Of a DNA stretch of 64,000 nucleotides, positions 1-64,000 are shown piece by piece. Position 1 is the stretch's first letter, and each line of letters begins with the position of its first letter. The notes beneath the pieces were generated by a model that was not told the origin of the DNA, searched no databases, and worked only from the letters and a program-made list of their open reading frames with translations. Source of the DNA: a virus (taxonomy: Duplodnaviria; Caudoviricetes); IMG/VR virus record IMGVR_UViG_3300013121_000029, positions 133,595 through 197,594 of that record, one strand, 5' to 3'. The position numbers and the translations under genes were made by a program.

Positions 1-471
1 TTTAGTGGAGAATTTAACACTTTGTTTAGCAGTATGTTTTACAGACTCTTGATATTCTTGGCTGTTTGTTGGTAACAGAATTAATTCTGTACCACTCCAT
101 GCATAAACACAAGGTTCTGTGATATCTCGTTTTGACACATCAGCATGCATCAAAATACCAATTAAGTTAGATACAGAAATTTCGAATTCAAAATCTCTTG
201 GATCCCACACACGAACTACAGAACGACCTGATCCCCAATATCCATGTCGTTGAACACCTTTATTGAAGGTGAATCCGTTATTTGGAGTATTAGGGATTTC
301 GAGTGTTTGAATATTTTTATCTCTCCATGATTGCCATGAAGCTTCCTTACGTAATTTTCCTGTATGGTCTTTGTAAATTACATAAGCTAACTTTCCTGTA
401 AATGTATCTGTACGTTTTTGAAAACCTACAACGATCGTTTCAGGAATGTAAAGTGTATTGTTCATTGCCAT
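1..471 (-). CDS. conserved phage hypothetical protein (runs off left edge)
   Basis: ATG at 471 after GGAG; open frame to position 1: MAMNNTLYIPETIVVGFQKRTDTFTGKLAYVIYKD...WDPRDFEFEIS; absent from ORF track because it has no stop in the window. Confidence 0.75.
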   Translation of the reverse strand, partial: MAMNNTLYIPETIVVGFQKRTDTFTGKLAYVIYKDHTGKLRKEASWQSWRDKNIQTLEIPNTPNNGFTFNKGVQRHGYWGSGRSVVRVWDPRDFEFEISVSNLIGILMHADVSKRDITEPCVYAWSGTELILLPTNSQEYQESVKHTAKQSVKFSTK

Positions 472-541
472 TGTTATTTTTCTCCAAAAGAGTTGGGGTC
501 ATATTAACCCCAAATCATATACCCATTAGGACCTCGTGGCT

Positions 542-1261
542 TCAAAACTTTTTTAACCACTCACAGAATTCCTCGCCAACAACTTGTTCATACAATTGCT
601 CATCAGTCATTTGGAGACTGTTAAGATTGATGAAACCTACGTTTGGAAGTTCATCAGCCATCTCTTTAATGAAAGAGAAATAATACTCCGGACCCACGCC
701 AACCATCTGCCAATAAATATTTTGCTTTTGTGCATCACGCATTACACGAGCAGCAGCACTACGATCGTTGTTTGCACCATCGGTAATGATAATGCCCATC
801 GCAGGAGCAGTACTTGCAGCAGCAGTCGTAGTTACTTTCTTACCGAAGAGACCACCAAGTCCACTTGCTTTAGATTCAGTTACCACAGGACTAAAGTAAT
901 GGTTCATCATATCATTCATTACAGGAGCATATGCGGTGCCACCCCACTTCTCGATCTTACGATTTTCGAGAATCGCACGCTTTACGTAACCACCATAATC
1001 GGCAGCATTTGCAGTTTCGAGACGATCAAATCCTTCTGTGAAAGACCACATATCAAGTTCACCATTATCGTCAAACTTCATTGCAACGGCGAGCAAGCGA
1101 TCAACAGTTTCTTGCATAATGCCTTGGCGATACATATCTTGGGTAGAACCAGAGATATCAAGAGCCAGACCTACACGAATAGGTGGAACTTTTGTAACAT
1201 TACGTTTAGCAAGAATGATGCTAACTTTTTCGGCACGTTTTTCGAGATTAATACCAGTCAT
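542..1261 (-). CDS. vWA-domain protein of the Ter (TerF-associated vWA) stress family
   Basis: MIDAS motif LDISGS, GGT, ITDG, WQMVGVG; adjacent to TelA-like gene. Confidence 0.85.
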   Translation of the reverse strand: MTGINLEKRAEKVSIILAKRNVTKVPPIRVGLALDISGSTQDMYRQGIMQETVDRLLAVAMKFDDNGELDMWSFTEGFDRLETANAADYGGYVKRAILENRKIEKWGGTAYAPVMNDMMNHYFSPVVTESKASGLGGLFGKKVTTTAAASTAPAMGIIITDGANNDRSAAARVMRDAQKQNIYWQMVGVGPEYYFSFIKEMADELPNVGFINLNSLQMTDEQLYEQVVGEEFCEWLKKF

Positions 1262-1264
1262 GAT

Positions 1265-2356
1265 TTACACTCCGTTTTGTTTTGTTTGTGGAATAAACTT
1301 ATCGATCAATTGCTGTTCGAGTTGTTCAAGTTTCGATTCTGCTTGAGCACGTGAACGTTTGCCTTCGTCAGCAATTTTCTTCATATCATCACATGCACCA
1401 AGTAATTGATTCTGAACGTGTTCGAGAGTATCAATACTTACCACCGAACGTTGCTTCGCGTGTGCAATTAATTGAGTATTTTGACGAAGCAGATCAGCTT
1501 GCTTTTTGAAAGCCTCATCTGTACTATCGTGAATTTTATTAGCAAGAGCAGCGCCTTTACCTTGTTCAAGAACGACAAGATATAATGCAAATGCATTTTG
1601 CCATGCAGGAATAGTTACAGTTTTTACATCTTTGAATTTAGAGGCAAGAGTCCTTGCGTTATCTTGTAGAAGACGAATTTCTGGTGCTGCTTGCTTTGCA
1701 AGCAGCATCGAACGACGCAGATCATCGATTCGTTTTTCCAAACGATCAATACGATTTTGAATATCTGCAAGACGCTGAGCTGCAAATGCATCCGTTGCTA
1801 CTTTTTCACCTTCGAGTTGTTTATTAAGTTCGACAAGAAGATTTTGTCCATCTTCGACACATTTTTCCAACGATTTATGAGTAGCAATATTTGCTACATA
1901 CATATCTTCAAGATCAGTAATTCTTTTGGTATGAAGAGCAGTACTTTTGTCAAGTTCTTTGACAAGTTCATTCATTCTCGATTCAACAGTTGAATATTCA
2001 GCAAGCATTTGTTCTTTTACACTTCCGAATAGATTACGGATAAATGCAATAATGCCTTTTTGATTGTATTTGCTAGGATCAAGTCCTTTTGCAGTACCGA
2101 TGAGATCGTTCAAATTCTTGCCAAAGTCGTCCATATCAGATGCACGAACTTGTGATAGAATTTGGCGCGACAAGGCAGACAATTGTGATGCTTGTTGATC
2201 ACCAAGACGTTCAATCTGCTCATCAGTAACAACTACAACACGAATAGGTTGTTCTTGATGGACAGCTGGGAGCTGATCTTTTGCAAGAACTAAATCTTGC
2301 ATTGGAGTAGCAACAGTAGTTGCTACTTGTGGTTCATCGTCAAATTTCAATGACAT
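1265..2356 (-). CDS. telA: TelA-like toxic anion resistance protein
   Basis: 363-aa coiled-coil protein; QAAPEIRLLQDN...TIPAWQN and A KQRSVVSIDTL segments typical of TelA/KlaB. Confidence 0.8.
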   Translation of the reverse strand: MSLKFDDEPQVATTVATPMQDLVLAKDQLPAVHQEQPIRVVVVTDEQIERLGDQQASQLSALSRQILSQVRASDMDDFGKNLNDLIGTAKGLDPSKYNQKGIIAFIRNLFGSVKEQMLAEYSTVESRMNELVKELDKSTALHTKRITDLEDMYVANIATHKSLEKCVEDGQNLLVELNKQLEGEKVATDAFAAQRLADIQNRIDRLEKRIDDLRRSMLLAKQAAPEIRLLQDNARTLASKFKDVKTVTIPAWQNAFALYLVVLEQGKGAALANKIHDSTDEAFKKQADLLRQNTQLIAHAKQRSVVSIDTLEHVQNQLLGACDDMKKIADEGKRSRAQAESKLEQLEQQLIDKFIPQTKQNGV

Positions 2357-2417
2357 ATTATCCTCTATTAATTAGAAACGAGATTATTATACGATAACTG
2401 AAAAAGTAAATCAACGA

Positions 2418-2873
2418 TTATTCATGGTCATATTCTTCGAGATATACAGAACGATCTTCAATCGTCACGAGTACACGAGTGTGATCTCCGAAACAATCAT
2501 GACACAATTTTTCCCCAGATTCAGAACCAAAAATTAACTTGAGAGTTTCATTTTGCTTAAGAAGATCAGAACTTTGTTTCCAATCCAATGTGTCAACTTC
2601 GTCACAAACATATCCATTATTTTCGTTCCAAATCTCACGAATTTCATCAACAGATTTTTCGTCAATGATGAATTCAGGATCACCCACACCAAATTCACAA
2701 GCTTCACCGTCATTAAAGAATGGAGTGTATTGAGTCCAAGCAACTGCTTTTACATTTGGATATTTCTCACGTACTTCTTCGAGAGCGTCCATAAGTGCAG
2801 ATTGGAACTGTTCTGATGCTTCTTTATAAAGAAGTTCAATATTTTTTAAAGTTTCTTGAAGTTTTGCAGACAT
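2418..2873 (-). CDS. hypothetical protein (WTQYTPFFNDG motif)
   Basis: ORF with AGGAG RBS, coupled to the DUF6915-like gene. Confidence 0.7.
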   Translation of the reverse strand: MSAKLQETLKNIELLYKEASEQFQSALMDALEEVREKYPNVKAVAWTQYTPFFNDGEACEFGVGDPEFIIDEKSVDEIREIWNENNGYVCDEVDTLDWKQSSDLLKQNETLKLIFGSESGEKLCHDCFGDHTRVLVTIEDRSVYLEEYDHE

Positions 2874-2888
2874 TTTTCATTTCTCCTA

Positions 2889-3248
2889 TTAGTCAATTTT
2901 AATTTTTTTCGATAAACGTGGATTTGCTCTTTTATCACCACCCATCCAAGGTTCAATTCTCATATTACGAAGCCAATGCTCCGCTGATGGAATAAAACCA
3001 AGATCTTCTAAAACATGGTCCTCTGCGATATCTCGTGTTTGTACTTTCTTACCGTTACTATTAACAATAAAGGTACCAAACGCTTTTTCAACTAAGAAGA
3101 TGCCAAATGCACTATGCAATAGTGCTCTATGTCTAACATCTGCTACAGTTTGTTTACTTGAATCGATAAAATCGTGGATGGCTTGATAATCTTCTTCCAC
3201 TCCACCATATTTTTTAACACTTAGATGAGCATGTAAGTATGGTTTCAT
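2889..3248 (-). CDS. DUF6915-like protein
   Basis: KPYLHA..S.KKYGG..EDY..IHDFIDSSK...RHRALLHS...IAEDHVLEDLGFIP. Confidence 0.7.
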   Translation of the reverse strand: MKPYLHAHLSVKKYGGVEEDYQAIHDFIDSSKQTVADVRHRALLHSAFGIFLVEKAFGTFIVNSNGKKVQTRDIAEDHVLEDLGFIPSAEHWLRNMRIEPWMGGDKRANPRLSKKIKID

Positions 3249-4479
3249 TTACGTTTCTCTTTAAGTTGATTTTCAGCATTCATACATCGATTATACAATT
3301 TTTGATAATCTTCTAGATTTTGCTTACGAGCAATCCAATGATCTTCGTTTTCTTTTAAGAGAGTATTAATATACTCTTTAATCGCTAAAATGTCATCTCG
3401 GATTAACGGAAATGTATTACCGTCAAGAATATCTTGTACGATTCGTTTTTGTTCATCAGTAATCATAATTAATTAAATGCATCGAAAATGTCAGCAAGAA
3501 TATCCATAAACCCAGCACCCACGCCAAGTTTAAACAACCAATAAAACAGTAAAATTACACCAATTACAACAGCTGCAATAATAAAAGCAACTGATTTAGT
3601 TGTAAGATAAATGTTGATACAAAACACCAATCCCATTACCATTAAAACGCTAAAAATTGCTGCAAACATTATTCTGCTCCTCGAGGATTGAACGGAATGT
3701 AATCAACTAATTCGATTTTTCGTTCTTCATCACGTTTGAGTATTGCTAAAATACATTGTTCTGCTTCTTCTTTTGTATCAAACCTAGCAATTTCAGTATC
3801 AATCTCACCATAATAGGCAGTTGTCTTTACATAATGAGACCACCAACCAATACCGAAAAAAGTACGTTTGTATTGTGGTTGATAAGATGTAATATATTGT
3901 CCATCATGACAACGAGTTACAGTTTTAATACGAAATTCCATATTAACTACCTGTACAAAAGTCGACATATTTTTTTCCTTCTCGCTCTTTAATGCTGATT
4001 CCTTCGAGGAACACATGATGTGTGTCACCTGTTTTGATAATACTATCATCAAACAACCAAAGAATATCTACAATGGTTGCATTAGTAAATTCACGTTCCC
4101 AATTTGGTTCTTCAGAATCTTTTCCTGTCCATGCATGTGGATTAGTAAATGTAGCAGTTCCAGGAACCAACACTTTATTAAGGTCAAAAGAATCTTCATA
4201 AGTATACCATGATTCGTAGGCATACTTAATCTCACCATATTTTTCTGTAACAGCGTCTTCGAGAACATCTTTACGTTTTTGTGCTCGTTCGAATTTCATT
4301 TCATACTCCTGACGTTGTTTCTTGGCTTCTTCTTCACGTTGTTTATTGATTCCGTCTTGTCGTATAGACAATACATTAACAACTTCAAGAAAAGAGGCTT
4401 CATATACATTAAACAACTCATTAATTTTGTCTAACGTATACTTCTCTCCTTTAATCACAAGATAGGAGTCTTCACTCAT
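3245..4479 (-). other. four small hypothetical CDS (3245-3466, 3469-3669 membrane, 3669-3941, 3943-4479)
   Basis: Abutting same-strand ORFs; starts trimmed to ATGs that avoid overlap. Confidence 0.65.
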
Positions 4480-5146
4480 CTTCGTCGTCCTTTTCACGAT
4501 AAGGTTCATAACCGTATACAGCTTCATAAAATTCATCAGTAGGTTCAACGTCAGTATATCCATATTGACCGTTTTGAATTTTATAAGCACCAGCAAAATT
4601 CCATCCTTCATCGAAACAAATTCCCACAAGTTGCAATTCAGGATGACACTCCGCAAGAGTTTTAAACAATGGATCAGGGACTGACCATGCAGTTTGACAA
4701 GTGAATTCCATTCCCTTAGAAAGTTCGTTTTCTTTAATAGAAACAGTGGATTGAATTTCCGTGTTATAGAACCCCCACTTGGTGCCCCAATGTTTGTTAC
4801 ACCATTCGTACCAGGTATGATACCCTGTTTCTTTATATGCATTAATAATTTTGTAGATTTCGTCATATTCTGATTGAGTCATTCGAAGAATGTGTGCTGA
4901 ATTAGAATTATTCTTAATTTGGTGATGAACAGGAATATCGTTATTTTTCACAATTGCGATAGCAGAGTTGTGCTTCATAATATGTTTTGCACTATCTGAC
5001 ACAGTACCTTCAGATGTATCAACAAGAATTTCAGGCATTGGAGTAATCAAAGATGCATCAAATTGATTATCCTTATTGAAATACTGTTTAATAATACTAA
5101 CACATTCAGCAGGAACAAAAATACGATGCGTTACATGATTAGGCAT
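4472..5146 (-). CDS. DUF1281/YubB ferredoxin-like domain protein
   Basis: MPNHV start, WYEWCNKHWGTKW and TAWSVP motifs. Confidence 0.75.
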   Translation of the reverse strand: MPNHVTHRIFVPAECVSIIKQYFNKDNQFDASLITPMPEILVDTSEGTVSDSAKHIMKHNSAIAIVKNNDIPVHHQIKNNSNSAHILRMTQSEYDEIYKIINAYKETGYHTWYEWCNKHWGTKWGFYNTEIQSTVSIKENELSKGMEFTCQTAWSVPDPLFKTLAECHPELQLVGICFDEGWNFAGAYKIQNGQYGYTDVEPTDEFYEAVYGYEPYREKDDEDE

Positions 5147-5206
5147 TTGACTCTCCTCTTTATACGTCTATTATACAGTATAATGAGGGAGCAATACAAC
5201 GGTGAC

Positions 5207-5234
5207 AAAAAAGCCTCCGTAAAGGAGGCTTTTT
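5207..5234. terminator. bidirectional intrinsic terminator
   Basis: AAAAAAGCCTCC-GTAAA-GGAGGCTTTTT. Confidence 0.8.
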
Positions 5235-5236
5235 AC

Positions 5237-5617
5237 TTACTTGGTGAAGCGGGGTGGTTTATCACAAAATAATACTGTATGATCTTTTCCTTTAATTAGA
5301 TATACAATATTTGGATATTTAGAACGAAGTTCTTGAGTTGAAATTTGCACTTTACCATACTCAGCTGCAAATTTATGTCTTAATTCTTCATACATCTGTC
5401 GATCTTGAATTGGAATATTGTTATCACGCATATATTGTTGAGCTTCATGTTTAATGAATGCTTCTTTAACATCAAACGGTGATAGTTGGCTAACTCTAAT
5501 CATTCCATCAGATTCATTATTACCTTTGCCCATGTGTTTAACAACATGAAGAACGGCACCTGACATTTCAGTTAATACTCCTGCTTCAGTTAAGAGTTGA
5601 ATAATATCATAATGCAT
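5237..5617 (-). CDS. hypothetical protein, late promoter, LTE processing-like N-terminus
   Basis: ATAAATA upstream (about 5643-5649); QLLTEAGVLTEM. Confidence 0.65.
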   Translation of the reverse strand: MHYDIIQLLTEAGVLTEMSGAVLHVVKHMGKGNNESDGMIRVSQLSPFDVKEAFIKHEAQQYMRDNNIPIQDRQMYEELRHKFAAEYGKVQISTQELRSKYPNIVYLIKGKDHTVLFCDKPPRFTK

Positions 5618-5667
5618 AAAAAATACCTACATAAGTTGTAAGTATTTATTATGTTTACCTTGTTTGT

Positions 5668-5844
5668 TTAATAATCTGACCCTTCAATCCACCATTCTTT
5701 ATTACAATTGAAACATTTAATATGTAAATCCTCATGGGATTCATCAAAAGTCTCCCACTTTCTATACCTGCAATTATCAGAAGAACAGTGCTTACATTTA
5801 AAATTAGGATTCATCGGTTTAAGCCAACCAGTTGTGTACGCCAT
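5668..5844 (-). CDS. small zinc-ribbon protein (58 aa)
   Basis: CKHC...CFNC pairs; below ORF-track cutoff. Confidence 0.6.
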   Translation of the reverse strand: MAYTTGWLKPMNPNFKCKHCSSDNCRYRKWETFDESHEDLHIKCFNCNKEWWIEGSDY

Positions 5845-7531
5845 TATGAATATAACTCTTGTGTAGGAACATAAAGAGTACCGTCAACTGCTTTATAACA
5901 ATCCACCTTTTTCGAAAATAATCTATTACCTACTTTATAATACACAGTTTGATAAGTAGACATTAAAAATTTATGTGGACGATTACAATCATATCCTTCT
6001 ATATAACATGAAGGACCTTTAAGGCCATAATCCCGTTCAATAAAATCTTTCAACATGAATACATAATTAACTGCTAAATTAGTGGTACCTAATTCTCTTT
6101 TTGCTGCTCTTACGAACAATTTAAAATGGGTTGGATTATAAATGTTAAAACATCTTGTATAAGAATCAGGATCAAACATATTATTTTCTCTCACACATTT
6201 CTAATGTTAGTGGTTCACCGTCGACATACCATTGACCATTTTCCCAGAGATAATTGTATTCTTGACGATTGCCACGTACTACTTGTTCATATGTGGGAGC
6301 ATATGAAGGGGATTCATTATGATAAAATTCACATTTGTCAATTGTTTCATCAAGACTTGACATAAATCCATGCTTAAGCAATTCTTCAATCTTCTCTTGT
6401 GTATTATAACAAGTTAATAGAATTCTACCATTATATGATGGATAACCATCATGATGACAATATACTGCCACATATCCATTATCGATTTTTGCTGCAATAG
6501 TTGATCTGGTAGACATTGTTAACCTCGTTTTTGTGTAATAGTCATAGTTGTTTCGAAAGGAATTTCCGCACCGTTGCCGAGGTGAGATCCAAAAATATTC
6601 ATAATATCCCACAACTCAGAATTGTAATATGTTTTCCCATCTCTGACTGTTTGTCTGGACAATAATCCATTTTGGTAAAGTATTTTGATACCTTTTTTAG
6701 TAAGGCAAATTTCTACCTCGTCATTAGCATTAATGTTCATTATACTCTCTGTGAAGTTTCAGCAATTGTTTTAATTTTATCTGCAATTAAGGATGCAAAG
6801 TATATGGGAAGAGAAAATGTTGAATGAGCAGTATCTCCTTCCCAATATGTTACTTTAATTTCTTCCCCATTACTTTTGAAAGTGTACTTCCATCCATCTT
6901 GATGGACTAATTCACCTGCAGTTAACCAAAGAAATTCTTTTTCTACACTCATATCAACCTCTCCAGTAATTTCCGATAATTGCTTGTAATAATTCATTTA
7001 ACTGTTGATCTATTTTTGAAGACAGATATTCTTCATCTCTCCAATCATCTGCTTGATTTGATACAAAACAATTAATATCAGATAAACATTTGGCTACGAC
7101 AGGATCAGATTTTAATTGCTTCAAATTTTGTTCAACATTAACACAAGATTCGCATTTATATTTTTGGATAGATCGTTTTTCAACGACAGGACATGTGTCA
7201 GATCCATATTTACAACCATGGTATACACAACAATGTGTCTCGTGTACTTTGTGTTCTGACATGATTAATATTCCTTATCTGCAAAAAAGTTAATTTCATC
7301 TTGAAATCTATAAAACAAATCTTCGAGAATCATTAACACTTCATTATACCCAGCATAGTGTCCTTGTTCGTATGCTATAGATTCAAGTTTAGAAGTAAAT
7401 TTGGACTTAGAAATATTGTATTTTTGAAGTAATTCATCAACTTGCTTGTTATACGTGTCAAAGTCAGCGTTGTTCATTATAATTTCTCTGAGAATATGAG
7501 AAATTATAATTGAAAAAGAAAAAGGACTCAA
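5844..7531 (-). other. six small hypothetical CDS (5844-6194, 6181-6516 YCHHDGYP family, 6519-6740, 6740-6997, 6954-7262 HCC..HGCKYG family, 7265-7531)
   Basis: Tightly packed same-strand ORFs with recurrent phage motifs. Confidence 0.65.
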
Positions 7532-7544
7532 CTGAGTCCTTTTT
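7519..7544. terminator. intrinsic terminator
   Basis: AAAAAGGACTC-AACT-GAGTCCTTTTT. Confidence 0.75.
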
Positions 7545-7560
7545 ATATGATTAGGTGTTT

Positions 7561-7797
7561 TTACACCATTTGATTATCTTCTAACATTCCCCATACTAAT
7601 GTTGCAATATACTTAACATCTGTCGGAGCCTTACCAACCATACCGATATATCTGTGTACTAATTGTTCAACAGTATGAAATTTAAGATTCGGAGTTCCTT
7701 TAATTTTGTCAAAAATCTTTTGTGCAGCTAATTGATCGCTAATAGGATTTACACTTTCTGTTAATCCTGCAATTTGTTTCATTCTTTCCATGTCCAT
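7561..7797 (-). CDS. small late protein with RMKQIAGLTES N-terminus
   Basis: CTAAATA upstream; L-T-E prohead-protease-like site. Confidence 0.65.
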   Translation of the reverse strand: MDMERMKQIAGLTESVNPISDQLAAQKIFDKIKGTPNLKFHTVEQLVHRYIGMVGKAPTDVKYIATLVWGMLEDNQMV

Positions 7798-7808
7798 GTG
7801 TGTTTGTC

Positions 7809-8393
7809 CTATATGGTATAGTATTTAGTCGTTCGAAACAAAATTACATTTTTATGCCACCTTGCATACATTCCTGGCCCTACTTCTTTACCACAACAAC
7901 ATTTTATCTTCTTTCTTTGTAATGCACGATCGCGTAATCGTTGTCTATGTTGGTCACTAAATGTTTGCCCTCTCATTACATCACCAATATTATTTAATAC
8001 ACCTTTTGACATATTTTCTTTTGCACGTTCTGATGAACGTTGTAACATAGTATTTTCGTGTTTAGTTAAACCTTTATTCCAAGGAGAGGATAATCCTTTT
8101 TGTTTTCTTTTAATCCAACCCTCTCTTAATTTTTGTTTGAAAAATATCATCCATTCTGGATCCTTTCTTAACTCTGATAATATGTTATTCGAACATTCAA
8201 TCATTAATTTAAAACCTACGTCTGTTTGACCAGATAAACAAAGATATGCCATCTTGTCTTGCCATCTTCCGTGGGTTTCATATAAAATTCTATGTGCTTC
8301 TGCATGCTCTTCGATTGTTAATTCGATTAAATTGGAAGGATCATCTGTTCCTCCTGCATGTTTAGGGATAATGTGGTGCATGTGTGTTATCAT
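7809..8393 (-). CDS. HNH homing endonuclease with NUMOD-like C-terminus
   Basis: HHIIPKHAGGTDDPSNLIELTIEEHAEAH; PWNKGLTK; basic tail. Confidence 0.85.
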   Translation of the reverse strand: MITHMHHIIPKHAGGTDDPSNLIELTIEEHAEAHRILYETHGRWQDKMAYLCLSGQTDVGFKLMIECSNNILSELRKDPEWMIFFKQKLREGWIKRKQKGLSSPWNKGLTKHENTMLQRSSERAKENMSKGVLNNIGDVMRGQTFSDQHRQRLRDRALQRKKIKCCCGKEVGPGMYARWHKNVILFRTTKYYTI

Positions 8394-8423
8394 ATAACAA
8401 TTATTTTTATTATATTTACTATT

Positions 8424-9391
8424 TTATTTTTTCCCTAAACATATAATTTCTGATTCTAATATCAAAGAATATGGACCTTTGTTATAGGCAGGAGCTAATT
8501 GTTTTGATTTTGCTATTATTAATTCTTGTGTTTCTTTTGTTTCGTTGTCTAAATTATCCATTATCGAGTGGGTATTAACAGCACCTGAAGGAATAATACC
8601 ATTATTGTATGAAGGAATATGAAGTTCATCTTGTCTATTGAACTTAGGTAGAGGAGGGACATATTCTTGAAATTTTGGCTTCTTTACATGAGGAACAACA
8701 GGCTTCTGTTGTTCAAGCTTCCGTTGTTTCGCTTCTGTTTCAAGTTTCACACGTCTTTCTTCATTCAACTGACGCTTTGTCTTTTTGAACTTTTTCGACA
8801 TCTTTATATAGTACTCCAACATGATATGGAACTTCGTAAAATTGCTTTCCGTTGATAGTAACAGTACCCAATTCCTTTTTATGATACTTTATAAATTCTT
8901 CTGGACGACAAATGTCAACATGTGTTTCTGAAAAATCAAAAACGACCCACAATTCGATATCAGGCTGTTTATTAGGCAATGATCTACATTTAGTAAACCA
9001 TACAAAATCTCCGTGTTGTAAATTCATATTATACTTCTTGAATAATTACTCGTAAATGTTTTACATTCCAATTCGGAAGAGTGTCTTCGAAATTAGTAGG
9101 CTTATTATAATCACGCAATACTTTATGTGAACGAAAATATTCATTTGCGTAATTACAGAATTGTTGTACTTGAATGAAATCAGAATACAAATAATTTGTT
9201 TTAATTTCATCGTTTGTTTCATGGAGGAATTCTTTTGCAATGTAAACTCCATGTAACCACCAAGGAGCTACACGTTCTTCTTGATTTTGATCCCAATACA
9301 CATAATATCCATCACGATTTTTATTTGTATTAAAGATAACCCAACAATCTTCTTCTTTAATTACATTATCTTGGGACATAAGTTGTTTCAA
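8424..9391 (-). other. three hypothetical CDS (8424-8822 with APAYNKGPY motif, 8761-9027, 9029-9391)
   Basis: Coupled ORFs. Confidence 0.6.
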
Positions 9392-9565
9392 CCTTTTCTC
9401 TAATTAATTCTAACCGTAACATATCAGCAATCCATACCTTCTTCATCACCAAAATATTCAAACTTGGTTGCACAAAAAGAATTAGGAAATGCGCATACGA
9501 TTGACATTTAATATAATCTCTTGACGATAAATACATTATACTTGATTTATACGAATGGAACAAAT

Positions 9566-10270
9566 ATGAAAGTTGTAGAACTGTTAGAAGGGCGTGCAGA
9601 TGTATTACTGCAACGTATTAAACAAGATTGTAAGATATATTTGGATATGAACCCGTTGACTATAAATCACTTAGCATTATATCGTGGAATAAGTGGTAAT
9701 CTTGCTCAATCTAGATTAATTACAGTAAGAAAAGATAGAAGACCACGTGACTCTACAGATTGTATGCATTATGCATTTAATGAATATTTTAAGGAAAAAT
9801 TCGGAAAACCGTATAGAAGCATTTCAGTATTTTGTACAGGAGATCCTGACATTGCAAATGAATATGCTGGATCGGGAACAAATCACGTTATTTTTCCTGT
9901 AGGGGATTTTGATTATTGTTGGTCTCCGCAATTATCAGATTTGTTTGGTGAGTTTGAATATAAATTAAATCATAATATAGTTAATGATTTTCATAGACAA
10001 TTATTAGAGCTTCCTCCTGACACGAAACTATCGGAAGAACAATACAACGAAATACAAGAAATCGAAGCTATTGATCCTGATAATTATTGCATTGAATTAG
10101 TAAATTATTATTTTAATCACAAACCTGTAGAATATCTCGAAAACCAGAATTTTGAACAAGCGATCAAATCAGGTAATGAAATAATGATTGATTGTGATAA
10201 GTATTATGCTATTAATCAAAATACTTACGAATCTTGGATTCTTAATTTGGCCCGTTCTTCTCGAAAATAG
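9566..10270 (+). CDS. putative ADP-ribosyltransferase-fold virion protein
   Basis: Start MKVVELLE at 9566 after ATAAATA (9527-9533); LYRG, SVFCT and EIMI motifs in R-S-E-like spacing. Confidence 0.5.
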   Translation: MKVVELLEGRADVLLQRIKQDCKIYLDMNPLTINHLALYRGISGNLAQSRLITVRKDRRPRDSTDCMHYAFNEYFKEKFGKPYRSISVFCTGDPDIANEYAGSGTNHVIFPVGDFDYCWSPQLSDLFGEFEYKLNHNIVNDFHRQLLELPPDTKLSEEQYNEIQEIEAIDPDNYCIELVNYYFNHKPVEYLENQNFEQAIKSGNEIMIDCDKYYAINQNTYESWILNLARSSRK

Positions 10271-11466
10271 TTCCTTTAAATACTACTTCGTTTGGATTAA
10301 AGTGTCCACAGAGAGAACATTGTTGACCGATGATGTTATTATTTAAATCTCTGGTAGGAAAGAATGTATGGTCACATTCTTTCTCTTCTAAGTATCTTGG
10401 AGTTTTAATGTAGAGATATACAATAAGCCAAAATACTCCGAAAATAAAATTATATCCAAAACCTAAATTAGAATTAATATAAATTCCAATTCCCGCCATG
10501 ATAAAATGACTTAATGTACCAACTAATACCATTAATCTTAACCATTTAGGATAAATCATTTTGCAACTCCTACTTCCTCAATATGTGACTCAGGTACTTG
10601 TTCATCACTACATGATACTAAAATCAAAGAACATAAAATAATTAATACACGCATAGTTACCCCACAATGTTTCTTACTTCGATATCAATTTCCGCACATT
10701 CAAGAATCTCTTTAACTACATCAGGATCTGCTTTAGAATTAACTTGTTTAAGTACTTCTCTCCACTTTTCCCATGCTTCATTGCTGGATGCTGCAAGAGA
10801 TTCCAAGCAAAATCCAGTATTATTCTTCATTTTTATGATGTAATACATTTTTCTTCTCCAATTCCTCGTGTAGTAATAATACCGCTTCTCCTACAACGTC
10901 TTCATACGATCTATCTTTTAATTGAATTTGAAAATAGATTTTCTTTTTGGCATAACCTACACTAATATAAGGACGACCGTCTGCATAGGTTGCAAAATTA
11001 ATATATGCTCCCTTTAGAGTAATTCCTCTAATTAGTTGTTGTAACTCAGTCATAATTACATCTCAATATCAACTTCAATAACATTATAAGGTTCAAAATG
11101 AAGTGCTCCGAGGAAACGATTGAATTGATCATTATCCATTTTCTTAATGAAAGGAGCAACATCAAATTCCCACTCATCTTCATTAATATATCCACCGACT
11201 TCTTTAAGAACGTCGTTAGCAAAATCGATATTCAACACTTCCTCTGGATTATATCCATATTCACAAAGACGAATAGACCATTTTTTATCTTTACCATTTT
11301 CGTCTTTACCTTCTAGGAAGAAACGAGTTAGCTTTGCACATTCTGCATCTGCTTTTTCTTTTGAAAGAAAGACCTTAGTTGGAGTACCACCGTTTCCTTC
11401 AGGGGCAAGATATACTTCATCATTGTATTGAAAATCAATACCTACTACTACAAATGCCTTAGTCAT
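10242..11466 (-). other. small hypothetical CDS (10242-10559 membrane, 10657-10848, 10820-11053, 11056-11466)
   Basis: ORF track; RBS-like GGAG before several. Confidence 0.6.
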
Positions 11467-11476
11467 AATAATCTCC

Positions 11477-11899
11477 TTAGTCTACCATAATCATGTTATT
11501 TGGATCAATTTTCATTTTAACAATTGCTTTTTTAGCCTTAATACCACCAACAATTGACTCATCAATAATTCCTACTTTATCTAACACATCTGATAGTGAT
11601 GGAATACAACCCATATCATCTAAGACATGTTGTTCAGCAATATCTCTTACACTGATTTGCTTACCAATAGAATTAGTGATATATGGCATCCTTACATAGG
11701 AACCATCGTGCTTGCGTACAATTTCCCCAAAAGTTTGCTCACAGAGAAAAATACCAAAAGCATTATGCAATATAATGCGATGACGCGCATCAGCAACATG
11801 CGCTTTCGTCGAGTCAAACCAATTGTGAATTTCGATGTAGTCTTCGGGGCTACCACCGAACTTGTTTGCAGATATTTTTGCATGGAGTAATGGCTTCAT
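11477..11899 (-). CDS. DUF6915-like protein, paralog of 2889-3248
   Basis: KPLLHAKIS..KFGG.PEDY.EIHNWFDSTK...RHRIILHN...IAEQHVLDDMG.IPS. Confidence 0.7.
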   Translation of the reverse strand: MKPLLHAKISANKFGGSPEDYIEIHNWFDSTKAHVADARHRIILHNAFGIFLCEQTFGEIVRKHDGSYVRMPYITNSIGKQISVRDIAEQHVLDDMGCIPSLSDVLDKVGIIDESIVGGIKAKKAIVKMKIDPNNMIMVD

Positions 11900-11900
11900 A

Positions 11901-14900
11901 TTAATCTTGTGGGTCTACTTTGATGAATCCTGTGGTGAATTCTGTCAAATCAATGCTTGATCGATCGGCAATTTCAGCAACGATACGTGTCAATTCTTTG
12001 ATTTGATCTTCAATACAACGATCCTTACGATAATACCCACTATCATCATGTTGAACGTTTTCACGAATCACTTCTTCTGCTGTTGAGCACCAAGTAGAAT
12101 TTGGATATTTTAATTTTTTATATTGTCTCTTCATTGGTTGGTCCCTCTTCTTTAATTCCAAAAACATGTTTGAGTACACGATTAAGTTCTTCTTTTTGTT
12201 CTTTAGTCCATGGTTTTAACCCTTCTGTTGGAAGTCCTGCAGATCTCATTCTACAAGGACACATAGGTTCATTGTTTACGGGACCGATACATGAACAAAG
12301 ATTAGTCACCACCGCCTCCGCCATCTCCTCCGCCTCCGTCACCCCATCCATCACTCCAAAAGGAATCACTTGAAGATGATTGACCAGAACTATATCCTTT
12401 AACTTTACTAAAAATCCATTTAATAATCTTAATTGTAATATAAACAATTGCTATTGCAAACATACACATGAAAATAAATGACAACATATTATTCATCCTC
12501 TCCATTATCTTCAAAATCTGTTACAGGACGCGGCCATTCACCTTGCAGTTGACCACAATCCAAGCAAGCCTTGATATCAACATAATCTCCACCGCCAATG
12601 CCAAGACCACGTGGAAGATATCCTACATGTTCTTTATTACCAAGTTTCAGAAAATGACAATCATTTGCTTTACTAGTAAGTACTGCCACTCGTGAACTAT
12701 CACAAGATTGACAATTCATTATTTTACCCTCTTAATACGACTATTATACAATATTTTAAGTAACGGAACAAATTTAAAAATGTTCTCTCATCTTAGGATA
12801 CAGAAAAGAACATTCTTCATCCTCACCATTATAGATGGATTCCCACAAGGATAACATTTCATTTGCGCTTTCTTCTGATGCAAAATATTCCGAATCACGA
12901 CTGCCTGGTTCAATAAACCCATTACCATCAGAATAAAGAGTACCAATATACCAACCTGCAGCACTTTTGAGTACTTTCAAATCAGAATATCGTCTTTTAT
13001 CAGCAGGTGAAATATATGGTGCTTCAAATACGAGTAGTGATTTCATTTTAGTTACTCTTAGTTTGTTTAATATAATGTAATGTTTCTTTTTCAGAACCTT
13101 CACAAACTGGCATCCCACCATACTCTGCAACAATCTTTCCTTCATGTCCTAAGAAAACAAATACTTTGGATACATAATACGTGTTTTCTTCTAACAATGA
13201 TTCGTAACCAACTAAAAATACATGTTGACAACGAACTGCATCGTATTTGAGATACTTAAATGCTCCATTCATAGCAAACGACATTTCTGATTTTGCTACA
13301 ATGTAACCATTATTACCTAACGGTTCAATTAGATCAAGAGCATTAAAAGTGGGAGCTAGTTTATTCATCATTTGCCTCAAGTTCTCTCAATTTCCGTTCC
13401 ATTTGATCAGTTTCTTCTCTCAACGCTCTCAATTTATCGTGATTCATTCTGATCTTCGATAACAGACGAGTTTTAATTTCTTCCTTATCTCTACTCACAC
13501 GCAGTTTCCTTTCTGCTTCTGTTTCCTTACGAATAGCGTGAATCTTTACAGTTAATGATGGAGAATGTGAACGTTCGCATTCAATTTTCGTCTTGTGAGT
13601 AAATTCAATAAGATCTTCCCCACATTCCATCTCATATGCTTGACGTACAGCAGTGATGAAATCATTTACCTTTTGGTTTAATTCGTCAAGAGGTAGTTCA
13701 TCATTCCAATTAATACCGACACGTTTCTGAACATCTTCAATGGATTCATAGTAAACGTATTGACATTTAACTTTGTCGAATCTTGGTTTTACGGGATTCC
13801 ACATGTCTATTTTTATCTCCTAATACTTGTTCGTTTTTCATAATTTGGTGAATTGTCATTGGACCTACTTTTGTTTTATACAAATTATTGACACCAAGAC
13901 CATAAGTTAATTGTTGCAAATTATGACGTTGTGCATATTCTACTACTTTATTCATCTTTCTTTTTATTCCTCAAGTTATCAATAAAAATTGCAAGAATAG
14001 CAAGATATACTGTTAGTTCTGCATCATTGTAAGTATATCCTACTGATTTGAAATGGTCTCCAATAAAATACCATACAACATTTACAAAGAGTGTTCCGAA
14101 TAAGAACACTGCTACAAAGGCTTTATTTTCTTCATACAACTCTTTAATAATATTCCACATTTTACGTACCATATATTACTCCACTATGTTAATTTTAAAA
14201 CAATACTTTTTGAACGTTGCTTTGAAACTTTCAAAAAGCAATTTAATACGACTTGGTTTAATACGTGCGAGATATGTTTCATACCATCCCACCATAACAG
14301 GGAGATCTAATTCTTCACACCATTTTTTGAACTCTTCATCTTGCAACATTTGCTCTTCAAGCAATACAATTCTATTTGTACCAATAATATCTAATAGTTG
14401 GTTAACGAGATAATATGGAATTCCAATTATAGTTACCATCAATAGTATTACTAAACTTATACAATTTACTAGAATAGCCAATGCAACTAATACAGTTAGG
14501 AATGGGTCGAAAACCCATTTCATTATTGTTTTACCTGTTTCTAAATTGAAAAGAACCTTAACATCCCATGTGTTAATAACCAAAAGAATGTCTGAACCCA
14601 ACATTATAAGTCCAAGGCAACCTGTTATAATTAATAAACCGTGTGCAAAATGATAAAAAGTACTAATTATAAATTCTTTTACCAGAGAACAAGAATTATC
14701 TAATACATCCACATTGCGGTGCTCTCCGAGAAAGCCACGATGATTATTTACACAATATCTATACAACCATGAACTTTTGGACAGATCCATAATACTCTCC
14801 TACCTCTCTATACGACTATTATACAGAGAAACAATTTTTGATACTATTCAACACGAAGGTAATTCACACCAATGCGTCATTGCTCAAACTTATTCATTTT

Positions 14901-17372
14901 TGTTCCTCGAAGGCATCTTTTTAATTACAATATAACCTCGAGCAAGACATCCACCACCGTCATTGCTCCATGAATTTGATGTCGTCTCACCTTTCTCAAT
15001 TTTAATTACGACATCTCCACGTCGAGTTTGAATTGGATGTTTCTTATAATGTCGATTGCAACGAAGTCTCAATTTTTCTTTATCAATATCACAATCAACT
15101 AATTCTTCATATGTATTAGAACCAAGTTCATGTGATAAAATTCTAATTTCGTATAGTCCAAACATTATTATTTCCTTTAAACTTTTTTATTGCAATAACC
15201 AACAGGAGTATTGTCAATGGTTACAATATAAGTATTAATCCAATCACTCATATCTGGACGATAACGATAATCAGAAGCGTACCATTTTACTTCTATTTCA
15301 CCTTCGTCAGGCCAAATACTATTCTATATTCCCCCACAATGCTTCTTTCAGTTTTTCAATATTCTTTTCCATGTCTACAAATGCTTCAGAACTAGCATTT
15401 GCTTGACCAAATTCATGGGGAGCTTCACCTACCTTAATGGAGGAATCGATTACTTTTTCGATTAGAGTATCAATATACTCTTTCAACTCTGAATCTTGAG
15501 AAAAACAGGCATGAAGTGACCAAGTACGTTTAGAATCAATCATTTTTAAGTTCCTCTTTGTCTTTTGCTACACTATCGAATCCTTTATACCAATATTCTT
15601 CTGCTGGACCTCCTACATAAAAGGAGTTACGATCATATCCTCTCTCGGCACACTGTTTTCCATGATCATAAGCATGTTTATATCTACGATCACGTGCTTT
15701 TATAGGATCATATTTGTTAGTCATTTTTTGCTACTCTCAAGGAGTGCCGTAGCACAAATTCTCATAGATTCTCTAACAAATTCTGAAATACCATGATTAT
15801 AATTATTAGCAAGAGTAAGAGTTTCATTTGCTATTTCAGTATTAGTTTTCTTAATTTCTTTTCGTTCTGGTTGAACCTGCATTATAATTGATACGTCCGC
15901 ATAATCTAAATTTGTAACGTATACATCAAACCCAAACTCTTCATCATAATACATTCCTTTAAGAAGGGTCGGACTCCAAGCATATCCATACTCTGTCGCA
16001 TGCATAATACATTCATTAAACATGACAGTATTAAAGTTCACACCATCCACTTCTTTTAATTGAACAGTAGAAGACCATCCACCATCCTCTGCATAAAGAA
16101 CAGTATAAATTTGACCTGGAGTTAAATATTTTTTACATTTATCTTTATCATGTTGCATGCCATTAACATCAAACGTACGATTGGCACGAATCTTAGTACC
16201 ATAATCTGCATCGAATACTGCAACATCATGTGATGAAATCAATACTAAATGTCCATCAATAATAGTACAGCCTACAATGAAAGGATTTTTATACTCATTT
16301 TGCAAACATAATTGATTTTGTACATTGGTAAAAGTATAGAATTCATCATCTTCTTTCTTTTCGATATCATCTCCAAGATGTTGAATGACGATATGTACAA
16401 GGTTATTATAATGTTTTACAAGTTCTGTAAGTTTCATTGCATTCTCCATTAAAAGCGAACAAGGAAATCATCTAACGATGATTGCTTTTTCCACATTTTC
16501 GTTTCACAAAAATATTTTACATACTCAACTAGGACTACGTCAACGAGTAATAAAAAGGTACTTTGAAACGAAAAACACTATATAATCATCTCTTTAATAA
16601 GACTATTATACAGTGTTAATTATATGAAGACAAGTTGTAGTTATGGACCAGCTACATCATTTAAGAATTTATTTAGGATAATAGTAACGATTACCATGAT
16701 AAAAAGATGGGGGAGAAAAGTATATACAACAGCATCATTGTGAATGGCTAATTGTTGTTTCAATTGAACCATTGCATGAAATAATGTAATCATTCCAATT
16801 AGTAATGTTAATGCGACAGAGAACAATCTCCAATTAGTCATTGTTATATGCCTCATCATAGTTAGGACTATGACCACAATTACAACATTTTAAATAAGTA
16901 AGAGTTGAATTCTTATAGAAGTGTATGTAATTGGTATGTAAATTAAATTTACAAAACAAATTTTGTAACATTATTCACTCCTACCATTATAAGCAATTGA
17001 AATATTGTTATTAGCAAACACTCTCATCATTTTTGCTAATTCTTCTTTCTCAAAAATCTCAATACCAACGCCACCAGCTTTTCTAATTTCTTTTTCGAGA
17101 TTTAATACAAATTCAGCATAGCGAACCGAAAGAACATCAGGATTATTCATAAATGGTTGAGTTTTTTCGAAATTGAGAGTATCACAAATTGCTTTGATAA
17201 TATTCTCAACTTGCTTTTTAGAATTACCATTTACAGTAATTTGATCGTGCCAATATGTGCATTGATTATCTGAATTGGACTGATCAATTTTTCCAGTCCA
17301 GATACCGTGTTCGTTACAGAACATTTCATTTTTTGAAGGAATATACATAAAAATTTCTCTATTTGAATTCAT
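11901..17372 (-). other. block of about 16 small early hypothetical CDS (e.g. 12489-12719 Cys-rich, 12774-13046 SAAGWYIG family, 13048-13380, 13361-13804, 14176-14790 membrane, 15721-16449, 16971-17372)
   Basis: Dense same-strand ORFs with repeated TATAAT promoter cassettes. Confidence 0.6.
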
Positions 17373-17980
17373 ATTATACTCTGTTCAAAAGAAGAAATCA
17401 AGATGGAGTCCCTAGCAAGATTCAAACTACTAACTTTTGCTCTCAATCATGTGCTGCTAAATTTAACAATAAATTACGTCGTAAACATCCTATTAAACCA
17501 AAACAATTTACCCCTGCTAGTGGACCATATACATCAATAAAATATAAACAATGTAATATATGTAATAAATGGTTCTGGAGTGTTAAGAAAAATACATATT
17601 ATAATAGATTGTGCTCTGATAATTGTTTCTATGTTCAGAAAAAACGGAATTGTACAGGTCGTAAGTTTCACATTTATAAAGATTGTTTATTTGAATCAAA
17701 TTGGGAAGTTATTATAGCAACATTTTTCGACGACCACAACATTGCATGGACCCAACCTGATCATTCTATTAAATGGATCGACAGTCGAGGAAAATCACAC
17801 AAATATTATCCTGATTTTTACCTTCCTACTCTTAACATATATGTAGACCCGAAAAATCCGTATGTGATAAGAAAACAACAAGAAAAACTAGCAGCAATAG
17901 AAAAACTATCATATATTCATTTAATATATGGTGATATAACCAAAATTAAATACGAAATATTAAATTTGGCGAAGAAGTAG
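17363..17980 (+). pseudogene. 5'-truncated Cys-rich PD-(D/E)XK (TnsA-like) endonuclease
   Basis: FCSQSCAA, ESNWE, YYPDFYLP..N.YVDPK; no convincing start or RBS; 5' part overlaps an antisense tRNA 3' fragment. Confidence 0.6.
17404..17434 (-). pseudogene. tRNA 3'-end remnant
   Basis: GTAG-TTTGAAT-CTTGC-TAGGGAC-T-CCA (degenerate T arm, acceptor strand, CCA). Confidence 0.5.
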
Positions 17981-18051
17981 GAATTTAACCCACACAAAAC
18001 AGTGCCATGGACACCGTTAAGTAATTCCCAATCGTTATTGGAATTTCCCTC
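17967..18051 (-). ncRNA. atypical tRNA-like RNA with CAU loop
   Basis: GAGGGA/TTCTTC-G-CCA acceptor; 7-bp stem AACGGTG-TCCATGG-CACTGTT; T arm GTGGG-TTAAATT-CCTAC; long D-position hairpin. Confidence 0.5.
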
Positions 18052-18430
18052 ATAAAAACTTTTCTGTTAAGTAATAATGAATATCTGGTGATCTCATCAA
18101 AGATATAGAAGCATTATTAATTTCTATTTTGTAATAGAGATCACTTAACATTAAATACTTAACATGACCTTGATTACAATAACTTTGTATAACATCATTA
18201 TGTTCATACCAAAAATCATTAATGATATGTTGTAATGCACCATTAATTTGTGCTATAATTAAAGGTTCATTTGAATGAGTTAACCATATTCCTTCACTCA
18301 TTTTATTACTTAACCAATACATAATTTGTTGATCAAGTTTTTTAATATAGCCAGCAATTGCTTTGTTTGCACGTGGACGAAGTTGTTCACAAATATAACG
18401 ATCTCGTTCTGCTACTGACATATTTTTCAT
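18050..18430 (-). CDS. hypothetical protein
   Basis: 126-aa ORF between RNA genes. Confidence 0.6.
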   Translation of the reverse strand: MKNMSVAERDRYICEQLRPRANKAIAGYIKKLDQQIMYWLSNKMSEGIWLTHSNEPLIIAQINGALQHIINDFWYEHNDVIQSYCNQGHVKYLMLSDLYYKIEINNASISLMRSPDIHYYLTEKFL

Positions 18431-18437
18431 ATAAGTC

Positions 18438-18516
18438 GTGGGGCCTCGTTACTAAATCTACTTGAGATAACACAATCGGTCAGGCGCTCTTAACATAGGT
18501 TAAGCCATTAACCCAC
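18438..18516 (-). ncRNA. candidate structured ncRNA (about 80 nt)
   Basis: Terminal GTGGG/CCCAC stem, CTTAAC/GTTAAG hairpin, noncoding, GC-richer than flanks. Confidence 0.45.
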
Positions 18517-18525
18517 AAATTTGTA

Positions 18526-18637
18526 AAGCGTTAGCAAGGACATCTGGTATTTGACCACCAAGTTCTTTGGAACACAGGACTTAACTCGAGTATATCCTGC
18601 TGTAGCTCACCTTGTGGAACCTGAACCATTAACGCTT
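18526..18637 (-). ncRNA. candidate structured ncRNA (112 nt), cloverleaf-like
   Basis: 8-bp terminal stem AAGCGTTA/TAACGCTT enclosing four hairpins. Confidence 0.5.
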
Positions 18638-18646
18638 AAAACAATC

Positions 18647-18794
18647 TGGTAGAATCTTCGATTCTCTTACCTACACTTGGGTAGACCAGGAAAAGTGAAC
18701 GGCGTACGCAAACATTCGGTACCAAATGTTCGAGAGTATTTCTACTCACCACGTTCAACAGGCTTAATAGGCTGTTACCTGTTTGCTACATTCT
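18647..18794 (-). ncRNA. candidate CCA-terminated ncRNA (about 148 nt)
   Basis: AGAATGT/AGATTCT-A-CCA ends; internal stems AACAGG/CCTGTT, GAACG/CGTTC, GAGTA-GAAA-TACTC. Confidence 0.5.
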
Positions 18795-18839
18795 TCTCAC
18801 ATCTAACAGCATCTGTGGAAGTATCGTCTTCAATTTTTC

Positions 18840-18915
18840 TGGTTGCCATAGCAAGGATCGAACTTGCGACCAAACGAATATGAATCGTTCGCTCTACCAA
18901 CTGAGCTATATGGCA
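18840..18915 (-). tRNA. tRNA-Met (CAU)
   Basis: Canonical cloverleaf, AACGA-TT CAT AT-TCGTT, encoded CCA. Confidence 0.9.
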
Positions 18916-18923
18916 TTATCAAC

Positions 18924-19063
18924 TATCACTAGCCTTCTAGTTATGGCCTATCTACATTGCCGTGTTTCGGTTTGTGACCGTCACGTAATTGCGGTTAGGG
19001 CAGCTTATTCCCCTTCCTACGATACCAATTAGCGAAATTCTCAAATGCATAATTGGAGTGATA
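18924..19063 (-). ncRNA. candidate structured ncRNA (140 nt)
   Basis: 7-bp terminal stem TATCACT/AGTGATA; arms CCAATTA/TAATTGG, CGTG/CACG, GGCC/GGCT. Confidence 0.5.
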
Positions 19064-19079
19064 CAACTCTTTAAAAAAC

Positions 19080-19153
19080 TGGTAGTCCTGACACGATTTG
19101 AACGTGTGTATCAACTTTATCAGAGTTGTATTCTACCATTGAATTACAGGACT
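19080..19153 (-). tRNA. tRNA-Ile (GAU)
   Basis: CAACT-CT GAT AA-AGTTG; CCA end. Confidence 0.9.
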
Positions 19154-19158
19154 ATATT

Positions 19159-19692
19159 TTATTTATTCAAATATGGATAAGCAATATCCATTATTTCTTG
19201 TTTTGTGTAATTTCTCGATACTGCGTTAGTGCAAACTATAGTCCACAACGATCCGTTTGGACCTGGTAAATTGTCGATATACCCACCTAAATATTTCATA
19301 TATCTTCTCATTATGAAATTATAGATACGCATTCTTTTATCTGTGTGATCTATCGCTCCAAATACTAATCCATCAAATCTAAAATTAGGTATTTCATTTT
19401 TAATAGCATTAAAAATAGCACCAATAATTGCTGCAGATTGTTTATTATTTAATGTAGCCTTATGTGACCATTCTTTTAATTCTTGATTCCATATTTGGAA
19501 ACTAATATGAAAGACCTCTAATTCTTTTATTGGTAATAGATCCAATCGAATTTGATATTCATGTTCACCAGAAGTAAACCGACCAATCTTATTACCATCA
19601 TTGTCTATTGTCCACTTAGTATTAATTTCTGTATTCAATACTTCAGTTAAATTAATTTTAAATTGTTCTTCGACTATTTCTTCCAATTTCAT
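19159..19692 (-). CDS. MKLxE-family late protein, paralog 1 of 3 in tRNA cluster
   Basis: MKLEEIVEE; TATAAATA upstream; RMRIYN motif. Confidence 0.8.
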   Translation of the reverse strand: MKLEEIVEEQFKINLTEVLNTEINTKWTIDNDGNKIGRFTSGEHEYQIRLDLLPIKELEVFHISFQIWNQELKEWSHKATLNNKQSAAIIGAIFNAIKNEIPNFRFDGLVFGAIDHTDKRMRIYNFIMRRYMKYLGGYIDNLPGPNGSLWTIVCTNAVSRNYTKQEIMDIAYPYLNK

Positions 19693-19752
19693 TTACTATC
19701 TCAAGTTTTTTCATAATTATACTTTATTTATAAAATGAAAACAACTTCTATT

Positions 19753-19827
19753 TGGAGCCCCCAGCCAGAATTGAACTGACAAGTACGGATTACAAAACCG
19801 TCATTTTACCATTAGAATTATGGGGGC
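19753..19827 (-). tRNA. tRNA-Thr (UGU)
   Basis: ACGGT-TT TGT AA-TCCGT; CCA. Confidence 0.88.
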
Positions 19828-19832
19828 AAATG

Positions 19833-19907
19833 TGGAGCGTCCACAGAGAGTCAAACTCTGTACACATGAGTGGAAGTCATGTATGTAATCACCAACACCT
19901 TGGACGC
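19833..19907 (-). tRNA. tRNA-Gly (UCC)
   Basis: CATGA-CT TCC AC-TCATG; CCA. Confidence 0.88.
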
Positions 19908-19960
19908 ATTAATCTCTCGGGAGGCTGCATCCTCCCTTCACTCAACAACAATTTGCAGCG

Positions 19961-20137
19961 TTATTGAGTAGTATTCTTTCTACTTTTAATTCCATCAATT
20001 ACACGTCTGATCATATCAACTCCATTAGCCATGCAACCATCATCGTCATCTGGAATAAAAATATAATCCTCACTAGCAAATACCCATCCGTCCTCTAACA
20101 ATAATTGTTTATCTTCCTGTGATATTTGCTTACTCAT
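19961..20137 (-). CDS. small hypothetical protein (58 aa)
   Basis: AAGGA RBS, MSKQISQEDKQLLLEDGW... Confidence 0.55.
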   Translation of the reverse strand: MSKQISQEDKQLLLEDGWVFASEDYIFIPDDDDGCMANGVDMIRRVIDGIKSRKNTTQ

Positions 20138-20154
20138 CTTTATTTCCTTATAAT

Positions 20155-20230
20155 TGGCACCGGCGATGGGAATCTAACCCACCTCGAACTAGTAGACAGC
20201 TAGTTGCCCTCAACAGAGTGCTACGCCGGT
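20155..20230 (-). tRNA. tRNA-Asp (GUC)
   Basis: ACTAG-CT GTC TA-CTAGT; CCA; T loop TTAGATT. Confidence 0.85.
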
Positions 20231-20239
20231 ATAAAAACT

Positions 20240-20313
20240 TGGTAGGACTGCATGGTACCACCCCATGTTCTCAAAGTTAAAAGCTTTGTGCATCATTTTA
20301 ATGCTTCAATCCC
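20240..20313 (-). tRNA. tRNA-Lys (UUU), non-canonical D/T loops
   Basis: CAAAG-CT TTT AA-CTTTG; T loop GGTGGTA; D loop lacks GG; CCA. Confidence 0.8.
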
Positions 20314-20319
20314 ACAATT

Positions 20320-20394
20320 TGGTGGAAACAATAGGACTTGAACCTATAACGCGCAGCTCTTCAGGCTACCGCTCTACCATTGAGCTATGTTTCC
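20320..20394 (-). tRNA. tRNA-Phe (GAA)
   Basis: GTAGC-CT GAA GA-GCTGC; CCA. Confidence 0.9.
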
Positions 20395-20403
20395 GTAATT
20401 CTA

Positions 20404-20910
20404 TTATTTATTTAATAATGGATAAGCAAGTTCCATTATTTCATCTTTTGTAAAGTTTCTTGATACTGCTGGAGTACATACTATAGTCCATAAAGATCCA
20501 TTTGGACCTGGTAAATTTTCAATAGTATTTCCTAAAAATTTTACATATCTATAAGCAATACGATTATATATTCCCATTCGTTGTTTAACGTCCTCAACAG
20601 CTCCAAACACTAATGCGTCAAAATTGTGTTTATATACTTCGTCTGATATCGCATGAAATATAGCACTTATCACTATTATTGCTTGTTTATTAGACAATGT
20701 TGCTGTAATCGACCAATTATTATTAATTACATCCCATTTATCAAATCCGATCTGAATTACGTTAAAATCTTCTATTGGTAAACGTTGTAAATGAATTCTA
20801 TATTGATCTTCCCCACTTACAAATGTTCCGATTTTGTTACCTTTGGCGTCTGTTGTCCAGGTAGTTGGCAGTTTTGTATTTAATGTTTCGGCCAATTCTC
20901 TTAATTTCAT
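20404..20910 (-). CDS. MKLxE-family protein, paralog 2 of 3
   Basis: MKLRELAE; shares NLPGPNGSLWTIVCT.AVSRN with 19159-19692. Confidence 0.8.
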   Translation of the reverse strand: MKLRELAETLNTKLPTTWTTDAKGNKIGTFVSGEDQYRIHLQRLPIEDFNVIQIGFDKWDVINNNWSITATLSNKQAIIVISAIFHAISDEVYKHNFDALVFGAVEDVKQRMGIYNRIAYRYVKFLGNTIENLPGPNGSLWTIVCTPAVSRNFTKDEIMELAYPLLNK

Positions 20911-20955
20911 ATCTTATTTCCGTAATTCTTACACACGAGCTCATCCTACTGTGTT

Positions 20956-20988
20956 GTCAGTTGCAATAGACCACTCTGCCATACTTCC
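20956..20988 (-). pseudogene. 5' half of a tRNA-Ser-like gene
   Basis: GGAAGTATGGCAGAGTGGTCTATTGCAACTGAC, then no anticodon, T arm or 3' acceptor. Confidence 0.55.
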
Positions 20989-20995
20989 ATATATT

Positions 20996-21086
20996 TGGTG
21001 GGACTGCCTGGATTTGAACCAGGATTTGCCATTTATCTGATGCTACGGAGTATAAACCCGCTACTTTACCGTTAAGTTACAGTCCC
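20996..21086 (-). tRNA. tRNA-Ile (UAU) with long variable region
   Basis: GCGGG-TT TAT AC-TCCGT, about 21-nt variable region, CCTGG-TTCAAAT-CCAGG, CCA. Confidence 0.8.
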
Positions 21087-21092
21087 AAATTC

Positions 21093-21228
21093 ATTTTTCC
21101 TTAACCCTCACCTGTTTCGTCTTGGGTTAGTTGGCCCCGCTAAGAGCCTCATCAACAATCTCCATTAAAGTATTCGGTTACATTCTCAAAAACAGGAAAA
21201 TCTAACCTAGATTGTTTCAAGGAAAAAT
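21093..21228 (-). ncRNA. candidate structured ncRNA (136 nt)
   Basis: 12-bp terminal stem ATTTTTCCTTGA/TTAAGGAAAAAT; CCTGTTT/GAAACAGG; AATCTA/TAGATT. Confidence 0.5.
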
Positions 21229-21231
21229 ACT

Positions 21232-21756
21232 TTAATTCTTTAATTCGATGGTCGTCAACCATTCTTTAAAATCATCTGTATTTTTTATATTATCAGAAAC
21301 AATAACAGTTCCGATTTTTCCTAATCCTAAAGGAATGTTCTCAATTATTGTTCCCAAATCTTTCAACTTCCATCTAGCAATAGAATTGTAAATCCTCATT
21401 CGCTTGTCTGTATTATCTGTAGCAACAAATATCAGTGCGTCATAATCAAAATAATCTTTTTTCTCATACAATGCATTTACCACTACACCCATAACAACAG
21501 AAGCGGATTTGTTATCATAGGTTGGTTTTGTTGACCATTCGTTTTTATTTTTTATTTGAAACGCTACATTAAGGCAATTAAATTTATTTTGATATACAAA
21601 TGGTTCAAAAAGCACACGATATTGAGCATTATTTACTTCAAAATCCCCACAATATGCTCCCTGATCATGATACCAGTTTACTTCTCTTGTTGCATTAAAC
21701 ACTTCATATAAATCAACTACATATCCATCTGAAGATACTAATTCCTGGAGTTTCAT
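21232..21756 (-). CDS. MKLxE-family protein, paralog 3 of 3
   Basis: MKLQELVSS; DALIF.A.D.TDKRMRIYN. Confidence 0.8.
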   Translation of the reverse strand: MKLQELVSSDGYVVDLYEVFNATREVNWYHDQGAYCGDFEVNNAQYRVLFEPFVYQNKFNCLNVAFQIKNKNEWSTKPTYDNKSASVVMGVVVNALYEKKDYFDYDALIFVATDNTDKRMRIYNSIARWKLKDLGTIIENIPLGLGKIGTVIVSDNIKNTDDFKEWLTTIELKN

Positions 21757-21820
21757 TATATATTAACACCATGTCCTTTCAAATATAAACCTTAAAATAG
21801 TTAGGACTAATTACAATTAG

Positions 21821-21936
21821 TGGCAAATGTGTCCAGCTCTCAGGGTTGGACTCGAACCAACGATGGCTTTCGCACGTGATTAACAGTCACGCCCCTGCTA
21901 CCAACTCGGGTACCTGAGAGCTCGACACACTCACCA
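21821..21936 (-). tRNA. tRNA-Asn (GUU) core (21837-21919) embedded in a 24-bp terminal stem
   Basis: CGTGA-CT GTT AA-TCACG, TTCGAGT T loop; no CCA after discriminator; flanks pair with each other. Confidence 0.8.
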
Positions 21937-21954
21937 ATTACTCTCTTCGAAACA

Positions 21955-22074
21955 TGGTCGGAAATAAAGGATTTGAACCTTTAACCCTTTGCTCGGTCTA
22001 TACACTTTTAATCTACTTAATTGTAGAAATGTACACACCAAAGCAAATACTCTACCCAGTTGAGCTAATTTCCG
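21955..22074 (-). tRNA. tRNA-Pro (UGG) with a 43-nt insert after the anticodon (21995-22037)
   Basis: CGGAAAT acceptor, canonical D/T arms; removing the insert gives TTTGC-TT TGG GA-GCAAA. Confidence 0.75.
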
Positions 22075-22276
22075 TTTAAATAATTTGAGATTCGCGTGTT
22101 TCTCCACCAATCTCCCTAACCATTTATTCAATAATTAGCTACTTTAATTCATTATTGATTGCCTTTCGCAGATCCATTTACCTTAAATATTACTAGCTCC
22201 ATGCATAGGCAATCCGAACAGGCTTCATATTTAAGACCTTCTTTGAAGAAGGCTGATCACATTCGTAAGAAAAATA

Positions 22277-22293
22277 TTATATCTTATTTAGTA
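22277..22293 (-). promoter_or_regulatory. late promoter (CTAAATA) for tRNA block, repeated identically at 28108-28124
   Basis: 17-bp TTATATCTTATTTAGTA duplicated upstream of two RNA-gene blocks; resembles T4 late TATAAATA. Confidence 0.6.
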
Positions 22294-22300
22294 GTTGGGA

Positions 22301-23986
22301 TCAACTTTTTAAATTAGAAATTATTTGTTTTAATAAACCATCCCTTTCAGTCGTTTTAACTTGCTTTCCTTTCAATACGTCTTTAACTAATTGAACATCT
22401 TTTTCCCAATGTTTTTTATCCAACCAAAAATCTTGAATTTTTGGATTAACTAATCTAAAAACATCGCAAATCAAATCAACTAATTCTTGACCATTAAGGT
22501 CATGAGAAAAACTAAATTCATAAGAAGTGCCTTTAAAGCAATTCTTCTTGTGTCCGTCACTAAAAATAAACAATTGAACACCATATTGTTTGTGTTCAAA
22601 AACCCAAACGCCAGGATTACTTTCATACCCTTTCATGGTAACATTTGGTTTTCCGAATTGTGAAACAACATCACCATCCACATAATCAGTCACCAAAAAA
22701 GCCTTAATAAGATCAGCAATTCTAAAATTATATGGTTTCTGTACTTTATGAGACAAGTTAAGCAGAGTTTCTGTGTCTGCTTGTTCTATATCTTTAATTG
22801 TATATTTTTTAGTTACACGAGTAAACATATATAATCTCAATTATTCGACTATTATACTATGTTTATTCGACTAATTCAACTGAAAAAAGTACTTCTTGAA
22901 TTTCAAACCTTGGTGCAACTTTTTCATAATCACTCACAGTAGTACAAGAATCTGGATAACGTGCTCCAAATCTTGTAAACCATGCTCCTTCATAACCATA
23001 ACACTCAGTTGCAATCTTTGCCATATCCTTTGCTTGTTCAATGTGTTCTTCAAATAAAAAGATAGCATCAGTTAAATCATTTGTAGTTACTAACGCACCA
23101 CCGGGAGGAGTAGGTCTAGCATAATCACCACGTAACCATTCCGGAGTAATATGTAATCCATCTACTTCATAATAGCAATCACGTTTGGGATTCATGTTTC
23201 TAATAACATATGCTTTACGACAATTTTTCTTGCTTTCTTTGACTTCAATTATACTAGGCATTGTGTATAGATGAGCAATAGTATTTGCAGCAAGAAAATC
23301 TGTATCTAATTCTCGCATATCGTGAATGTATTCAGATGCTAACAATAATTGTTCCTTATCGAATTCAGTAGGAACCTCAATTTTGTTAATTCTTACATAT
23401 TGTTGATCTTGATCAGAACTCTCTTCTTTATATCTAACCATTTTAGACAAACGTAGCAAATCCTTAATAGACATATCTTCAAAATCTTGGTCGTACAATG
23501 GTATATCTCCGTATGATGAGCGAAGAACAATTTCTCCTCCGCCAAATGTATAAGAACAAATTATACAAAATACATATTCATTATTTTCTTGATAATGAGC
23601 TGTGCCGTCATCATCTAATTCAAGTCCTAATCGTTTACAAATTCGTTCGAATTTATTTTTCTTCATAATAAGTTAAACCATCTTTTTCTATAGTTATGAT
23701 ATATTATCCATCATTTATTAAAAACCCGTTCATAAGAACGAATAGGACTACGATCTTGTTTACAACATTTTACATTAAATTTCCAATCACGATCACGAAG
23801 CAATTCTCGTTGTGTTAGAGCGTTAACAAATAAATTAAGATCACCATCTTCTTCAAGATAAATCGTTTTTCCTTTTTGATAAGAATAAATGCTGATTTGG
23901 TTTAGAATACCAAGCTCGGCCAGATAGTCACGTTTGACAGCTACCCACCCGTGACCTGCATCGACATAATAATTGTATATCTTCAT
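22301..23986 (-). other. three hypothetical CDS (22301-22840, 22863-23666, 23711-23986 DAGHGW/LEEDGD family)
   Basis: ORF track. Confidence 0.65.
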
Positions 23987-25380
23987 ACTGGTTCGATCCT
24001 ACTAAACATTTCTTCGATCTTCATATATCCTTCAACTTTGATCAACTTATCTAAATGATACGATGAAGGTCCGTAGGTTTTATTAACCAAATCCATATAC
24101 ATTGAATACTTTCCTTCTTCAACATGGTACAACCATTCAGGAATAGAACTTGCTTTAAGTTGGTCTAGATATTTTGCAGCCAATGTTGTATCAATACTAA
24201 TTCTTCCGAGCGATTTTGCTTGATGTTGTTCCTCAAGTACAGACAACCATTCGCTTTCATTAAACGTTTCCCAACGTTTGTTTACAACAATTTGTTTATA
24301 TGCATCACCACGACCTGTTGTTTTATATCCAAGTAATGTGACACGAACATTATGTTTATTACACCACGACAATAATTGTTGTAGTTGATACTTGTTAAAG
24401 ATTGCAGGAATGATTTGAATAGTGAATTTCTTCAAATCATAACCACGATAGCTAAAAATATCATAAATTCGTTGTAGAATAGATTCTGAATTGGGACTAG
24501 CACTATAAGCAAATGCCCCTGTACATGCAAGAATTCTCCTTGCACGTCGTTCGTCTTCTAGCCAGTCAGTACTTTTTGTGGTGAAGTTTGCTACTACACC
24601 ATGATATGCTAATGATTCACAAAAACTTTCAAATGATGGACATTGAGTTGGCTCACCACCACCAATTGCTACTTCGAATACGTTTGCTTCTCCAATAGGA
24701 TATGCAGCAGTACATCTATCATCCATGTGCTTTCCTTGCGGAGTGCTTCCTTGATAACAATAAGCACATCCATGAGTACAATAATCAGTAATTTTCGCAT
24801 CAATAAGCAAAGGAGTAGTTGGCTTATATGGTTGTGGGTTATCTTCAAAAGAAAAGATAACACGATTGCCGTTGGTTCTGTCGTACAATGTCCACCATTC
24901 GCCATCTTTACGACATACCATACGAGGTCCTTCAGAATACCAATTCCCGAACGACTTTACTTTTGATTCATCGTATAGATCATGTGTAGTGTCTTCGTTA
25001 TCGTTTCCACCTAAAATAACGACACCATCTCTTAGAAGATATTGGCGAAAGTCGTTGAAAAAATCAATACTGATATTGGTAGTTCCGAAATCATATGGCA
25101 ATGTATATTGTGATTGATGGTCTACATGTTCTTCTGTAGTTGGTAAGTCAAGACCTTTAAGAATTGCTCGAACTAACGGTTGTGAAAAACCTTGAAGATT
25201 TTGTTGGAGCGTAGCTGCCAAATATTCTTCTTTTGCTTCTTTAGATGCTAACGTGAAAAACGACCACCCAAAGTCATAATAATCATCAGTTGCTTTGGTA
25301 ACTGGGTCAAAAATAATACTATGACTACTTGAACTGTTAGTTGCATGTCCTAGTCTAACATTATGAATTTTCATTAGCAC
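23983..25380 (-). CDS. radical SAM protein with N-terminal TNSSSSHS domain
   Basis: CTHGCAYCY (CX3CX2C) and IGGGEPT motifs. Confidence 0.88.
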   Translation of the reverse strand: MLMKIHNVRLGHATNSSSSHSIIFDPVTKATDDYYDFGWSFFTLASKEAKEEYLAATLQQNLQGFSQPLVRAILKGLDLPTTEEHVDHQSQYTLPYDFGTTNISIDFFNDFRQYLLRDGVVILGGNDNEDTTHDLYDESKVKSFGNWYSEGPRMVCRKDGEWWTLYDRTNGNRVIFSFEDNPQPYKPTTPLLIDAKITDYCTHGCAYCYQGSTPQGKHMDDRCTAAYPIGEANVFEVAIGGGEPTQCPSFESFCESLAYHGVVANFTTKSTDWLEDERRARRILACTGAFAYSASPNSESILQRIYDIFSYRGYDLKKFTIQIIPAIFNKYQLQQLLSWCNKHNVRVTLLGYKTTGRGDAYKQIVVNKRWETFNESEWLSVLEEQHQAKSLGRISIDTTLAAKYLDQLKASSIPEWLYHVEEGKYSMYMDLVNKTYGPSSYHLDKLIKVEGYMKIEEMFSRIEPV

Positions 25381-25742
25381 TCCGTAATAGCAATATCTGT
25401 AATTTCAATATATCCAGTGTCAACGCTCTCAAGAGTAATCCCACTTGACCCATCAAGATAAGGCCATCCTTCTTCTCCTGCCATGTGTTTGATCATTGAT
25501 TTGGTATCAAGATTATAGTAGGCATCGGTCACAGCAAGAATGCGACCAAGTTTGGCGAGGAAGCATTGAGTATAATCACCATCGAACAAGGCTAATTCTC
25601 GTTGCCATCCGCTCCAGAACTCAACTGTTTCTTTAATAATTTCTTCAGTGGAATATTGGTCAGTAGTAATGTGATCGAAATCAATTTCGATCATGGCACT
25701 AAAATTAGTTTCAAAGTGCTCAAGAAGATATCGTTTTTTCAT
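25374..25742 (-). CDS. DUF2528-like protein
   Basis: EFWSGW...EEGWPYLDGSSGITL. Confidence 0.6.
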   Translation of the reverse strand: MKKRYLLEHFETNFSAMIEIDFDHITTDQYSTEEIIKETVEFWSGWQRELALFDGDYTQCFLAKLGRILAVTDAYYNLDTKSMIKHMAGEEGWPYLDGSSGITLESVDTGYIEITDIAITEC

Positions 25743-25743
25743 T

Positions 25744-26564
25744 TTATTCTCCCTCCATAATCATATCAATGTAAGTTTTATTTTGTTCAGTATAACTTGG
25801 TCCTTCAAACTCTTCTGGATATACAATGATACCAATTCTTTGAGTGATTGATCCAATTCTATCAAAACTATTTTCAATGTAGAAAAGAAAAATAAATGGA
25901 TATGATTTTGGCTCCATTCCTTGAACAAAACAAAATTCTTTGGTATATGAACTCTGGTCTAATTGTTCACTTAAAATGTCATTATCGAACTCATCATTAA
26001 AGAGGTCAATAGGAGTATATCCTGGTTCACAACTATCAAATCCCCAATTAACAACATATTTTTGTTTTGTATCATCAGTGTAAGCACTAACGAACGCAAT
26101 CCCGAAGAATCTTTCTAGTTCTTCGAGATTATCAAAACCAAAATCTCCACCAATTTCATCTACACAATCACTTACTAGTTTTTCAAAATCCGCACGAGAT
26201 TTAATTAGAATTCTGTTCATTTTCTATTATCCTGAATTACACGACCATATATTTCCTGTTGAATTTTACTTGGCGGTCGTTCAATTAAAAATCCAATTGG
26301 TAGTTGATTGTCGATCAATCTAACAACATTAAGATTAACAAATTGTGTATATTCACGACCTTTTGTGTTAAGCAATGCTTGATGATATTGACGTAGTGTT
26401 TTTCCGACCCAAAACGGAATTCTCCATTTTGCGTATTGCCAATAAATGGTAGAGTCACCTTCATCATCTGTGTGTAAAGTATAATAGGAATTTGGGAGAA
26501 TGGTCCGTACTAGATCATTCACTTCAATAATATCATCCCAATCGAGATATTGAATAGTTTTCAT
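25744..26564 (-). other. two hypothetical CDS (25744-26220, 26217-26564)
   Basis: ORF track; second start trimmed to MKTIQ downstream of TATAAT. Confidence 0.6.
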
Positions 26565-26639
26565 TTTTGAAATAGTTTCTCTCTTCAACTCTATTATTAT
26601 ACGATGATCAAAAATGAAACTCAAATGAAATTTATTGGT

Positions 26640-26932
26640 TATTGAATATCCACCCACCAACAGTCCTGTGTTTCGAATTGCCCCCTATTTCATCGATAGT
26701 GCATCTTTATATTCGGGTCACACCAGTCTAGCATTTACCCATCTTTTGGATGGTTTATTTCGACTCTGGCATTTATTACAAATAATTACAACACGGTTTT
26801 GTTGCTTTCGTAACCGGACTACCATGTCCTGTTCTCACTTTCAACACCGTAAGTTTCGTTAACACAGTGAGACTTCGGCCAGTCAATAATAGAACGTACG
26901 TCAGACTGGCAATTGAGTACGTTCTTGGTTCA
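26640..26932 (-). ncRNA. candidate large structured ncRNA (about 290 nt) downstream of tRNA-Arg
   Basis: H-type pseudoknot (9 bp + 7 bp) at 26878-26925, several further stems, no credible minus-strand ORF. Confidence 0.6.
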
Positions 26933-26939
26933 CATAATA

Positions 26940-27016
26940 TGGCCTGCTCACCTGGGCTCGAACCAGGAACCTGTGGCTTAGAAGGCCACTGCGCTATCCA
27001 ATTGTGCCATGAGCAG
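26940..27016 (-). tRNA. tRNA-Arg (UCU)
   Basis: GTGGC-CT TCT AA-GCCAC; CCA. Confidence 0.92.
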
Positions 27017-27146
27017 TTTAAACTGTTACAAACTCTTTAATATATGATTATTATATATGATTCTTTATTGTTACTCAACGTTTTTGTTTTGGTAACGAGG
27101 GATCGTTTCGTTGATAAATAATATAATAAAACAGGAAATAAAATAT

Positions 27147-28028
27147 ATGTTTAAATGCCCCGATTGTGAACGAGAATTCGAATCTGTATATCGTCTTAAT
27201 TCTCATAAACGCGTCCACAAACCCAATTATAATAAACGTGCAGGATATGAAAAAGGTGCTGGAATTGCAGCAAATGAAGCATATCAAGCACGTCTCGAAG
27301 AATACGAGAAAAATCCTAGATTGTGTAAAGAATGTTCTATACCATTGCCTTATACTCGAACAAGTAGTAAAAAACAATTTTGCTCTTCATCATGTGCAGC
27401 TTCATATAATAATGCTCATCGCGAAACAAAAACAACTAAAATACGAAATCGTGATAAGCCATTAAGAAAGAAACGTACAATAGTCGAAAAAATTCTTCTT
27501 AACTGTGCAACGTGTGAGAAACAAGTTTACATTAATCCTAGTCTTAAACATAGGAAATGTTGCAGCAAGGAATGTTCACAAGTATATAGAAAACATAATC
27601 TCGAACATAAAGAAAAACTTTCAAAAGCAGGACGTAAATCAGCAGAAAATCAACAAACTCAAAAACGCAGTAAAAACGAAATATTATTTTCAACGTTGTG
27701 TTTAAATAGTTGGCCTGATACTATTTCAAACGTAGCAATGTTTAATGGATGGGATGCTGATGTTATTATTCCATCTTTACGTGTGGCCGTTCTTTGGAAC
27801 GGCCCATGGCATTATACAAAAATAACAAAGAAACATTCAGTAGAACAAGTACAAAATAGAGACAATATTAAACAAAATGAAATAAAAAAATACGGATTTG
27901 TGCCATATGTAATTCAAGACCTGGGTAAATTTAATTCCAAATTCGTCTATGAACAATTTGAAAATTTCAAATTGTTCATAGACGGTCATGTGGTAGCGGG
28001 GGAGAGATTCGAACTCTCGAGGCAATGA
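27147..28028 (+). CDS. free-standing zinc-finger + PD-(D/E)XK (Vsr-like) endonuclease
   Basis: C2H2 finger, FCSSSC repeats, RSKNE...GWDADVIIPSLRVAVLWNGPWHY; GATAAATA upstream. Confidence 0.75.
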   Translation: MFKCPDCEREFESVYRLNSHKRVHKPNYNKRAGYEKGAGIAANEAYQARLEEYEKNPRLCKECSIPLPYTRTSSKKQFCSSSCAASYNNAHRETKTTKIRNRDKPLRKKRTIVEKILLNCATCEKQVYINPSLKHRKCCSKECSQVYRKHNLEHKEKLSKAGRKSAENQQTQKRSKNEILFSTLCLNSWPDTISNVAMFNGWDADVIIPSLRVAVLWNGPWHYTKITKKHSVEQVQNRDNIKQNEIKKYGFVPYVIQDLGKFNSKFVYEQFENFKLFIDGHVVAGERFELSRQ

Positions 28029-28090
28029 GCTTTCGCTCCAAGGCAATAGGTTATGAGCCTATCCGGATACCAGACTTCCGACACCCCGCA
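27991..28090 (-). tRNA. initiator-like tRNA-Met (CAU) with 27-nt variable arm
   Basis: U1-U72 mismatch, GCGGGG acceptor, ATAGG-CT CAT AA-CCTAT, extra GAGC-GAAA-GCTC hairpin, CCA. Confidence 0.8.
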
Positions 28091-28137
28091 TCAAACTTAA
28101 AGAAAAATTATATCTTATTTAGTAAATTGGTACAACA

Positions 28138-28981
28138 TTAAGTAAGTTGTTGAATCAGATCCATGGCATATTTCATTAACCAATATTCACGCATATACGT
28201 AATTTGATACAAATCAATTGCACTAGGAATGAAAATAATCATACCAAAGAATCCACCAATGAGTCTTGATGCAATCCGAGTGCTTGGTATATCTCCACGA
28301 TCCCATTCTCCAGAACCAGCAGTTTCAGGTAGAGATTCTTTCCATTTATTCAAGAGAAATGGAATAATAAACAATCCACTAATCATTATAATCAAACCAA
28401 TCGATACCCATGTTACATACAAATACGTTTTGTATGTGATAATTTGTTCAACTACTACAGGCACATTTGCATTAACAATCGTGGTAATATCGACCATTTG
28501 CTTAAGCAGGTCGGCCATTGATGAAATCAATTGTTCGTTTGCAGTAGTCATGATAGCATGCCCTTAATACGATCTTTCATTGCTTCGCGAACTTTCTCGT
28601 GAGAACAATTAAGGTCATGTTGAAGATCACCAGTGATGAACTTATCGAAATCACCATTGTAGAAATCGTAAAACTCTTGTCCTTCGAGCATACGAAGTAC
28701 TGCATTAACTTGTTCATCGGTGAATGAAACTTTGCTCATTGTTTCCTCTTCAATTCGTTAAGTTCTTTTAACATTTGTTCAAATTCTTCAAACAATTTAT
28801 CAAACTTCATATTATACAATGTCTCTAACCCAATCAATACATTCAATAGTTGATCTTCTGTTAGTCCTTTATCACCATATTGTTGGTATATAACTTTGAT
28901 GTCGTCAGTAATCTGCCAACAACTAAGAATACTTTGTTCAACGTCGAGTTGTTTTGATGACATATAATCTCTCTCTCTCAA
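28138..28981 (-). other. three hypothetical CDS (28138-28551 membrane, 28548-28739, 28736-28981)
   Basis: ATGA-overlapping ORFs. Confidence 0.65.
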
Positions 28982-29081
28982 TTTATGAGTCTATTATACT
29001 GTAGAACGATTGTGAAATCAAATGAATTACATGGGACCTCTTCCATTCGAACTCATAAATACACAAAAGAATAATTACGCA

Positions 29082-29948
29082 ATGGGTAACTTTACATACA
29101 CGGAAGAACAATTATTACAAGAATTAATTGATTTCAATAACACTCACGGAAGACCACCTGCTATTTCAGATTTTGGACATAGAAGTAAAACATTTCGTCA
29201 TAGATTTGGTAGCTGGAATAATGCATTAATTAGAGCTGGAATTTGTACGTTTGAATATCCCAACAAACAAAATCTAAATTGTGATGTGTGTAACACACAA
29301 TATACCAGACCTTCCCATTATAAAAAACACACTAACAATTTTTGTTCAAGAAAATGTAAAGATCATCACGATCAAACATCATTAGAGTATAAATCTTTTA
29401 GAAAAGAAATAGGAACAAGAGTTTTTAGTAAAATAAAAGAAAATATTCCAAAGTATTGTTATATTTCGTTTATTACTTGTAAAGTATGTAATAAGTTATT
29501 TTCAGTACGATCATCAAAACAAGCTAATAACAAAACATGTAGTACAGACTGTCAACGAGTTATATTGTCTCAATCAGGATTGAAAGTATATACTTACAAC
29601 AACAAACGATCTAAAAATGAAATCTCCCTTGGTGAGATATTGTCCTATTATTATCCTGATATATTGTATAATGAACCAATGTTTAATGGTTGGGATGCTG
29701 ATATTATCATACCATCGTTAAAATTGGCAATTTTATGGAATGGAGCTTGGCATTATACTAAAATTACAAAAAAGCATTCTCTCCCTAAAGTACAAAACAG
29801 AGATCAAATTAAAATGAAAGAGATATTAAAGGCAAATTTTTCTTTTATTGTGATTAAAGATTTTAAAAACAAAATGACACCATCACGAGCAGCTCAAACA
29901 GTTGTAGACTTAATTCAGAACCGAATTTACAACTGTTCGATATATTAA
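29082..29948 (+). CDS. free-standing endonuclease, paralog of 27147-28028
   Basis: FGSWNNAL repeat, Cys fingers, RSKNE...MFNGWDADIIIPSLKLAILWNGAWHYTKITKKHS; ATAAATA upstream. Confidence 0.75.
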   Translation: MGNFTYTEEQLLQELIDFNNTHGRPPAISDFGHRSKTFRHRFGSWNNALIRAGICTFEYPNKQNLNCDVCNTQYTRPSHYKKHTNNFCSRKCKDHHDQTSLEYKSFRKEIGTRVFSKIKENIPKYCYISFITCKVCNKLFSVRSSKQANNKTCSTDCQRVILSQSGLKVYTYNNKRSKNEISLGEILSYYYPDILYNEPMFNGWDADIIIPSLKLAILWNGAWHYTKITKKHSLPKVQNRDQIKMKEILKANFSFIVIKDFKNKMTPSRAAQTVVDLIQNRIYNCSIY

Positions 29949-29950
29949 AT

Positions 29951-30249
29951 TGGTGGGCCTTCTCGGATTCGAACCGAGGACCAAGCGATTCAAGTTTGTG
30001 TTGATTTCTCAACTCCCTGGACTATCCCTTCACCGTACTGTTTTAAATAAGTCTTAGGTGGATGCCGTCTAGTCTCTACACCTTCAAATAATGTTAGTAC
30101 ATTATAAGCTTGGCTCGGGATTGCCTTCAACATTACTTGGTAAGGTTTCCCCGAATTTGACATCTTTTCATCTCAAAGTTTCCTAAGAGAGACACTGTGT
30201 AATGTGCACAATGAGTCGCGTGCTCTTAAACCAACTGAGCTAAAGGCCC
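29951..30249 (-). tRNA. tRNA-Ile2 (CAU), interrupted by group I intron
   Basis: Exons GGGCCTT...GCGACTCAT | AATCGCTTGGTC...GGCCCACCA resemble bacterial tRNA-Ile2. Confidence 0.88.
29991..30210 (-). mobile_element. group I (IC3, Azoarcus-type) self-splicing intron, 220 nt
   Basis: GTCAAATTCGGGGAAACC, GAGCCAAGC, GAAGGTGTAGAGACTAGACGGCA.CCACCTAAG, GGTGAAGG.ATAGTCCAGGGAG; U before 5' site with P1 U-G pair; terminal G. Confidence 0.92.
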
Positions 30250-30256
30250 GTTAAAA

Positions 30257-30442
30257 TTAACGACTTACATCCCTTTCTTCATTATCCTCTTCAAGATCAT
30301 CACGAATTTCTTCTGAACAAAGTTGCCTTTCACGACGTTTAACCATACGATCATGCTTTTTTCGTTCGCGTGGAGCAGGTCCGCAACAAACGCAATTACG
30401 TCCGCCAGGACCATATCTTGAGATTTTAGTATACTTTGCCAT
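30257..30442 (-). CDS. small basic Cys-containing protein
   Basis: GPGGRNCVCC...KRRER; GAGGA RBS; structured leader. Confidence 0.65.
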   Translation of the reverse strand: MAKYTKISRYGPGGRNCVCCGPAPRERKKHDRMVKRRERQLCSEEIRDDLEEDNEERDVSR

Positions 30443-30510
30443 TGTTCCTCTCTGACCAGGGGTTGCTTATGCACCCCCTTTTTCTATGGGTCAGCTTACG
30501 CTCACCAGTA

Positions 30511-32454
30511 TTATTTACTATGAATGTTCTGCCATGCTGCTTCAATCACATGATCGCAAACCTCGGCAGGGTTCATGTCAGTTACGTCCATGTTGAGACG
30601 AGTAGCATATCGTGGGGATTGCAGACGACCAGCCGCCTTGATTCGACCAGCTTTCTTCACGAAAGCATCGTTCTCATGGCAACGAGCGTATGCATATTCA
30701 ACACCACCATCTACTTGCTTGAACGCGATAGTAAGACCACCACGGCTAGCGATGCGACCTTTTGCATCCAGGTACCGATCGTGACCAAAGAAAATTTCAC
30801 CAGTGTTACGCATTTTTACTCTCCTCTTTATCAATTTATGAGACTATTATACAGCGTTATTAATCGTTAATCAAGATTAAAAAGTATTAATCATTGTGTT
30901 GGTATTTACTTTGAACTTTCTTACAAAACTCGTGTAGTGTTAGATTAACAAAAGGAATATCATAATATTCAGTAGAATTAGTAATATTATTATATTCTTG
31001 TTGATCAACTACCAATAGATTTCCTCCTTCGTTACAGAATTCTTCTATTTGGGCATCTTTCAACCAACCTTTAAGAGCATGTGCTATATTATCTTCACTA
31101 AGGAAGGAAGGTATACATACCATAGTTTCTCCCTCGTCCGTCCAAATTAATGTGTGTGTACGCTCAGATGGATTATATTCATCCCAACTCTCTGTCCCCA
31201 TTACCATACCAATCGTCCACTCAACAGTGTCAACAAATTCAGATTCTGAAAGGATTCCAGCCTGATATCTAATAATGTTTTTTTGTTTTATAGTTAGTGA
31301 CTTTGTCATGTTATATTCCTTTAGTTTGTTACTGTTGTATTTATAAAAAAATTGTTATCAATTCGAACTTTCAAAATATTGTCAACACTTACAGTTCGAA
31401 TGATAACCTTATTTTCCAACCCACCTTGCTCACCTTCTTGGTGAGGTTTAAGTCCAATAATTTCGCTCTTGTCAATTACTTTGCCGTCAAGCAGATAAGT
31501 AACACGACCAGGAGTAAGAAAAATCAATTCAAGATACATTTTCCCATTGTGTTCAACAAATGGAGTACCAGGAATGCGAGTACCCCAAACGCGTGGACTA
31601 AGTTGAAAACTTTCAGGGTCTTTGCCTTCTTTGATAAGATGGCGTTTAACTTTTTCAGCATAACCATTCTTTTCAAGATTCTGGAAGATCATGCAATTTG
31701 CGCCTTCCATAAGTTTAGTGATACGATCCTTATGAGGATTTTTCTTACCACCCAGTAATTCGGGCTTGGTAAGAGTATCAATGCCGATAAATGTGGCTCC
31801 ATTGATATGTTTCTTAATCTGTTCAGTGAGTTGCATTATTTTCTCCTCTTTATGAGACTATTATACAATAGACGAATGTGTTAATCAAATGTTTTTAATT
31901 TGTTGTTTAACATATGCTTTTTGTTCGTTCGACAATGTGTCAAAACGACCATCGAGGTAGTCCATAATTTCAATTACTTTTTCGTCATATTGAACAGGAC
32001 GATCTGGCATATACTCATCTTCGTCAGTCAAATCTCCACTCAAGATCATTTTGAGTTTGGAGATAACATCAGTAACAGTGACCTCTTTGGCCATCTTTTC
32101 GTAAAACTGTGAATATATACCATCTCGTGTATCAAACACTTCACCACCAAACACTGCCCTGCACAAATCTTCAGGAATACCAGTCCACAATTCAATAGCA
32201 TCATAATGCTTACTTCCATCGAAGGAAGGACACCCTGATTGATTAACAGAGCCACCATCAGCTTGGAATTCAGGGGAAATGGCAATGTAACCTATAGCAC
32301 ATGCAGTACCTTTGCCTTTTTTGAAGTCTGCTTCAGTTTTATGAGCAGGATAATCTTCATTTTCACGATGTTGCCACTCTTCAATATTGAAACGTTTTTT
32401 GTCCATACGGTGAAGAATTTTAATAGCAGTTTGGATTCGTTTGATCTTAAGCAT
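30511..32454 (-). other. four hypothetical CDS (30511-30813, 30887-31309, 31321-31836, 31885-32454)
   Basis: Most have their own TATAAT/GAGGAG cassette. Confidence 0.7.
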
Positions 32455-32499
32455 AGTATTTCTCCTCTTTATACGTCTATTATACAGTAAACATATTTG

Positions 32500-32928
32500 T
32501 TACACAATTATTTCACGATGACCATTCAAGATAACATCTTGAAACTTTACAAGATTTCGTGAATCCATATAAATATTTCCAGAGATTTGTGATTCTCCAC
32601 AAATTACTACCCTACCAGTAATAAATGCATTTCCACCAACAATACTATCATGTGTAATAATTGCATTACCAGTGATAGTTGCATTTCCAAAAATAATAGC
32701 ACCACCTCTTATTTGTGCGTTAAATCTAACATTGGCATTATCTTTTACGACAGCATCATGATAGATCCAAGCACTTCCCTCTAAATTATGATAACCTTGA
32801 ACATACCCACCTAAACTGTCTTTAGGAACTTTGTTTGGTATATCATGAATGGCACGAATACGAAACACTCCTTTTATATGAGGGTGTTCGATATCAGTTA
32901 TTACATATTTTTGTTGTGAAGAAGTCAT
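32500..32928 (-). CDS. left-handed beta-helix (hexapeptide repeat) protein
   Basis: RIRA...LGGYV...NL..SAWI, then NA.V/GNA.I hexapeptide repeats. Confidence 0.75.
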   Translation of the reverse strand: MTSSQQKYVITDIEHPHIKGVFRIRAIHDIPNKVPKDSLGGYVQGYHNLEGSAWIYHDAVVKDNANVRFNAQIRGGAIIFGNATITGNAIITHDSIVGGNAFITGRVVICGESQISGNIYMDSRNLVKFQDVILNGHREIIV

Positions 32929-33077
32929 TGCTCAATTTGTGTTTGAGGATCAGGAACAGGAGCAGGCAGTTTGTTAGTATCTGATGCTCCCCCAATGATC
33001 ATACAAATTACAAATACGGTTATCTCGATCATATAAATTCTCTCTATCATATCTCATTAATACGTTGAAAAAGATTC

Positions 33078-33765
33078 TTACTTAATAACTTTCATTCCTT
33101 CACCAGAAAGCAAAGGGAATATCACGATTTCTTGCAGTCTTTTCACTGTTTTTGCATTGTCGATCTGAGCCAAAAACATAGGACTCTTCTCTTTCCATTT
33201 CCAATTCATGACAGCATCTCGTGCAAATTCACGAGCATCTTCGAGTTCTTTTGGCCAATTATTTTGATTTACAAACTTGGAAAGATCGAATGCTTGATTC
33301 TCATCTTTCGATTTATTCTTCGTCGCAGTCTTCTTCGTCATTGGTATTCCAATCTCCAGTGTTAATAACAATATTACGATTAATTACGAACACGCCATCT
33401 TGCGTTCGTGACACTTCAAAATCACGAGCAAACGTTTCGATTCTCCCCAATTTTTTCGATTCAATAGCCACGTCATCGGTAAGAGCAATGGGAATTACCC
33501 CAATCATTCCTGCATCAACAGGATAATTGTATCCTTCATTGTCTTCAAAACTTCCATCACCAAAAGCTGTGGAAGCGGCAAACAATTCGTGACCCTCATA
33601 GGTACAATATCCTTCAGTACACTCATCAGTATCTGAAATCAAACCAGTCTTATACAAGAAATCCATCCACAACTCATGGTTCTTAGTACCTACTACGTAG
33701 CAAGGATCACCAATATAATATTGGCCAGCTGGCAACATAATAGCAATGTCATTTTTCCTGCTCAT
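33078..33765 (-). other. two hypothetical CDS (33078-33371; 33313-33765 GDPCY/VDAG family)
   Basis: ORF track. Confidence 0.65.
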
Positions 33766-33788
33766 AATATTTCCTCTTTGAGAATCTA

Positions 33789-34529
33789 TTATACATTAGA
33801 ACGAAAATATGTTTCAACGTTAGGACGAATGCGATCATAGTAAACTCGTGCAAGTTGAGTGTTATTCAACTTACACTCCAACATAATATCCACTAGAATC
33901 GAATTGGTAGATTTGTGAAGACGATTAGAAATCAATCCAGCAATTTTCGCTTCCAACACTCGTTCTTCCTTTGACTTAACACTCAACCGCATCCTGCAAC
34001 ACCTGGTTGTCAAAGTTTGTATATTAAGAAACTGTCGCTTAGTAAGCATAATTTTAGTACCACAACCAAGACAATAAGTAGTCTCAGTGCGCTTATTACG
34101 TACAGAAGCGTTAGTTACATCATAACTGTGACAACGCTTGGGATCTTGTCCCATCGTCCTCATGACATGCTTCCACTCAGGGCCATGAGGGGCCAGATGA
34201 CTTCCGTACAACGAATCGGTAACAATATGGCACAATTCGTGTGGAACAGTAGAATGCAAATATTTTTGCTCATTCTCATGATACAAAATTACATTAACTT
34301 TAATTGCATTCTTGTGATAAAATGCTTGACCTCCGATCTGACCACGAAGATCAAATTCCAACGTAGGAATCGGACGAGTGTACTTCGGAAACAGAAGACG
34401 TGCTCGATTATAATAAAATTGGAGTGTTTGACGGATTTTCTGTTCCAATTCAATAGCGCGTTCAGCAGAGACATATTGATTGGGTTGAATGTTATTAATC
34501 GACACTCTATCTCTCCTCAATTTATACAT
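33789..34529 (-). CDS. sprT: SprT-like zinc metalloprotease
   Basis: LRGQIGGQA, HELCH, PHGPEWKHVM, RCHSY, C-terminal Cys ribbon. Confidence 0.85.
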   Translation of the reverse strand: MYKLRRDRVSINNIQPNQYVSAERAIELEQKIRQTLQFYYNRARLLFPKYTRPIPTLEFDLRGQIGGQAFYHKNAIKVNVILYHENEQKYLHSTVPHELCHIVTDSLYGSHLAPHGPEWKHVMRTMGQDPKRCHSYDVTNASVRNKRTETTYCLGCGTKIMLTKRQFLNIQTLTTRCCRMRLSVKSKEERVLEAKIAGLISNRLHKSTNSILVDIMLECKLNNTQLARVYYDRIRPNVETYFRSNV

Positions 34530-34575
34530 CTATTATACATGATCACATATTGTCAATCAAATGTTATAATAAACA

Positions 34576-34603
34576 AAAAAAGGACAGTTAATACTGTCCT
34601 TTT
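34576..34603. terminator. intrinsic terminator
   Basis: AAAAAAGGACAGT-TAAT-ACTGTCCTTTT. Confidence 0.8.
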
Positions 34604-34609
34604 AAATTA

Positions 34610-34668
34610 GGGCACGCACTCTCTGCAAGGGGAGGAGGGAGGAGGGATACCTCACAGAGAGGGTGCAC
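34610..34668 (-). ncRNA. hairpin RNA with CCUCCUCCC (anti-Shine-Dalgarno) loop
   Basis: GC-rich stem closing loop UAUCCCUCCUCCCUCCUCC, directly before terminator. Confidence 0.5.
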
Positions 34669-34673
34669 AACTT

Positions 34674-35180
34674 TTATACTTCTTTCTCTATTGAATATGG
34701 AATTATCTCTGTATTATTGATAATATCATTAATTATACTTAATTGATTTTTTCGTTCAAATTCATCGACTACTAACAATCCGCCATGTATTTTGACATGA
34801 CAATTTCTACACACTGCGACGCATTTTTGCAATTCTTCGAAAGTTTTTGTTAAATTAAACCCTGAAATTATTGAGATTTCAGTTTCTTTTTCTGTCGGAT
34901 CGATGTGATGAAAATCAATAACAGCTGCATATCCTCTTTCGCTACATAACAAACAACCTACTGTTGTTTTAATCTTATTGATTATTTCGGCATTTCTTGT
35001 TCTGTAGTATAAACTACGATTTCTTGTTTTAACTTTATGTTTGAGATGAAACCCCATTGAATCTCGTTTTCTTTTACAGGGTTTACACGTGTGACAATGT
35101 CCCAAATGTTGGGACTTATCTTTAGTAAACTCGGTTAAGTCCTTTTCTTCTTTACATACACTACAAGTTCGTTTTGTCAT
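34674..35180 (-). CDS. HNH endonuclease
   Basis: CSVC..CKPC, DFHHIDP, KCVAVCRNCHVKIH; CTAAATA upstream. Confidence 0.85.
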   Translation of the reverse strand: MTKRTCSVCKEEKDLTEFTKDKSQHLGHCHTCKPCKRKRDSMGFHLKHKVKTRNRSLYYRTRNAEIINKIKTTVGCLLCSERGYAAVIDFHHIDPTEKETEISIISGFNLTKTFEELQKCVAVCRNCHVKIHGGLLVVDEFERKNQLSIINDIINNTEIIPYSIEKEV

Positions 35181-35240
35181 ACATATTCTCGATTATTTCT
35201 TATATTTAGGGGTCGAAATGATCAAGAATACCATTAGATT

Positions 35241-35326
35241 TGGTGAGGAGAGAGGGAATCGAACCCTCACGGACACTGTCCAAAAGTTTTTAAGACTTTT
35301 TCGGCTACCTATTACGACATCCCCTC
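35241..35326 (-). tRNA. tRNA-Leu (UAA)
   Basis: AAAGT-CT TAA AA-ACTTT, variable arm GGAC/GTCC, CCA. Confidence 0.9.
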
Positions 35327-35400
35327 ATAAACTGTTTAAAGAACTTTTTGATTAATCTTCTTAATCAAGACGATTATTATACTCTATTCTTATATACAAT

Positions 35401-36486
35401 TCAACGAGTACTTAGAACTAATGATCCTTCTTGTTTGTAAATTGATTTAATGGAAGAATACACTACTCGCAACAAACTTGGATGTACAGCATTAGAACTG
35501 CCACTTGCCCAACTTACACGAACGATTACTTCACCAGTTGGATTATATTCCAATCCTGTAATAAATCCGACATCAGTAATATCATTGGAAGGACCCAACG
35601 CACTACCAGCTTTAACAACCATCAATCCGATTCTTGCTTCACCAATATTCATTGTTTGCTATCCTGTAGATATTTTGCAATCGCCTCGACAAGTTCTTCT
35701 GCACGATCATCACCTGCTGCACCGAACCCATTAATGGTAAGAACATTTTCTACTTGTTCCCATGCCATATCAACTACTTCACGTTCTTCAGACGTGAGTC
35801 TTGAATATACATCATGTTTTGCCATTATTATATCCTCAATTTATACGACTATTATACATCACTATTAATTGAGGATCAAATGAATTCTACATATGACCTA
35901 ATTTTGTTTGCTTTAACCCATTTTTCAAATTTGGATTTAAGACTGGGAGGCAATGCACCGTCAAGTTCGACACCAGTGCTAGTTACTCGAACCCATACAG
36001 AATGTTCTCCATTGTCAAGATCAAAACGATAATCATCCCCTTCAGATTCCGAAGAATCAAGGAAATCGTAATCAGTACTGTAAATGAAATTGGTAAACTT
36101 TTCAATTACTTTATCTTTGGTAGTAGTCATTCTTCCATACACTCTTGTGAGATAATAACACATTGATTGATCAAATCAACTACTTGAATGAAATCACAAC
36201 CATCTCCGTTACTTTGATCTAAAGCATGAAGCAAATCTTGAACGCTCGCAGTTACTTGTTCTTCATCTTCTTCATCATAACCATAACTATGACAATTCAA
36301 CATATCGATAAGGACTTGACGCAATTTGCCCTTATAACAAAAGGCTTGTACGTCAGTTTCCTCACCTCGACTGTAAATATCAGCCAATACTAACCACGAT
36401 ACTTCAGTATCATTGGTATACTTGCGGAATTCTTCCCGAGTCAAAGTCGGCAATTTGGTTTGTGTTTTGTATTTTTGCTTTGTCAT
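35401..36486 (-). other. small hypothetical CDS (35401-35652, 35876-36163, 36127-36486)
   Basis: ORF track. Confidence 0.6.
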
Positions 36487-37007
36487 TTCTTTTTCACCAG
36501 GTTGTAAAAATAAGTAGTGGCAGCTGCTTGAGACATTTCAAGTTCCTTCGTGAACAATTGGATCATTTCTTTGCGATCCATGTTCGGATTTGCTTTAATT
36601 AGCTCTTTGGCTCTAGCAAGCTTCCACCCTTTCTTTTGTTTGACACTTTTTTCTCCAACAACAGTTGCAACTTTCAGTTTTGAATCTTCTCCAGTTGCGA
36701 ATACATATGGATACTTGCGTTTGAATTCTTTTGCTTTATTCAAACTTGTGTCAAGGATCCAATTTGTATCGACGTTTTCTACGCCCTGTTTGCGTAGACG
36801 AAGACCGTCCTGGATAAGATAATGGTACATGAGCCTTGCCTCATGTACATCCAACACATTGGGTTTGGTGTTGGTGAGACTTTCGATTTGCTCGAGAGTC
36901 TGATTGAGTGACAATTCTTGTTGACCCAATTCAACAATTGCACCAGAAATTGAAAAAGACGGAATGTCGAGTTGTGACAGGTGATCGACAAACTTTTGCG
37001 TTAGCAT
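36483..37007 (-). CDS. protein with C-terminal HTH-like ANP..RK...A.TY domain
   Basis: KLARAKELIKANPNMDRKEMIQLF...MSQAAATTYFY; paralogous to 54974, 55510 and 63100. Confidence 0.7.
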   Translation of the reverse strand: MLTQKFVDHLSQLDIPSFSISGAIVELGQQELSLNQTLEQIESLTNTKPNVLDVHEARLMYHYLIQDGLRLRKQGVENVDTNWILDTSLNKAKEFKRKYPYVFATGEDSKLKVATVVGEKSVKQKKGWKLARAKELIKANPNMDRKEMIQLFTKELEMSQAAATTYFYNLVKKK

Positions 37008-37057
37008 ATTATCTCTCTCAATTTATTCGACTATTATAATACGATTTCAAAAACAGA

Positions 37058-38092
37058 TCAACTATTAATTCGAGTAATCATCCACCCACTAATCAAATGC
37101 ATGGGAGCTTTCATATCAATACCAAGTTGCATCGAAGTTCCAATAACAATTTGATTTTCAACATCAATATCGCTAACTTCAATGATATCATCATTGATAT
37201 GATACGCTACAACAATAACATCAGAGTTACCTGTTACAGCAGAAACCTTTTCGGTCAAAGTATTCATATTACCCCATCTTCTTGTAAAAAATTCGAGGAC
37301 CACTAAACCATGGTGATGTCCATTTACCACGCGAAACAGGCTTAAACGACATAATGTCATAGCCATTTGCATAGAACAATTCATTCAGTTCTTGCATATG
37401 ACTTTCCGTCATATTTACCCCACCTGTTGCTACTTTAATGGTACGTTTTCCATTCTTTCGTGCTTCATTATAGATAGCATTCACCTTATATCCTTTCGAA
37501 ACCATAAATTCACGAAAGGCACGAGTGGGAATAAATTTGGAACCAGTATCAGATTGAAGCCAAAAATTCATTGCTTTCTTAAAGCCTTGTAAATCACACA
37601 AAGCAACAACAACCTTCTTCTTCGTTTGTTTGTCAGTAACGGTTACAGCACCACGATTAGGAACCATTTTAGTGGTAAAACGATCATTAAATGTAGACAT
37701 AATTAATTATCCTCATTAACAGGGAGCTGTCCAATCCTTTTTACACAAAGTTCATCAAGTAGACATTTAATAATGCGTTGTACTGCATAACAAGCATAAT
37801 CGCTACCAGTATAACCGTTTGCTTTAACTACACGATTGATCAACGTTTTTGTTTGCTCTGACACAACCCATCCACCGACTATATTGATATCCTCATCTTC
37901 AATAAACTGTTCGATGGTGTCATAATCATCCAAAGAATAAATTCCTTCTTGCTTTGTCCATTTTGCGATCAACTCGTTATCGAATTCCACATCCATATTA
38001 GGAACAGCAATAAAAGTACAAGGATCTCCGTTACAATCTCCGTCCATTGTACCATCGTGAAGAACTGCGTAAAACTGTGTCATATATCTCAC
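37058..38092 (-). other. three hypothetical CDS
   Basis: ORF track. Confidence 0.6.
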
Positions 38093-38121
38093 CTCAATTT
38101 ATTCAACTATTATACAACATA

Positions 38122-39348
38122 TTACGAAACGGAACAAGTGTCCTTAAATGTTTTTAATCTAAGGACACGTTCTTGATGAATCATATCACCAATCTGCTTT
38201 CCTACAAATCCTTTTTCGATATATTGTTGAGCATCTACCACTCGAACAACCTCAAGTGCATCCTTAAGAAATTGTACTTGTGGGTATTCTCTATTTTCGA
38301 AATTGAGCCTACCTCTTGCATCTGCCTCACAAGCAATCAACATTTGATGAAACAATTCTGTCTTTGCAAACGCATTTGTACGTTGAAACAATTCCAACAT
38401 AGTTTGAGGACGAATCTCCAACGCTCTGTGAACAGTTGTATGATATTCAGCAACATGTTTAGCCATAATGCGGAAATCATTTGGCACTTTCAATCTATCA
38501 CAAACTTGTTCGACAAGTACTACACTACGTTCTTCATGACCATGATGTTTAGGCAGAATTTCTTTTGGAGTGTTTCCTTTACCAAGATCATGTACTAATG
38601 CAGCAAATCTAGTGGCAGGATTGATTGAAAGTTTTTCAGCCATGTCCAACACCATCATTGTATGAATGCCAGTATCAATTTCAGGATGGTGAACAGCAGT
38701 TTGAGGAACACCCCAAAGTGCATCCAATTCTGGAATTAATACTTTCAATGCTCCACATTCACGAAGCACTTCAAAAAAGATTCTTGGTGAAGGACCTTTC
38801 AAAGTCTTTTCGATTTCTTGCCACACACGTTCAGCAGTAAGGTGATCCAATTCACCATCTGCTACCATATCAGACATTAGTTGCATTGTTTCAGGAGCAA
38901 TGGTAAAACCTAATTTATGGAAGCGAGATGCAAAGCGTGCACAACGTAATACACGTAAAGGATCTTCTCGGAAAGCATCTGATGTATGCCGAATTATTTT
39001 GTCATGAATGTCTTGAATGCCACCATAAGGATCAATGTATTGATCGTCTTCTGTCATTGCAATCGAATTGAAACGAAAATCCCTTCTCTCCAAATCTTCT
39101 TCAATTGTTACGTTATCAGTAGTAAACGAGAATGCTTGATGACCTTTTCCGGTGGATCGTTCTTGACGAGCAAGAGCATGCTCTTCACCAAATGAGTCAA
39201 GAAAGACAGGAAAGTCTTTGCCTACAGAAGCAAAGCCTTTTGAGAGCATACTTTCAGGAGTTTCACCCACAACGACCCAATCTCGATCATTACTTGGAAT
39301 GCCGAGAAGTTTGTCGCGCACGAATCCGCCCACAAGAAACTTTTTCAC
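38122..39348 (-). CDS. cca: multifunctional CCA-adding tRNA nucleotidyltransferase with HD domain
   Basis: LVGGFVRDKLLG..DRDWVV, EDLERRD, EDPLRVLR, HHPEIDTG.H, HDLGKG, CEADARGR. Confidence 0.95.
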   Translation of the reverse strand: MKKFLVGGFVRDKLLGIPSNDRDWVVVGETPESMLSKGFASVGKDFPVFLDSFGEEHALARQERSTGKGHQAFSFTTDNVTIEEDLERRDFRFNSIAMTEDDQYIDPYGGIQDIHDKIIRHTSDAFREDPLRVLRCARFASRFHKLGFTIAPETMQLMSDMVADGELDHLTAERVWQEIEKTLKGPSPRIFFEVLRECGALKVLIPELDALWGVPQTAVHHPEIDTGIHTMMVLDMAEKLSINPATRFAALVHDLGKGNTPKEILPKHHGHEERSVVLVEQVCDRLKVPNDFRIMAKHVAEYHTTVHRALEIRPQTMLELFQRTNAFAKTELFHQMLIACEADARGRLNFENREYPQVQFLKDALEVVRVVDAQQYIEKGFVGKQIGDMIHQERVLRLKTFKDTCSVS

Positions 39349-42300
39349 TTACCACCATTAATTATTTGAAATTTTGGTATCGTTTTTTTCTGTCTAATAC
39401 CAGCACGAAGAGTTTTAATAAGATGCTCTCGTTCAGCAATATTTTGTCTCATTTCATCCAACTCACTTTCGTACATAATATGTTCAAGCATGCGAACCTT
39501 ATCATTAAAATTTGCATCACATAAAGTGTCAATCAATAATTGACATTGTTCTGATGAGAAACCAAACGATGTAGTAATAGTCATCTGCATTCCATGTATT
39601 TTTCATAAGAAGTACGAGGTGGAACTTTTAAACGAAGATAAAACTTTACTGGATTTTGGTTACAATACCAACGTTTCCAAAAAAGTCTTTCTTTAAACTT
39701 ATCATATTGTTTAGAACGAATAAACATATCACTTGTTGGAAAAAGGAACAACAATCCAACTGGTTACTTCTGAAATAGGCAAAGTAACTTGTGGAGCATC
39801 TTCTCCACAAGAAGGTTTTCCGATAAAAGTTTTTGTTTTACTATCAACTGACAAAACACGATAAGTCATTCCATTTGCGTTTACAGCAATAATAGTACTT
39901 GTTGGTGCAACGTGTGCGAGTTGAAATATAACAGGAATCATACTTTTTCTCCTACTTTAATGGGAATAACAAAAAGGTATACAGGAATTTCGATTGTTTC
40001 TTGATCACCATCTTTGAATTGAATAGTAATCTTGGTATCAAGATAACACCCTCTAGTTCTTTGAGCACGAATATACTTACAAGGACGATTCTTAAAGAAT
40101 CCTTCATCATCTACCAACATGTCATTATAGTCAACAGAATACGTTGGATTAATCTCTTCATTAAGATCAATCAAATCATAATGACGTTCTTCTTCCTGCA
40201 TCAAACTTACACAGAAATTGCGGAATTTATCTGCCATGTCTACAGAGACAAACGAAATAATTTTGTCGTTCTTACGAGCATTTTGAGACATTGCACCGAT
40301 CAATTCATCATCAAGATACAATGCTTGGAGCCCAACCCAAGTATCAGTGCAGTTCCAACGAACGATCCAGTAGGCAGACACGCGTTTATTAAACGCCTCC
40401 CAACTCCCCCAATCATATTGGAGTCCGACAGCATGAAACAAGTCTTCTGGATCCACAGAAGAACTGTTTTCATTTGTCTTAATTACATTTTTGAGTGCAT
40501 CGATGAGTTTCATATTATCCTCTACTGTATATGACTATTATACAGAGAGTTGAGTGATGGGACTACAATTTACCTTGTTCCTCGTTGTAAGTATTCAACT
40601 AAATTATCTTTACCAATAATTCTCAACTTATTTTCTACCTTACTAATCGCATTCTTATAACAAGTAGCCCACATTGGACGATTACTTTTTCCTTTTGTAA
40701 TAATTAATAACGCACAAATATTCTCACAATCATCATTCGTTGGTGTGGGATTGTTAACAAATTGTTTAACGTCATAAGGCAAAAGATCCCACCTCAATTT
40801 CTCGAGGTAGGAAGAATATTCATATTGATTATTTTTTATCATCATTTAATTTATATCAATAAGATTAAACACATCAGCATATCTACTATCAAGAGGCACT
40901 CGTTCGATCTTATATCTCCAAACTTTAAAACCATGTTGCTTCAATTTGATAATTAGAAGAACCATTCTGTTTGTAAGTTCTTCTTCATCTTGACTATGAG
41001 CAGTCATAAATGTATCATGTTTGGATCGTTCTGGAGTATCTTCTTCACGTTTTTGCATTAACAAATTTGCTAATTTGAAACGACAATTCATTGCGAGAAT
41101 ATTTGCTTCTTCTAACTGTTTATCAAATACTGGTTCGATAGTTACATGACTTTCGAAATACAGAATTTTATTTTCATCTTTCATTTTTATATTATCACTC
41201 AAACTAAATTGTTAATCAATTTTCTTCAATACATACAACCAATCAACTTGTGTTTGACAATTCCCACAATCTAGAGCAGATAGAATAGTTGTTTTTTGGC
41301 TAAGAAAAAGCACTGGAATAACTATTACAAAAAGGATAATTAGTAACCATTTAATTATTGTCATTTTCTGTCCTCTTGTTTGTATAATACAATACATCCA
41401 TGATGATTGTTGATCATTAATGGATCACGCAATGAATGATGAACGTAATGAGGAAGATTTCCTGTTCCGTTATAATGAAGTGTACCAATTTTAACTTTTC
41501 TATTGTATAAAATCAAGTTATCCCTTCCATTCAGCAGTTAATGCAATTCGTGTGATATTGATTATAGATATCACAAACAAGATAAAAGGAATTGCAATAT
41601 ATGATGCATTGTTTTGATATGCTATAAGTAATTGCATAAAAGAAAAGACTAACATTAAGAAAGCAAGAAACATGCTCATGAGTTGTCCACCTTTTCAAAA
41701 TTAACTTTATACACATCGAACTGACTTATATCTTTATTAGTAATTACATAGTGAACAGCCATAATTTTTCCTCTTTAATAATCATCTTCTGAACTTTTAA
41801 AACAATCCATATATTCATTACTAATAAAAATATTAAATGCTAGTGATGGACGAACTTTATGCTCTTTAATGTAATGAGCATAACCTTCAGGCCAACTCCA
41901 ATCACCTCGATGATAAGTAACACTACCATTCATACAGCCACAAATACGACAATTAGACCATCCACGATATGCAGTGTTAGTAGTATCAGGATCTTTTTCC
42001 AAATACGTCAATGCCATTACAAAATTATCATAATCGAAAACCGAAAATGGATCTTCGTTGGGCATAGGAAAGGGTAGGTGAGGTTCTCTATCACTCCACC
42101 AAAATCCTTCTTCATATGAATGCTTCATTTAATGATACCTTTCTCCAGCAATACTTTAACATACTCTGCACTAAAATAGTGATGAATAATTTGTCCACTA
42201 GCGTTAAAGTAATCAACTTCTAACTTACTACTACCATAAGCACAAGCATAACTAGTAACAATCATTTGATGACCGAGATAAGTAAATTCTGTACCGATTC

Positions 42301-45300
42301 CAACGTGATCTTGCAAAAACTCGAGATCACGTTGGGCTTTAGTTTGTTCTGGTTCTTTAAACACTTCTTCGTTGTATTTTTCCTTTTTAAATTTCCACCA
42401 CATATCAACTCTCCTTACACATAGAACATAATACAGCAGCATACGGTCGCATAATATTACCATTACTACATAAATGTTGTCCATAATCTACAGGTTGTTT
42501 TTTCCAATATTTGTTCTCTGTGTAACGATAACCTTCTTCGAGTGCAATTTTTATATGTTTTTGTTCAAACAGTGTCAATGCTTTAGCAAATTGTACTAAA
42601 GCATTATCAGTTGGAAGAGGCATTACTCCTTCTTTTACCATTACCTGTACAAAACCATATTGATCATTATCGTCTTGTTCTGTTTCGATCCATGGTTGTG
42701 AGTCACTAACTAAATTATCACGAATTACATAGTACAAATTGTGATTTTTCCAATAATTAGTAAACATGTAGTTAAAGTAATCTTGATTTGCTTCTAAATC
42801 CTTCTGTCCAAAAACTTCACCAGTATGTTTGTTATAAAGACGTTTTAATTTGTTAAGAATATCTTTGTCATTAATGGTAATTGTTACTTGCATATTACAT
42901 ATCCTCTTCCGGAATTTCTTCAAAACTATCCATATGAAAGCCTGGATGAACTCTTCCTTTACAATCAATCAAAATACAATGACCAGGCATATTAGGAATT
43001 TCACCAAGAAAATAAAGAAACACATCATTGTTAGGATCCCAAGTATCAGACCTTCTGAAATGGGGAACGAACGGATAGCATTTAGTATAATTGTCGTATG
43101 TTTTTTTATCTTCAAACCATTCGTCTTTCATACGAACAAGAGCATATTGCCTTATCATTTGTCTTGTACCTCTTTGTACAAAGGAAAAGAAGTATAACCA
43201 CTTTCAATATAAAATGGAGTCATAAACTTATCCAATCCTTCTTTAGTTGGAAAGAAACAAATCCACTTAGGTGGATCCTTTGGAGTAGGAGGGGTCATTA
43301 CAACATAACCCCATAATTCAAGATTCATATTACTCACCATACTTTTCTTGCAATGATTTTAACTGAGCACGTTCTTTTGCTTCTTGTTCTTGTTGTTGCT
43401 TCAATTGTTTCATCATTTTTTCATCAAGAATTTGTTGTTTCTTTTCTTCTATCTTTGTCACAGACAATTCTTTTGCTGCTGTGTTAATGTGAATTCTAAG
43501 TTGCTCTCTATCATTACGTACACTATCATTTTGTTCATACCAATCACTTTCTTCGGTATAACCATCAATGATAATGAAATGTTCCCAAGTACATACTTCA
43601 TAACCTTTAAATGCATCTTCTACAAGATTTTTTACAAGACGCTCAATTACTTCTTTGACATTCCTACTCGTAAACACATTGAATTCACTATTAGATGTTC
43701 CCATCACACATCCACGACAGGTATCAACACCATTCGGACGATAGGAGACAAGTGTGAAGATATGATTATTCATTTTTTCTTACCTTTATAGAGTAATTTT
43801 ACTATTTCCTGTTTAATGTTACTACTCTTGTCGTAGTCACGATCCTCCGCCCATCCAACCACCTTTAATCGTTCAAGTTGAGCAATTGCTTCAGCATACT
43901 CCTCCAACAATTGTTCAATACGTTGTTCTCTTGTCATTTAAACCTCAACGTAACGATACACAAAAATGTGTTTATTCTGCTCATAAAATGATGGTGCATG
44001 AGGACCGCTGTGCAGCCTATATGCAATTTTATCTACAATAATATCTTTTTGTGGTTCAGTATCTTTTGGACATACGACGTCAATAAAGTTACTATTGTAA
44101 TATCGATGTGAGACACGCAAGTTTGTATTTTCGATGGGTTCTAAACCATTGTGATCTCGACCATCATCATCTTCTTCATCATTCTCATACGATTCACGTT
44201 GAAACGTGAAACGGAATCCTCTTTCCAGGCATCCTTCTGTTTCACGCACTTCAAATGCTTCAACAAACGTTACGTCCCCTCCTTGTGCTCCATCTTCCTC
44301 TGAAGCAATCACAGGAAGATCCGCAAGAAAATCATCAGGTAACGAATTCAAAAATTGTTTTAGGTCAAGTGCATTACTAATAGTTGCTGACTCTTCCACA
44401 TTATACCTCTATTTTTCCTACAAATTTTACCTTATCAATTCGGTAATAATAATAATTTTCTTTATCTGTGTCATCTTTGTCCTTCATATTATCACCAAGA
44501 AAGACTTCAACCATATTGGGCATGACAACAAATTCAATACCTAGTTCACTGTCAAATTTCACAGCGTATTCCTTAGCAAGATTTTGTGCTTCTTCAACAG
44601 TTCCTGTTGCTCCAATAATCTCATGCTCGCTTCCATCATCGAAACATACTTCAGGAACTCGAGTTACTACATATACATATTGTTCTGACATAATTAACCT
44701 TTATTTGCTGAAATTTTTATGTTCATAAGGACAAATCTTTCTAACAGGACACTCGTTACAATACCATTCACTGGCTGCATCAAGAATACAGCCCCACGGT
44801 TCAGGAACATGGCCTTTACTTTCATCATAAGTCATCCAACTTACTTTTACAATTTCAGTATTTGCCACACGACGACAAAGTGCCATGATAATCTTATCTT
44901 TTTCTTGTTCAATAAGTTTAGGAGCATCAACTAATTGTTGATACTCCTCTTCTGTTAGAATATATTGCATTTTTATTTCACCTGTAATTTAGATGCTTCT
45001 TCAAGAAGGAAAGAAAGCAAATCCCAACGCAAACGTCCATATTCAGTATTATTGTTCCACTTGTCGTCTGTTTCTTCAAATTGCCAAAATGCTTGTTCGT
45101 TGTCGTTGCTTCCTACGACAATAGGGTAATTTACATTTCCACTAAATGAAGGCCATTTTTTCCACGTATCATGCATCCAATCATCTACAGCATCACGCAT
45201 ATTCCATGCATCAGAGACGTTTTGATCGAAAACATCTGCAAGAAAAATAGGTTTATAACGAACTACGTGCCATACATTATAGCAAATACCAACTTCTGGG

Positions 45301-45685
45301 TTATAACGTTCTTTTACAACATCAGCAAGAGCAGTATTAAGAACGTATACAAAATCAGCATCATATTTTTTCATACAATATCCTCAAATTCAATACGTCA
45401 TTATACTATGATAATGTGATAGGGACTACATTAATCAACATCGTGGAGGATAAAAATACCTCGATTAGGAAGAAACTCATCATCTTCAAAAAAGTAAGAA
45501 ATACTTTTCAAGTCGTTTTCCCATAGTACCATCACAAGTACTCTTTGGTTTCTATACTCTGCTGGCACTTCGATTGTGACACCATTACACCCTGTATAAG
45601 CAGAATGAAGTCGTGTACCAACCTTCATATTGTCTACATCATGTTGTGTAATCATATCACATTCCAAATGCTTTCTTTGCTTCAA
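39345..45685 (-). other. block of about 18 small hypothetical CDS (e.g. 39938-40513, 40846-41202, 41775-42128 CRIC/WPEG family, 43330-43773, 43938-44399, 44973-45374)
   Basis: Dense same-strand ORFs. Confidence 0.6.
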
Positions 45686-46145
45686 GCAAACGAGCGTATG
45701 CTTTTTGATATTTCACCATACGTTCAAAATCCTTCTCACGCAATCCTTTCAATCTTGTGATGTCACTGTTATCTCTCAAATCTTCAAGTTTAACAAGAAT
45801 AGCATCTTTGTTAAGAGCACAACGTTCAATGAAGTCCTCGTAAGATTCACCTTTACGTTTGGTAAGTGTATCAATACCATCAATAACACGCTGAGAAGCA
45901 TTTAGTTTAATGTATGACCCATATGTCCATTCTGTGTCATCTTCAGCACAGTAATCATCACCATGATCCTCAATTACATCATGACCAATAGCAATCTGCA
46001 TCAATTCTTCATCAGTAGTGCGAAGACGCATCATCATACGAATCGGATGCAGAATATAAGCATTGCCACCTTTATCAAGATCATTCTCATGTGCTCTGGC
46101 AGCAAGAGCAATCATTTGGCCTAATGTTAACATACATATCTCCAA
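45657..46145 (-). CDS. HD-domain (p)ppGpp hydrolase-like protein (small RelA/SpoT hydrolase)
   Basis: A.RAHE..DKGG..YILHP, HDVIED, A ILVKLEDLRDN. Confidence 0.85.
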   Translation of the reverse strand: MEICMLTLGQMIALAARAHENDLDKGGNAYILHPIRMMMRLRTTDEELMQIAIGHDVIEDHGDDYCAEDDTEWTYGSYIKLNASQRVIDGIDTLTKRKGESYEDFIERCALNKDAILVKLEDLRDNSDITRLKGLREKDFERMVKYQKAYARLLEAKKAFGM

Positions 46146-46916
46146 GCAATAATGGTATATTGTTGTAACAACACAGGATCTTGGTCATCAGTGGGATCGA
46201 CTAACTTAAACACTGCTTTGTGAGGCAGCTCACCATGCATCACGACCTTAATTACAAAAGGCTCACACTCGTTGTCGTCATCTTCGACCAACAAGAACAG
46301 TTCCTTTCCTGTTTGAGGAAAAGTTTGAGGATCCCACGATGTAGTGACTGCTATCCAATTATTATTCATGTACTGCCTCTTTTATACTTTGGTTGAAGAC
46401 TTATTGGTTCTCATTTCGTCAAATTCAGTTTGAATGTCCATTGCTACATCATCCATTACATCACTATCAAACAAAACATCCATTACAAATTGTTTCAATG
46501 TAGTGCCTGGTTCCAAATCTTTTTCCTTTTTCAAATAAGCATAATCTTCCTTAAATGCTTCATCCTTCATACATTGTTTGATAATTTCCTTTGCCAATGC
46601 TCTTACTTTTTTCTGATAACTTTCTGCTTCAAATTTCATATTATTTTCCCAACCTTATAAAATATTCCATTTTGCCATTGGAATCTTTACGTGTTCTCCA
46701 CTTTTTTACTTCACTCGTCCAACCATATTTTGTTTGAAGAAACTGCTCAAATTTCTTCCTCTTGTGACCCATTGAATCACAACAGATTACTACCTCTAAC
46801 GGAATGAGAAACACACTAAACGCAAATTCATCATTTCCGAAAAATTCTACGTATGCACTTCTAATTTTTTCGTTCAGTTGCATCGTCAATCCTCTCATCA
46901 ATACATCATTATACAT
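46127..46916 (-). other. three small hypothetical CDS
   Basis: ORF track. Confidence 0.6.
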
Positions 46917-47598
46917 GTTTCACAAGTTTGTTACGAATGTCTTCCCGTCCATACACCTTTTCAGGAAATAATGGATTCCTCATGCAAGTATCATCCTCAA
47001 TCTCAATAGGAATAAATGATATACGCACAAACGTCCTCATAATACCATTAGTTAATACTGGACGTCTGTGAACACAATATGGATCAATCAGATAAAAAGT
47101 ACCTGCTTTAGCAATACGAATATCTTCTTGCTTAGCATGATCCTGAAAATACCAATGTATATTATGCTTCATGCCATCAAATGTTTCTGGCATTTTCCAA
47201 CATGTAGACAAATATTCTGTTGGCTCTACATTTACATAGATATAATTTTGTTCAGGAACGTGTGGCATTCTCAATGAGAATCCATCCACGTGCCAAAGAT
47301 CATCAGTGGTTGATTTAACAATGCCATGTCTAACTGTAACATATATAAATGGATTATGTAGACTATTTGCTTTTTGGATATCATCTAATTGATGGATAGT
47401 TGATTCTAACCATTTTAGTTCTGGAGGTATAGTAAGAGGCAATACATTACTTCTTACCATCATTCTAAGAATGTATTGTTCATTGGTATCTGGAACATCT
47501 TTACCTTCCATAATAGCAATAGGATCGTTGGGTAAAGAAAAATCACGCAAATTTAAATTACGTGTTGCTTTATCAATAAATGTTTGTGGAATTTTCAT
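46909..47598 (-). CDS. putative 2OG-Fe(II) oxygenase-fold protein
   Basis: WHVDG (HxD), distal VHRRP, RTFVR. Confidence 0.5.
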   Translation of the reverse strand: MKIPQTFIDKATRNLNLRDFSLPNDPIAIMEGKDVPDTNEQYILRMMVRSNVLPLTIPPELKWLESTIHQLDDIQKANSLHNPFIYVTVRHGIVKSTTDDLWHVDGFSLRMPHVPEQNYIYVNVEPTEYLSTCWKMPETFDGMKHNIHWYFQDHAKQEDIRIAKAGTFYLIDPYCVHRRPVLTNGIMRTFVRISFIPIEIEDDTCMRNPLFPEKVYGREDIRNKLVKHV

Positions 47599-47672
47599 GT
47601 TGTTTCTACAATATTGTATAAGATTACTCAACGTTAATACATCATTATACAATATATCGAAAGGAGGTTCAA

Positions 47673-48320
47673 TTATCTCCCTAACACTACATATTGTTCG
47701 TCAGAGGTTGTTTCAAAACCTAAACAATAATCATTGTCCCAATCAAAATATTTTTGGATAGTCGCATTTTTTTCATATTCTGCTTTCGTCCATCCATGTG
47801 ACATCAACATTTCACTAAGATCCTTCTTCTCTACTGGAAAGTACTCCAACGAATGAACTCGTGCTATCTCGGAAATAGTGTTTATAACCACAGAATCATC
47901 AACACCATATATTATACCTGGAGCTCCATTCTGTTTAAACACTAATCCTTTGATCTTTCCACCTTTGTAAAACAATTCACCCACATTATCCAATTCATGC
48001 TTAACTAATTTCATTATATTTGGATAACTATCAATATACAATTTAGCCCATACATATTCAGGGTGTCCAGTCCAATTAATATAAACCATAATGTTTAATG
48101 TAGGAATAAACAGAAAGTTTCCATCTTTTGTTATTAATACATAGCGTTCGTGCTCATCGGAATGATGAATCCACCTTGAAGATGTTAATCGAGAACCAAG
48201 TAACACTTCGATTCCTACATCATCATTTATCTTGAAACATTTAACACCAGGTTGTTTAATATCCCATTGTCTAAAATGATTCTTAGCACTTTTACTTTCT
48301 AATAATTGTTCTATTTTCAT
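47673..48320 (-). CDS. tandem-array protein 8 (MKIEQLLES)
   Basis: 215 aa, shared N-terminus. Confidence 0.8.
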   Translation of the reverse strand: MKIEQLLESKSAKNHFRQWDIKQPGVKCFKINDDVGIEVLLGSRLTSSRWIHHSDEHERYVLITKDGNFLFIPTLNIMVYINWTGHPEYVWAKLYIDSYPNIMKLVKHELDNVGELFYKGGKIKGLVFKQNGAPGIIYGVDDSVVINTISEIARVHSLEYFPVEKKDLSEMLMSHGWTKAEYEKNATIQKYFDWDNDYCLGFETTSDEQYVVLGR

Positions 48321-48321
48321 A

Positions 48322-48966
48322 TTATTCCATCACAGCAAAAATTGTAAATTCACCATTCTTAACCTTCCAACATATTAAAGATTCGTCCACACGATCAATA
48401 GTTGCATCATCATTGAGTTTAAGTGGACTATTTTTAATGTACCTTTTTATATCTGATACTGTTACTTGTTTTATTTCTAATTGTTTGTTATAACCATATG
48501 CTACTATACAAAATTCATTTATAGTTGGTTCATACCACATATGAGTTTTATCAGCAATATATGTCACGTCAGTTCTGTAATCATATTCAATCAACAGGGC
48601 TGCTTGTTTTGTTTTGTAAAACAATTCAGAATTTATATACCAATGTTTTTTATCCACTAATTTTACTAATTCTTGTCTCACCATTCGATTAATGTCTTTC
48701 CATGGTGCAAACGTTCCGTGTTCATCTATTAGTATTGGATAATCAGGCATCCACAAATAATTCTGTTTATTTGTTATAATTAGATATTTGTCAAATGGTT
48801 GTCCATTAATATCAATAATTGTGTCAACTACAGCCCCACCTAGAAAATCTGCAATTAAATTAGCGCCTTCTTTTATGTGAAAAACTTTTGCGTCTTGATC
48901 CTTATACACAAGAGTAACAAAATCTTTTGAACTTTTTCCTTCTCGTAATAATTGTTCTACTTTCAT
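48322..48966 (-). CDS. tandem-array protein 7 (MKVEQLLRE)
   Basis: 214 aa. Confidence 0.8.
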   Translation of the reverse strand: MKVEQLLREGKSSKDFVTLVYKDQDAKVFHIKEGANLIADFLGGAVVDTIIDINGQPFDKYLIITNKQNYLWMPDYPILIDEHGTFAPWKDINRMVRQELVKLVDKKHWYINSELFYKTKQAALLIEYDYRTDVTYIADKTHMWYEPTINEFCIVAYGYNKQLEIKQVTVSDIKRYIKNSPLKLNDDATIDRVDESLICWKVKNGEFTIFAVME

Positions 48967-49604
48967 ATATTCCTCATACTAACATAAACACAATCATCAA
49001 CATCCATCTCGATAGTCATAACCTTATAAATTACTCTATTTGGCTTACACCCAGTCCAATTCAATATACTCTTATGCTCTTTATATTGTTCCCTAAATTC
49101 TTTTGAGGTAAATACTGATAATACCTTCCCAGGCACTCCATCAAATTCATCCTCAATAATAGTCGGAAAATCAATTACCATCTTGGTACCACGTATGTCC
49201 GCACTTTTTTGTACACCTAATAACTTAACTCCTTTTACATCTAATCCCATACATACTTGACTAATACCACTCAACTTAAATTCCTTAACTAACCAAGATA
49301 CAAACTTCGTGTCCTTCCTAAAAGCATAAAACGAACATTGCTCCGCAAAACAATTATAACAATACATAAACATACCTTTAAACACCTTTATAACATATGG
49401 ACCATATTTATCCAATATCACATAATACTCTACATCCCCAATAACATACTCCTCTTCATCCATAATCTTTAATACATCCAATAATTGTAATCCAATAAAA
49501 TCCTTTACCTTTAATACCCTCTTCCCACCATCCCTATAAACCATCTCAAAATGTTGATCCTTAGATTTCTTGGTCCCTTGTTCTAATACCTCAGTTAATA
49601 ACAT
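48963..49604 (-). CDS. tandem-array protein 6 (MLLTEVLEQ)
   Basis: 213 aa. Confidence 0.8.
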   Translation of the reverse strand: MLLTEVLEQGTKKSKDQHFEMVYRDGGKRVLKVKDFIGLQLLDVLKIMDEEEYVIGDVEYYVILDKYGPYVIKVFKGMFMYCYNCFAEQCSFYAFRKDTKFVSWLVKEFKLSGISQVCMGLDVKGVKLLGVQKSADIRGTKMVIDFPTIIEDEFDGVPGKVLSVFTSKEFREQYKEHKSILNWTGCKPNRVIYKVMTIEMDVDDCVYVSMRNI

Positions 49605-49605
49605 A

Positions 49606-50274
49606 TCAACCTTCCATTATTACATAATATAATATCATCGCAGCACTCCCCACTATCCTCTCACATCGCAACTTCTTATCCAAATCATAAATTGCCCTAT
49701 ATACCCCACGACTTGTCTCGTGCTCATCTTCATAATCACTCACTTCATCTAACATCTTACTAATACTACATTTATCCGATTCCCCAATCCATGAAGCACA
49801 TGCAGCCTCCTTTATCATTCCTTCTAACCATTCAGGATTTATAAAACTTGTGGAAATAGAATTGTACTCATGATTACACTCCACTATCCCCTTCACACTC
49901 TCCAATCCATAAAATACCTTCTTTATCATTGAATCACTTGTTCTATTATCTACCAACTTCCATAACTCTGGATATTCATCCTTTATGTCCTTCCACAAAT
50001 ACATTTTCTCATTTTCATCTACAATAACTGGCACCATTGGTATAAACAAAAAATTCCTTCTCTTACTAATTACATAATACTTCCCCCACCCATGTCCCCC
50101 ATCATATCCAGGACCATATTCCCTATATGCTGCCAGCAAATCAGCAGTCAATAATAACTCCGCTCCAACCTTATCCAATATCTGAAATACTTTGTACTTT
50201 GTAGTACCAATATCAATTAACTGTATATGATTCTTTGTACTTTTCTTATCGTGTAATACCTCTAATAACTTCAT
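49606..50274 (-). CDS. tandem-array protein 5 (MKLLEVLHD)
   Basis: 222 aa. Confidence 0.8.
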   Translation of the reverse strand: MKLLEVLHDKKSTKNHIQLIDIGTTKYKVFQILDKVGAELLLTADLLAAYREYGPGYDGGHGWGKYYVISKRRNFLFIPMVPVIVDENEKMYLWKDIKDEYPELWKLVDNRTSDSMIKKVFYGLESVKGIVECNHEYNSISTSFINPEWLEGMIKEAACASWIGESDKCSISKMLDEVSDYEDEHETSRGVYRAIYDLDKKLRCERIVGSAAMILYYVIMEG

Positions 50275-50277
50275 TAC

Positions 50278-50919
50278 TCAAGACTCCAAAATTACATAAA
50301 AATTAAAACCTTTATCACTATACTTAACACAATCAGTATCTTCAGGTAACTTAGATACATAATTATATGCCTCAGTACTCACATTCTGTAATTCCCTTGC
50401 AACACTCATACCACTCATATCAATTGGTACCTTATTATACACGCTTATAGCATAACATATATCAGTAATTGCTGCTATATACCATGTGTAAGAATCTGAG
50501 TATGATGGAAAAATGATATTTGTTACATTAGTGCCTTTTTCCACAGATATAATACATTTTGGAGTCGTTCTACCATAAAACAATCTCTCATGCAATTCTA
50601 ATTCACCATCTCTTACCAGTTCTTGTAACTCTGGATACTTTGTGAAAATATCACACTCTGACATATAACTTTCATCGCCCATTGCTACAGGAATACCAGG
50701 CAAAAATAAATAAGTTTGCTCCTTCGTAAGAATAATATAATTATCAACAGATGTATACTTTAAATTGTTATAAGTACGCAATATATAAGGAGCATTACAC
50801 AATAACTTTACCCCTTCCTCATCCTTTACCTCAAATACCTTTACCCTGTTACCACTTATAGGTATTCTCTTTATGTGGTTATTAGATTTTTTTGTTTCCA
50901 GTAATTGTTCTAATTTCAT
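50278..50919 (-). CDS. tandem-array protein 4 (MKLEQLLET)
   Basis: 213 aa. Confidence 0.8.
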   Translation of the reverse strand: MKLEQLLETKKSNNHIKRIPISGNRVKVFEVKDEEGVKLLCNAPYILRTYNNLKYTSVDNYIILTKEQTYLFLPGIPVAMGDESYMSECDIFTKYPELQELVRDGELELHERLFYGRTTPKCIISVEKGTNVTNIIFPSYSDSYTWYIAAITDICYAISVYNKVPIDMSGMSVARELQNVSTEAYNYVSKLPEDTDCVKYSDKGFNFYVILES

Positions 50920-51100
50920 TTAATTCTTCCTTTAGGAATTGCAACATATATATCCTCATCCTCATTGATAGGAATACTGGTTCTATATATAACACAATGT
51001 TTATTATCCATTAACCACTTCTTACATTTTTCACATTGTTCTTTATCCTTAAAAACATACTCGCACTCTTCCCTTCTACTAACAATTCACCTAATTTCAT
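50916..51100 (-). pseudogene. internally deleted array member
   Basis: MKLGELLVEGKSA joined out of frame to family-like C-terminus ...KKWLMDNKHCVIYR...DIYVAIPK. Confidence 0.7.
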
Positions 51101-51101
51101 T

Positions 51102-51740
51102 TCACATACTCACATATATTCTATTCAACATTGATGATGATACATAGTTACACCTATATACCTGCTTCCCACTGTTAGCAACAACCCACTTATCCAATAT
51201 GTCACTGTTCTTCTCATTCTTCACAACATTATTGTCAGCATTAATCTCTTCCTCTACATCCTTCCAATCCAATACCTCATAATCCATTATCTCATGTACT
51301 GGATAAAATTTTATCGTCTGCAAACTACAATGATCTTTGTTACTTGTAGTAATAGATTGCCACTCAAGTACCTTTAATATACTATACTCCACATTAGGCC
51401 CAAACCCTACCACAAACCTTTCTATCGGACTACGCAAATTAAACTCTTTCACCAATACATCTTCCAATACTAAAGGCACACTACTCAAAGAACATAATCC
51501 ATCATTCTCATCATACACCTCCTTCACTATACCCCCATTAGACCCAATATAATAATTCCCACCTCTATACACTACTACATGCCACATACTACTCAGTTCA
51601 AATAAAAAAGGATCACCACCTAATAACTCCAAACCTTTAGCACTATCAGTCTTAAATAACTTAACACCTCTCTCATCATATACCTTTACTATATGATCCT
51701 TGGCACTCTTCTTACTTTCTAATAATTGACCTAACTTCAT
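51102..51740 (-). CDS. tandem-array protein 3 (MKLGQLLES)
   Basis: 212 aa. Confidence 0.8.
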   Translation of the reverse strand: MKLGQLLESKKSAKDHIVKVYDERGVKLFKTDSAKGLELLGGDPFLFELSSMWHVVVYRGGNYYIGSNGGIVKEVYDENDGLCSLSSVPLVLEDVLVKEFNLRSPIERFVVGFGPNVEYSILKVLEWQSITTSNKDHCSLQTIKFYPVHEIMDYEVLDWKDVEEEINADNNVVKNEKNSDILDKWVVANSGKQVYRCNYVSSSMLNRIYVSM

Positions 51741-51741
51741 A

Positions 51742-52374
51742 TCATACCTTCACACTTATCCATGTTTCCACATCAGGAAATGTATCATAATAAACAGTGC
51801 TTATATCATAGATCTTTTTCCCCACTTGTGCCTTTGCCCATTCTATAACCTCATTGTTTTTATTTTTATGATGAGGATCACGCATATACTCAACAAATTC
51901 ATCCACACTATACTCCTGATGTATAAAATGAACAATCTCTTCTTTTGTTAATTTTGTCTTTCCACTATGATTACTATCAATATGATTCAACACCCACAGC
52001 CATACAGAAGAATCCAAATCTAACCTCATACACACTCTCTCTACCTTAGTTAATGTTCCAAATATTATATTCTCTAACTTCGGCTGTCCTCTTAACCACA
52101 TAAAATTAACCATCGTTCCATTCTCATCCCAACAAAGAGGCAAACTTGGCGTTATCTCAATTAACCATCTCTTCTTATTATACATTACAACATAAAATAA
52201 GGTATTAGGCCAATCCTTTATCCGCTTCCACTTACCATAATAATCCAATACATCTAAGGCGTCCACATCGTCTATACAATATGCCCTCCACCCTCCTTCC
52301 TCATATACTTTCTCAACAGGCCTTTTGATTTTAGTACTGTTTCCACCTTCATATAACAATTCACTTAACCTCAT
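51742..52374 (-). CDS. tandem-array protein 2 (MRLSELLYE)
   Basis: Start trimmed to family-type Met. Confidence 0.8.
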   Translation of the reverse strand: MRLSELLYEGGNSTKIKRPVEKVYEEGGWRAYCIDDVDALDVLDYYGKWKRIKDWPNTLFYVVMYNKKRWLIEITPSLPLCWDENGTMVNFMWLRGQPKLENIIFGTLTKVERVCMRLDLDSSVWLWVLNHIDSNHSGKTKLTKEEIVHFIHQEYSVDEFVEYMRDPHHKNKNNEVIEWAKAQVGKKIYDISTVYYDTFPDVETWISVKV

Positions 52375-52375
52375 A

Positions 52376-52996
52376 TCATACACCCTTCACAGCCAAATAT
52401 ACATTAACCACTTCATCAGACGAATTAACTAGATAAAACTTATAACCCCTACACTTCTCTAACCACTTCTCAAAAGTATCAACCATCGCCTTTCGTTCTT
52501 CCTCATCAGCAACACAATCAGCAGCATTATTAAACCATACCCCAATGTCCCCAAGCGATAACTCCTTCTCCATTACAAAACCATTAACATCATGCCTTCC
52601 CTCAACTACACACTCACACTTATCATAATTCCACCATATCTCTAAATGCTCTACCCCCTCAATATCAAACCCTAAACAATACATATCTAATTTGTTAAAT
52701 CTCTCACTTAACCATCTCTGCACGTTAGTACTGACTACATATAAATTCTTATTATCACCATCAGAATCACTCGTATATAACTTATCTCCACTTACTAATA
52801 ACCACCTCTCCACCCCACTAGACCTAATATAATACAAAAAATCTTCTTCCTCTATATCATGCATACCATTGTAATTCAATAACTCACCAGCAAGCGGACC
52901 CTCACCACCAACTATTAAATCCCTACCATCACGATAGTATACCTTAATATGATCCTTGGCACCCTTACCCTCACTTAATATGTCTCTCACTCTCAT
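52376..52996 (-). CDS. tandem-array protein 1 (MRVRDILSE)
   Basis: Start trimmed to family-type Met downstream of late promoter. Confidence 0.8.
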   Translation of the reverse strand: MRVRDILSEGKGAKDHIKVYYRDGRDLIVGGEGPLAGELLNYNGMHDIEEEDFLYYIRSSGVERWLLVSGDKLYTSDSDGDNKNLYVVSTNVQRWLSERFNKLDMYCLGFDIEGVEHLEIWWNYDKCECVVEGRHDVNGFVMEKELSLGDIGVWFNNAADCVADEEERKAMVDTFEKWLEKCRGYKFYLVNSSDEVVNVYLAVKGV

Positions 52997-53023
52997 TATA
53001 CACGATTCCATCATAGGTAACAA

Positions 53024-53030
53024 TATTTAT
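53024..53030 (-). promoter_or_regulatory. T4-type late promoter ATAAATA driving the array
   Basis: Same motif precedes several other MKLxE/LTE-type genes (5237, 7561, 9566, 19159). Confidence 0.55.
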
Positions 53031-53243
53031 GATCCCTGGAATGTAGGTCCGATGAAACCAAAAAGGGATACCAGAAAATAGATAAAGGAAAATTAATGGA
53101 AACCTACACTGAAATCAATGATATATACACTGGAATACCTGAAGCAAAATTGTTGAAAAAGAATGCGGTGTATATCACATTGTGGACAACAATTAAGCCT
53201 GGTCCACTGTGGATGAGCTATATAATTTCCTAAAATACCTTTT

Positions 53244-54008
53244 ATGAGCAATAATCTTTCCAAACCTACCAAATTACCATATAGAAAATATCGTAAAACC
53301 AAACACCCTAGAACTGTAAAAAACAAACGACTTAGATTAGTGGTCCCCAAACCAGGTGGTCGTTGGCCATCGTATAATATTGCTAAGCAAATAGTAAGGG
53401 AGGTAGGATTAAAGTCAAGGTCGGAATATCATGCTTGGTGGAATTCGCATTACATACAATATATGCCATTACATCCTAATAGAACATATAAAGATCAATG
53501 GACGGGATGGAATGATTTTCTTGGTACTAAGAATAAATTTGGCAAAGAAGCAAATAATTGGCGACCATATTGGGATGCGGTACGATGGGTACAAGCAAGT
53601 GAATTTCGTACCTGGAGTGAATGGCGTAAGGGATATGATGAGGGTAAGGTGCCGAAGGACATTCCGAAATATCCTTATGCGGCGTATGATGAATATGATG
53701 TAAATGTATGGTTTGGGAAGACGATAATGCACAAATTGGAATTACATGATAGTAAGAAGATATATTGGTTATTAGTAAGGATGGAGGGTGAAGGGGACAA
53801 TGTTGTATGGTTTTTGAAGAGTGAGAGGTTATTGATTGAGGGGGGAGTGATATTGAGGAAGTGGGAGTATGAGGAGGAATTGGGTATTGAGATATGGGAG
53901 TTGATAGAGAGGATGAGTAGTGAAGGGTACGAGAAGGAACAGAGGATCTGTCCAAATATAGCTCAATTGATATATGAGATGGACAAGAGGTTATTAATAA
54001 TTAGGTAA
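53244..54008 (+). CDS. protein with two integrase-repeat-like (W..Y..A...V...S..EY..W...P..P...Y) units; probable DNA binding
   Basis: Internal repeat WPSYNIAK...MPLHPNRTYKDQWTGWNDFLG / WRPYWDAV...IPKYPYAAY; basic N-terminus. Confidence 0.6.
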   Translation: MSNNLSKPTKLPYRKYRKTKHPRTVKNKRLRLVVPKPGGRWPSYNIAKQIVREVGLKSRSEYHAWWNSHYIQYMPLHPNRTYKDQWTGWNDFLGTKNKFGKEANNWRPYWDAVRWVQASEFRTWSEWRKGYDEGKVPKDIPKYPYAAYDEYDVNVWFGKTIMHKLELHDSKKIYWLLVRMEGEGDNVVWFLKSERLLIEGGVILRKWEYEEELGIEIWELIERMSSEGYEKEQRICPNIAQLIYEMDKRLLIIR

Positions 54009-54109
54009 AGGTCTTCGTTGACCTGGTCTTAGTTGTCTAGGTATAATTTGTTTGTGAACAAAAAGAGGAGAAAGCAATCATCGTTAGATGATTTCCTTGT
54101 TAATTGATT

Positions 54110-54664
54110 TTACTTAGATGCGACAATAACTGCTGCTTTCTTATAGAAGATATGGTTACCGATTTGTGTAGTTATGTATTGTGGGTCGGCCCAAAGTGGA
54201 TTAACTTCAGTAGTATGGTAGAAGAGGGCTCCGTTTGTAGGGTCTTTCATTTTAGATTTAAAGTCTTTGATAGTTTGTTCTGCCAAGGTCTTTATTTGGT
54301 TATATGTAGATAGGTCTTTTAAAGGTAGGTGCATTTTACCTTTATACCAAGAGAATTGGTAAGGTTGTTTAACTACAGAACATATATCGTTAGGGTATTG
54401 AGAATTGGCTGTGCGATTGAGGGTAACCCAAGCGACTGCCTTTTGTCCTAATACTGTTTCAGATCTAGCCTCGTGATAGACGTTCAAGGCTAAGCATGTG
54501 AGCTAATTAGTAGGGGTAGTAGAGGCTCCAGCGGGTGGCATTTGGATGATAGTATTATCGGATTTAATTGCTTTATACATACCGAAGCCAGCGAATGCGA
54601 CGAGCATTGCGAACATGATACAATATGTTACAAGGATGATGCGATCGATTGTAGTAGGTTCCAT
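54110..54664 (-). CDS. SleB/Hydrolase_2 cell wall hydrolase with N-terminal membrane anchor; in-frame TAG at 54503-54505
   Basis: CLALNVYHEARSE, AVAWVTLNR, YQFSW, IGNHIFY; GAGGA RBS before ATG 54664, same frame. Confidence 0.8.
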
Positions 54665-54713
54665 TATAGGGTCCTCGTTTAGGTTAAATGTGTACTACTA
54701 GATTCACTTAGAT

Positions 54714-54742
54714 ATTATATAAGGGTATGAGGGGAAAGTCAA
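54714..54742 (-). promoter_or_regulatory. sigma70-type promoter for the hydrolase gene
   Basis: TTGACT-17 bp-TATAAT. Confidence 0.7.
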
Positions 54743-54751
54743 CGTGTTGTT

Positions 54752-54910
54752 CTAGAAGGCCCAGAGGAACCATTTATAGAGGCAATAGATACCGAGGATG
54801 AAGGGGATGAATTTGTGAAGGATTTTATATTGGAGGGAGTTGGAGGGGTCGGTGAGGGAGATGATGATGAGGTAGATGCCGAGGAAGAAGAGGAGCATTT
54901 GTGTTGACAT
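54752..54910 (-). CDS. small two-TM membrane protein (52 aa)
   Basis: AGGAG RBS; two hydrophobic segments. Confidence 0.55.
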   Translation of the reverse strand: MSTQMLLFFLGIYLIIISLTDPSNSLQYKILHKFIPFILGIYCLYKWFLWAF

Positions 54911-54973
54911 TGAAGGTCTCCTTATTGGTGTTATAGATAAAACGAAGAAAGGTCCATTTAAGGACCTTTCTTG

Positions 54974-55414
54974 TTAGAGGCCGAGATGTTTCTTAGCAAG
55001 TTGGTGATAGGTACTTGCACCTGCTTCAGACATTCCGGTCTTTTTCATGATGGCGAGGAGGATGGTTTTGCGAGGCAGGTTGGGATTTGCCTGTACGATA
55101 TCGATACACTGTTGGAGTTTGAAGGAAGGTTGGCCGTCTCCTTTTTTACGTTGGGAGCCCATAGGAGCGATAACGAAGGGTTTCTTTTCTTCGTAGAGGT
55201 CTTCCGGATCGGGTTCTTCGACTTCAGGTGCTTGACCATCGAGATAGAAGGTCTTATTAGTAATTTGAAGTGCTTCCACATCATCCTTTTGAACGGTAAG
55301 TTGCTCACCATTTCCAAGAACGAAGATGAGTTGGTTTTCGGTCCAAGATTCGAGACCTGCGATGATGGTCTCAACTTGGCCGTCTTTTTTGATTTTTGCG
55401 ATGGCTCGGTCCAT
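54974..55414 (-). CDS. HTH-like ASTYHQ-domain protein
   Basis: ANPNLPRK...MSEAGASTYHQLAK; terminator at 54947-54970. Confidence 0.75.
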   Translation of the reverse strand: MDRAIAKIKKDGQVETIIAGLESWTENQLIFVLGNGEQLTVQKDDVEALQITNKTFYLDGQAPEVEEPDPEDLYEEKKPFVIAPMGSQRKKGDGQPSFKLQQCIDIVQANPNLPRKTILLAIMKKTGMSEAGASTYHQLAKKHLGL

Positions 55415-55509
55415 ATTAAGGTCCTCATTGATTATCTTTATATATCATACTATGGTACATAAAGATAATCAAGAGGTGGTTTAATCCACCTCTTGATCAG
55501 GTCTTTCAA

Positions 55510-55866
55510 TTACGCGTTGGAAGCAGCGTCCTGGGAGGTTTCAGCCGCAACTTCCGTCGCACCAGCCGGCACTTCCGGAGTAGCAGCAGCGGTCAGGGCA
55601 GCCTTTTCCGCTTTCGCCTTCTTGGAGACGTACTTGTGATGCTTGTAACGGCCCTTGCCTTCGGCTTCCATCTTCAGCATCTGGTAGTACGATGCGGCAC
55701 AGTTCTTGGACAGCTTGTGATCAGTGACCATGATGTTCATGAACGTGGCACGCGGTTTGTCGAGACTGGCGCACTCTTTGAACACGCGAGCAGCAACATC
55801 GATTTTCTTTTCGGCAACAGCAACTTCGGTGGCAACAACTTCTTGGGTTTCGGTTTGCTCAGTCAT
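55510..55866 (-). CDS. HTH-like ASTY-family protein, GC-rich codons
   Basis: KPRATFMNIMV...LSKNCAASYYQ; AGGAG RBS; hairpin at 55468-55497. Confidence 0.75.
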   Translation of the reverse strand: MTEQTETQEVVATEVAVAEKKIDVAARVFKECASLDKPRATFMNIMVTDHKLSKNCAASYYQMLKMEAEGKGRYKHHKYVSKKAKAEKAALTAAATPEVPAGATEVAAETSQDAASNA

Positions 55867-56153
55867 TTTAGTTTCTCCTATGTTGAATGACGTTTACATT
55901 ATCACTTGACACATTGTTGAAATCAACTCTTTATTTTGTTACTCAAGTCAATCTCAAATAATGCATCAGTTGACGTCGATCATTATCATCTGGCACATTG
56001 TTGAAATCAACTCTCACAACATGTTCATTTTGAAATTGTTCGAAATGAGTGAAGTGATGAGGTGAAGTATAGACAGTTAAATGATGAAGACAAGAGAGGA
56101 GGAACAGGTAATGAATTATTTGTTGGTGATGTTGACACATTTTCTTCTTCTAT

Positions 56154-59100
56154 ATATAATGAGTCTACAAATTGAGGAAACGATTGACTATGAAAGAATT
56201 GGAAGAAGAATTGTCAATGATTCCTGAAGACAATTCCATGCATCATTGGAAGATTGACCAATGGAAGGAAATGTTTGATAAGATCAACCAAGACCAAATG
56301 GATAGGTGGGAAGAAGGACTGTATGTTCCTTATAATGATATGGAATTCTATTCGGAACAAGTATCCAATTTGTTCTCTTATGAAGGTGGTGTTGAACCAT
56401 CTCTTGATCAATGTTTGGATATTGCACAACATATGTTTGAGAAACAATTGATTGATGAAATATCAGATTTTGTGGTTCACTACAATAAACGTTGTAGGGA
56501 CGAGAATGATCCTGATTGTTCAATAAGGAATTATGGAACAGATAACGAAACAGTTCATGCTATTTTAAAGCAATTTATATTGATACCAGAATTGGTACAA
56601 CAAGTTATTAAGAAGCAGGAAGCACTTGCATCAAAAGAAGAGATGAAGGATAATGATGTCATCGTTAAGGGAGATTGAGAAATGAGTATTGTTTATGCCA
56701 TTAAGGTGGATCATATTGACGATGGTGTTAATTGTGAGCCTCCTTTTTATAATAAAAGGGAAGATGCTGTAAAGGAGCTAAAACAAGCAGTCTCCGAATA
56801 CATCAAGATGACAGAGGATGATGGAGGACAAGTGTTTGTTTCAACTATTGATACTGCCAATGCTTGTTGTATTGATATTCGATTTGCTCAAAATGGTGAT
56901 GTGATTGTGTCATACCAACTCGTTGTGTGCGAAGTTATTTAAGAGTATAATGATCACATCAATTAGAGGAGATTGAAATGAGTAAGGAATATGATCCTAC
57001 TGCACGACCGAAACTTGAACCGTTCTTTGCGTTCAAGAAAATTCACAACGAAAAAGTAAAACGTGATAAACAACGACTTGGCCAACGTTTCTGTAATATG
57101 TATTTGAAGGTTGCCAATCCAGACATGTTTTATGCCAAAGATATTGATGCTGCCATTTTGATTATGGATTGGTTGTACAAGCATCAATATTTTGATGAAT
57201 TGCCACCTTTGGTAGAGAGGGAGGTATGATGGAGATATTGAATTGGATATTCCAAGATATTTGGCATTTTCTTGGAGTATGTATCATATTGATGCTCATA
57301 TTTGGGAGATAAGTAATGGAAAAGTCAAAAGTATTATTTGTAACTGTAATGGTTCGATATAATGAAGACAACCTTGAGCAGGATGACATTGTAACTGCAA
57401 TTAAAGATTGTTTGAATGAGACCAACGATTGTACTGGATTAATCGAAGGTGCAAATATTGATATTACACATGTCATGGTAGATGCTGCCCAACAATCGAA
57501 ATAGAGTATAATGCTACCATCGAGAGGAGAGAATAAATGGTCAAGCCGATTAGTCCGCATGAATGTAAGAAAGAAGACTTTCTTCCTCCAGAGGTATTGG
57601 AAGCATTCAATGAATGTATCCAAAAACATTTCAACGGTCGTACTTCTCATTTCAAACGTGAAGAAGTAATGCAATTGATCATTACCAAATTTAATCGTGT
57701 GGAAATTGATCGTGCACATGTTTATAAAGAGAAATGGTTGGATGTAGAAGATATTTACCGTAGACAAGGATGGAATGTTGTATATGAGCAACCATCGTAT
57801 GGTGATAATGATTTTGAACCTTACTATGAATTCGAGGTGAAGAGATGAGTTTCGACAAACAAAGCAATGATGAAATGAGTATTCGGATGTTTGGTATGTC
57901 AATTGAGGAAATCGACAACCAAGTTACGGAATTCTGTAAAATGCCTTTTCGTAATGAGAAGGACTTGTGTGTGAGTATGTTGAGTGATGTCCAAGAACTC
58001 CTCAACATGGGTCACAAGGAAGAAGCAAGGAAGAAGATTAACATTGTAAAATACATTCTCACAAAAGATGATTGAGTGTATAATAGTCTCATTGATTAGG
58101 AGAGATAAATGAGTAAGATTACCAAACGTCCTACTAATGTTCAAGAATTGATGGAAGCCATTCGTACTATTACGGATGGCAAGAAAGGTACGTTTGAAGA
58201 TGCTCGATGGTATTGTGCAATGGACCAAGCGAAAATCATTTCTGAAAGTTACTCATGGAAGGATTTGGCTTATAGTATTATTGGTGGTATTAAGATGACC
58301 ACCGAAGAAGATGTTAATGAATTTCTTGCTTCTTTTGATTATGAAGAGGAAGATGAGGAGATACAACGAGAGGAAGACGAAAGGTTCATTGAGAACTTGA
58401 TTGAATTCTATTCATGATGAGTGTATAATAGTCTCATCAATTGGAGAGATAAATGAACATTCATCAACTTAACTTCCAAACCGTTAATAAGGCTCTTGGA
58501 TTTGATGATTCTGAACTTCACAAAGTTGTTCAATGCGATCATATGGGAAGTACTTCCAATACTTCCCTCTTCTACATCTCCTCCTATAATGACAAATATG
58601 GAGATGTGGACGCATATGTAATATGTGATGATAAGGGAGTTGTTTCTTATTATGACATGTCGAATAAAGTTGTATGTTATAAAGGTAAGGTGAGGGAAGA
58701 TTGGCTTCCTTGCACTTGCATTCCTTCAGAATTTCGGGAGGAATTGGATCAACTTATCAACGATTATTACTTTGAAAGTGGTGGAGTATCCTCTTTTTCT
58801 CGAGGTGGTAATAGGATTGGGAACAAAATTCTTACGGAAGATGACATTACGGCTGGAATTGAGCCGTTCTTGAAATTGTTGGAGAAGATGTACAATTTCA
58901 AAGGTTAGTTGTCTTAACACATTATCTTGATATAATGATCTCATCAATTGGAGAGAGATATGACTACTCGTTCTAGCGATGCCATGACTGTTCAGGATCT
59001 TTATGATGAACTGGAACGTCAAATCCATCTCGGTAATGGCAATCTTCCTGTGCATGTTGCCTACAATTATGGTGACTATTGGAAGACGAAGGTAGCAGTT

Positions 59101-62100
59101 GAGGTAGATAATCTTGAGGAGGCACAAATCGAATTCTCAGGTTATCATTCCATGTTCCGTCTGGCAAAGGATGATGTTGAGGACGAAGATAACTTGGTTC
59201 GGGCAGTAGTTATCAACTTCAACAACTTCTGTTGATCTGTACATCGTTTAAGTGTATAATGATCGCATCAAGAGGAGAGAAACGATGAACATTCAAGAAC
59301 GTATCTTCAATGCCTGTAACGATAACAATGTTCAATATCGTTCTTACAGTGGCCGAGCCATGTATGGTAAGAATTGTGTTGGTATTGTTGGTGGTATGAA
59401 GGAATGTCAACAAGTTGTTTCAGATGTAATTCAAACTGTTGTTGATGAACTGTTTGATGCTGCTGTTGATTGTACTGATGAAGATGTTAATCAAGTTTAC
59501 CAATTCCGTAGTGATGTTGCGGATCTTATCCAAACCATTACTCAATGGAAATCTGATAGTATGGGATTGGATGTAGTACTGTACTGGCCGGATGTGAAGT
59601 TTGACGATTCGTTCATTCCTGTCGAAGAAGATGAAGAGGAGGAAGCATGAAAATTACTCCTGAACAATATATGTACGCAAGGAAACGTTGGTATGGATCA
59701 TTGTCGTTGAATACATTGATTCTCACTATCATTGCTCCGATTATTAGTTTCTTGGCAATCATTGCCTGTATTGGACTGATGGTGATGGGAGTGATTGAAA
59801 CTAACACGATCTTGTTGACTATTGGATTGATCCTGGCAACAAGATGGCATCATAAGGATCTTGAGAGACGATTCAATTTGTATTTGCAACAATGTATTGC
59901 CTTGACTGAATTCTTTAAGACCCTTGATAAGTCAAATTTCAACTGAAAAGGTCTTCTTACAGTAGGGTCCTTTTTAGATATAGAGTATAATGATCGTATA
60001 AAGAGGAGAGATGATTCATGTTTCAATACAATCATCAACAATGTACTTCCATCGCTAATATCCTTAGTGAAGGAATGTGTGGAATTGGCATCTTCGATGA
60101 TGCTGATGAAATTGCATATTGGCAATTGAAGTCAGTGAAAGAAGGTGAGCGTTCGATTGAAAGTGTTCGTGAATGGGCAAATGATATTAAGGAAGCAGTG
60201 AAGTTCTTGAAGTTGATTCTGCCTAATGAGTATGGTACGATGAATGAGAATTTTATGATTGAAGAGGTAGAAGAACAATGGGCGGGGATGCAAGTTAAGT
60301 AATCTTCTCAGTCAACTATGACTGAACAGTCATTATCCAAGGTGGTAGTGACTGTATTTCTTTGTTTGGGAATTGGTAGTAATTATTGTTGACTACCAAT
60401 CGATTTCCCAATCGACGAGATCATCATAGAGTACCAACTTTTGTGTTACTAATGTTGTATGATCATTATTAAACGTGTATAATGATTGAACTAAAAGAGG
60501 AGATTTATATGGATCATGCAAAATTCCTGGAACTGCAACAGAAACATGGTGAGTTTTTGGTATATCAAGATAGTGAAGGATTTACTTTTACGATTGGTGA
60601 TATTGAGGATGAACAGGAATGTTTTGCTCTTCAAGACAAATATGGATATAATGGTGATTTTACCAAAGGTCCTTGTTTTTATATTGGATATGGTGATGAT
60701 TATTGTAATGCTGTTGTGGTTAAAAAATTGGAAGATATGACAAAGGAAGTTGAAGATTTTGTTGTGAAGAACATTGGTGTTAATTGTTATTGTGATGAAT
60801 TTGGAGAAGAGGAAGAATAATTAAATTGTGGACCATGGATGGTCCACTTGTCTTATATTAAAAATAATGTATAATGATCATATCAAGAGGAGAGATACGT
60901 ATGATGATTTTCCTTTACAAAAGTAAGAAAGAGTTGAAGGAGAATATTGGAAAGCCGTTGAAGTATCGTGAGACTTCGATATTCGGAAATCAATATACGG
61001 ATAATGGAACTCTCACTGGTTCCAATCGTCCTCAAATTACTGGTATCAAGGGACGTGAGTTCTTTGCCAATGTTACCATGAAAGATGGTAAAATCGAGAA
61101 GGTGAGTTAATCATGGCAAAGGTAATTGTAATCGATGGTGGTCCATCATTAGTTGATATTCAACCATTTACTTTTGAAAATTGTTTAAAATACATGAATC
61201 ATACTCCTATTCCTGAAGAGGATAAAGGAGGAGAAGATGCAACAGATGAAACCATCGATTACATGAACGGTAATGTTATTATTACTTTGTGTGATTTTGA
61301 TGGTTGTGCAAGGTATATTGTAGGAAGTGTTGAAGATTTCATCAAATAGTGTATAATAGTCTCATAACGAGGATATTAAACGATGATCAATTCCAGAATG
61401 CAAGCCAGAATCGATGCTTTGGTCAATGACATTGTTGTTGCATTGACTGAGGACTTTGAAACTACTCTTGAAGTGAAGAGAGAGATTCTTAAAGAAGTTC
61501 AGAAACAAGTCAACGAATTGAGAGTGGAAGAAGTTCACATGGTTGTGGACTAGCAAATCTCTTATCATTAGTGTATAATAGTCTCATCAAAAGGAGATAC
61601 ACAATGATTGATACACTCCCTTCTGTCAACTCTCTTCCTGTTGTAGAGACTCTGTATAAGAATACTACGATCGGTGCATTGGCACAAGTTATTGTTGTTA
61701 ATGCATGGGACGTGATTGATCATATCTATGGCCGAAATAATTGGGAAGATGCTGGTAACATTTTTAATGCATGGTGCAAGGAAAATCGAATCCAGTATTA
61801 TGGCAGTCCCAGGGAGAGTTTTGATTTGGATGAGGCATTCGAACTTGCTGTACAAAATGGCAATCCGTATTTGATTGTTGAAGATTTGAGTTAAGTAGAG
61901 TATAATGATCACATCAAAAGGAGAGATGTGTCATGTCAAAAACGTTTAGGAAGAAAGGATGGGATAAGGTAATCAACAATCCTGTTGCCAAACATAGTGA
62001 TATGGCAGGGTTGGCAGGACGTCATGCTGTTCGTACCAAGTATTCTCGTAAGACCAAACATAAAGGAGTAAGTGATGAATAATCCCATTCCATGTGACGA

Positions 62101-62656
62101 AGCGTTGGAGCGATTGAATCTCGCTCAACAGTCGTATGATCGTATCTATCGTGTGATGGAACAACACAACATTACTATGGACACAAATCCTTTGTTGTTC
62201 ATAGCACTTATAGAAGCAACAGATCCTCTTTGGAGGGCCATTAACAAAAGACTATCAGGTGAAGTTGATTGGCCAAGAAAAACATAGTATAATGATGTTC
62301 TCAATTAGAGGAGAGAGAGATAGATGATTAGTGAATTGTTGTTGAATGGAAAGATTCCTACTCGTGAAGAGTATGATCAATTCAAACAACTCCACCTCAA
62401 CGATATTCCCACCGATTTCAAAATTGGTGATACGTGGGAGTATGAAGAGAATATGGAGTGGGATGATTGTACCTTTACTTGGTCCAACGGTGATACGTTG
62501 AATTGGGCCGCATATTGGGGCATTTGGGAAATGAGGTCCTTCTTCAAGTTGAAAGAGCAATACCAACTTGAAATCATTAAGGATATGTTTGAATATATTG
62601 ATTATGAATGGGATAATCTTGTCGAAAGGTGGCAAGAACAGGAGAACGGTGACTAA
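56154..62656 (+). other. early-gene cassette region: about 20 small acidic hypothetical CDS (e.g. 56190-56678, 56682-56942, 56978-57229, 57537-57848, 58109-58417, 58453-58908, 59285-59650, 60018-60302, 61113-61349, 61383-61553, 62324-62656)
   Basis: Plus-strand ORFs, most with their own promoter and RBS. Confidence 0.7.
61933..62082 (+). CDS. small basic protein, ArfA-like C-terminal motif
   Basis: NPVAKH...AGRH...KYSRKTKHKG; own promoter and RBS. Confidence 0.55.
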   Translation: MSKTFRKKGWDKVINNPVAKHSDMAGLAGRHAVRTKYSRKTKHKGVSDE

Positions 62657-62686
62657 CCTCACCGTTTTTTAGCTTTTAAAATAAAC

Positions 62687-62717
62687 AAAAAAGGGTCCAA
62701 AAGGACCCTTTCTTTTA
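62687..62717. terminator. bidirectional terminator between convergent units
   Basis: AAAAAAGGGTCC-AAAA-GGACCCTTTCTTTT. Confidence 0.8.
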
Positions 62718-63099
62718 ACCATAATTATATTTGTCACTAGGACGTCGGTGGTCCTTTTTCTTATTCCGTTCATCACGGTCCCTACGATCACGTTCAAACT
62801 TATCACGTTTGTTCTGGTCTTTATAGGTCTTACCCATTGGTTTTTTCCTTCATTGCTTGTTTCCAACCTTGTTTAAAGTAGGAGAATGCCTTTAAGGTCT
62901 CCCAATCCTGATATTGACCTGCATCGGTCTTCTCAAGATTTAACTGGTCTTTATAGGTTTTTTCAAAGACCTCATGTAATCGGTCCATATATTTTCTCTC
63001 TTCTACATCTTCATTATACATCCCTCTTCTTTATAGATCAACTAAGGTCTTTAATTGGTCTATAAAGAAAAGGGACCTTTTTCAAGGTCCCATTCAACC

Positions 63100-63504
63100 T
63101 TACACCAGGTAGGGCTTGGCATTCTGGTGGTAGGTGCTTGCACCAGCTTCCGTCGCCATGATACCTTCACTCACGATCTTGGCAATCAGTTCCTTCCGCT
63201 TCAGACCAGGATTGGCCTTGCACAGTTCAACCACTCGTGCCAGTTTCGAACCAGGCTTCAGGGCCGGAAGTTTCTTGACCACTGTTGCCGTACCAGTCGG
63301 AGCCGCCGGAACTTCCGAAGTCGTACCGGAATTATCAATGACCTTGTCAGTCAACGGTTCCAGCAGATCTTCCTTGGACAGCGTCACTTCACCACCACTC
63401 GTCAGTTCCAGGACAATGTTATCATCGGTAACTTCCTTGACAACACCTTCCAGTTCAACGACATCGTTACCTTCCAGGATTTTCGCGATTTGTACCTTAC
63501 TCAT
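63100..63504 (-). CDS. HTH-like ASTYHQ-domain protein, GC-rich codons
   Basis: SKLARVVELCKANPGLKRKELI...EAGASTYHQNAK; terminator at 63067-63091. Confidence 0.75.
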   Translation of the reverse strand: MSKVQIAKILEGNDVVELEGVVKEVTDDNIVLELTSGGEVTLSKEDLLEPLTDKVIDNSGTTSEVPAAPTGTATVVKKLPALKPGSKLARVVELCKANPGLKRKELIAKIVSEGIMATEAGASTYHQNAKPYLV

Positions 63505-63747
63505 TTTGGATCTCCTATGTTGTTTGATTTAACTCTCTAACTTACTCGAACATTATCTTACATTTGAATCTGTACATCAACTACTTTCCAACTCTTTTCT
63601 ACCTTAGAATTGAGAAGTAGTTGTCCTCAATTCATACGTACATTATAGAGAGGAACTGTGATGAAGACAACTGAAAAAACATTGTTGGAAGAGATTGTCT
63701 TGGACATATGAATATTGTATAATGATCTCATCAAATGGAGAGAAAAG

Positions 63748-63984
63748 ATGTACAGTCATCGAATCGAACGACTCAAACCGTTTCTGGAAAACGATAGTGA
63801 TGGCATCTGGAACGTGAAAGATGGATTCATCATGATGTATGATGATCGACTGGTAATCAATATCGATACCAACGATGCCTACATTATGGTACCAGCTGAA
63901 CGTGATGATATTGAGTGTGTTGAACTTAATATCAAGAACGTGAAAGATATTCGAGTTTACCAGGAAGTGAAGTTGAATCCCTAA
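63748..63984 (+). CDS. hypothetical protein
   Basis: ATG after promoter/RBS cassette. Confidence 0.65.
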   Translation: MYSHRIERLKPFLENDSDGIWNVKDGFIMMYDDRLVINIDTNDAYIMVPAERDDIECVELNIKNVKDIRVYQEVKLNP

Positions 63985-64000
63985 ACGATCTGATGTATAA

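Follow-up and report, generated by a model that had tools for sequence, protein, structure and literature searches.

The tRNA region of the window (the whole 64,000-nucleotide stretch of viral DNA analyzed here) is probably a tRNA island of a large, T4-like, uncultured phage in which most of the 14 tRNAs work. We consider it likely that the region combines conserved atypical tRNAs with an island fragmented by selfish DNA, and that it is not a collection of RNA decoys. The phage has no close relative; at the protein level the best identity is 63%, for the radical SAM gene, and topoisomerase II reaches 50%.

All 14 tRNA genes are on the minus strand. Thirteen of them had been counted in a first-pass annotation and are confirmed by ARAGORN together with Rfam, and the fourteenth is a cryptic tRNA-Lys(UUU). 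ARAGORN called 12 tRNAs at its default setting and 14 with introns allowed, and Rfam agreed with every call except Leu-CAA (22376-22464), which we rejected as false because it is 24.7% GC and lies within an ORF. The five altered architectures described earlier are all present, namely tRNA-Asn, an insert-bearing tRNA-Pro, a 91-nt tRNA(UAU), a 100-nt tRNA(CAU), and an intron-bearing tRNA(CAU). The island also holds an elongator-type tRNA(CAU) (18840-18915; 1:72 paired, CCA encoded; ARAGORN and Rfam, 69.1 bits), tRNA-Ile(GAU) (19080-19153), tRNA-Thr(UGU) and tRNA-Gly(UCC) (19753-19907), tRNA-Asp(GUC) (20155-20230), tRNA-Phe(GAA) (20320-20394), tRNA-Arg(UCU) (26940-27016), and an ordinary class II tRNA-Leu(UAA) (35241-35326) downstream of a TTGAAT-17-TATAAT site. 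The phage encodes an RNA ligase of the T4 Rnl1 type and, as had been proposed, its own CCA-adding-type enzyme (PF01743).

Conserved families of atypical tRNAs

Judged by sequence comparison, four of the odd tRNAs (the 100-nt CAU, the 91-nt UAU, Asn, and Lys) are the window's copies of conserved phage tRNA lineages, and they look like working tRNAs rather than decoys. Each has an intact 7-nt anticodon loop, and CCA is encoded in three of the four window copies, Asn being the exception. Covariation had been suggested as a check on such RNAs, and compensatory base changes do occur in every cloverleaf stem of the CAU, UAU, and Lys families.

The initiator-like tRNA(CAU) (27991-28090), recovered by ARAGORN, Rfam, and its family alignment (A6), has a U1.U72 mismatch and shares with its family an enlarged variable region of 14 nt; the window copy also carries a hairpin of its own, GAGC-GAAA-GCUC (28027-28038). 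Pairing in alignment A6 is 95.9% and 13 pairs show compensatory changes, a result reached by none of 500 shuffles, and position 1:72 is unpaired in all eight of its sequences. Sixty further loci belong to this family (10 viral, 50 metagenome), among them a near-twin (L152) without the insertion. The tRNA-Ile(UAU) (20996-21086; Rfam 62 bits) has a variable-arm hairpin with the conserved loop CAGAUAA; its alignment (A7) is 94.7% paired, with compensatory changes at 22 of 25 pairs and a covarying variable-arm helix. Members of these two families adjoin one another in at least 11 contigs.

The cryptic tRNA-Lys(UUU), 74 nt long (20240-20313), went undetected by ARAGORN and Rfam and was identified through a scan for an acceptor stem plus CCA, a BLAST match to another locus (L117), and alignment A8, which is 100% paired with compensatory changes at 10 pairs. 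It has G1.U72, A8A9, a variable loop of 4 nt, and an encoded CCA, and its elbow loops are non-canonical (T loop GGUGGUA, D loop without GG). For the Asn family the evidence is a comparison of five sequences by eye. Its window member, an 84-nt tRNA-Asn(GUU) without CCA (21836-21919), bears a GAAA-capped variable hairpin, GC-GAAA-GC, and across five contigs the GAAA is enclosed by GC, GCA-UGC, or GCC-GGC. The flanks of the window copy pair to give about 24 bp of helix (21821-21936; MFE z -6.1), and the tRNA is enclosed by a window-specific lengthening of the acceptor helix by 17 positions; four relatives (L108, L111, L173, L174) keep the variable hairpin and lack the extension.

Selfish DNA at the tRNA(CAU) genes

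The group I intron and three plus-strand endonuclease genes of the island are selfish DNA. The intron (29991-30210) interrupts a tRNA(CAU) with a paired 1:72 position (29951-30249), which we read as CAU and not as Gln. The intron is 220 nt long, ORF-less, and IC3-like, matches RF00028 at 65.1 bits with the core aligned, and falls after U36, the last base of the 5' exon; the final base of the intron is G.

From their sequences, the three genes are predicted paralogous zinc-finger endonucleases, each antisense to a CAU-type tRNA gene and placed at its 3' end. Gene 1 (205 aa, 17363-17980; alignments A3 and A5) shares zf-FCS-type zinc-finger modules with genes 2 and 3 and differs from them at its C-terminus, which is of the PD...DxK type (PD-(D/E)XK); its Pfam matches are weak (TnsA-like_N, E 0.025; zf-FCS), and it stops at a degenerate CAU tRNA-like element. 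Gene 2 (305 aa, 27111-28028), with zinc fingers and a Vsr-like nuclease domain, is convergent with the 100-nt tRNA(CAU), the 3' ends overlapping by 38 nt. Gene 3 (308 aa, 29022-29948), with an HNH_repeat (PF18780), zinc fingers, and a Vsr/I-Bth0305I-like domain, comes to within 3 nt of the 3' terminus of the tRNA(CAU) that carries the intron. Its structure model (pLDDT 75) matched Vsr (1cw0_A, probability 1.00, TM 0.53) and I-Bth0305I (3r3p_B, TM 0.59) in Foldseek, weakly in both cases (E 0.007-0.03); a profile search matched 3r3p at E 0.07, and the endonuclease motifs are conserved across 21 sequences.

A similar arrangement recurs elsewhere: a CAU or UAU tRNA lies within 71 nt of the gene end in 20 of 33 related loci in other phages, compared with a 16% share of these anticodons among all tRNAs at those loci. 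Of about 45 CAU-family loci, only about 5 have an endonuclease gene at this position, a sporadic presence typical of mobile DNA. In one locus (L081) an intron occupies the identical site and an endonuclease gene lies upstream, and in another (L104) the gene is within the intron. The endonuclease beside the intron-bearing tRNA(CAU) would probably cut intron-less or gene-less tRNA(CAU) alleles in co-infecting phages, and such cutting would drive both the intron and the endonuclease gene into those alleles by collaborative or intronless homing. Target-site immunity does not explain the extra variable-region hairpin of the window's 100-nt tRNA(CAU), since two CAU alleles (L111 and L114) bear the endonuclease yet have no insertion at all in the variable region.

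Three minus-strand paralogues of a small-protein family (phrog_6387) are interleaved with the tRNAs, at 19159-19692, 20404-20910, and 21232-21756. The second is an inserted cassette (20390-20929) between two perfect copies of a 13-bp direct repeat (at 20390-20402 and 20917-20929; two matches found against none expected), as indicated by the overlap of one repeat with the 5' end of tRNA-Phe.

The insert in tRNA-Pro

The tRNA-Pro(UGG) (21955-22074; C1:G72, A73; Rfam 54.6 bits, z -4.7) contains either 43 nt (21995-22037) after nucleotide 36 or 42 nt after nucleotide 37, an insert that lengthens the anticodon stem and hides the anticodon. Its similarity to the intron in tRNA(CAU) suggests that it is probably an internally deleted remnant of the phage's own tRNA group I intron. 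When the two starts are anchored, 9 of 10 positions are identical, and a collinear match of 13 of 16 to the intron core is not significant alone, with 17% of shuffles scoring equally. The exons are undecayed, and comparable hairpins are found repeatedly, inserted after the anticodon, in tRNA clusters of other phages, which argues against simple pseudogenes.

Alternatively, this insert and similar hairpin inserts of 20-90 nt may be true introns removed without a ribozyme or by a ribozyme acting in trans, with cutting by an endonuclease or by the excised CAU intron RNA and sealing of the exons by the phage's Rnl1, a ligase that the phage does possess. The intact exons, with a full Pro identity set, are in keeping with this idea, as is the exon ending in U and insert ending in G when the insert is read at 37/38. 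Full-length Rfam tRNA matches carrying inserts occur in at least six other phage clusters, paralogous His(GUG) and Asn(GUU) tRNAs of two phages retain an insert at 37/38, and "enigmatic" introns have been reported in Lak phage tRNAs (PMC6784885). However, the insert has no bulge-helix-bulge motif, neither EndA nor RtcB was found in the 72%-complete genome record, and by our reading the helix register misfits the RNase III stagger. Self-splicing needs far more than 43 nt, the pair at the cleavage site would be U-A rather than U.G, and false positives are common among ARAGORN intron calls. We therefore regard removal as a true intron as unlikely, and prefer the intron remnant.

Noncoding stretches and the decoy hypothesis

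The first-pass annotation had proposed remodelled tRNAs together with at least eight structured RNAs, most of them stem-closed. The remodelled tRNAs are real, and at least one unannotated RNA is tRNA-shaped, the stem-closed cryptic tRNA-Lys. Among about 12 noncoding gaps of at least 50 nt, two more stand out by folding, 21087-21231 (z -3.4) and 22075-22174 (z -3.7), whereas two proposed elements are tRNA remnants, others are promoters, a terminator, and hairpins, and the folding of three large stretches is no stronger than that of shuffled sequences (z -0.3 to -1.4). No Rfam family matched the gaps, even at E up to 5.

One remnant (17966-18048), read from sequence and called by ARAGORN only at an 80% threshold, is tRNA(CAU)-like; it has three hairpins, one with a UCCAUGG loop and one resembling a T arm, and no proper acceptor stem, and a search for its homologues found none. 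The other is a decayed tRNA-Ser (20931-20988; nhmmer match with L075 tRNA-Ser at E 0.087, and pairwise alignment) that retains the acceptor 5' strand and a class II D arm, the remainder being degenerate with no 3' acceptor strand. Both remnants are on the minus strand. At 34578-34673, also on the minus strand (z -7.2; terminator scan), a hairpin whose loop is rich in C and U (about 34610-34668) precedes one that resembles an intrinsic terminator (34578-34603).

The rest of the proposed structured RNAs form a mixture of promoters, a terminator, and leader hairpins, plus five unclassified minus-strand stretches for which Rfam and homology searches returned no family and no homologue. These are a 409-nt stretch 3' of tRNA(CAU) (18431-18839; z -0.3), with no ORF and no nhmmer or tblastx homologue; a 164-nt spacer (18916-19079; z -0.4); a stem-closed element of 145 nt lying upstream of tRNA(UAU) (21087-21231), whose z is -3.4 on the minus strand versus -1.6 on the plus strand; a leader (22075-22275) between a promoter-like site (22276-22304) and tRNA-Pro, with a strong hairpin beside the tRNA; and a 279-nt stretch 3' of tRNA-Arg (26661-26939; z -1.4), where two perfect complementary pairings, 9 bp and 7 bp long and interleaved (26878-26925), make up a candidate H-type pseudoknot.

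The odd tRNAs and spacers could instead be mimics, processed by the tRNA machinery, that absorb or mislead host nucleases targeting tRNAs. We find this improbable, slightly more so than true introns in tRNA-Pro. It would fit the tRNA-Asn, which lacks a free CCA and is locked into its helix of about 24 bp, the Pro anticodon buried in a long helix, and the choice of Lys(UUU) as an atypical tRNA, tRNA-Lys being a frequent nuclease target. The phage's possession of both Rnl1 and a CCA-type enzyme also fits, as does the published view that phage tRNAs evade tRNA-targeting defenses (PMC10264068). Yet the atypical tRNAs fall into conserved families with canonical anticodon loops and mostly CCA ends, covarying in the three that were aligned, and identity elements are kept, such as C1:G72 and A73 for Pro and, for CAU, the mismatch at 1:72. 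The Asn extension is missing from its relatives and is unlike the Y RNA docking stems of the same genome, Rfam found no Y RNA in the region, and two supposed elements are decayed tRNAs. Sigma-70-like promoter motifs occur in several gaps, and a repeated TTGATT-17-TATAAT precedes several units, which suggests several transcription units and makes co-transcription doubtful. A single co-transcribed set of decoys is therefore unsupported; conserved tRNA families, selfish DNA, and decayed tRNAs account better for the region.

That the whole island is a decaying graveyard, its remodelled tRNAs pseudogenes nearing loss and its noncoding stretches dead genes, is very improbable: there are two clear tRNA remnants, a diverged endonuclease gene 1 beside a degenerate tRNA, and long noncoding stretches without fold signal, but the CAU, UAU, and Lys families covary and are widely conserved, the Asn-family variable hairpin is conserved, the window copies of the odd tRNAs keep all stems intact, and tblastx found no protein-level remnants in the noncoding stretches.

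Specific to the window are the Asn helix extension, the extra variable hairpin of the 100-nt tRNA(CAU), the Pro insert, and the five stretches without a family. The helix-locked Asn and anticodon-masked Pro RNAs may have a non-decoding role. More broadly, the atypical tRNAs belong to families that are conserved among phages but hitherto undescribed, and these tRNAs, above all tRNA-Lys(UUU), may serve as nuclease-resistant replacements in counter-defense.

Atypical tRNA lineages of an uncultured phage

The tRNA island is best interpreted as a set of atypical but conserved phage tRNA lineages whose present form owes much to homing endonucleases, gene cassettes, and an intron. It sits in the final 64 kb of a 197.6-kb IMG/VR virus record with a genomic G+C content of ~35%, and nearly all genes within 17-36 kb of the window lie on the minus strand. 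Megablast and blastn searches of the region against GenBank found no close phage, returning only generic tRNA, intron-core, and endonuclease matches. In the nearest relatives, protein identity is 59-63% for a radical SAM gene and 50% for topoisomerase II; searches with these two proteins yielded 57+2 loci, among which synteny with the tRNA region of the window was not found. The 465-residue radical SAM protein (23983-25380) is encoded between both tRNA groups, and its relatives, numbering more than 1,600, come from metagenomes and from Lak, Microcystis, and Thermus phages. In the nearest large relative, one of the viral and metagenome contig loci fetched for comparison and designated here by L-numbers (L009:6980-7070), we observed another class I tRNA with a long arm, a tRNA-Gly(UCC) that has the full Gly identity set (U73, G1:C72, C2:G71, G3:C70) and a variable arm of ~6 bp with one pair mismatched.

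ARAGORN and Rfam combined identify 13 tRNA genes, the number reported in a first-pass annotation, and the five altered architectures listed there (an extended acceptor, an anticodon insert, two long variable arms, and a group I intron) are all present. These observations can be extended by a cryptic tRNA-Lys(UUU), which makes 14. An additional ARAGORN call of tRNA-Leu(CAA) at 22376-22464 is spurious, having 24.7% G+C and falling within an ORF. CCA is encoded in 13 of the 14 tRNAs, the sole exception being tRNA-Asn.

A search pattern built from the 100-nt tRNA(CAU) at 27991-28090 and its look-alikes in L075 and L105 recovered 10 viral and 50 metagenome loci. Members have a 5-bp D stem and a conserved variable region of 12-14 nt (YGCC-NNNG-UGCCUC), and an alignment of eight distinct sequences shows 95.9% pairing with compensatory changes at 13 pairs. 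Judged by sequence, the family appears initiator-like: positions 1 and 72 are unpaired in all eight aligned sequences (U.U in the window) and are U.U, C.A, or the weak pair U:A in metagenome members. The three consecutive G:C pairs that initiators have at the base of the anticodon stem are not conserved, the window copy having A29:U41, G30:C40, and G31:C39 and other members varying. The window tRNA corresponds to the L152 allele with a 13-nt GNRA hairpin inserted in the variable loop, and L161 carries an independent insertion at the same position. Immunity to the neighbouring endonuclease does not account for the extra hairpin, which is absent from endonuclease-bearing relatives. An identical 18-nt AT-rich motif (ACUAAAUAAGAUAUAAU type) occurs upstream of this tRNA (28107-28124) and upstream of the tRNA-Pro leader (22276-22293) and may be a shared promoter. 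The tRNA cluster of L075, which also holds a long-arm CAU tRNA and an endonuclease gene, ends in a phage-encoded tmRNA (5338-5801; RF00023, 116 bits).

A tRNA-Ile(UAU) of 92-94 nt adjoins the family tRNA(CAU) in at least 11 contigs. When aligned with the 91-nt tRNA-Ile(UAU) of the window (20996-21086), these sequences show compensatory changes in 22 of 25 pairs, and their variable arm forms a covarying 4-bp stem with a 7-nt loop, YWGAUNN. The 84-nt tRNA-Asn(GUU) at 21836-21919 has relatives in L108, L111, L173, and L174, all with a GAAA-capped variable hairpin (stems GC, GCA/UGC, or GCC/GGC), and three of the four likewise lack CCA. None of them has the 17-position extension of the acceptor helix, which is therefore specific to the window phage. 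This helix might, we infer, be where a double-strand nuclease such as RNase III processes the RNA. It does not resemble a Ro60 docking stem, as its motif differs from the repeated docking-stem motif upstream of the Ro60 gene of this genome, and a test of tRNA-Asn for Y RNA of the YrlA type gave Rfam matches to tRNA alone.

Long variable regions on class I anticodons have precedents in nematode nev-tRNAs (PMC3333845) and other non-canonical tRNAs (PMC7609411). Unlike nev-tRNAs, the phage CAU, UAU, and Asn tRNAs retain the identity features of their own isotypes and have family-specific conserved variable-region sequences; because those identity features are kept, mis-charging is not implied.

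The cryptic tRNA-Lys(UUU) departs from convention in a different part of the molecule. The 89 nt that separate tRNA-Phe from tRNA-Asp can be folded into a cloverleaf (z -2.7), BLAST connects 20240-20313 to a tRNA-Lys of L117, and this segment was the sole new candidate inside a noncoding gap in a scan for acceptor stems followed by CCA. The 74-nt tRNA has G1.U72, A8A9, a 4-nt variable loop, an encoded CCA, and non-canonical D and T loops, the D loop lacking GG and the T loop reading GGUGGUA. It gives no RF00005 match even at E values up to 5 and is also missed by ARAGORN. A pattern scan found five relatives, and across the resulting alignment all 21 pairs of the four-helix cloverleaf are formed (100% paired), 10 with compensatory changes, a level reached in 0 of 500 shuffles. 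ARAGORN recognises the relatives in L117, L168, L170, and L171 as tRNA-Lys. The relatives retain the D-loop GG and T-loop UC, and the loss of both from the window sequence accounts for its escape from tRNA finders. Host anticodon nucleases commonly attack tRNA-Lys(UUU). Phage tRNAs are known to evade tRNA-targeting defences (PMC10264068), and the window tRNA-Lys may plausibly act as a nuclease-resistant replacement.

Probable homing endonucleases and an intron at CAU-type tRNA genes

Three plus-strand ORFs (17363-17980, 27111-28028, and 29022-29948; genes 1, 2, and 3) are paralogues with zinc-finger modules. Each stops at, or runs into, a CAU-type RNA gene at its 3' end, which for gene 1 is a degenerate tRNA(CAU)-like element. 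A profile made from genes 2 and 3 retrieved 33 IMG/VR loci, and in nearly all of them the endonuclease gene lies within a tRNA cluster. In 20 of the 33, a tRNA(CAU) or tRNA-Ile(UAU) is found within 71 nt of the gene end, compared with a 16% share of these types among all tRNAs there. Seen from the tRNA side, the endonuclease gene occurs at the tRNA(CAU) 3' end, convergently and always at that same end, in ~5 of ~45 CAU-family loci, a sporadic presence at one fixed target that is the pattern of a mobile gene. The nuclease domain is 70-77% identical in DNA between otherwise unrelated contigs. We read the three ORFs as homing endonuclease genes of the free-standing type that have specialised in tRNA(CAU/UAU) targets.

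Among 21 aligned endonuclease sequences, D225, H244, and D280 are invariant and E200, D227, and D261 nearly so, giving the conserved acidic and histidine residues of the Vsr-like/EDxHD family. Foldseek searches with an AlphaFold model (pLDDT 75) found nothing at E 0.001 or better but gave weak hits to Vsr (1cw0_A; E 6.8e-3, probability 1.00, TM(target) 0.53) and I-Bth0305I (3r3p_B; E 2.9e-2, TM 0.59). The endonuclease profile also matched 3r3p weakly in the PDB (E 0.07), phmmer searches of the PDB found nothing significant, and NCBIfam gave no match for eight ORFs. Gene 1 keeps the zinc fingers and has a C-terminus of PD...DxK type, with a weak TnsA-like match, in place of the nuclease motifs of genes 2 and 3, which suggests a domain swap within one homing endonuclease family.

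These features recall the tRNA cluster of T4-type phages, where SegB, a free-standing homing endonuclease, occurs along with the stable RNAs C and D. As in that cluster, small ORFs, further small RNAs, and a free-standing endonuclease gene are interspersed among the tRNA genes, the likeness to RNAs C and D being one of cluster layout rather than of compared sequences. Unlike SegB, the window endonucleases combine zinc fingers with a putative Vsr/I-Bth0305I-type domain instead of GIY-YIG, and they lie specifically at tRNA(CAU/UAU) genes. Like I-Bth0305I and the EDxHD family (PDB 3R3P) they come from a phage, have a DNA-binding region at the N-terminus, and conserve acidic and histidine residues in a C-terminal domain that weakly resembles the Vsr fold, but their N-terminus is built from FCS/C2H2-type zinc fingers.

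Beside gene 3, the tRNA at 29951-30249 is interrupted by a group I intron. ARAGORN calls this tRNA Gln, but only one reading puts U at the end of the 5' exon and G at the end of the intron; it yields a CAU anticodon, with the intron between positions 36 and 37. The exon then ends ...CUCAU and the intron ...CUUG, as expected of group I, and P1 can pair CAU-UGUG with CACA-GUG. The match to RF00028 scores 65.1 bits against a threshold of 50 over model positions 1-253, with core segments at high posterior probability. In L081, a tRNA(CAU) beside an endonuclease gene has a group I intron at the same site (3637-3947; 85 bits). Elsewhere among the fetched loci, a tRNA-Met in L104 (2725-3457) contains an endonuclease gene within a 661-nt insert, and a phage contig carries a tRNA-Leu(UAA) with a group I intron (L106:6222-6536; RF00028, 56 bits), as in cyanobacteria. 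By contrast, all phage group I introns known by 2014 were in protein genes (review PMC3984707).

A close parallel to the intron itself is the one associated with I-Ssp6803I, which likewise occupies the anticodon loop of a CAU tRNA after the anticodon, follows an exon ending in U, ends in G, has a conserved core above the Rfam threshold, and is tied to a restriction-fold endonuclease, a fold that is putative for the window enzymes. The window system differs in its phage host, in having an intron without an ORF, and in placing the endonuclease gene outside the intron and on the opposite strand; no sequence match of I-Ssp6803I to the window endonucleases was found. The arrangement also resembles collaborative (trans) homing, in which a free-standing endonuclease and an ORF-less intron share a target, as described for cyanophage psbA (Zeng, Bonocora and Shub 2009, in PMC3984707). 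As with psbA, the intron of the window lacks an ORF, and the gene that it interrupts has a free-standing endonuclease gene as its immediate neighbour. Its target is a tRNA gene instead of a protein gene, however, and we infer both the cleavage site and the protection afforded by the intron. All stages are represented among the relatives, in which the endonuclease gene adjoins the tRNA gene, adjoins an ORF-less intron, or lies inside the intron. By analogy, the locus looks like collaborative homing with a tRNA gene as its target.

Hairpin inserts after the anticodon

The tRNA with a short insert at 21955-22074 is called Thr by ARAGORN but, from C1:G72 and A73, is best read as tRNA-Pro(UGG). Its 43-nt insert extends the anticodon stem and buries the anticodon (z -4.7). 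The first 10 nt of the insert match the start of the CAU-tRNA intron at nine positions, at the same site after nt 36 (estimated chance ~1e-4), and its 3' part has 13 of 16 positions in common with the intron core segment UUGAAGGUGUAGAGAC; this second match is collinear with the first and alone is not significant. On these sequence grounds, the simplest reading is that the insert would be an internally deleted copy of the phage's own intron.

Alternatively, the interrupted tRNA-Pro could be a dead gene. Its flawless exons count against this, as does the recurrence of 37/38 hairpin inserts, in full-length Rfam tRNA matches, in other phage tRNA clusters. An intron spliced by proteins in the archaeal or eukaryal manner can be rejected: a bulge-helix-bulge was not found in the insert, whose irregular helix runs on unbroken and shows no 3-nt bulges 4 bp apart, and the 72%-complete genome record contains neither EndA (PF01974) nor RtcB, although it does encode an Rnl1-type ligase. 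A staggered RNase III cut is likewise rejected on a mismatched register, and a repeated mobile hairpin on the uniqueness of the insert in the genome.

Unexplained inserts in phage tRNAs are already known from the 'enigmatic' introns of Lak megaphage tRNAs (Devoto et al. 2019, PMC6784885), the only report that our literature search on short phage tRNA introns and long-arm initiator tRNAs returned. Like those inserts, the one in tRNA-Pro belongs to no Rfam family and has no known splicing route (PMC6784885). One Lak insert may encode a tRNA, whereas the window insert is a 43-nt hairpin resembling both ends of the phage's own group I intron.

Other inserts were apparent in the comparison loci. 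Five metagenome loci with a CAU-family tRNA (L122, L130, L132, L139, and L145) hold many tRNAs (Leu, Cys, Lys, Ala, Arg, Gly, and Pro) with anticodon-loop inserts of 27-92 nt (for example L122:3309-3431, L139:6098-6218, and L145:4649-4763), each a common hairpin followed by an ACAGCAG motif; these inserts appear to form a class of their own, marked by a recognition motif. A tRNA-His(GUG) (L114:2312-2418) and a tRNA-Asn(GUU) (L111:11973-12075) from two phages are clear paralogues that have in common the anticodon stem and a 37/38 hairpin insert beginning GUU; the insert therefore outlived an anticodon switch. A 123-nt tRNA in L109 (447-569; identical in L113 and L115) has a 49-nt insert after its GUG anticodon that contains a T-arm-like hairpin, GAG-UUCGAUU-CUC.

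Spacers, gene cassettes, and the biology of the island

The first-pass annotation had also listed at least eight further structured elements and inferred a co-transcribed set of tRNA mimics or decoys. The extra elements prove to be a mixed group: the tRNA-Lys, a decayed tRNA-Ser, hairpins, a terminator, and stretches that match no family. The segment at 20931-20988 is the 5' part of a decayed class II tRNA-Ser, and 34578-34673 forms a strong hairpin with a terminator. Five stretches (18431-18839, 18916-19079, 21087-21231, 22075-22275, and 26661-26939) have no ORF, repeats, or Rfam match, and no DNA or protein homologue of them was found elsewhere in the genome or among related loci totalling 1.65 Mb. 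BLAST, nhmmer, and tblastx searches of all gaps against the same sequences matched Lys and Ser only. Among the five, only 21087-21231 and 22075-22174 fold better than shuffles; sliding-window MFE z-scores do not separate the large gaps from coding background, a low-power comparison in which real tRNAs also score weakly. Just 3' of tRNA-Arg, 26878-26925 contains perfect interleaved complements of 9 bp (AGAACGUAC/GUACGUUCU) and 7 bp (GCCAGUC/GACUGGC), a candidate H-type pseudoknot that is only marginally unlikely by chance across the whole region and for which no homologue was found. A repeat scan of 17300-19200 revealed nothing iteron-like.

A TTGATT-17-TATAAT motif is repeated in several gaps, so the island is probably not a single transcript, contrary to the proposed co-transcription. 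The decoy interpretation is unsupported for the RNAs open to testing, and the CAU, UAU, and Lys tRNA families covary. Three phrog_6387 paralogues (19159-19692, 20404-20910, and 21232-21756) are scattered among the tRNAs, and the second appears to be an inserted cassette, lying between exact 13-bp direct repeats, one of which overlaps tRNA-Phe. A profile of the three found no relatives in IMG/VR. Copies 1 and 2 hardly differ over their final 45 residues, a likeness in sequence that suggests recent gene conversion.

A more speculative scheme, to which we give little credence, would unite these lineages as a partly orthogonal phage translation kit. In this scheme, the CAU and UAU variable arms would be handles for phage or host enzymes, and the elbow-altered tRNA-Lys would escape host tRNA nucleases. 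The post-anticodon hairpin inserts, found in Pro here and, in related clusters, in tRNAs that include His, Asn, Lys, and Leu, would form a new class of tRNA intron. No bulge-helix-bulge endonuclease would take part in their removal, which might instead fall to the excised group I ribozyme working in trans or to another nuclease, with Rnl1 as the sealing enzyme.

Clusters of tRNA genes in phages are usually viewed as simple codon supplements. Our findings point to four rule-breaking tRNA lineages that are widespread in uncultured phages, three of which (CAU, UAU, and Asn) bear a long variable region while the fourth, a tRNA-Lys, lacks canonical elbow loops. A literature search found no description of them, and some are missed or mislabelled by standard tools. 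If the variable arms are recognition handles, or if the inserts are spliced, either would represent new tRNA biology.
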